Shown: piece by piece, positions 1-45,525 of the stretch
Numbering within the stretch: the stretch's first letter is position 1
Layout: each line of letters begins with the position of its first letter
Position numbers and translations under genes: made by a program
Origin: Catajapyx aquilonaris
Lineage: Eukaryota
DNA length: 45,525 bases
NCBI GenBank assembly: GCA_000934665.2
Contig: KZ538828.1
Span: forward strand, 1 to 45,525
Direction: 5' to 3'
The notes under the pieces: generated by a model
What the model was told of the DNA's origin: nothing
Databases searched by the model: none
Seen by the model: the letters and a program-made list of their open reading frames with translations, nothing else

Positions 1-1611
1 CACCACCATGACCCGAGGTCACTGGTGGAGCAGGTGGCCAGACTGGTCTCCATCCAGACTGGAAGGGACAAGTTCGTGGTGTGGGTCAGCGAGGGGGAAG
101 GGAGGGGGCTGGAGGAGGTCATGCTGCACGGGGTCACGGAGAGGTTCCTCTTCCTGGCGGGGGTGGACACCTCCTCAGGGGTCCAGGGAGGTCATCCAGG
201 GATGGCCAGGCTGCTCTCCAACTGCCACTTTTGCCAGGGAGGTCATCCCGGGGTGGTCACGAGGGGATGGTTCGACCCCGGAAGAGGACAAGTGACTCCG
301 TCCGGACTGGAGATATTTCCGGATTATTCCCGGAATCTGCACAACCGATTTCTCAACGGATCATTCATGGTGGACCTGAGTAAAAACGAGCTTCAGTATT
401 TCTTTGAAAACAATTTGCCCATGTTTGCAGAGATAATGGACATCCTGCCCATCAGCCAGGCGATGAATTACGATTGGGTCTTGCAATCCCCCGGAGGGGA
501 AGACGGGGACGGGGAGCTACAGGATGCGCCACTGCCAGACGGAAACTACACAGGAGCAACCGGAGTCATCCTCAGAAGGAAAGCAGTGTTTGGATTAACA
601 TTGACTAAAGATCGCATTTCACTGGTGGTCGACATCAATTTTCCCCATGCGTTTGCCACCATCACGTTCATAACCAGGGCCCCTCGAGTGAGCTACACCT
701 GGGACGCGATGCTCCGACCGTACACTCCGGACATGTGGGCGATGGTGATGGTCTCCGTAGTCTTTGGCAGCGCAGTCCTCGCCCTCCTCTTGAAGTGGAG
801 TCCCCTCCCCCCCTTCCCTGGCCGCCCCTGGTCCTTCCCCCGCCTCCTCCTGTACTCCCTGAGGTACCTCTCCTCCACCCTGATCGAAGAGAACCCGAAC
901 CTGGTCCCCTCCACCCAACCACCCCGAATATTCATCTCCTTCTGGTGGGCCTTCTCCCTGGTCATCATCTGTGGGTACGAGGCCCTCTACTTCGGCTTCC
1001 TGGCCTCTCCCTTGATGGAGGAACTCCCGGAGACATACAGGGAACATCGCAATTGGCCCAAGTGGAGTTGGGGTACGGTCGAGTTCGTCAAACCTTACGT
1101 CTACGGTGCTCTTGTAGGACTGGAGTACTTTTCATCTGCTGCCAGACACATGGCCTATCACGTGGACCTCAACACGTGCGTACGCGAGGCCATCAACTCC
1201 GACCACTGCTGCATCTGCCCCAATGACGCTCTCGTAGCAGGAAGCTACCAGTTTGCGGACAAGGCTGGCAACCTGCAGACAAAATTTGCGAAAGAGAACA
1301 ACGTGGTAGTTTACGGATCTCTCCTGACCGAGAAGCACAGCCTGATCTCTCCGATCATATCCAGGATGGGGAAGTACGTCAGAGAGTCAGGCTTGCACGA
1401 GAAGTTCCGTAAGTCCTTCGAGTATGCCTGTCTTGCCATGGGAGTCGCAGATGCCCGGAAGAAGGACCTCCTCCTCAAGAGGCTGATGGCCCTCAATTTC
1501 ACCCAGATGAGCAGTGCCTTCTATTTCCTATTAATATTCTCTTGTGGGTTGGGTTTGCTCGCATTCTTTGCCGAAATCTGCACGTCACGTTCTCTATATA
1601 TGCGCCATTGA
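1..1611 (+). CDS. Divergent ionotropic receptor (IR, variant iGluR family), intronless, 5' end outside window
   Basis: Frame is open from base 1 to TGA at 1609-1611. S1-like DGNYTGATGVIL...DRISLVVDINFP, then PYTPDMWAMVMVSVV (M1), RIFISFWWAFSLVIICGYEALYFGFLASP (M3-like), S2-like RESGLHEK and C-terminal M4 SAFYFLLIFSCGLGLLAFFAEI. Confidence 0.9.
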   Translation, partial: HHHDPRSLVEQVARLVSIQTGRDKFVVWVSEGEGRGLEEVMLHGVTERFLFLAGVDTSSGVQGGHPGMARLLSNCHFCQGGHPGVVTRGWFDPGRGQVTPSGLEIFPDYSRNLHNRFLNGSFMVDLSKNELQYFFENNLPMFAEIMDILPISQAMNYDWVLQSPGGEDGDGELQDAPLPDGNYTGATGVILRRKAVFGLTLTKDRISLVVDINFPHAFATITFITRAPRVSYTWDAMLRPYTPDMWAMVMVSVVFGSAVLALLLKWSPLPPFPGRPWSFPRLLLYSLRYLSSTLIEENPNLVPSTQPPRIFISFWWAFSLVIICGYEALYFGFLASPLMEELPETYREHRNWPKWSWGTVEFVKPYVYGALVGLEYFSSAARHMAYHVDLNTCVREAINSDHCCICPNDALVAGSYQFADKAGNLQTKFAKENNVVVYGSLLTEKHSLISPIISRMGKYVRESGLHEKFRKSFEYACLAMGVADARKKDLLLKRLMALNFTQMSSAFYFLLIFSCGLGLLAFFAEICTSRSLYMRH

Positions 1612-2127
1612 CGTAGGTTATATGACATCGCCCTGCCACAATAATACTAGGCTCATAATCGCAGTGCACTGCATCACACTCACCATGTTCAGGCGATTTC
1701 ATCTCTATACGCGTCAGAGCCACATCTTTTTCTGCCTGCTATCCGTATAGCATAAAATGAGAAATGAACATGTCGTTTACAGAAGTACAGTACAGCCCAC
1801 ATTATCAGTGGTGTTGTCGCTATACGAACTATTAGCTAGCAGGATAATGAACTATTTTCTGTCATAGCACAGCAACAAAAACTGCTATGGATATGTGTTG
1901 GTTTTGATTTTGCAATAAATATTATTATCTGCCTTGTAAAACTTCCCTAAGCTGATCCTACCCTTGTTTAAAAAAAATTGTTATTGTTATCTAGGATACA
2001 GCTACACTATGGGCATGTTCACTGTGTCGCCTGAAGCTGATTGGCTGGCTGCACCCATTTTTCTACAGTAGTAACCGAATCGTGCAAGTGTGCCAAGCAT
2101 AAAATAATCGGCATAGTAGGCTACTGT

Positions 2128-2235
2128 ACTAGCAGCGGAGCCCGTTCTTCGCACGGCCTGTTTTCATGATTATCACCAACAAAAAACCCGTTGCCATAGA
2201 CAAACAAACAAACAAGCAAACTTTCCCTTATAATC
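2128..2235 (+). mobile_element. Possible truncated non-autonomous Helitron (Lep1/HINE-like) remnant
   Basis: Starts TACTAGCAGCGGAGCCCGTTCTTCGCACGG and carries an (ACAA)n microsatellite followed by CTTTCCCTTTATAAT. This resembles the 5' motif and microsatellite-plus-3' motif of insect non-autonomous Helitrons. CTTCGCACGG recurs near 2288. Confidence 0.4.
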
Positions 2236-2662
2236 ACCTGTCACTGCAGTGTCACTGAAATATTTCCGCGACTCAAAGACCTCATTCCTTCGCACGGGAC
2301 CCCCCAAAAAATTCCGTACTGAATAGGTTTCCGCTATGTTCAGATCAAGGACGTTACCGATATTTTTTGCTGGTGAGAAAGAGAGACAAATGGGAAGATG
2401 AAAAATAATCACCTTCCCTCAATATGGTGCAAAACCAGTCCATATACAGTAGCATTTTTGTGGAATATTAGTACGTTTTGCCCTATACGGTTTCATCTGA
2501 AGTACAGCACATCAGCAGGGGGGCAGTTGCATTTCGCAGTTGAAAATGTTCTCTTCGGAATACCCTGAACAAACCCTCCTCAGCACCTTCTTCCAATATT
2601 CTACTCGTTCGAGATTCACTTGCATCACCACGCACTGTTCTCTATGAAAGTCTGCGTGCCTG

Positions 2663-2895
2663 TTGCGGAAACTTTCCAGCCACCCATTCGAAGTGCACTA
2701 AACGTTGCCACACCAGTTTTTGGACAACAACATCCGGGTCATAGGACGCCGAGCCTTTTCTGGGCTGGTCAACCTCAGCAGCCTCTTTTTGAACGGCATC
2801 GATAAGTTGCAAGATGTCTCTCCTTGGAGCTTCTATTTCAGTCAGAAACTCATCAGTCTCAAACTCCACCTTGAGAACAACGCGAGATTGCATTT
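2663..2895 (+). pseudogene. Leucine-rich-repeat gene fragment with in-frame stop
   Basis: Frame 2 reads LRKLSSHPFEVH*TLPHQFLDNNIRVIGRRAFSGLVNLSSLFLNGIDKLQDVSPWSF...LISLKLHLENNARL, i.e. extracellular-type LRR units (IxxxAFxGLxxLxxLxL), with TAA at 2699-2701. Confidence 0.7.
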
Positions 2896-2900
2896 GTCAG

Positions 2901-3233
2901 TCCCAAGGAGGAGAGGGTGAGAAGTACAAGCTGACCGTGGGTGGATACCGGAAGGGACCAGGAGGTGATGATCCTGGGGACTCGCTGTGCGCCCACAACG
3001 GCAGTGGCTTCTCCACAAAAGATCAGGACAACGATAATTACCCTTCCGACCACTGCGCAGAGAGGAATCAGGGTGGCTGGTGGTATTTTGGATGCAACCA
3101 TTCCCAACTCAACGGAGTTTATTATCTCAAGGGAAAACGCGATCAAGACGGTCTAGGTATAGACTGGTACTCCTGGAAAAATTCACATGATTACTCTATG
3201 AAAAAAACACAAATGAAGATTAGACCTAGATGA
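2901..3233 (+). pseudogene. Fibrinogen-related domain (FReD) C-terminal half; orphan terminal exon or fragment
   Basis: GGEGEKYKLTVGGY...GDSLCAHNGSGFSTKDQDNDNY...CAERNQGGWWYFGCNHSQLNG...GIDWYSWK...SMKKTQMKIRPR* is the canonical FBG C-terminus. Possible acceptor TTTGTCAG ends at 2900. No N-terminal FReD half is visible upstream. Confidence 0.8.
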
Positions 3234-4147
3234 ACGACGAAGACCGACGATTTGCACATGTCACTGGTCAATACTCATCAACCGCAACATTTTACAAGTG
3301 CTGTATACATTGCTTCGGTATAGAATAGGTCACAATATGACTGCGTTCCTCTTATTTTTCTAGGATGCTGAATTTAGACAAGGAAACATCCTCTTTATCT
3401 TATGCATGTCGTATAGTGTATTGCGAAATATATTGTTAGAATGGGAAATGCAATTAATTTAATTTAATGCCAATGTTAGTGACCATAAATTCAACTCAAA
3501 GTGCGGGGTCTCATTGAACATTATTATAATTGGTTTTATATAAATTTTATAAACGGGCAGGACATTAAACCTGAGATAAAATTATACTTGCTTGAACTCA
3601 GTTTGTTGCCTGATTCCACTTCAGTTGGGACTTTCAACAGTGACAAATCGCAAATAAGATGCTCATGAAAAAATTATAACACAAAATAATATTGGCCCAC
3701 ATGATCCAAAGAACCAAATGAATTAAAATATTTATATACTCTGAAGTTTGGTTTATCGTTGGAACGTAGTAAACATTCTCTCTTTCTGTTGGTCATACCC
3801 GAACCTCTGTTATTCAGATGTACCTATCAATAAATTCAAACTTCGTCCGTGACAAAAGGCTCATAAACACGGCATAAATATTATGAGAAGTAGTAATCAC
3901 ACAAATAACCTACGAAGTCTCCCAATAATTCGTGATTTAACAGACTTTATCCATATTATGTGGCCTAAACTGTTATTGGAGGCTTGTATTGCCCCTCACC
4001 TAAACCCAGAACCAGCTCTCACTAGTTAGCTACCACATACAATCATGATCCAATCGAATGTTCAATTCGCATGTAATAATAAAGCGTTGTTCTTATGCAA
4101 ATATATATGCGTTACATCATTGTTGTCCATTCTCCCCCCCCCCCCCC

Positions 4148-4160
4148 NNNNNNNNNNNNN
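4148..4160. other. Assembly gap (13 N) after a poly-C run
   Basis: 13 N characters preceded by a C homopolymer at 4134-4147. Confidence 0.99.
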
Positions 4161-4692
4161 GCATGCCTAATATATCCAGTTATTGTGTGAAAATGAATTC
4201 ATCCATTGTAATTACTGGAGTAGCGATTATTTGTTGAACAGTGATTCAGATGGGTTTTGATTGGGGTAGAAAAAGTTGACTGTTAGTTCACCGTAGAAAC
4301 TGATATTTCACTATAACAGGGTTGCTGACGAGTGGATTACTCTACAACATATAATGCCACCATGTACTGTTAATATAAGAATGCAGCACTCTACTATAGA
4401 CTCACACCAGTCAATCATTGTGGCAATGAATAATTGTACCCGCGGCTGCCTTATAAGAAAAGCTGTAAATTTTCATCCCCATTTACATATAGCCTGCTGG
4501 CAATCATTAAATATTATCAGGTGAAGGGATGGGATCCAGAAATTCAACACTTGGGCAATGCAACGCTTTATGTACAAAAAACTAACTGTTCACGAAAAAG
4601 AGAGAACGTGAAGGTGCAAACACTGCACTTGAATACAATTGTTGGCTACCACACAGGTATTGTCCCCTGTTGGTTGAGAATGACATACATGA

Positions 4693-6835
4693 TCACGAGT
4701 TGTCCGTGAAGAAATCCGAGGCCAGGGCTGCTGACGGACTCACTCTGCGCATCTGAAATGGTAACTTATAGTTATACTGCGTCCCTGCACCGTGGCATCT
4801 ATTTTTCTCTATGCCGAGTGCACTTAAAAGCTAGCCATTCTTACCGGATCTACGTTGAGGCTTTCGTGAAGAAACGAGACAAATTGATGGCTGCTCAGTT
4901 CTTCCAAGTCCTCGAATCCTCGCCATTCTTTCGAAAAAGCAAACATCTTCTTGACCGCCGCACAAGACTGTAACGTTATACACATAATTATATGTAACAG
5001 TTGTTAAAGAAGTAATCATTTTCCGTTAATCTAATCTCAGCAGCTAATATTACAAAAACAGAAAAATTATTTGCTCCAAATGGTATGATTGAAATTAATA
5101 AGCAGCTCAGAACAACAAAAAAAGTATAGCTGACAACGCGGGAAATTCCACCCACAGTATAGCTACCTTGAGCCTGAAGTCTCTGGTGAAGTATTTCCTG
5201 GCGTGGATTCCATCCAGCAGCAGATGCTTCGGGAAGTGACCCAAAAGGTCAACGATGAGGTGAAGCTGCACCAGCATGAGGTCAGCTGGGAAGAGGTAGT
5301 TGTCCACACCCATGTGAAGGTTGGCTGCCAGGCAGCCCAGAGACCACATGTCCACAGCTGGGGTTATCGACGCCCCTATAATGATAATAATTATTAATGA
5401 ATTAGCACGCGAATAATAATTAGGGGAGTGATTCATTACAGCATTGTACGTGTAGCATACCGAGGATAACTTCTGGTGCTCTGTAGTACGGGATCTGCAT
5501 GGTCACACCCCTGAACTTGGAGGCTTCCTCGACGAATAGGGCTCGGCCAAAGTCGGCCAGTTTGACCCGCCAGCGAGGACCGAAGGGGTCAACAAGGACG
5601 TTGTCCATCTTTATGTCCCCGTGGATCACCCCGTTTTGCTGGAATAAAAATTTCAAAAGTTAACGGCAAGCCTCAGAATTTCTACGCAGATATTAACCTT
5701 GCACTGTTTTTGCGTGTACCATTGCACGTATTTCACTATGGAAATAAAATCACGGTCGAGGAATAGCTGCGAGCGAAAATGCTGATAACCCACATTGCAA
5801 CGTGTATGGTCATATCTGCGGCATAGTTGTTAAGCAATAAGTAGTTAACTCAAAGTTCAGCAAAACATTACGTATAGTTCTACGCACCAGTGAATGAAAC
5901 CGTAGTGTTTGGGGGTGGTGTAGGTTTGTTAAAAATATTTCTCATTCTTTGATAGCCACCGCCTACCGATAAATATAGCAATAGCTCAACACGTGAACTG
6001 CACATCTACAGGTCTAATTGATCATAAAATTGAAGATAGCACTGGGCAGCATAATTACAACATGGAATGTGTACATATCAGCCGATATTATGTGAATGGT
6101 GACTTTCACATTTGAGTCTTTTTCGCGGACAAATATTTTGCCAAAAAATGTCGACTTTTACCTCCTGAAATATCGAGCCGATTCCGGAACCGGTTCCACT
6201 TTTACACAATGTGAATGACTAGGTTGTGACTGACCTGCAGCCATGCCAGAGCGACGAGCAGCTCTTTCACGATGCACCTGGTCCTGGACACTGACAGACT
6301 CCTGGTTGGGAACCGGTCCTGCAGCAGTGTCCAGAGGTCGGTCGGCATCAGCTCCAGGACCAAACAGAGCTTGTCTCTGTGCATGAACTCCTCCAGAAGG
6401 TGCGATACCACGTTGCACTGCTGGTTGTCGTCGCGTCCGACCAACCTTCTCAGCACCGACACCTCCCTCCTGCACGTCTGAACCTGAATTTTCACGGCGA
6501 CGTCGTCCTCCAGGACATTTTTCAGCCTCCGACACTGGTACACACGACCGAACGTGCCTCGTCCGATGAACCGAATCGGCTGGTACATGTCGTCCTTTCC
6601 GGTCATCACGTCCGTGTCGCGCAAAAGCACGTCCTGCAAACAAGGTACAGTAACGGTACATAACAGGTGAATTCCTGGATCTTAGGAAATAGATATTATT
6701 TACCATGAGGTCGTCCTTGTCTCCCAGAAGCATCTCGGCTGGTGCCCTGCTGCTGCTCTGGAGTCTCCAACAAAGCGATATGCTCTGACTCGGGGATGAG
6801 AAGCACCGGTTTAGACCGACGTATTCGTGACCCAT
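4693..6835 (-). CDS. HIPK/DYRK-like CMGC serine/threonine kinase, kinase-domain-only (~366 aa), 6 exons
   Basis: Exons 6835-6704, 6633-6235, 5638-5461, 5375-5167, 4967-4845 and 4752-4693, all GT-AG and in frame. Motifs: IGRGTFGRV, VAVK, LCLVLELM, IHGDIKMDN, VKLADFG, QIPYYRAPEVILG, DMWSLGC, FLHESLNVDPMRR. The start ATG is uncertain (alternative ATG at 6733). Confidence 0.88.
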
Positions 6836-7906
6836 TGTTCAGGTCACCAGCAGACCTTGAGTGACTCTGGATGAGACGAGTTATATCGGCTCCATTAATC
6901 CTCCTGGCTCCCTGATGATGCTTGCTGATGCGCGATTGGGTCAACGACCACACTCAACTTCCGGATACTGGGTCCAGCAACTACGCAGCTCCTGATTAGT
7001 TATTAGCGACTCGTCAAAAAAAAAACATGCGACTATTTATGTACCGACGTGCGCAAGTGCATGTAAAAGCAGGGAGGTGTAATCTGCAAATTTTGCTGAC
7101 CCATTTCCGTGCGTCATCTGAGAGGAAGAAAGAATTTTTGCAGGACCTGGTTCAGTTGTATAAGAAAATGAATAGTTGACCTCCCGGACCATTTTTATTA
7201 TTCTATAAAGTGGATGTCGAGCAGATGGGGGATGTTGTAAACACTCTATTTATGCCTCTTGGCATTTAATTTTACGAGTCAACAACAAAAGTAATGGCGT
7301 TATCGGCTGCTAGGGTCACGGATCTCGAGGTCACGTCTTCCTAAAAGAGATAACGATGCGTGTCATCGTATAAGGGCACCCTATTAAGATATTCGCAGCG
7401 TGACATTATAACTACTCTGTACAGCAAGGCTATTATTAAACGACCGTGTCAGGAAAGACTTAAATTATTTGTAAGAGGGTTTGAACCAATAAACTTTATC
7501 CAAGCTCGTGTTAATAATTTGACACACCAACAACAATGCAAAACAAATTTACATATGTAAAAATAATTCGACGTTATTTCCCTAGTAAGTTTATTTCACT
7601 CTCGACAACTTTATAGTGACTGTTTTTCTTACAAAAAGGACAGCAATTGACTCCTGGCGACACAGCGTCGCGGACAAGCACATTGCACTGTTAGGCTTGA
7701 CCCTAAAACTTACAACACTGATGTATCAGGGGACCATAATTAGAATATTGTGCAAGGGTATTGAGGACGTGTACGTCGAATAATGAACTTTTATCTTTTG
7801 ACTTTCGCGCACAACTATCGCGCACTGTCTAATGTGCGTTTACTGGATTAGACATACAATATTTTAATCAGACAAAAATGTTGGCAACGACCAACAGACT
7901 CGAGCT

Positions 7907-9904
7907 TCAGCACCTCTTGTCTTCACCGATCTTGAACTGCATAAGTACAATGAGATAGGTGGTCACGGCTGCTGATATCTGTGGAATAAAACGGACACTT
8001 TATAGTTACAAAATAATAAGAGCGGAATTTACTCTACTGTTGCATTGCTCTCACCGAGGTCAACAGGCGGCGATTTATTGAGAAGAAATTTGCGGCTGTG
8101 ATTTCGATAGGGGGACCAGACATCTTTTCCAGGAGGACCTTCATCTGGAAACATACCCCTGACAGTATAGCCATGGTTCCACAACAGCACGGGAACTGGA
8201 CCAAGTCCACTGACCAACCTGTCAACATCCTATAGAAACATTCCCTTGGCACAGTACGAAAAAGGGAAGCCCGACCTTGCCAACAGAACTCATCCATGTA
8301 AGGCACGCAATCAGGTTGGCAGTTTATATTTCTGGATTGAAAATATTTTGCTTATCAGCCAAGTAGGGAACCTGGTCCAGTTTTATCGGTTGCATACATA
8401 CAAAATGACCTCGACTATCAAAATGCCGGCTGAGTAGTATTCAATAAATATAATAACTACTACTGCCTATGACGTGGACAGAATTAGTGCAGGGTATCAT
8501 TACGACTTGTTAACTTACGTGAAAATGGCATTCGTCGGGAAGGGTGTTCAGGTTGACTTGTCGAAGGTCGTCATAAGCAGCGTGAGCCTACATGAGTAAC
8601 TGCAATTATTAGTTTCATTTTAAACTCATAAGGAAAGCACTTTTATTTATGCCCAGGTTTAAGGTTGGGTCGTAAAATCAGGGACAAAAAAGGGTGTTTG
8701 ATGTCAATTCTATCCCATTACACTTTTTTTGGAATGGTTCCTGGGAGTGTACAACCTATTCCTGTCATCAACTCACATGCGCCGGTATGTCACTCAACCC
8801 GACAATGAATGCCGAGACGATGATGACGATGGAGACGGTGGAGAGCAGGACACCGATGGGCAGCAGGTCCCATGGGGAGGGTGCGCTTCCGAAGGTCTCG
8901 ATGCTGGAGTAGATGAAGACGACCAGCACGCAGACTCCGAGGCTGTAGATGAGGACAAAGTACCAGCCGAAGATCCTGCTGGTTGCCTCCACCATCCTGC
9001 ACAGCTGCTGGTGAACCTTGCACAGGCACACCAGCTTCTCCTCCTTGGACATCGTCGTCTTGTCCGGTGGAGCCATTTCTGGTACCAGGAAGGGACGGAA
9101 CTGGGACGTGACAAACTGAGGCTCCTGGTCGTCTTCGTAGGCTCCCAAGAGAAGGATCCGGAGGTGATGGTTGACCAGCCTGAATCGGTGGCCCAGGGCT
9201 TGGGACAGGTTCACGATCAGGAAGACGTGGAAGTGCTGCAGGACAACCTGCAGGAACGCACACGTCTGCCTGGTGACGTGGTCCCAGGTGGACATGGTGT
9301 CCAAAGATCTGTTGTTCCCAAGGACAATCAGAAGCACGGAGAGTGTCCGCATTACGAAGGAGATCATGACGAGCCAGACAGACACCGTGAACTCCTCTCG
9401 AGCAGTGGGCAGGGGTATGTCCATCTCCATGAAGACCTGGTCCTGCCTCAGGAAGGCTCTGACCAGCCTGCAGAAGGCGGAGCAGTGCAAGGTGACGTTG
9501 AGGAAGATGGCGACGACGTGCGCGATGCTGAAGACGACCATGATGGTGATGGCGAACCGGTCAGTGGTGGGCAGGTTGACCAGGAGGGAAGATCCGGCCA
9601 TCATCAGGGCACCAAGGGCCTCGTACATTATGAAGAGGTTGGCCGAGGCGAAAAGGGCGCTCCAGAGGACCTCCCATGACATCCACTTGAACTCCGGTCC
9701 TCTTCCGTGGTTGGTCAGCACGTTCTTGGCCGGACAAGCCCCCAGGACCTTGTTGGCTCTCAGAAGCCACCAGAATATCCGAGGGGCCGGATCATCGCAA
9801 GGTACGGGCCCTTTCGAGCGACGAAACGGGGACAGCAAATGCGCAAACCGGTCCTTCCACACTGAAGGCATCTTCACGACTGAATCCCAGCACCAATCTT
9901 CCAT
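7907..9904 (-). CDS. Gustatory receptor GR1 (~452 aa)
   Basis: Exons 9904-8777, 8587-8519, 8144-8055, 7978-7907; phase-0 GT-AG introns. GACPAKNVL; EITAANFFSINRRLLTS; ISAAVTTYLIVLMQF (GR TM7 motif). Confidence 0.92.
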
Positions 9905-10011
9905 TCGAATAATTGATTTGAAAAAATTACTACGCAGCACGAGTGAAGCGAGGCAATTACATCGATTTACACGTTGACTAAACTATATATACGTATATGA
10001 AAATGAGTGCT

Positions 10012-11545
10012 TTAGGCGTTGCAGTTGGAGTTGACGTCGCTCAGCTTGAATTGAACCAAGACTACAAGATACGTGGTGACAGCTCCGGATATCTGCGATT
10101 AATAAAGGCGGCGCCATGAATAATAAGAGCAGTCTGGTCTGCATGCTTTAGGGGCGGGAAGCCCATTAAAATGGGCCTGCTAGAAAGCCATACTTACGGA
10201 TGTAATTAGACCACGGTTGATGGGAAAGAATCCGGCAGCTGTCACCTCCATGGCTGGCCCTTCCATTTTGCGTATCACTTGCTGCAACTGAAATGAACAC
10301 GTCAGTAAGACGCACGCAATTATCTCGAATCTTAAGTAAAGTTAACCTTGATTTGAATACTGGTCGGAAGGTGAGTCTTGTCCGCCAATCGCAGGTCATC
10401 AGAAGAGTCGCTCGCCTGCGATACATGCTCAGATTTCAGAAACAAAGTTGGCCAAAACAGAATCCCTATACGTACCTTCTCCGGAATTGATGAGGCCACG
10501 TAGGTGATGATGATGATGTGCATGGCCGTGGACACGGCTGTGAGCACGGAGTAGAGCTGGTAGTATCTGGTAGAGTCGTCGATCCGAAACGACGAGTAGG
10601 TCTTGAGGATGACCACCGTGACGTCCTTGGCAAACACCAGCAGAAGGTAGGCCCCACCGATGCGGTTGACCTCTCTGACCACCTTGGTCAAATGGTGGTA
10701 GTAGTCGCAGAGGGAGTTGACCTGCTCCGGTTTGGATGACTGGCTTCGAAGAGTGTCCCTCAAGTTGGAGACGGCCGCTTCGAACCTGAAGTTTGGGATT
10801 AATCATGCATTCGTCTGGAGGAACTAAAAGTCATCATGAGGCATAACCTGTTGGCAATGGCCTGGAAAAATATGAGCAGCGTCCAGGATGAAGGAAACTG
10901 CATCAGTGTGAGGACCGAGACGCAAATGGCAGCCAGCTCCAGCGAGAAGCACTCGTCGTTGTCGCTGCACATGTAGTTGCAGATGACAATGTTGCCTGAT
11001 ATCCGAAGGACAGCACAGAAGAGCAGGGGCAACATGGCGATGTAAAAGTCCTTCTGGTTGGCTACTCTCAGGGTCACACCCGATTCCTTCAATCTGAGGT
11101 CAATCGAGTTCATGTGCCACATCAGGCGACACAGCCTCCGGCACGAGACTATCATGAAGACGAAGTTAAACACTATCGTCGCGACGTCCGTGAAATACAT
11201 CCCTTTCATGGCGTGAAGGTCGGTTTGACCCAGAGGCTCGATGGTCACTTCCAAGACGGCCAGAGTGGTCACGGCGCACTTGTAGTAAATAAGAAGGTTG
11301 ATGGTGAACATGGCCAGGGTCCAGACGAGCTCGGTGGAGAGCCAGGCGAATCTGGGGCCGGCCTCGACATTCCTGAACATGTTCTTGGCCGGAAACAGGC
11401 CCGCCAACTTGCATATCCTGAGGAAGTACCACAGAGAAGGAGACACCAGGTGGAAAGACCTCTTGGACAGGTCTTTTCTGGAAAAGCAGTGTCGAAACAT
11501 GCTGTCTTCGGATGCGTCGGGAAAAGGAACGACTTTGGTTCTCAT
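10012..11545 (-). CDS. Gustatory receptor GR2 (~415 aa) with an extra 62-bp intron
   Basis: Exons 11545-10848, 10785-10476, 10415-10347, 10287-10198, 10092-10012. Removing the GT-AG intron 10847-10786 joins the two ORF-track pieces in frame (ANR-FEAAVSNLRD). Ends ISGAVTTYLVVLVQF. Confidence 0.88.
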
Positions 11546-12230
11546 TTCGGACAACGCGATGGTATATAAAAGGCTTTATCCACTGGAATATTGTTCTTAA
11601 GTTACACATTGGGCGTAGGATAGACGTGGCGTAATTCAATGATTGGCAGGTCAAATATTGGTCTATTAGGGTATGAGGGCAGATCAGACTGATCACATGT
11701 AACTTCACAGACCACTCTGCACGATTGGCATGATTTGTTAATGCGAATACTCAACTGCGCACGTGCCTGTGTAACGCTGCACACATTATTTGCTCGGATA
11801 CATGTACTATAATGGCCTAATGAACTTTGCATGCGTTTCTAGAGTGGGCTCGAAGTGAAACGTGAAGATAATTACTTTTTCCATATATATATATGCATTG
11901 CTGTTAATCAGTGTAATTACCACCCCCGTAATATTTCTTTTTCTGGACTAAACCGAATGCAGAGAATTATTTACAAGTTGCACTGTGCTTAATCAAGGGA
12001 TGAGAATACTCTGATGTTTCCTCTCCATTATTTAATAATGCAGAGGAAATAGCAGAGCAAAAATCTGCGCGATTGCTGCCAGATTATTGCTGCCAATATA
12101 GCTGTAGGCGGTGTGAGAAAAATCTAGAATCATGTTGTGCCGCAGATATTGCGACCAAATTGCGGCTGACATCATGTGAGCACAGAGAGAGCAAATAGTA
12201 GCTGCAGAAAGCTGCAGAATATACTGTGGG

Positions 12231-13842
12231 CTACTCCATGGCACTGTGTCCTTCGTCTCCTAATTTGAACTGAATTAAGATTACCAGATATGTGGCCACC
12301 GATCCCATGATCTGAAATATATACAAAAAAATTAAAGTATTTTTTTGATAATAACATCTCTCAGTTACAATCATTGCACAGATTCCTCACCGTGGTAAAC
12401 AGGGGACGATTGACTGCAAAAAACCTGCCCGCTGTTACTTCTATAGGAGCATCTCGCATCTTCTGTATGACAAGTTCCAACTGTAAACAAACTCAATTTA
12501 TCAGTATGATGGATTCGGTTTAAAAGTCACTGAGAACTGACGGAAAATCTGGAGTCTTCCGATAATTCCGTCTTCTTGATGCGAAGGAGGCGATCGTATG
12601 ATGCTCGTGCCTTTGAAAAAAAAAGTTATGAACGACTTTGCTAAGTTTTTGTGTGGAAAATAATAAAACTTTAAATATATGGCTGATTTTCGAATTTTGA
12701 CACTAGATATCTAAAATCGACCAGCAGAATTCCTCTGCCCAGTGGCATAAACCCCTACCGTGTACTTTACAGTTGTTTACTCCCACCCAAGTGCACTTTA
12801 CCTTTTCGGGTATGTGTCCCAAGCCTACAATGAAACAGACGACTTCGACCATGCATATGACGCAATTGGAGAAGAGCAGCAGAGGCAGATTGTAGAGAGG
12901 CTCTCCAGGGATGAATAGGATGACCCTGATGGTGCAGTAGGCGAAGGAAACCATCATGAACAGAGCCAGGAACAGAAGCAGGGCCAGGTAGAGACCGAAC
13001 ACTTGGCTGAACATGTCAACCATGTCGCACACTCTGAAGAATGATTTGCATAACAACACCACTCTCCTTTCTTGCAGGGCTGGCGATGAGGTTTGCTGCT
13101 GCACCGGGCGAACCATGGTGATCAAATGGTCGATGCCGTGCACGTGGTCATCTTCCAGCGGGAAAAGCTGCTTGAAGTGACTGTTGATGATCGAAAAGCA
13201 GGTGGTAAGCAGCCTGGCCAGTGTCAAGAGAAGGAGAGCAGGAAGCATCTGGAGGCTGACCACAGCAGGCCAGATGGCGAGCAGGAAGAGGGACGCTGGT
13301 GACATGGTGTCGACGGAGTGCATTGTCGCGGCCGAGATCAGGATGAGGGTGACAGTGCGGATGGTGCAGGTCACAAACAGCAAGCAGGCTGGAGTGGTCA
13401 GCCCCCGCCTTTTCATGTGGTCACTTCTGAAGAAGGCGCGTTCACGGAAGAGGCTTCTGATCAGCGTGCACAGCATTTGACCGTTGATGACCCCGTTGGA
13501 AAATATGGCCGTGAAGTGGGTGATGTTCATTGTGGCCATTAGGTTGAGGAGGAACCAGTCCGTGGTGGTCAGCGAGCTTATGACGACACTCGCGTAGGAC
13601 TGGATGATCCGGCATGATTCGAACACGACCAAAGAGCTTGAGGAGAAGTACAGAGCACTTGCACACACTTCCCAGGACCACCTTGAAAAAGTGGGGCCAA
13701 GTTCGTGGTGGTAGAACACATTTTTGGCAGGAAAGAACCCAGCGATTTTGCAGGCTCTCATTATGAACAGGAGAAGACGAGATGAATAGGGGACGATGTT
13801 AGCCCTGGAACCGGTCTTAGGAGCATCCATGCCTTCCATCAT
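12231..13842 (-). CDS. Gustatory receptor GR3 (~426 aa)
   Basis: Exons 13842-12802, 12610-12542, 12480-12391, 12311-12231. GFFPAKNVF; EVTAGRFFAVNRPLFTT; IMGSVATYLVILIQF. An upstream in-frame ATG also exists. Confidence 0.92.
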
Positions 13843-14343
13843 AGTTATCGCGACAGTGAGATAGAGAGAGCTCCAATCAATTTGCGAGAGGCTCAAGCAC
13901 TCGAGTGTGTTATCATGCGACGATGCAAACAATGCCATCCCTGCTGATAGACGCACAGGACACTCCCCCTATTTCACACCTACTGACTTTCAAAGCATTG
14001 CAATATTGATAATTCCAGGGGAAGACTGGGAGAAATGAAGGGTGTCAGAAGCGTGACGTCTCCATTGAAATTTCGGATAATGCAAAGGCGTAGCATTATT
14101 GTTCTGGGGCATTGTTCCGTCGCTATGTGATTGCTCAAGTTCAATAATTTAAATGAAATTATGTGACTTGTACTTTAATGTACATTTTACAGCCGTTACA
14201 GGAAGCATTTTTTAAACCTCCAGAGCACTGCTAATATTAGGTTAGAAAAGTCGATAGGTCGTTGTATTTCACGGTAGTCAGGAAAATGCAGGCATATACA
14301 CTTGGCACTGTACGTGTAGGCTACTGCACTTTCTCGACAGACT

Positions 14344-16014
14344 TCAAGGGCCTTCCCCGACTTTGAACTGAATTAGTATCACCAGATAAGTGGCCACAGC
14401 TCCTATTATCTGCAAGAAGAAAACGTGAAACTTTCCTTTACATTGCCTGTCTCATGTAATTCCACCGACTGAAGAGTAAAAGACCTATACTCACATTAGT
14501 CAAGAGACGCCGATTCACAACGAAAAAGTTGGCAGCGGTCACTTGGACTGGAGATCCTGCAATTTTCCTCATCACCATATCCAGCTGAAATAGCAATGAT
14601 TTTTATCATGTTGTAATAGTACAGTATGTTGTCACTCTGAAGAGTCTGAAGTACGGTATCATACAGGTCTTCATACAGCTATACTTACATGAAACTTGCA
14701 ACTCTCGGTTAATTCCTTGGTCTTGTTTATGCGGATTAAAAGGTCGTAACAACCTCGAGCCTGTAAAAAATAGTAAGAATTCAAAAACCGCTGCACTCTT
14801 CGACTCAAATCAACTAATTTGGTGGCTAAAATGTCAAGAATAATTATTGTAAATTATTATCAATGTCATTGCCATTAATCATGTGGCAGCATGGTATTCA
14901 TGCCTTCAACAGTGTACCTTACCTCGTCGTATATGTTTCCCAGTCCAATAGTCAAGCACACGATTTCGACCCCATAAAAGACGCTGGCAGACATGAAAAG
15001 CAAGGACATCTGGTACAAATCCCTGTCGGAGAAGTATATGGTCACGTTGACGGTGGAGTACACGTGAGACACAACCATCACAACTCCCAGGAAGAAGACT
15101 GCGGCCAAGTAAAGTCCAAACGCGCGGCTCAGCTTGTCCACGGAGTCGTTCAGACGGAAGTAAGACCTGCACAGAAACACCAGCTTCTCATCTCTGGTCG
15201 GTTCTGGAGGCGAGGTGTCCATCAGGTTCAGTTCTTGGTCATCGCCTAGCAGCAGCTGTTCAAATTGATGATTGATGGTCGAGAAGGATTGGGACAAGTG
15301 CTGGGCCAGGGAAAATATCATCAGGGAAGACAGCATTTGGTTGCTGATCACCAGAGGCCAAACTCCTAGCACGAGGTAGGATGTCCAGGTCATGCTGACC
15401 AGCTGCATTGTTGTGGAGGCGAGCAGTGCGAGGGTCACGAACCGCAACAGTCCGGCCAACAGAATAGAGCAGAATAGAGCGGTTAGCTGACCTCGCAGGT
15501 TCGGGAGGTCAAACCCCATGCTGATGAACAGCCTGCTGTGACCCAACATATCTCTGATCAAGCTGGACATCATCGTACCGTGAACAGTCGCGTTGACAAA
15601 TGTGGTCACATAATGAGCCATGTTCATGACCAGTATGAGTATGGAGAGAAACCTGTCCGTTGAGGTCAACCTGAACGGAACCATGACCTCTATGCCCTGC
15701 TGGATCAGGTCACAGGCTGCGTAAATAATGTATGTGCTGACCAACATGTGTAAGGCACTTGCGCACACTTCCCAGGACCAGAGGGTGAAGAGTGGTCCAT
15801 CTTCAGGGTGTAGGAAGACGTTTTTGGCAGGAAAGACACAGCCTATTTTGCACACATTCAAGACCCACTGTATCAAGCGATCTTGACTATTGCACTTCTT
15901 GGAAGATGTCTTTAGATCCCTGTCTTCCACCTGGATTGTCACAGAAGCCATTCTTTTGCGTAAATCCGAAAGGCAGGCTGTGCTGGTGCAGACAAAGCTC
16001 TCCGTGAGAGCCAT
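14344..16014 (-). CDS. Gustatory receptor GR4 (~418-439 aa)
   Basis: Exons 16014 (or 15951)-14923, 14760-14689, 14584-14495, 14409-14344. GCVFPAKNVF; QVTAANFFVVNRRLLTN; IIGAVATYLVILIQF. Confidence 0.92.
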
Positions 16015-16390
16015 ATGCAGATTAGATAAGCACAATGACACGCCCTAACACCCAGATATAGCGACATAAAAATATCTGCTTTGCTGTTGGGAATATTGAA
16101 GTGCCGACGATAGTCGCTCCATTCGTGAGTGTTTTTCTATCACAATTAGGCATATCAGATAAGGCTAACATCAGGGCAGTATTCTATGCGATAACAACAG
16201 GCACATAATAATACACAAAAGCAATTTGATATAAAAATAATCCAATTCTCACGCAGCTGACACTATTTGTTTACTAGCAATATTATGACCCACTCACCAT
16301 TTACACAAGTTACAAGCTGACGATAAACTAGACCCGTGATTAATCCGTACAAAAGTAATAACTTTTGAATAGTCCTATGACCAAAGGTCG

Positions 16391-18078
16391 CTACTTCTCA
16401 CCACCTTTGAACTGCATGACCACTACTAGGTACGTAGTCATTGCCCCTGTGATCTGAAAAAGAAAACGAGCGTATTACTGCATAGGTAATTCATGTATAC
16501 AGCTATATAGTAAGACACCCATACCGCAGTGAGAAGTCGTTGGTTGATGGAAAAGAAGTCTGTCGCAGTGATTTCTACTGGTCGCGAATTATGCAAGCTT
16601 AGGATATGGGCACCCTGAAAGGGATCGCCAAATTGAAATATTAGCGCATTTTCTGCGAGTCTGGGATAAATTAACGTCAATTCAGAAAATAGCGTGAATC
16701 ATTTTCACGGCCCACAGAAAGGTGGCTGTTAGACTTAGTTCGTATTTGTGCAAGGACAACGTAGCAGTAGACTATTGTAGTAATTTTAAATAAGTAAGTA
16801 ATAATTATTTCAACTATTGCAATATATTGTAATTACTCACCCGACCGGGACACACATCCAGGTTGTGCAAAATCCTCACTTGCATCACCATGTCAAGTGC
16901 CTCTTTAGCCTGAAAAATAACCACTAATAAAGAGAGCTGATCATATTGAAGTAAAAACACAAGGTGTGTCATAATGCCTTTGACAAAATTATGAAGCGAG
17001 TTCTTTGGCACCAGAGGTTCACTTTATGTAGGGAGGTTATTACTGTATTTGACCTTACCTTACATGGTATGTCGCTCATTCTCAAGGTGAATGTGACCAG
17101 GTGAATTATTATCAGTAGGCCGGAGGAGAAGATGGCAAATCTAAACTCCCAGTGATCCACGAGGGTGTCTCTCTCGAATAGTTGGATGCTCCAGTAAGTG
17201 AAAACCACCATCAGAAACAGGAAGAGTCCGTAGTGTCCAGCGAGGTACCAACCAAATATTCTACTAGAGGAGCTAACCATGTTGCTCAAATCGAAATAAG
17301 CCCTAGAGAAGAATTGTACCAATTCTGGGTTTGTCGTGTCCGTTTCTCCTTCAGTGTTCAAGTCCTCCATCCAGGTATCGCGAATGCGTCTGCTGATGGC
17401 ATCAAATCGCTGAATCAGAACTTGGGCCAGTGCAAATATGGCCAGTCCGGGTATGGAGTGCATAAATAATTCAAACAGCGTGCATCCTCTCACAATGATG
17501 GACAGGGTTAATCCATAGCCCAAATCTGCATCGGACATGGTGTACGTGTACGGCAACACAACCAGAACTTGCAACACAGGAATACAGGCGAAAATGCTCC
17601 AGTACAAGTCGAGCTCTTCCTTGATGCCTATCGGGAGTTTGATTTCAAACCGCTTGAACCGATGGTCCAGCTGGACCAGCCTCCTTATCAGGTCGCAGAA
17701 TTCGGCGCAGTGAACCATCATGTTGACCAAGTTTATCCAGATGTGCGCTACGGAGGCTACTCTCGACGTTTGGACGACAAAAGAGTCCGTGGTGTAGTTT
17801 CCAAACAGGCTGGAGCCAGTCTTGTCGTAAAGCTTGTGGGCTTCGAAGTTGAAGTAGGTGGTGGCAATGACCAGGAGAAGGCTCCAGGCCACTTCCCAGG
17901 ACCACCACTTCATCCGGACATGCTCCTCTTGCCGAAACACATTCTTGGCAGGGAAACCTCCCATGACCTTGCTCACACGCAGGGCCATCCAAAATATTCT
18001 ACAGGTTGGCCCTCCAGCTGGGGTCGAACCCGCGTTCCTTTTCAGACATCCGCCCAAACTGTTCAGAAGCCACGACAT
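16391..18078 (-). CDS. Gustatory receptor GR5 (~413 aa)
   Basis: Exons 18078-17059, 16909-16841, 16614-16525, 16453-16391. GGFPAKNVF; EITATDFFSINQRLLTA; ITGAMTTYLVVVMQF. Confidence 0.92.
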
Positions 18079-18467
18079 CTTCAACTTGACTGACGTCCAG
18101 ATGGATGCCCTTTTTTCGCCCCGCACGTTGAACGTTTCATCACATTAGATGATATATCAATCACGATAATAGATCTCTTCATACTCGGGATGTTATCATT
18201 GCGCATCTGGCCCCGAAGTCATCCCATTCTACGTTACTTTGAAGATTTACAGTACTCATATTTGCACGTGACTTAGCCATTTTTATGTGGTTAAAAGAGT
18301 CGCGTTTTGCGTGACACACTCTTACTGATTACCGTTTGGAGACGTGATACCCCTAATCTTTTGGTGAGAGATTGATGCAAGATGCATTATCGTAATTGGG
18401 GTTGGGTCTCTACGATGATGAAACTCTTCTGGGAAAGAGCAGGCTGCAGTCGCCAGTCACATTCAGG

Positions 18468-20268
18468 ATGACACTCTGCAAGCGTGTGGTCAGCTGTGTC
18501 CTCAAAAGGGACGTGGGTTCGATCCCCGTCCACTCTGATCCCAGCTCGTACCCACGACCCGGTGTCCTCTCGATGACCCTACGTGCCAGCAAGGTGTTCG
18601 GGTCGTTCCCTGCCAAGAACGTGTTTATGAACAGGAAAAGGCCTGTTCGGATGCGGAGGATGTCCTGGGAGGTTGTGTGGAGCTTATCCCTTCTGGTGTT
18701 GGCCACTTATTCAAGCTACCGACTGCACGAGGCGTACTGCAGGGCTGGTTCCAACCTGCTCGGTAATTTCACAACAGATGAGGTCATGTGCATCATATCC
18801 TCAGTGATCAGCACAGCGCACATCTGGATAAATTTCGTAAACATGATGGTCTACGGCACCCAGTTCTGTGACCTAATACACGACCTGGTCCTACTCGACC
18901 ACAGGCTTCGAGGCATGGGGGTCAAATTCCCGAGCAGGTTCAGGGAGGAAATGACCCTTCCGATGTGGGTGTACTCCGGTTTGCTGGGAGTGCACTTTGT
19001 CCTTCACGCTGTTTTTATGTGTGTGAATCGAACTTTCTGGAGCGACACGTCCGAGTTCACAATCATGCAGGCCTCTGCCGTCTTGGAAACTCTGACCCAC
19101 TTCCTGCCAGGGTTCACCATATTTATGCTGGTCCAAGTCCTGGTCTCCAGATTTGAATTGGTCAGGAAGCACCTGCATGGTCAGGAGTCTGCGTCCGAAA
19201 CGAGCCTGATGATGGACCAAACCGGCAGAGAAGAGTTGCAGTCCTGGACCTCTGTGTACTTGGACCTGCGCAAGATGGTCAGGGAGGTCAGCAGGATATT
19301 CGGAGCGTACCTGGTGGTCATGTACGGCCTCTTTGTCTTCATTACGGTGATCTTCGCCTACTGGACCACACAGCTTTTTGGGAGCCTCAGCATCCATCAT
19401 CTGGAATTCAAGCTCCCCATACTCTCCATCAGCATACTCCACCTCATCCAAATTATGGTCTTCACCATTGGTTTGAGCGAGGTGCCACAACAGGTATAGT
19501 GATTTAAAACAATAATAATATAAAGCTTTCATATAATATTACTCGCGTATAATTATTTACATTGAGCTGACATCCGCCTATTCTGTGAAATATTTCTTAT
19601 TTTCTTATTTCAGCAGATTTGGATAGGTGATGGACACTTTCTTTTATTGCCTCTAATTCTCTCATTGCCTTGTCGTTTATTTTGGTGCGTCATCTTTGCC
19701 AGCACATTTGATCATTGAATTGGATGCATTACAGTTAGTTAGCTCTCCGTATCGCTTATTAGGAAAGAAGTAGTGAGGCACTGATCGATTGATAATTTTG
19801 TTTTCATGCGGCTAATGTTTCCCCCTTTTCAGGCTGAGGCGGTTTGCGACACTCTAGTGAAGCTAACACTGCTGCAGAATCACAATGAGAGCAAGACTAG
19901 GGTGAGTGACGGATTTTGACACTTACTGTTAGAACAACTATCCAGTCATTACCCGTGGGTATTATTTCAGGCTGAAGTATTGCTGGATTCGATGTACACT
20001 TCGCCTGTGGATATTACAGCTGCAGACTTTTTCTCCGTTAACCGACGACTACTGACTAAAGTAAGAGTTATTGACGCCCTAATATAGTCTGTGAAGAAAG
20101 TCCTGATTTAATTTGATTTTTCTCCATAATAAAATTGTGCAGATCACTGGAGCAGTCACTACTTACGTAGTGGTCCTCATGCAGTTCCGTGTCGGTGAAT
20201 CAGGACGAGACAACCATGGACAGAACGAGTACAACGGCACAAATCATAATAGTCATAATGACTTATAG
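18468..20268 (+). CDS. Gustatory receptor GR6 (~436 aa), head-to-head with GR5, close paralog of GR11
   Basis: Exons 18468-19493, 19833-19901, 19971-20060, 20143-20268. GSFPAKNVF; DITAADFFSVNRRLLTK; ITGAVTTYVVVLMQF plus an Asn/His-rich tail. Confidence 0.92.
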
Positions 20269-20473
20269 GTCAACTTATAGGCTAAGCTATAAGAGATGCT
20301 GCAATACATGTAAGAATACACTTTAGTTACACAAGTCATGAACTGTTATAAAACACTTGGGCATGCTTCATTCTTTCAATCACTCTTCAGTTAAAACCCA
20401 TTAAACCCATTAAAACTGGACTTGCATCACACATACGGTACTGCAGTTCTGATAATTCTAATAGTTGTTTGTA

Positions 20474-21202
20474 CTGGGTGTCCCACTACTTACTTTACCC
20501 GGCATTTCCTTGATAACTGTCTTTAACACGAATGAAGGTAATAATAATTATACCCCAACGAAATTTGTACTGAACTAATCACATTGTGTGAGAAAGGAAA
20601 TGTCATCACCGCATGTGCTGGAAATGGCCACCATTGGCGTCCAGATAGGTCTGAACCACGGTCTGAACACACTAATTCTCCATAATATTGGAAGATCCTG
20701 GCCAGCGTGGCTTGAGGCACTGCCTGAATTTATTGGATGATGTTTTCTTTTAAGACGTCGATGGATCGTGGTATGTCTCGGTACAAACACACTTTCAAAG
20801 AGCCCCATAAGAAATAGTATAATCAGGCAGCGTAAGATCTGGCCAATGCAGTGGCCGAAGTCCCTTCGAAATGAATCAGTCTCTGTAAAAATGACTTAAT
20901 TTTGGCCTTGCTTACGTGTGATGTGCGGCACATGTACAGAAACAAACCACGATCCATCGACGCATTGAAAGAAAACACCGTCCAAGAAATTCAGGCAGTT
21001 CCGGCCAGGTCCTTCCAAAATATTGGAACGTCGTGTTCAGGCCTGCCTGGACACAAATGGTGGCTATTCCCAGCACATGTTGTGATTCCATTTCATTTTC
21101 TCACATGACGAGGTTAATTAAGTTCAAATTTCGTTGCGATATCTTAATTCGTGTTAAAGTTATTAAATAAATTCCGGGTAAAGTAAGTAGTGGGGCACCC
21201 TA
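20474..21202. mobile_element. Non-autonomous Tc1/mariner-derived foldback element; both arms come from the transposase 3' end
   Basis: TA flanks at 20472-20473 and 21203-21204. Termini CTGGGTGTCCCACTACTTACTTTACCCGG / CCGGGTAAAGTAAGTAGTGGGGCACCCTA. The ~270-320 bp degenerate inverted arms encode YRNKPRSIDALKEN..QEIQAVP...GG..QHML*, typical of a Tc1/mariner transposase C-terminus. Confidence 0.85.
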
Positions 21203-22008
21203 TACTTTCAATGCTGCAGGATTTGCAATTCTGAATTCGACCTGCAAGCCAATATACGTAAGGAGCTGGTAATGAAATTGAGGCTGCCAATATTGGCAAA
21301 ACATGTCGAGTTTTTACTATTCTTTGATGACATTTCTTTGTGTAAGTTATTTCTTTTTATAGAAGGTTTAGCTGACTGATAAAATAATCTTGAGGGGATC
21401 CTGACCAAATGGAAAATTTGGGTGTTCTCTATATGCAAAACGGTGTGATTGTTACCCATCATAAGCAGTTCAGCGAGAGAGCCAGAAAATCATTAACAAT
21501 ATTTTCCTGTATACCTACAATATTATTAGCAAAGCAATTTTTATTCAATTTCAATCATCCAACAATGCGCCATTACAACATGATCTGTACACCAAAGAGA
21601 AGCTATACGTACACATGACAATGTCATGGTGTTAAAATTCTTTGCTTTCTAGTTACACATTTTTAGTGTTTTCAATGTGTGTAGTTGTCTTGATTATTTC
21701 AGTATAATTATGCCTTAGAATGCCTCTAGAAAACAAATATCACACACGACAACATGTTTTCCATTGCATTTGCGTACTTACATTTTTATAGGTGCATGAT
21801 ATAATTATATTGTGAGATACATTGTTTCGAAAGAGGACAAGTTGTGACAGATTGAATGTGAGAAAAGAGTGAAATGTAACCGAGAACCCTCACTTTACAC
21901 AAAACATATGCCGCGCTGGTGGCAATTACTTATTACTTTTACCGCTGAAAGGAAAAGTGAAAATAAGCTTTCGATGTGTTGTGCACAATATATTGGAACA
22001 TATTCATC

Positions 22009-23451
22009 TCAGGGGTCGTTCATGTCGAATTGCAGAAGAACTACCAAGTAAGTAGTAACAGCTCCAGCAACCTATTAGGAGAATTTTAAAAGAGAGCATT
22101 AAATGTCACAAAAATACAGTACGTCGTACAACGGTAAATGCGAAATACTGGGAACTCACTGAAGTTAGGAGGCTTCGATTGATGCGAAAGAGACCTAACG
22201 CCGTTATTTCAAAGTCAGACTGGGTCGACATCTTCTTCAGCAACTGCCAAATCTGGAATTGGCAAACATTGTTCTGAGATTACAGCCTTCAGTCATTCCT
22301 CTCCTCTCTAAGAATAAGGAACACCTCACTATGTTCTTGTACTGTGGTGGTAGCCATCTGATGTTTGTCAAACGAATGCTGTCGGCAACCTGGAATCGTA
22401 GAATTCACATGATTCAAGACACACTCCTTCGTTAATTGCACTTTTTCAGCATCCTTAGGCTGACATAATTCACAATAATGACCATAATGAAGCCAAATAA
22501 GTGTTTCATGCTTTGATCAGTAAAATGGTGTACCTGTCTTGGAATTTCAGCCAGGATCCAAGTGAAGGCAATCAGCTGAATGACTGTGCTCGCCGAAACT
22601 GACCAGTTGATCACACTCCAAAACAACATTTGTGAATCGCTCAAAAACGCACACTTGATGCCCACATAGGCGGCCATGGTCACTTCGAAAATCTTCTGCA
22701 CGTAAAGGTAAATCAAGGAAAAACCGAAAACTTTGCTGATCTTCGCCACCATTCTTGGGATGCTCTGCAGAATGTCGCACATCTCCACAATGGAGATGAA
22801 TTCGCTGCGGCCGAGAGCTTTTTGCGACTTGTAGCTGAGCTGGTCCCTTAAGGTCACGGTCACATTGTCAAGCTTGCGACCCAATTCTTGTACCACCAAA
22901 GCAAGTTCAATGGTCGCTGGAAACTGAATTACATTTAAAACGAAGAACCAGAAAAACCTGCCGTACTCTCCATCAATTCCGCTAATTCCAATCGAAACAA
23001 GGGACACGCAGGTTTTTGCCACCATGCCCAAACTCAGCATAATGAAACCGATGGGCATATGACGCTTCTGGGGCAGCATGACCATTTTCTCTTCCATCTC
23101 CACAATTTGGCTAATTAACGAGCATACTGTGGGACACGTCATTACCATGTGAAGCACGTTCCAGGCACCTCCGAATGTGACCTGGAAACAGTATAGCTTC
23201 ATGATGGCAGCGGTGGTTGGAGACACGGATATACTTTGGGCCCATTCGTCGGTTCGAATCAAAGAGGTGACAAGGCTCCATCCGAAAGCAGGGAGCGAAA
23301 CAATCACGACGACAAAGCTGAACAAGGACTCCCAGGAACGCAACACGAATCGAGGGCCTTTATGGACAGATCCAAATATATTTTTGGCAGGGAAAAGGCC
23401 CACCACTTTGCACACTCGAAGAAGCCAAAGCAAGCTGTTGGAGACGGCCAT
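22009..23451 (-). CDS. Gustatory receptor GR7 (377 aa), triplicate copy A
   Basis: Exons 23451-22534, 22389-22330, 22252-22160, 22071-22009. GLFPAKNIF; EITALGLFRINRSLLTS; VAGAVTTYLVVLLQFDM. Confidence 0.92.
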
Positions 23452-23749
23452 TCTGTGATAGAATAAAGGAGTCGGCAGCAATTTTAGATTCAGAACGACT
23501 TTTGTGAAACTGCCTCTCACGTGAGTACAAGTGTTTTACATAGTCATGGTGGCCTGGATGTGGTGGAGATGACAAAGACGAGTATTGATTTATTGATTTC
23601 CTGTGAGAGCTGTCACTCAACAAAGTGAGCGAGGGTAAACGTCAACGCCTTTCCCGCAAGTAAAAGATTACCGGGTGTAGTCCTATAATAACCATAAAAT
23701 GCTTTGTGTAAAAGCGATATGTCAATAATGGACACGTTTTTGCATGGTA

Positions 23750-24659
23750 GGGGAGACCGGGGCACAGTGGACCACTTTTTCACATTTGAATTTTTATATA
23801 CCTACCTGTTATACCTACACACCCCATATTTTCAGGCATGGTGGAGACACTCCTTGGTAATATAAGTCACTACTATATTCACAAGCAGTGCCATCCTTTT
23901 GGCTTTAAAAAAATTCAGAAGCGACCCCCTGCAAATGGTCCACTGTACCCCGATAGGTGGGGCACAGTGGTCCGGAAGTGATTGGGACCCCTAATTCACA
24001 CAAGAAGTTTATTATCATTGCCTAACATTTTTTTACAGCTGTTCATTTTGAGGACTGTGTCAACATCACAGTTTTGCCCCTTTTTTCTACCTAATTCACA
24101 TTTAAAAAATCATTTTCTCACTTTTTTTTAAACAGTTGTTCATTTGGAGGGTGGTTTGTCAAAATCACAGTTTTGCCCTTTTTCTACCTAATTCACATTT
24201 TAAAAATAATTGTCTCACTTTTTTTACAGCTGTTCATTTCGGGACACAGTGTGCATTTCGGGGCACAGTTGTACATGGACCACTGTGCCCCGGACAGCAG
24301 CAACTGACATAATGCTATGATTGTAACTTCGATTGCAAGTTAGGCTTACCAAACTTGCGGTAATTCATGGACAAAGGGCGGCACTATTCCACAAGATTTT
24401 TATATCAGGCTCATGCCCAACATCTACGCCTGAAGTGGCATTTAAACTGTGGGTTAGTAATTTACTTCACTTATCTTCAAATCGATTTCGCTGGATATCT
24501 ATCGATCGATCGATCGCTAGCCGTTGCCAGCCATGTTGGCAGGAGCATGGCAGTGACTTGTTGCAATTGGTACCAGATAAAAAAAATTTGGCGGCTATTT
24601 CGATTTTTAAAATGGAAAGGTCCACTGTGCCCCGTGGTCCACTGTGACCCAGTCTCCCC
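23750..24659. mobile_element. TA-flanked non-autonomous DNA transposon (MITE, ~910 bp) upstream of GR7
   Basis: TIR GGGGAGACCGGGGCACAGTGGACCAC / GTGGTCCACTGTGACCCAGTCTCCCC with TA on both sides. The GGGGCACAGTGG motif is repeated internally in both orientations, and ~100-bp internal tandem repeats occupy 24030-24240. Absent from the equivalent positions in copies B (~31370) and C (~35030). Confidence 0.88.
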
Positions 24660-25197
24660 TATGTCTCTGGAGGACGAACCTCTCAGATGATAATGAGGAG
24701 TTCGGGGGGAAAACTTCATAACCTTCGAAAGTGGGACTTTTCAAAAAAGCGAATTGAAGTATGCACTCTTATCACAAATCATATGGGTTTTGATCTAGTC
24801 CGTGTTGCCGTCTTCGTGCATGATATGCGTGAACTCGGAGGAACTTATACCAAATCGTTTCTCACATAGTTGCTACCCGTTCAGGTAAACAAATTGACAA
24901 AAATGAGGGTTATGAATAAGTTTTCCACCACACCCCTCATGATGAACAGAAAATTATTAATACAGTATTTCCAATTGCGATCGTGCCCTTTGTTGGTACT
25001 GGCAAGAATCGTGTGGTGCGTGGGACTATTGGACTACGCCTCCAATAATCAATGTCTACATAAGGGTGTCACACAAAGCTGTGATCCTCAACTTTTGTCC
25101 CTCTGTTCCAGTGGGTTTTCCGCTTGGAGTTTTTCCTTTTCTTCCCACTGTCCAAAAATCTCCCTTCCCATCTCACCCTCCCCAGATAACCCTTTAT

Positions 25198-25401
25198 CAG
25201 GGGTTCTCAACCTTTTGGGGTCTCCGCACTCCTTTGAAGAGAGTTAGTTGGTCCTTGTCGCTCCCCCTACACCACGGGTGCTTGATTAAGTTCATAGTTA
25301 GACTGACTATATGTCCAGGAGTGCACCTCGCTCGCACCCCCAAGGGGGCCACCTCGCACCCACTGGGGGTGCGGGCACCCCCATCAGGTTAAGAACGTCT
25401 G
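25198..25401. mobile_element. Short hAT-like MITE remnant (copy 1)
   Basis: Ends CAGGGGTTCTCAACC ... GGTTAAGAACGTCTG, typical hAT/Charlie-type TIRs. TSD not cleanly preserved. Confidence 0.6.
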
Positions 25402-26102
25402 ACTTAGATGGTTTCACTCCCATAATAATCAGCCAACCAACCAAGGGACGGTACTGTGTAAAGGCTGCAAAACGTTATTTCCAGGAAGACATATCACACA
25501 ATGCCTAAAATTGTGGCACGCAGAGAAAAAAAAACTACAATGTAACAAAGGCAGACATAATTATGACAGTGTGCTAAATAATGCGCCAAAGAAATCATCT
25601 GCAAGAAGGCTATGAAAGTGGTTGGCACTTGGGTTGTTGGCAAGAGAACAAAAATTTAAACATATTTAGGCACAACATTACACTTTGGGATAACATCTTA
25701 TCACTGAAAAATCAATCCTGAAAAATACGTGACTGATGAAATGCCACACATGTTTTTCTGGGTTGCATTTTCGAGATAATAAAATTCCACAGGCGCATTA
25801 CACCCGCGTTTCTCTTTCATTTGACGTATAATATTATGTTGATTGGGATTTGACCACTTCCACTAACCGAAAAGATTATCCAAAAAAAGGCCCCATTTTA
25901 GAAATGTCGCGACTTTTTCCCTCCCCACAGCATTTCGCAATTTGGCTGAAACTTGATAATCAGCATTACGGGATAAGTGTGTACAGCTGTGATTATGTTC
26001 AGAAAAATCCGAGATGGTCTACCAACATTTAGGCCCACTTGATTGGGAAAAATTGCAATATTTGAGGACTTTGGTTTTTTGACTGCCCCGAGGTCAAAAA
26101 CA

Positions 26103-29100
26103 CTCCGTAAATTTCTTTGAGTGGTTTTTAGCCCCATTTGAGTGATTTTTCACTCAACCTTCACCTTAAAATTGGAAGCAATCAATTTGAGTCGTTTACT
26201 TGAGCACTTTTATGTCGCTCAAAATGTGAGCATTACCTGAATCAGTTTGAGCACTACGTGACTCCATTTGAGTATAAATTCTTCTCAATTTGAGTATTCT
26301 CAAGACCTCAAATTTGAGTGACTTACCTTCACTCGAATTTTGTGCGATCCTACCCCTGACCTCTTTCCTACAATACTAAGAATTGTTGCAGTATCACTAC
26401 GAAAGGTTCATTAAGATAAACATGTTATTTTCTCCATCATAGCGCTGATATAATTGTTTAACTCGAAAATGGGCCACGTTCATCAAAAAGCAGAATTTAT
26501 AATCGCAATACTGCAGCAGTCTTGCCATATATACAACACTATAAAATGTGCCGTATGAATTCTTAGCAGCAATTAAATACAACACATAAATAGGCAAATA
26601 CCATTTATTAAATGTTCATATTATTTACATTTATACAACCAAATAACTCTTCATGAGCCCTGGGGCTCCTTTCCGTATCAAAGACCACAATAGTATTGTT
26701 CAAGAAAGTCAAAAACATGGATTTTATAATAATTGGATTAATTTTTTTTACTTTCTTGAAGAGTACTACATTGTGGTCTTTCATATATCAAAGACCACAA
26801 TAGTACTGTTCAAGGAAGTCAAAACAATTAATCAAATTATAAGTACCGGTAACATAAATGTGACAATAATACATATTAAATGTTCACATTATTTATACAA
26901 CCAAATAACTGTTCATGAGTAGCCCTGGGGCTCCTTTCCCTATCAAAGACCACAATAGTACTGTTCAAGATAATTTTTAAAAAGGAATCAAATTATAAGT
27001 AACATAAATGTGACAATACCCAACTGATCATAAATGAATGGAAGTGGGAACATCCTTATTAAACACTTATTCAAGACTTATTAAATGTTCAGATCATTAT
27101 TTTATGCAACCAAATAACTATTCATGGGTAGCCCTGGGCCTCATTTCTATATCATAAATCCCACAATAGTACTGTTCAAGAAAATCGAAAAAGTATCAAG
27201 TTTTCATCATACGAGTTTATGTTGAAGATGTGGTGCATTTTGATTAATAGGTCCAATAATGACCTCAGAAAGGATGTTCCCACTCCCATTAATTTATGAT
27301 CCAGGACCAAAAAGTATTTCTGTGGGGTTTTAATTGATACACATATCAGAATGTATGACTGAAGCTGCCCATCACTTTTGTTGGCTGCCACCTCTTCAAT
27401 ATTTGCACCCACCTGAAGAACAATAATCCGCATTAGACCTTTATTATACATATTCAATAAAACATGGTTGATGGCATGAATTACAGACACTTTAAAGCAA
27501 ATTTTGCCTAATGAAAAAGTCATTGATATTAGAGAGCCTTATTGATATGCTAAGAATAATATTTGTTCAATAATGCTGTATTTCTGGAAAAAAATATGCC
27601 ACTTGAACATTTATGTTTCCTTGTGTTTGTTACTTACCGGAACATATTTCGCTAGCGCTGTCCTTTTGACAACCTTGCTTGACCTTCCCTTGCCTTTCCT
27701 TTTCCTTTACTTGGTTTCAAAAGCTCTAGCAGCAAAAAAAAAAAAAAAAACTGCTTGCATTCCTCCTCCTGCTGATAAAAACCATGCAGTCATATAGCCA
27801 GATATGTAACTTTTGAATGAATATAATAAAAGGCAATGAAATACCTTCAGGAATGTCACACACTTCCAACATTAGCTCGGGTTTCATTTTCTGCACATAT
27901 TATGCAATTTGTGGCTCGGTTGAGCCTGCTGAATTCCACATCACTATCTGCAAGAGACAAATCTACAACATGCTGCACAATATGTAAAATTATGTCATAA
28001 ATTAGTGCATACCATATAAGGATCCCTTTGTAACCCAAGCACGTGGGATATTTTTTTTCCAAAATATCTGTAATAGGTGAGGCTTTCTGCACTATTTTCT
28101 TTTGCCTGCTGACGTGCGTTGATTCCGTGTACTTTGTCATTTGTTCCATGTTAGACAGGATTGGAGGAGAATAGGCTACTTCATCCAGTTGACCTTTAAT
28201 GATGAAAGTTAACAATAGTCACAATTCGCATAGTGCACTAACTTAAAAAGAGGACGAAACATGATAGGTTCATATATTATTTGGTTGTTGACAAGGTCAC
28301 TTGAACTCGAGCGGCGGCAAATGAAACGATTTTTTATTTTGTTTTCCTGAACAGGTGGGAAACATGCATATAATTAGCGTTTTGCCATGCGGTACGGGGG
28401 GAGGAATGCCAGTCGGTACATACCGTATGAGTTACACCAGGTCTATATTAGGGTCAATAATAACGGCCGTCAAAAGCGGTCAAAAGTGTCCAAGCTGGCG
28501 TGCAATCTGCCCTACCCGGTATATGATAATGCCCATTACCAACATCATTTTAAATTCATGCAACTCACCTGCTGGTTTTTGCAACACTTCTTTCGGGATA
28601 TCCCGGTCCGGCTCGAGACTGTAGCACCTCAACCCTGCTACTCCAAGCTCTTCCATGGTGTAAGTGATTGCAGGCCGGATCACGAAATATGGTGGATGAT
28701 GCAATAGTCCGCAATAGCCAACAGGGGCAGTGGTCGAGAATGACGCAACACCGCGCAACACTGTCCACCTCCGACTCGGACTAAACATGGCGGATATCTG
28801 ATAATGCCGAATAGTGCTTACGTTTTCCTACAATTTGTGCGGCTCAGTACCTCCCTTGCTAACACTACAACTGACACAATACTTCCGCACTCTCCCAAGC
28901 AGTACACATCTGTACCTATTTTGTCACACAAACAATGGAACAAAAATGGATGTAATTATAGCAACTGCGGGACCCTAACCCTCTTGCGTATCATTGACGC
29001 TGCCAAAACTCTCATTGAGTGGAAAAGAACTCTAAAGGAGTGCAAAGGTTTTTGAGCGATAATCCCAGATAATTCACTCGACCGTTGAGTTAAATGTGAA

Positions 29101-29209
29101 TGCATTTGAGTGGGTAGTACTCACATTCCCCTTGAAAACTACTCAAATCGAGTAATTACCATGATTGCTCAATTTTTGAGCGATTTTTCACTCAAAATAT
29201 TTTACAGAG
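26103..29209. mobile_element. ~3.1 kb degenerate CACTA/CMC-like DNA transposon with 2-bp CA target duplication
   Basis: Empty site in copy C is GTCAAAAA-CA-AATCG (32881-32895). Filled site is AAAAA-CA-[CTCCGTAAA...TTTACAGAG]-CA-AATCG. Many subterminal TTTGAG(T/C)/CTCAAA motifs at both ends. Degenerate minus-strand exon remnants include VGANIEEV...QSYILI...YFLVLDHKL...LDLLIKMHHIFNI. Superfamily assignment is an inference. Confidence 0.8.
26609..27183. repeat. Internal dispersed direct repeats (~100 bp x3 plus a partial) within the CACTA-like element
   Basis: TAAATGTTCA...ACAACCAAATAAC...AGCCCTGGGG...AAAGACCACAATAGTA.TGTTCAAG recurs near 26610, 26878 and 27083. Confidence 0.8.
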
Positions 29210-29620
29210 CAAATCGAAGATAAAATTAATGCCCATTAAGAGTTATACTTGTGACATGAGAAACATGATTATTAGCAATAAGTTTTCATGAGCAATAAAT
29301 TATCGTGTTGCATAGTGGATGCCTTTGACTGCCTCTAAAAAAACAAATGTTACGCACGAAAACATGTTTTCCATCGCATCTGCGTACTTACATTTTTATA
29401 CGGGAGCATGACATAATTATATTGTGAGATATACCGTATTGTTTCGAAAGAGGACTGGTTATGAGGGATTGAATGTGAGAAAAGAGTGAAATGTAATCGA
29501 GAACTCTCACTTTACATAAAATATATGCCACGCTGGTGGCAGTTACATATTACTTTTACCAAAGAAAAAGAAAAGAGAATATAAGCTTTCGATGTGTTGT
29601 GCACAATTGGAACATTCATC

Positions 29621-31072
29621 TCAGGGGTCGTTCATGTCGAATTGCAGAAGAACTACCAAGTAAGTAGTAACAGCTCCAGCAACCTATTAGGAGAATTTTA
29701 AAAGAGAGCATTAAATGTCACAAAAATACAGTACGTCGTACAACGGTAAATGCGAAATACTGGGAACTCACTGAAGTTAGGAGGCTTCGATTGATGCGAA
29801 AGAGACCTAATGCCGTTATTTCAAAGTCAGACTGGGTCGACATCTTCTTCAGCAACTGCCAAATCTGGAATTGGCAAACATTATTATGAGATTACAGCCT
29901 TCAGTCATTCCTCTCCTCTCTAAGAATAAGGAACACCTCACTATGTTCTTGTACTGTGGTGGTAGCCATCTGATGTTTGTCAAACGAATGCTGTCGGCAA
30001 CCTGGAATCGTATAATTCACATGCTTCAAGACCACACTTTTCTCCTTCGTTAATTGCACTTTTTCAGCATCCTAGGCTGATATAACATAATTCATAAGAA
30101 CAATATATTATGACAATAATGAAGGCAATTAAGTGATCTGCAAGGTTGGTGTACCTGTCTTGGAATTTCAGCCAGGATCCAAGTGAAGGCAATCAACTGA
30201 ATGACTACGCTCGCCGACAATGCCCAGTTGATCACACCCCAAACCAATGTTTCTGAATCGTTTAAAGACTCATACTTGATGCCCTGATAAGCTGCCAAGT
30301 TCACTTCGAAAATCTTCTGCACGTAAAGGTAAATCAAGGAAAAACCGAAAACGTTGCTGATCTTCGCCACCAATCTTGGGATGCTCTGAAAGATGTCGCA
30401 CATCTCCACAATGGAGATGAATTCGCTCCGGCCAAGAGCTTTTTGCGACTTGTAACTGAGCAGATCCTTCAAGGTTATGGTCACATTGTCAAGCTTGCGA
30501 CCCAATTCTTGTACCACCAAAGCAAGTTCAATGGTCGCTGGAAACTGAATTACATTTAAAACGAAGTACATAAAAATCCTTCCGTACTCTCCATCAATGT
30601 CGCACATTCCAATCGAAACAAGGGACACGCAGATTTTTACCACCATGCCCAAACTCAGCATAATAAAACTGATCGGCATATGACGCTTCTGGGGCAGCAT
30701 GACCATTTTCTCTTCCATCTCCACAATTTGGCTAATTAACGAGCATACTGTGGGACACGTCATTACCATGTGAAGCATGTTCCAGGCACCTCCGAATGTG
30801 ACCTGGAAACAGTACAGCTTCATGATGGCAGAGGTGGTTGGAGACACGGATCCATTTTGGGTCCATTCGTCGGTTCGATGCAAAGAGACGACAAGGCTCC
30901 ATCCGAAAGCAGGGAGGGAAACAATCACGACGACAAAGCTGAACAAGGACTCCCAGGACCGCAACACGAATCGCGGGCCTTTATGGACAGAGCCAAATAT
31001 ATTTTTGGCGGGAAATAGGCCCACCACTTTGCACACTCGAAGAAGCCAAAGCAAGCAGTTGGAGACGGCCAT
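29621..31072 (-). CDS. Gustatory receptor GR8 (377 aa), triplicate copy B
   Basis: Exons 31072-30155, 30001-29942, 29864-29772, 29683-29621; same structure and TYLVVLLQF end as GR7. Confidence 0.92.
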
Positions 31073-31903
31073 TCTGTGATCGATGAAAAGTGTCTTCAGC
31101 GCTTTTAGATTCAGAACGACTTTTGTGAAACTGCCTCGTACGTGAGTATAAGTGTTTCAGATAGTCATGGGGGCCTGGATGTGGTGGAGATGACAAAGAC
31201 GAGTAATGATTTCCTGTGAGAGCTGTCACTCAACAAAGGTAGCCCGGGTAAGCGTCAACGCCTTTCCATCAAGTAAAAGATTAACGAGTGTAGTCCATTA
31301 TTAATAATCATAAAATGCTTTGTGTAAAAGCGTTTGTGTAAAAGCGTCCTAATGGACACGTTTTTTTTATGTCCTTGCTCTGGAGGATGAACCTCTCTGA
31401 TGATAATGAATGTGGGGGAAAAACTTCGTAACCCTCAAAAGTGTGAATTTTCAGGAGAGTGAATTGAAGTTTGCACTCTGATCACAGATCGTATGGAATG
31501 TGGGTTTGGATCTAGTCCGTGTTGCCGTCTCGTGCATGATACGTGAACTTGGAGTACATAAAACTGTTTCTTAATGTTGCTACCTGTTCAGGTCAAAAAA
31601 TTGACAAAAATGAGGGTTATGCAGTTTTTCCACCACACCCATCATGATGAACAGAAAATTATTAATATTTCCAATTGCGATAGTGCCCTTTGTTGGTACT
31701 GGCAAGAATCGTGTGGTGCGTCGGACTATTGGACTACGCCTTCAATAATCAATTACTGTGTCTATAAGGGCGTCACACAAAGCTGTGATCCTCAACAGGC
31801 AACTTTTGTCACTCGGGTTTTCCGCTTGGAGTTTTTCCATTAATTTCTTCCCACTGTCCAAAAATCTCCCTTCCCATCTCACCCTCCCCAGATAACCCTT
31901 CAT

Positions 31904-32111
31904 CAGGGAGTTCTCAACCTTTTTGGGTCTCCGCACCCCTTTGAAGACAGTTAGTTGGTCCTTGTCGCACCCCCTATACCAGAATACCACGGGTGCGTGA
32001 TTAAGTTCATAGTTAGACTAACTAAGTCCAGCAGTGCACCTTGCTCGCACCCCCAATGGGGACCACTTCGCACCCACTGGGGGTGCGGGCACCCCAGGTT
32101 AAGAACCTCTG
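31904..32111. mobile_element. Short hAT-like MITE remnant (copy 2, duplicated with the unit)
   Basis: CAGGGAGTTCTCAACC ... GGTTAAGAACCTCTG; paralogous to 25198-25401. Confidence 0.6.
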
Positions 32112-32268
32112 ACTTAGATGGTTTCACTCCCATAATCAGCCAAACAACCAAGTGACGATATTGTGTAAAGGCTGCAAAACATTATTGCCAGGAAGACATA
32201 TCACACAATGCCGCAATGTGGTACGCAGAGGGGAAAAAAACTACAATGTAACAAAGGGAGACATATTT

Positions 32269-32345
32269 GGAGGCCGTTATGCACAAAGGAACCAGGTGTA
32301 ATGGGAGTCACATTACACCTGGTTCCTTTGTGCATAAAGGCTTCC
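32269..32345. mobile_element. 77-bp hairpin mini-MITE with 4-bp AWTT target duplication
   Basis: 35-bp arms (2 mismatches) around a 7-nt loop GGAGTCA, flanked by ATTT and AATT. Copy B has the empty site GACAT-AATT-ATGACAG (~25554-25569). Confidence 0.85.
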
Positions 32346-33299
32346 AATTATGACAGTGTGCTAAATAATGCGCCAAAGAAATAATCTGCAAGAAGGCTAT
32401 GAAAGTGGTTGGCACTTGGGTTGTTGGCAAGAGAACAAAAATTTAAACATATTTAGGCACAGCATTATAATTTGGGATAACATCTTATCACTGAAAAATC
32501 AATCCTGAAAAATGCGTGACTGATGAAATGCGACATATGTTTTTCTGGGTGCATTTTCGAGATAATAAAATTCCACAGGCGCATTACACCCGCGTTTCTC
32601 TTTCATTTGACGTATAATATTATGTTGATTGGGTTTTGACCACTTCCACTAACCGAAAAGATTATCCAAAAAAGGCCCCATTTTAGAAATGTCGCGACTT
32701 TTTCCCTCCCCACAGCATTTCGCAATTTGGCTGAAACTTGATAATCAGCATTACGGCGGGATAAGTGTGTACAGCTGTGATTATGTTCAGAAAAATCCGA
32801 GATGGTCTACCAACATTTAGGCCCACTTGATTGGGAACAATTGCAATATTTGAGGACTTTGGTTTTTTGACTGCCCCGAGGTCAAAAACAAATCGAAGAT
32901 AAAATTAATGCCCATTATGAGTTATACTTGTGACATGAGAAACATGATCATTAGCAATAAGTTTTCATGAACAATAAATTATCGTGTTGCATAGTGGATG
33001 CCTTTGACTGCCTCTAGAAAAACAAATGTTACGCACGAAAACATGTTTTCCATCGCATCTGCGTACTTACATTTTTATACGGGAGCATGACATAATTATA
33101 TTGTGAGATATACCGTATTGTTTCGAAAGAGGACAAGTTATGAGAGATTGAATGTGAGAAAAGAGTGAAATGTAATCGAGAACCCTCACTTTACATAAAA
33201 TATATGCCACGGTGGGGGCAGTTACGTATTACTTTTACCACAGAAAAAGAAAAGAGAATATAAGCTTTCGATGTGTTGTGCACAATTGGAACATTCATC

Positions 33300-34842
33300 T
33301 CAGGAGTCGTTCATGTCGAATTGCAGAAGAACTACCAGGTAAGTAGTAACAGCTCCAGCAACCTGTTAGGAGAATTTTAAAAGAGCATTACATGTCACAA
33401 AAATACAGTACGTCGTACAACGGTAAATGCGAAATACTGGGAACTCACTGAAGTTAGGAGGCTTCGATTGATGCGAAAGAGACCTAACGCAGTTATTTCA
33501 AAGTCAGACTTGGTCGACATCTTCTTCAGCAACTGCCAAATCTGGAATTGGCAAACATTGTTCTGAGATTACAGCCTTCAGTCATTCCTCTCCTCTCTAA
33601 GAATAAGGAACACCTCACTATGTTCTTGTACTGTGGTGGTAGCCATCTGATGTTTGTCAAACGAATGCTGTCGGCAACCTGAAATCGTAGAATTCACATG
33701 ATACTGCAGGACACACTAATTCGTTAATTGCACTTTTTCAGCAGCCTAGGCTGAGATAACATAATTCACATGAACAATATATTATGACAATAATGAAGGC
33801 AAATAAGTGATCTGCAAGGTTGGTGTACCTGTCTTGGAATTTCAGCCAGGATCCAAGTGAAGGCAATCAACTGAATGACTGCGCTCGCCGACACTGCCCA
33901 GTTGATCACACTCCAAAGCAACATTTGTGAATCGCTCAAAGACGCATACTTGATGCCCTGATACGCCGCTATGGTCACTTCGAAAATCTTCTGCACATAA
34001 AGGTAAATCAAGGAAAACCCGAAAACGTTGCTCATCTTCGCCACCAATCTTGGGATGCTATGCAAGATGTCGCACATCTCCACAATGGAGATGAATTCGC
34101 TCCGGCCAAGAGCTTTTTGCGACTTGTAGCTGAGCTGGTCCCTTAAGGTCACGGTCACATTGTCAAGCTTGCGACCCAATTCTTGTACCACCAAAGCAAG
34201 TTCAATGGTCGCTGGAAACTGAATTACATTTAAAACGAAGAACCAGAAAAACCTGCCGTACTCTCCATCAAATCCGCTCATTCCAAGCGAAGCAAGGAAC
34301 ACGCAGATTTTTATCACCATGCCCAAACTCAGCATAATAAAACTGATCGGAATATGACGCTTCTGGGGCAGCATGACCATTTTCTCTTCCATCTCCACAA
34401 TTTGGCTAATTAACGAGCATACTGTGGGACACGTCATTACCATGTGAAGCATGTTCCAGGCACCTCCGAATGTGACCTGGAAACAGTATAGTTTCATGAT
34501 GGCAGCGGTGGTTGGAGACACGGACCCATTTTGGGTCCATTCGTCGGTTCGATGCAAAGAGACGACAAGGCTCCATCCGAAAGCAGGGAGGGAAACAATC
34601 ACGACGACAAAGCTGAACAAGGACTCCCAGGAACGCAACACGAATCGCGAGCCTTTATGAACAGAGCCAAATAGATTTTTGGCGGGAAAGAGGCCCACCA
34701 CTTTGCACATTCGAAGAAGCCAAAGCAAGCAGTTGGAGACGGCCATTCTGTGATAGAATAAAGGAGTCTTCAGCAATTTTAGATTCAGAACGACTTTCGT
34801 AAGACTGCCTCGTACGTGAGTATAAGTGTTTCCGATAGTCAT
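33300..34842 (-). CDS. Gustatory receptor GR9 (377 aa, or 409 aa from upstream ATG), triplicate copy C
   Basis: Exons 34842 (or 34746)-33829, 33678-33619, 33541-33449, 33362-33300; VAGAVTTYLVVLLQFDM. Confidence 0.92.
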
Positions 34843-35604
34843 AATGGCCTGGATGTGGTGGAGATGACAAAGACGAGTAATGATTTCCTCTGAGAGCTGT
34901 CACTCAACAAAGCGTGTAAACGTCAACGTACGCCTTTCCATCAAGTAAAAGATTACCGGGTGTAGTCCTTTAATAATCATAAAATGTTTTGTGTAAAAGC
35001 GTCATGCCAGTAATGGACACGTTTTTCCATGTCCTTTCTCTGGAGGATGAACCTCTATGATGATAATGAATGTGGGGGAAAAACTTCATAACCCTCAAAA
35101 GTGTGAATTTTCAGGAGAGTGAATTGAAGTTTGCACTCTTATCACAAATCATATGGAATGTGGGTTTGATCTAGTCCGTGTTGCCGTCTTGCGCATGATA
35201 CGTGAACTTGGGGTATAATATAAAACTGTTTCTTTCATAGTTGGTACCTGTTCAGGTCAACAAATTGACAAAAATGAGGGTTATGAAGTTTTCCCACCAC
35301 ACCCCTCATGATGAACAGAAAATTATTAATATTTCCAATAATTGCGATAGTGCCCTTTGTTGGTACTGGCAAGAATCGTGTGGTGCGTCGGACTATATTG
35401 GACTACGCCTTCAATAATCAATTACTGTGTCCATAAGGGCGTCATACAAAGCTGTGATCCTCAACAGGCAACTTTTGTCGCTGTAGATTCTATTAGTCGG
35501 AACAGACCTTGACAAACCTGGTTTCAGTGTCATTGTGGCCAAAACCACCTTGAACTTGACAGTGTGCATATATAGAAAGGCAGCCTCCTTTTTGGACATC
35601 AAAA

Positions 35605-37134
35605 ATGCCCGTTTCTGGCTCTCTAGTCTGGTTTCTTCGAGTCTCCAAGGCTCTTGGTTTATTCCCTGCCAAAAATGTATTTGGCAATGTCAGTCGGGGA
35701 CCTCTCTTTTCCCTGCGGTCCTGGGAATTTGCATACAGTTTCTTCGTCCTGATGATCTCTCTCCCTACTATCGGATGGGATCTGTTCAAATGCTTGCGCG
35801 TTGGTAGCCAGTCATCCACAAATGATACGTACCTTCCCACAATGTCTCTAACCACTAGGTCATTTTGCTACCAGGTCACACTTGGAGGTGCCTGCAACCT
35901 GATTCACATGGTGTTTACATGCCCCGCCATTTGCATGCTGATTCGACAGTTCATGGACCTGGATTTTAAGTTGCGTAATATCGGACATCCCCTGCCCTGG
36001 AGGACACAACACTGGAAAAGTCTAATTGTTCTGATTCTGGCCACGGGTGCCAAGATAGCGGCCAATTACTTCATGATATTCGGGGACTGGGAATATCTGA
36101 AAGATAATTGCACACAATATTCAATGCATGCCTTGCTCGTGGTGCTTCAGGTTCCGTCAATACTACAGATTGTCCTCATTGGCAAAGCACTAGGAATTAG
36201 GTTCGGGCATGTGAACACCACCTTGAAATATTTTCTCCGTCGAAACATGGCAACACAAGATGGCAAGAATGAGTGCTCCAAAATTAACAATTTGTGCGAC
36301 ATTTACCACAACTTAATCCGATTGGTGCCCGAGATCAGCAGAATTTTCGGCTTTTGCTTGATATTCACTTACTTGCAAAGATTTGTTGAAATAACAATAT
36401 CTGCATATATGGTCGTGAAACATTTAGACGACACAAACATATGGAGCTGGGGCTTGGTGTTCTGGGCATTAGCTACGACGTCAGTGATTCAGTTGACTGC
36501 ATTTACCTGGATTTTGGCGGAAATTCCCAGAATGGTACCTTGCATTACTTTTTGCATATTGTTGATGCGTACTTCAGTCATGTTTTTGATGGCGGGAAAT
36601 ATGCAATTTACATAATTATAGTACAATAACTATACTTTCTTCTATTTCAGGCAGCATCTGCTTACGATGACATTCGTCTGTCAGACATTAGATTCCTTCC
36701 GTCAGAGTGCAAGTACAAAGTACGATTATTCATTATCTTTCCTTAATATTATGTGTTCTATATGCAGAACTCTGCAACTGTTGCAGTGTAATATGCAGTG
36801 TAAGAATTTGCACTCAAACTGATGGAATCTCTCATTGTCGCAATTTATTGAACTTTACAGATCGCGCAGGTGCTGCAGACAATGTCTAATAGGCCATGCG
36901 CTGAAGTGACGGCTTTCAATCTGTTCGGCATCAGTCGAGGCCTGTTAACCGGGGTAAGTTTTTGCACTGCATTACATGTACAGTACAATAATAAAGTAAT
37001 TCTTATGTGTATTCGGTCTATGCACTTTTGTTAATTTTGGCATCTCTCATTGGCAGATGGCAGGAACTATCACTACTTATCTGGTGGTGCTGGTGCAATT
37101 CGACATGGGCGACAAGCCGAAGAGCTCTCCCTGA
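35605..37134 (+). CDS. Gustatory receptor GR10 (~389 aa), head-to-head with GR9
   Basis: Exons 35605-36534, 36651-36719, 36861-36953, 37057-37134. GLFPAKNVF; EVTAFNLFGISRGLLTG; MAGTITTYLVVLVQFDM. Confidence 0.92.
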
Positions 37135-37361
37135 GTTTTATTTTGTGTTCACAGCAAGATGTGTTTCCGTCTGTGTCAGTGGGTTTAAAAATAGCTCTAA
37201 CTTCATTTTTATAAGTGTGAAGTTGAAAATGACATGTTCTCTTTCAGTGTACTTCACCTACAATATTGTAATAGCCGGTGTCGCACCCAGAAGTCTGTGC
37301 TCGAAGAGAAACAATTAATTCCCTCATACGTATAGTAATAGTAACATTGACAATCTTCTGG

Positions 37362-37755
37362 TCAGTGTGAAGCAGAATCCGAATACGACGGATACTGCTC
37401 ACGTCCGCCACCAATCTGGTCAGCGTGTGATAAACATATAGCATAGCTCGTTAATTTTGAAGCCAGATGACGGTTGCCATCAGTTGTCCGGCTGCGACTG
37501 ACCTGACCAATCAGGACTTTTGTTGCATGTGCGCACCTGTTTTCCAAAGTATGGCCAACCAGAATCACGTGGATGACCTCTGGGAACGGAATAAAAATTA
37601 CTATGCCCATCAATAGGCGTAATGCATACCATTCTTGAAACTGTTCTCTTTGCTTCATCACTGTCAGCAAGGAATACAGCAAGGCAGACAACTCAGTGGC
37701 TATTGTGACGAGCATCAAAATCAGGCTTGGCGACATCTCCATTTTCCATCGAAAA
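37362..37755 (-). pseudogene. Gustatory receptor fragment (GR12-like, mid-exon-1 only, frameshifted)
   Basis: RWKMEMSPSLILMLVTIATELSALLYSLL...VIHVILVGHTLENRCAH aligns to GR12 RWKSEMSPSLILVVVAVSTKVSAFLYPLL...VIQAILIGQALEKRFAH. Continues in another frame as VYHTLTRLVADVS. No start or 3' exons found. Confidence 0.85.
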
Positions 37756-38278
37756 GCATGGGTTCAGCATTATAACAATGAGTCCGGGTTTGGGGTGATG
37801 GATACTGATACACACAGCTCTTGAATATCGAGCAGGACATTATGCGTCGAACAATAGCCATAATGGTCGCTATTATTCACAATGACAAATCGATTTTCAA
37901 TTCGCTGCGATTGAACCTAATTGATTAACCTTTGGAGTGACTTTGATTCATTTTGCTTTATTTACGCCAGCACGTATAAAAAGAAATTCGCCATATTTGA
38001 CAAACATTATTGGCATCCCCAATTCCATTACCATCGTATATGTTGGATTCAGCATTACTACAGCGCAAAGCGTGCAAAACAGCAATTATTAGAATAATTA
38101 TTAACAGTATGTGTGATGTAAGTCCACTTTTAATGGGTTTTAGTAAATTGTGCACGCCTTTTGCCGCCTTTTGTACGGAAGAAGAGTGATCTTAACAATG
38201 AAGCATGCCCCAGTGTTTTATAGCAATTCATGTGTATATTTTTGCGCGTCTTGCAAACCCTCTCATAGCTCAGCATCA

Positions 38279-40041
38279 TCATTGACCTAAGTTATACGCC
38301 GTATTATTTGTACTGTTGTACTGATGGTTCTGTCCATTGTTGTCTCGTCCTGATTCACCGACACGGAACTGCATTACGACCACTAGGTATGTAGTGACTG
38401 CTCCAGTGATCTGCAGACGGAAGTGATTAAATAATACAAAGGATTTTCATCACAGCCTATGGCTTCAATAACTTACGTTAGTGAGAAGTCGTCTGTTGAT
38501 GGAGAAGAAGTCAGCAGCTGTGATTTCCACAGGCGAAGTGTACATCGAATCCAGCAACAATTCGGCCTGAAATAATTCCCACGAGTCAATGACTCGATCA
38601 CGCTCTAGGTGTAATTAGACCCAGCACTTACCCTCGCCTTGCTCTCATTTCGATTCTGGAGCAGTTTAAGCTTGACTAGGGTGTCGCGAACAGCCTCAGC
38701 CTGAAAAGAGGAGGACATATTAGCATAATAACAAAATTATCAATCGATCAATCATTGCAACACTATTTCCTGTAATACACCAATTCAATGATATAAGGGC
38801 TTACAAGGGTGGTGCACCAAAATAAACAGCAGTAAAAATGAGAGAATAAGAGGCAATAAGAGAATCCAAATCTCCTAAAATAATAAATGCACCGAATATA
38901 TTGTCAAATATTTCCCAAGTATCATGTCTTATAATATGCAGAAGTAGCTGCAATGTAAATATTTACGAGAGTCATACTATGTTTAAAATCGCTGTACCTT
39001 ATGCGGTACCTCGCTCAAACTAATGGTGAAGACCAGAACTTGGATGATGCTGAGTATGCTGATGGAGAGTATGGCGAGCTTGAATTCCAGATGGTGGATG
39101 TTGATGATCCCAAAAAGCTGTATGGTCCAGTATGTGAAGACAACCGTCATGAAGACAAACAGGCCGTACATGACCACCAGGTACGCTCCGAATATCCTGC
39201 TGACCGACATGACCATCTTGCGCAGGTCCAAGTACACAGAGGTCCAGGACTGCAACTCGTCTCTGCCTGTTTGGTCCATCATCAGGCTCGTTTCGGTCGC
39301 AGAAGACGAGTCCTGACTTATTTCCTGACCATGCAGGTGCTTCAGGACCAATTCAAATCTGGAGACCAGGACTTGGACCAGCATAAATATGGTCAGCCCG
39401 GGCAGGAAGTGGGTCAGAGTTGAAAAGGCGGCAGAGGCCTGCATGAATGCGACCTCGGACGCGTCGGTCCAGAAAATTCGATTCACACTAAGAAAGACCG
39501 AGTTGGTGAGCAAGTGCACTCCCAGCAAAGCGGAGTACACCCACATCGGAAGGGTCATTTCCTCCCTGATCCTGCTCGGGAATTTGATCCCCATGCGTCG
39601 AAGCCTGTCGTCGAGCTGGACCAGGTCGTGTATGAGGTCACAGAACTGGGTGCCGTAGACCATCATGTTGGCAAAATTGATCCAGATGTGCGCGGTGCTG
39701 ATCACTGAGGATATGATGCACATGGCCGAATCTGTTGTTGAACTTCCGAGAATATCGGAACCAGCCATCCCGTACACCTCATGTGCCCTGTAGTTTGAAT
39801 AAGTGGCCAACACCAGAAGGGATAAGCTCCACACAACCTCCCAGGACATCCTCCGCATCCGAACAGGGCTTTTCCTGTTCATAAACACGTTCTTGGCAGG
39901 GAACGACCCGAACACCTTGCTGGCACGTAGGGTCATCGAGAGGACACCGGGTCGTGGGTACGAGCTGGGATCAGAGGGGACGGGGATCGAACCCACGTCC
40001 CTTTTGAGGACACAGCTGACCACACGCTTGCAGAGTGTCAT
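38279..40041 (-). CDS. Gustatory receptor GR11 (~444 aa), inverted paralog of GR6
   Basis: Exons 40041-38998, 38700-38632, 38566-38477, 38410-38279; ITGAVTTYLVVVMQFRVGESGRD. Confidence 0.92.
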
Positions 40042-40771
40042 CCTGGGAATGTGACTGGCGACTGCAGCCTTCTCTTTCCCAAAATAGTTTCATCATCGTA
40101 GAGACCCAACCCCAATTACGATAATGCCTCTTGCATCAATCTGTCGCCAAAAGATTAGGCGTATCGTGTCTCCAACCGGTAATCAGTAAGAGTGTCACGC
40201 AAAATGCGGCCCTTTTTAACCATTTAAAAATGACAAAGTCCCATGCAAATATGAGGTAAATCTTCAAAGTACAAGATGATTATTATCGTGTACACATTTG
40301 GTTAATTGACATCTTCGTTAATAAAGTACGTGTATGAGTGTGTACTGTCCAAGTAAATCCGCGTAAAATTATTCATCAATTCATCTAAACCTTCTATAAA
40401 AATTAATGAAAAGAAAATATACACGAAGAAATGGCATCGAAGTGAGCGCGTGCCTACTAATGGAATTAAATATCATAAAGAGCAATCAATTCTGCCGCCC
40501 TTATATGAGGAATAATTTATTCTCCCTAAGCAACAAGCAGTACATGTGGAAAATCAATTCGCTTTAATAACGAGCGATTCTCGGATCGTGGCAAGTGCCA
40601 TTGTGATATGGTTCACGGTGACACACGACGTTTACAAAAATCGGACAACGCCCACTATTTTTCTAAATGAAAAGACGCCAGCGTTTGACATCCAAGTGCT
40701 GCGTATAGTGCTGTACAAATGAGAAGAAATTACTTGAAGCGTGCCGGTTGCACCGTAAACACGAGTCCAGC

Positions 40772-42649
40772 ATGGGCTTGGCCAAAACTGGAAACGTGAG
40801 GCAGTTCGTAAATGTCAAGATGAGCAGGAGGTCACTCTTCCGCGAAATGTTGCCAGTGTCCAACTCTCTCCTCTGGTTTCTTCGAGTTTGCAAGTGCCTG
40901 GGCCTTTTTCCGGCCAAAAATATCTTCGGATGCGTCCATCGAGGACCACTCTTTGTCCTTCGTTCGCGCGAGTGCTTGTTCGGCTTTTTAGTCGTGGCCA
41001 TCTGCTTGCCTGGGTTCGGGTTCGAAATGGTCTCATCTCTCCGACGCACCAGAGAGGCAGTGGCAAATTACTCCAGCAGTCCCATGACCACGACAGTACT
41101 GGAGTCGTACACCTTCCAGCAAACTGCTGCAGCCACGTGGAATCTCCTCCACATGGTCTTGTCCTGCTCAGCCCTGTGCACCTTCATCAGGAAATTGATG
41201 GAGCAAGACTTTAAGTTGAGAAGTGCTGGAATTCCGCTGCTGCGATGGAAAAGCGAGATGTCGCCGAGCTTGATTTTGGTCGTTGTCGCCGTGTCCACTA
41301 AGGTGTCTGCATTTTTATATCCGTTGCTGTTAATGCCTTGGGGAGAAGCGTCGCAATATGGTGAAGCAATCGACCGATTGTTGTTCGGAGTCATAATTTT
41401 GAATCAGGTACCGGCAGTGATTCAAGCCATTCTGATTGGCCAGGCTTTGGAGAAGAGGTTTGCACATGTCAACAATGCCTTGCTGGATCTTGTTCGTCGC
41501 AGTCACACATCTGGATGGAACCGAGATGACTTCAGAATCCACGAGCTGTGCGACGTGTACCACGGCCTGACAAAATTGGTGTCGGATATGAGCAGAATAT
41601 TCGGATCTTGCTTCACCTTCATTTACGCTAAGGAGTTGATCAATATCACCTTCTCAACGTACGTGGGGATTAAATTTATGTCTGCCTCGCCCGACATTTG
41701 GAGAACTTGGTCTATACTGAACTGGGTGATGTCTGTAACTTCTGCTATCCTGTTGGCTGCACTCACTTGGAAAATAGCGGAAATACCGAAAAAGGCAAGA
41801 GTCTATTTATTCTCGATTTATAAGTTTACTGCATCTAATGGGTAATGTAAATATTGTCGCACTTTTCCAGGCAAGATGTGCTTATGATGATCTGCGTGTT
41901 ACGAGCATCCAACAACTTTCAACAAATTGTCAGCAAAAAGTGAGTTTCTAAGCGCATTTAATGTTGTAATAATCCAGGTCGTTTCATAATGAATTAAACA
42001 AACTTTAATGTTGAAAATAATTTAGAGGCACAAAAGGATCCCTTAATGTTGAGCTTTTCTGCATCCGTTATAATCTTGTAACCAAGATAATAATGGGCTA
42101 AAACGGAAGACAAAACACATCACAGCATCTCTATACTTTAAACTGAAATATAAGAGCTAGTCTATTCTATAGTTATGAGTTGCTGGTATTATCCGAGGTG
42201 ATGGAAATGTCGTACGCTGTATCTGCGACAGATACGATGGTGTAATACACGCATTGATCAATACTGATTATGAGTAATGAGTCTAAGATTGGTCTAAGAA
42301 GACCGAATTAATGCTCTTGCACTTTCCTTATAGAAGTTTTCCCGAATAAATATGAAACACCCTGTATACTGCATAGAATCACTTGACGTAATTTGCAAAT
42401 GTATACTTGCAGATTGCTCAGTTGTTATTGGCAATGTCGGACCGATCTAACGTCGAGGTGACAGCCATGGATCTGTTCTCTATAAACCGTCGCATGCTAA
42501 CGTCGGTAAGTACAGTACGATTACAGTTTGTCTCCTTTTAAAGCGAATATGCAATATTTTCTACATCTATCGGTGGTCTTTCGCAGATTGCTGGCGCCGT
42601 CACGACGTATCTCGTAGTTTTGCTCCAGTTCGACATGAGCGAAAAGTAG
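40772..42649 (+). CDS. Gustatory receptor GR12 (~415 aa), head-to-head with GR11, probable GC-AG first intron
   Basis: Exons 40772-41794, 41871-41939, 42413-42505, 42587-42649. GLFPAKNIF; EVTAMDLFSINRRMLTS; IAGAVTTYLVVLLQFDM. AATAAA at ~42656. Confidence 0.9.
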
Positions 42650-43595
42650 TACACTAATAAATATACTATTGTTGGAAATATGTAGGCTGGGCACATAACA
42701 AAAATAGTCGTTGTAATTAATACACTAACTTTTATCAGTCAAAACATCTAAATAGCTTCTCTAACAGTGTTACCTTTCTTGTTGGATATCAGTTTAAAAA
42801 TCACTGTTCCCTATCACATTCTATTACAAGTAGGAGCATTAAAGTAGTCAAACACTACCTCTGTGAAGGTCAAATTATACTCCTTTAAGTGTCGGGGTCA
42901 AATAGTCGACTGATGGTGAAAGGTGACGGCCAGAGCTTGTTGAAGCATGTAAGCTGATCGCAAGAGCAAAATTAATAATCACATTGATTTGATGGAATTA
43001 CGTTCACGTCGTCAAAGTCGCTGGAAAACTTCCCCAGTGAATTTTTAAGCAGCCAAGTGCCCGAAATAAGGTATTTACATTCCACGCCCAGTTTACTTTG
43101 TCCGTTGATTCTCTTTCATCATCCTGTTTACATACACCGGGGCTGTACTTTGACCAAACGTCAATACCCGGACATGTGTTTGTCACATGACAAGTCCCAT
43201 TTCTGGGGACAGGTGGGAATGAAAAGGTATACTGAAATGTTCACAAATAATTTCGTAAAAGTGGGGCCGGGTTTCAGCTAATCGACCCATAAAAGTGCAG
43301 GACAAATGAGACTACTCTGTTGCAATGAGGTTTCCGTGTAACAATCTTCCGATGAATTATGGACGTGCTAAGTTCATGCATTCAGCCATGCAGTTTGTTT
43401 CATAAGTTGATTCCCTTTATGGTCGAGCACAATACAATTTTCGAATGACAGATGCGTCCTTAGATGCCATTGTCAACCTCGACGTTGCGTGTGCAAGGTA
43501 AATTGCGGCTTACTTATTGACGGAAACCACTAATGAAATACGCACTTGACCAGTCTCATTTCTTATAGGAACGGGTTGTGTCATATGGAACAGAG

Positions 43596-45155
43596 ATGTT
43601 CGCAAAATGTTTCGGAAAGGTGGCCCATCTCAAAATCGAAATGGAGAGACCGGCCATGGTTGAAGTGGTTCCAGCTGACCAGTGCAGCCCTAGACATGGC
43701 CACCGGCAGTCACCAACAGTGTCGCCTCCTCTCCTCTGGTTCCTTCGCGCTTGCAAATTGGTCGGTCTTTTCCCAGCCAAGAACGTGTTTTCTGACATCC
43801 ACCTGCGACCGCGATTCAAGCTGATGTCTGCAGAGACCGTCACCAGCTGTGCGATCTTGACTCTTCTGATGGCAGGTCTCGCTTGGATCCTCACCAGCAG
43901 CTTCGGGCAATGGAACAATGGATTTCTTAAAGCCCAAGGGAACATGTCCACCAAGACAATTGTGTTGATGCAGGTGCAGTGCTACCACATCACATTCGGA
44001 GGGATGTGGAACGTCCTGCTCATGGTGCTCACCTGCCCTGGTCTGTGCTCATTGTTGAGAAGGATCTTGCAGGAGGATGAGGAGGCTAAGACGATTGGAC
44101 TTGCTCTAGAGAGCCGGAAGAGTAAGCTATCTCCTACTCTGACCATCTTCTTCTTGGGCGCATTTGGAGAATTTGCCAGTCATGTCCATTCCCTCATACT
44201 GTTGTGGCCGCGCCTGAGCATGAACCAATCTGATGCCGCCAAAGTTGCATGCATGTTTATTCTGATCTCGGTTCAGTCCCTAGCAATGTCGCAACTAGTT
44301 ATGTTGTTCCGAGATATGGAACTGCGATTATCTGTGGCCAGCCAAACTCTGGTCAAACTAATTAGACGCAGCATCAACAGCAGTGGATCAGGTGGCAACA
44401 ATGCTAGTGGAATCAGTGCCACTTGCAACATTTACCATAACATGACGAGCCTGGGTCACAGAGCCAGTCGTACATTTGGGCTGTCCCTCGCGCTGATGTA
44501 CATAGAAAGGGTTGTCACTACCACTTTCTCGGCCTATCGCGTCATCGGGATAATAGCATCAGAGTCGTGGAGCATTTCAGCAGTCAGTCACTGCGTCAAA
44601 CTCTTTTGTCGTGTGGTCACACTATCAGCGTTCACGTGGAAGGCGGCGGATATTCCCAGACAGGTAAGCACTCATAGTTTTTTGAAGAAAAATAAACCTA
44701 TACACACACATCTTCAGTCATTGTCATTGGCACTTTAATCAAATGCAGGCAGTGTCAGCTTACGACGAGATTCGTCTGATGGACATAAGCAGTCTTCGGT
44801 CAACATGTCAGATGAAGGTAAAGTCGAGGACATTATTTTATTAAACATACGTCTTCTACTAATACCGAGATAACAGCATGGCGTCATACACACTTATGAA
44901 TATCGTTCAGATATCTCAAGTGTTGCAGACCATTGTCTGATTCCACCCGCGTAGAGGTGACGGCCTGTCATCTGCTGTTCTCCGTCAACCGTCGTCTGCT
45001 GACAGCGGTGAGTAAAAATTATTCAGCAACGTGAGCTCTGATATGAATGGTTTATGGAACAAAAACTTCTCTTCTTTTAGACACCCTGTATGCAGATAGG
45101 TGCTGCTGTCACCACACATCTCCTAGTGCTTCTGCAATTCAACGTTAATGGCTAG
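43596..45155 (+). pseudogene. Gustatory receptor GR13, probable pseudogene (frameshift in exon 3)
   Basis: Exons 43596-44663, 44749-44817, 44911-45007, 45096-45155. Exon 3 is 97 nt versus 93 in relatives, giving TGA at 44938-44940. The TM7 motif is altered to TTHLLVLLQF. Confidence 0.75.
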
Positions 45156-45525
45156 TGCAGCAGGACAAACGAGTGTACTACTCTACCATGCACGTCAAGC
45201 CATTCACTATGTTACCCCATCATCATAATTTAATGCCTCAATAGTATAGAAGTTATCAGCTGATTGTTGAGACCAAGTTGAGACTTTCCGGCAGAGATTA
45301 GTTTCTCACACATCATCAGAGAGTCGGCTTAAGATTTTAAATGGCACAAAAGATTTTGGTGATTTGAGAATCAAGGCAGTTTTAGTCCGGTCGAGAAACC
45401 GAAACCCATGCGTTTTTTGAGGGGACCTTTTTTTTTATGATCGCAGATCATTTTTGACATCCTAAGGATGAAATTTAGCGTGGGAGCCATTTTTGTAATC
45501 TTGGCGTTTGGCCGCCATCTTGAAT

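Follow-up and report, generated by a model that had tools for sequence, protein, structure and literature searches.

A 45,525 bp stretch of Catajapyx aquilonaris DNA on contig KZ538828.1 (hereafter 'the window') contains 13 intact gustatory receptor (GR) genes, paralogues of one another that form a tandem array. We believe that the array arose by repeated local duplication and that a strictly kept N-terminal 'PAKN' segment in its products forms the S0–S1 hairpin of a constrained protein core; we put the probability of this overall reading at roughly 0.85. The genes (G1 to G13) are neighbours within a 37,249 bp interval (positions 7907–45155), the ends of which coincide with the stop codons of G1 (7907) and G13 (45155). 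The initial annotation had described 13 GR genes in ∼37 kb, and our models agree with it in number and in both ends. After splicing, each of the 13 genes gives an open reading frame, of 377–452 amino acids, and the 40 introns (59–473 nt) have 39 GT donors and one GC donor (in G12), together with AG acceptors at 40 of 40 sites. The start codons of the models are provisional.

The first five genes all lie on the reverse strand: G1 (7907–9904; exons 9904–8777, 8587–8519, 8144–8055 and 7978–7907; 452 amino acids, PAKN codons from 9733), G2 (10012–11545; exons 11545–10848, 10785–10476, 10415–10347, 10287–10198 and 10092–10012; 415 amino acids, PAKN from 11392; introns of 59–105 nt), G3 (12231–13842; exons 13842–12802, 12610–12542, 12480–12391 and 12311–12231; 426 amino acids, PAKN from 13731), G4 (14344–15951; exons 15951–14923, 14760–14689, 14584–14495 and 14409–14344; 418 amino acids, PAKN from 15831) and G5 (16391–18078; exons 18078–17059, 16909–16841, 16614–16525 and 16453–16391; 413 amino acids, PAKN from 17952). 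G6, on the forward strand (18468–20268; exons 18468–19493, 19833–19901, 19971–20060 and 20143–20268; 436 amino acids, PAKN from 18609), stands head-to-head with G5, their start codons being 389 bp apart.

Three genes of 377 amino acids each follow on the reverse strand: G7 (22009–23451; exons 23451–22534, 22389–22330, 22252–22160 and 22071–22009; PAKN from 23391), G8 (29621–31072; exons 31072–30155, 30001–29942, 29864–29772 and 29683–29621; PAKN from 31012) and G9 (33300–34746; exons 34746–33829, 33678–33619, 33541–33449 and 33362–33300; PAKN from 34686). The remaining genes are G10 on the forward strand (35605–37134; exons 35605–36534, 36651–36719, 36861–36953 and 37057–37134; 389 amino acids, PAKN from 35665), G11 on the reverse strand (38279–40041; exons 40041–38998, 38700–38632, 38566–38477 and 38410–38279; 444 amino acids, PAKN from 39900), and G12 (40847–42649; exons 40847–41794, the one followed by the GC donor, 41871–41939, 42413–42505 and 42587–42649; 390 amino acids, PAKN from 40910) and G13 (43641–45155; exons 43641–44663, 44749–44817, 44921–45007 and 45096–45155; 412 amino acids, PAKN from 43773), both on the forward strand.

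One long exon and three short ones, the arrangement first ascribed to every gene, are found in 12 of the 13; G2 has five exons, its long exon being interrupted by an additional phase-2 intron of 62 nt (10847–10786). The three 3′ introns are in phase 0 in every gene (39 of 39), as had been claimed. Exon 2 is shortest in G7 to G9 (60 nt) and longest in G4 (72 nt); in the other nine genes it measures 69 nt. For exon 3, the lengths given earlier are correct at 90 nt (G1 to G6 and G11) and 93 nt (G7 to G10 and G12), while G13 departs from them at 87 nt: its acceptor is a canonical but unusual AAG, and a 93-nt version would require a non-AG acceptor. The last exon begins six codons before the TY of the TM7 motif in all 13 genes. 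That motif reads TYhhhhhQF (h, hydrophobic) in 12 of them and TH-h5-QF in G13, with T, Q and F invariant. The residue after QF is K or R in G1 to G6 and G11, D in G7 to G10 and G12, and N in G13; the split between QFK/QFR and QFD/QFN genes therefore stands as originally drawn, with these residues encoded by exon 4 rather than exon 3. A phase-0 intron lying six codons ahead of the TM7 motif, and three C-terminal phase-0 introns, are reported for Daphnia and insect Grs in the part of PMC2680840 used here, and the proposal that TYhhhhhQF and the three 3′ introns are ancestral GR features matches that description.

Pfam matches, the TM7 motif, intron positions and predicted fold together support the assignment of G1 to G13 to the arthropod GR family, as the initial annotation had it. 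With the long exons as queries, nine of the 13 exceeded the 26.6-bit cut-off for 7tm_7 (PF08395): G1 (56 bits), G2 (28.5 bits, on the second piece of its divided long exon), G6 (47.9), G7 (37.9), G8 (41.2), G9 (35.4), G10 (46.1), G11 (43.2) and G12 (46). The long exon of G13 scored 19 bits (E = 9.6e-4), below the cut-off, and those of G3, G4 and G5 gave no 7tm_7 match at E ≤ 1; given these gaps, these four genes are assigned to the family by paralogy, by the TM7 exon and by their gene structure. In G1, the last exon by itself aligns with positions 354–368 of the 370-position 7tm_7 profile. A profile built from the 13 long exons matched Gr43a among PDB sequences (E = 0.003), and it gave 52 distant matches; 20 of these clusters were looked up, and all six that carried an organism name were arthropod GRs. 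The nearest ESM Atlas clusters to G6 were likewise arthropod GRs (score 0.96). No close relative of the G1 to G13 proteins was returned by any sequence search.

AlphaFold2 models were built from exon 1, which spans S0 to S6, S7 being encoded by the short exons. The G10 model (pLDDT 89.2, pTM 0.86) superposed on 11 solved GR entries with Z-scores of 21.8–22.9 and rmsd values of 2.9–3.2 Å over 287–294 of 310 residues, the best score being to Gr43a (22.9). Nine OR/Orco entries gave Z-scores of 15.7–20.9, and the next unrelated chain scored 8.0. All 11 GR entries thus outranked every OR/Orco entry, although by a margin over the best OR of only ∼1 Z unit. For G1 (pLDDT 74.5), the top Foldseek matches were insect GRs, and every match listed down to rank 22 was an insect GR, OR or Orco chain. 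Each gene would encode one subunit of a seven-helix channel of the GR/OR type, of which S0 to S6 are modelled here. By homology, such subunits would form tetrameric ligand-gated cation channels in chemosensory neurons, in which S7b with its TYhhhhhQF motif would line and gate the pore and the outer halves of S1 to S6 would form the ligand pocket.

We also considered other identities for these proteins. An odorant receptor or Orco identity was rejected, since no long exon matched 7tm_6 at E ≤ 1 and the fold lies nearer to GRs. The sole match to the insect sugar receptor family (Trehalose_recp, PF06151; cut-off 21 bits) was that of G8, at 10.4 bits (E = 0.25). The TPY motif on S5, described in the relevant part of PMC11100771 as a conserved mark of the Gr43a/BmGr9 subfamily, is present in none of the 13 proteins, which argues against membership of that fructose-receptor subfamily. 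Nothing in the analysis pointed to an orthologue among receptors whose ligand is known.

In a tree of the 13 genes and 38 outgroup rows, G1 to G13 are monophyletic (SH-aLRT 99) and contain two subclades (supports of 97 and 99). The two clades anticipated from exon 3 are thereby upheld, except that G2 is not placed in clade A and has no resolved position. G3 falls inside the G1 to G13 clade, with G4 as its sister (SH-aLRT 99; 41% identity); G5 groups with G6 and G11 at 100; and G13, the most divergent gene, is basal in clade B. G7, G8 and G9 are three copies of a ∼3.7-kb unit that was triplicated recently, and G6 and G11 are inverted duplicates with 83% amino acid identity; at the DNA level, the segmental duplicates are ∼91% and 80–89% identical. 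A decayed GR fragment lies on the reverse strand at 37467–37751 (tblastn, 48% identity to residues 133–227 of G12, E = 1.2e-18); neither a PAKN nor a TM7 portion could be located for it, and it continues only in another frame. Old splits, a triplication, an inverted duplication and a decayed copy fit birth-and-death evolution, the history originally proposed for the array. Lineage-specific tandem expansion is presented as the normal mode of arthropod GR evolution in the parts of PMC5850775 and PMC2680840 drawn on here, and the array itself is therefore to be expected.

It is possible, if unlikely, that part of the array is non-functional, made up of open copies that are unexpressed or decaying, with G13 and the recent G7 to G9 as the candidates. 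The dN/dS ratios are 0.46–0.50 in young pairs (0.18–0.35 in old ones), and G13 combines its TH, its AAG acceptor, its 87-nt exon 3 and its sub-threshold Pfam score. The relic at 37467–37751 is one clear case of decay, and none of the listed sequencing runs that hold this stretch is on record as RNA. On the other side, no frame is interrupted over its 377–452 codons and the splice sites are intact in all 13 genes, dN/dS never reaches 1, and every gene retains the invariant motif residues and the gate Q and F.

The array encodes a second strongly conserved element near the N-terminus, a K-x5-PAKN ... S-x-E signature in which the K, PAKN and S-x-E are each present in 13 of 13 genes. The initial annotation had given a longer signature as common to all; its further positions are kept in nine to 12. 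These are the R (12; N in G4), the G at K+3 (12; shifted in G4), the F preceding P (12; C in G1), the V or I following PAKN (11; M in G2, L in G9), the next F (12; L in G1, which reads C-PAKN-VL), P-x-F (nine; S-x-F in G9 and V-R-M in G5, G6 and G11) and SWE (10; STE in G2, SRE in G12 and SAE in G13). Paralogues are otherwise diverged, most pairs being 20–44% identical (median 25%), with the exceptions of G7 to G9 (90–92%) and the G6/G11 pair. Among 10 non-redundant genes, a 12-residue span over the motif has a conservation score of 0.80, which only TM7 exceeds (0.83), and of the 17 columns that are invariant and not Met, seven fall between K52 and E78 (G1 numbering).

Within the motif, different genes use different synonymous codons (four for Pro, both for Lys, both for Asn, and Phe codons vary too), which indicates constraint on the protein. 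We therefore regard it as highly improbable that the uniformity of the motif reflects gene conversion among the tandem copies, or an element acting as DNA, for example a regulatory sequence within the 5′ coding part, instead of selection on the protein. In favour of that reading, the genes are in tandem and some copies are recent, and the motif Ala codon is GCC in all 13 genes, though GCC already makes up 42% of the Ala codons there. Against this, besides the varying Pro, Lys, Asn and Phe codons, the flanking residues differ, dS in the older pairs is saturated (1.3–2.4), and identity outside the motif is 20–44%, where conversion tracts would leave longer stretches of identical DNA.

Returning to selection on the protein, the predicted structure offers a place for the motif. 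In the G10 model, the S0 helix (residues 5–16) is followed by a β-bridge between residues 23 and 34 that pairs the K of PAKN with the L of GPLF, and S1 runs from residue 40, beginning at the W of SWE. The PAKN block has pLDDT values of 90–94, DSSP assigns a single β-bridge rather than two full strands, and the lower-confidence G1 model has no strand at this segment. A β-hairpin between S0 and S1 is already known from BmGr9 (Frank et al.), where its presence across the GR family was inferred as well. The PAKN segment maps onto this known hairpin, and the signature stretch K-x-x-G-x-F-P-A-K-N-(V/I)-F ... G-P-x-F ... S-W-E would span three elements, namely the last part of the intracellular S0 helix, both arms of the S0–S1 hairpin and the first part of S1. 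The hairpin of solved GRs links the ligand-binding bundle with the cytoplasmic anchor domain. It would belong, in the present clade, to a constrained intracellular and pore core that also includes the S5 'SRIFG', S7a 'FFxINRxLLT' and S7b motifs, the rest of the protein presumably diversifying for ligand range.

The segment had also been suggested to be clade-specific. It is kept with particular strictness, but seven of the 52 distant GR matches have a K-x-x-G-h-x-P core at their N-terminus, and an ostracod GR outside the clade has an FPLKNV variant followed by G-G..RF..WS, so the element predates the G1 to G13 expansion. A single control clade of 10 library matches (median identity 33%), several of which match named tenebrionid-beetle GRs, scored 0.63 over the S0 region, its sixth-best span. 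Conservation of this region within a subfamily is thus not unique to G1 to G13, only stronger there. The suggestion is only partly supported: the PAKN segment is not wholly clade-specific, and what is particular to these genes is how strictly it is kept.

The same observations bear on the suggestion that PAKN is a clade-specific assembly or trafficking determinant, either a co-assembly interface or a site for a conserved cytosolic partner. In a clade with a median identity of 25%, the segment is conserved almost to the degree of the pore helix, and more than the corresponding control region; it is also cytoplasmic and close to the anchor domain where subunits of solved GRs touch (as described in the parts of PMC11100771 and PMC12635824 used here). 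The occurrence of the core and of FPLKNV outside the clade speaks against such a role, and the other most conserved spans are also intracellular or in the pore, as general structural constraint would have it. We think a clade-specific determinant doubtful, and prefer to read the hairpin as part of the constrained core.

A wider and quite speculative idea is that a P(A/L)KN hairpin marks an unrecognised GR subfamily, perhaps shared with ostracods, and is tightly kept as an obligate interface. Such an interface could serve heteromeric co-assembly of clade members or the attachment of a cytosolic partner that is itself conserved, and the hairpin would then be a second functional GR signature motif besides TYhhhhhQF, which a 2025 review names, in the part cited here, as the only one (PMC12635824). 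At the level of conservation, the S0–S1 hairpin is already a second segment kept nearly as well as TYhhhhhQF in a clade otherwise ∼25% identical; if it acts as an interface or gating link, it would offer a simple mutagenesis target in the GR structure. The 13 intact models, which include both old and very young duplicates, are a usable set for studying diversification of ligand range.

The ionotropic receptor (IR) to which the array had been linked is present as an IR-like open reading frame (variant ionotropic glutamate receptor; positions 1–1611, forward strand) that is open at the 5′ end of the window. It lies 6.3 kb from G1, with a fibrinogen-domain reading frame and a protein-kinase gene between them, and the linkage is one of proximity only. 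Its Lig_chan score is below the Pfam cut-off (24.7 against 30.8 bits); phmmer matched it to GluK5 in the PDB at E = 5.4e-12 (232 chains at E ≤ 1), and its nearest ESM Atlas clusters are arthropod Lig_chan/IR-type proteins (score 0.97). Judged by these similarities, its product is an iGluR homologue.

Among known systems, the lineage-specific Gr subfamilies of Daphnia pulex (Penalva-Arana, Lynch and Robertson 2009, PMC2680840) are also non-insect arthropod GRs. As characterized in the portions of that study considered here, they resemble the present genes in having an N-terminal hydrophobic cluster with a few conserved residues, and in forming subfamilies that have no orthologue in insects and are accompanied by degenerate pseudogene copies. 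In 49 Daphnia genes, a shared phase-0 intron sits mid-gene; G1 to G13 lack it, their long exon being uninterrupted save by the phase-2 intron of G2. The solved insect GRs BmGr9 (8vc1, 8uvt), DmGr43a (8jm9), DmojGr43a (8zdz) and DmGr64a (8jme) have the same S0–S6 fold, an intracellular S0 helix followed by the S0–S1 hairpin, and the TYhhhhhQF pore motif, at only 11–17% sequence identity to the G10 model. A GR of the ostracod Darwinula stevensoni (CAD7243421.1/A0A7R8X493) is the second-best profile match (E = 6.8e-11) and the best that is named. It is annotated as an 843-amino-acid model containing two GR copies, has L for the A of PAKN and is of low overall similarity, and it falls near the G1 to G13 clade weakly (SH-aLRT 80, with long branches). 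Its N-terminal K-M-L-G-L-F-P-L-K-N-V ... R-F-K-A-W-S, and the G-G-P-R-F-R-Y-C-S-W of its second copy, nevertheless align with the PAKN signature, and TY..QF is present in its TM7.

A stop-to-stop ORF scan of the window located 13 long ORFs at 8.7–44.7 kb (eight on the minus strand and five on the plus), each with the peptide PAKN, part of the signature K-x-x-G-x-F-P-A-K-N-(V/I)-F ... G-P-x-F ... S-W-E, close to its start. Full models, numbered G1–G13 along the window, were built by joining each long ORF to short in-frame downstream exons flanked by AG and GT. All 13 spliced frames are open and encode 377–452 amino acids (start codons are provisional), and the outermost model ends, 7907 and 45155, are identical to the array limits given in the initial annotation. 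The 40 introns range from 59 to 473 nt (median 88); every acceptor is AG and 39 of the 40 donors are GT, the single GC donor belonging to the first intron of G12, at 41795.

The proposed architecture of one long exon followed by three short ones was found in 12 of the 13 genes, with the three 3' introns in phase 0 throughout (39/39), as had been described. The long exon of G2, on the other hand, is interrupted by an additional 62-nt phase-2 intron, and the frame is broken without it. Three of the four G2 introns measure 59–62 nt and the remaining one 105 nt; those of its paralogues are mostly larger (61–473 nt). In nine genes exon 2 is 69 nt long; the exceptions are G4 (72 nt) and G7–G9 (60 nt). 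The annotated lengths of exon 3 were recovered for G1–G6 and G11 (90 nt) and for G7–G10 and G12 (93 nt), but not for G13, in which this exon is 87 nt; a 93-nt version was rejected, as its acceptor would be non-AG. The TM7 motif (TYhhhhhQF, of the pore helix S7b) and the residue after its QF had been placed in exon 3 and are instead encoded by the last exon, where TY sits six codons in for all 13 genes. The grouping drawn from that residue was correct: it is K or R in G1–G6 and G11, D in G7–G10 and G12, and N in G13. This gene structure fits the gustatory receptor (GR) family. Three pairs of genes lie head to head, with provisional start codons separated by 389 bp (G5/G6, 18078/18468), 858 bp (G9/G10, 34746/35605) and 805 bp (G11/G12, 40041/40847), and these intergenic spans are possible shared bidirectional promoter regions.

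We examined family membership with several searches. When the long exons were compared with the Pfam 7tm_7 profile, nine of 13 scored above the cut-off, while G13 fell below it and G3, G4 and G5 gave no match; the last exon of G1, 23 residues long, aligns with the final part of that profile. When all 13 long exons were combined into one profile and compared with the PDB, Drosophila Gr43a was matched (E 0.003), and the ESM Atlas clusters nearest to G6 are arthropod GR clusters. An exhaustive profile search of 1.84 billion representatives returned 52 hits at E ≤ 1e-3 (best 71.8 bits) and none at E ≤ 1e-30, that is, distant relatives only. Twenty of the 52 hit clusters were looked up, and all six that are named are arthropod GRs, from Darwinula (1), Zophobas (3), Tenebrio (1) and Cephus (1). 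Word-indexed protein searches gave no match for the G1 long exon at E ≤ 0.001 or for the 13-sequence alignment at E ≤ 0.01, nulls that do not count as evidence of the proteins standing alone. Orthology to Gr43a was rejected, the TPY motif of that group being present in 0/13 genes, as was orthology to sugar receptors, since Trehalose_recp matches none of the 13. As far as tested by these two markers, the array genes lie outside the GR subfamilies of known ligand.

Structure prediction was applied to two long exons (G1 and G10), which cover helices S0–S6; we infer S7 from the exon that encodes the TM7 motif. The G1 model, computed from an alignment of its 12 paralogues only, reached a pLDDT of 74.5, and among the Foldseek matches listed for it insect GR, OR or Orco chains occupied ranks 1–22. 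The G10 model, with 46 further sequences in its alignment, reached a pLDDT of 89.2 and a pTM of 0.86. In structural alignments it matched 11 solved GR entries with Z scores of 21.8–22.9 (rmsd 2.9–3.2 Å over 287–294 of 310 residues) and ORs or Orco with Z scores of 15.7–20.9; the next unrelated chain scored 8.0.

A tree was computed from the spliced proteins of all 13 genes, 36 library hits (300 aa or longer) and both halves of a Darwinula stevensoni (ostracod) model that holds two GR copies; shorter hits and hit P0018 were left out, and the search was a quick one with many long outgroup branches. In this quick tree G1–G13 form one group (SH-aLRT 99). Both clades proposed in the initial annotation were recovered, as G1/G3/G4/G5/G6/G11 (SH-aLRT 97) and G7–G10/G12/G13 (99), except that G2 took no resolved place. 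Self-comparison revealed a gene-bearing segment of ∼2 kb in three copies of ∼91% DNA identity (G7, G8 and G9), a tandem unit of ∼3.7 kb that includes G8 and G9, and an inverted duplicate, G6/G11, with 80–89% DNA identity across a distance of 20 kb. Values of dN/dS are 0.46–0.50 in the young pairs (G7–G9, G6/G11) and 0.18–0.35 in older ones, for which dS is saturated. Between G10 and G11, a decayed fragment on the minus strand (37467–37751) is 48% identical to residues 133–227 of G12; the rest of the gene is missing, with a continuation only in another reading frame, and the fragment is a fourteenth, dead GR copy. Taken together, the clade, its subclades, the young duplicates, the dN/dS values and the relic reproduce the birth-and-death pattern described for arthropod GRs by Eyun et al. 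(2017; PMC5850775), and fit the birth-and-death expansion proposed for this array.

The array had also been linked to an ionotropic receptor (IR). An IR-like gene of the divergent iGluR family is indeed present 6.3 kb away (1–1611, plus strand), but it is a neighbour rather than a member of the array, because a fibrinogen C-terminal globular domain ORF (2793–3233, plus; Pfam E 7.5e-27) and the exons of a protein kinase (5107–6838, minus; Pkinase at 6202–6681, 37.3 bits, and 5420–5659, 45.2 bits) separate it from G1. A word-indexed protein search with the IR ORF gave no match at E ≤ 0.001, which again does not count as evidence of this protein standing alone. The fibrinogen ORF is overlapped in another frame by an ORF (2702–2920, plus) with weak leucine-rich-repeat matches below cut-off, and an intergenic assembly gap of 13 N lies upstream of the kinase gene, at 4148–4160.

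Among the listed sequencing runs that contain the stretch none is RNA, and four are DNA runs of a single study, possibly the one from which this DNA came. Contig cover was examined over 25526–45525 in three runs and consisted of DNA contigs only, which does not bear on expression; one of the three gave a single 235-nt contig, on a repeat. Depth was ∼500–2400 at 25526–26192, 32196–33529 and 44869–45525, and 25–170 over genes; the very deep stretches mark dispersed repeats. The segments 25559–26102 and 32346–32890 are 97% identical, and the AT-rich region at 26–29 kb (GC 0.34), which lies between G7 and G8, lacks a long ORF. In two DNA runs from the same sample, a single contig per run joins 30073 to 33821, skipping 3747 nt (approximately one G8/G9 repeat unit), with just 30 nt on the short side of the joint; this may reflect a copy-number variant or assembler collapse of the 93%-identical repeat.

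Pairwise identity among the paralogues is mostly just 20–44%, and seven positions of the PAKN signature (K52, P58, A59, K60, N61, S76 and E78 in G1 numbering) are invariant in the alignment of the 13 long exons. In the full-length alignment, the 27-residue PAKN stretch holds seven of 17 invariant non-Met columns, and among ten non-redundant genes its 12-residue window scores 0.80, with only the TM7 window higher (0.83). The pattern had been reported for all genes; scored element by element, the best-kept parts occur in all 13 and the least-kept in nine. The Pro, Lys, Asn and Phe codons of the motif vary from gene to gene, which places the constraint at the level of protein and led us to reject gene conversion as the source of the uniformity. 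Within the PAKN codons (9733–9722 in G1), Ala is encoded by GCC in every one of the 13 genes, a small oddity given that GCC accounts for 42% of their Ala codons overall. Further windows among the most conserved are S7b, S7a (FFxINRxLLT) and an ‘SRIFG’ stretch, taken to be S5 from its location after the long loop.

In the G10 model, a helix spans residues 5–16, pLDDT across the PAKN region is 90–94, a beta-bridge links residue 23 (K of PAKN) with residue 34 (L of GPLF), and the first long helix begins with the W of SWE (residue 40). In BmGr9, according to Frank et al. (2024; PMC11100771), an intracellular S0 helix is accompanied by an S0–S1 beta-hairpin that further connects the anchor domain structurally to the ligand pocket; those authors inferred conservation of the hairpin in GRs from a single pair of covarying positions in a set of 1,854 GRs. 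Because of the G10 model and this description, the signature reads as a predicted S0 end (K-x-x-G), two hairpin arms (F-P-A-K-N-V-F and G-P-x-F) and an S1 cap (S-W-E). In solved GRs, as described in PMC12635824, elements of the S7b, S7a and S5 type are part of the pore or intracellular anchor. The hairpin would then be part of a constrained cytoplasmic and pore core, with the remainder of the protein diversifying; the PAKN segment might also have the specific role in assembly or trafficking suggested for it. We conclude that the GR gene array is real and well preserved, with the S0–S1 hairpin conserved clade-wide.

The pattern GxFPAKN[VIM]F occurred 127 times in a scan of metagenome contigs, and no occurrence encodes a relative. 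By titles and abstract openings, we found no paper on a PAKN motif in gustatory receptors, and none of the FPAKN matches concerned receptors. The motif had no match in one supplementary file of Eyun et al. (2017), in two files of the Tetranychus paper (one more was outside the search) or in the searched part of the Strigamia supplements (50 of 57 files outside); since these supplements were covered only in part, curated GR sets may still hold it.

The conserved segment had been suggested as a possible clade-specific determinant, and part of it proved older than the clade. A K-x-x-G-x-x-P core is N-terminal in seven of the 52 distant profile-search hits, and in a single control clade of ten library hits (median identity 33%, several matching named tenebrionid-beetle GRs) the S0 window scores 0.63 and is the sixth best kept. 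What is unusual in these genes is how strongly the element is conserved, not that it exists. The Darwinula GR carries F-P-L-K-N-V followed by R-F-K-A-W-S, and its second copy G-G-P-R-F-R-Y-C-S-W.
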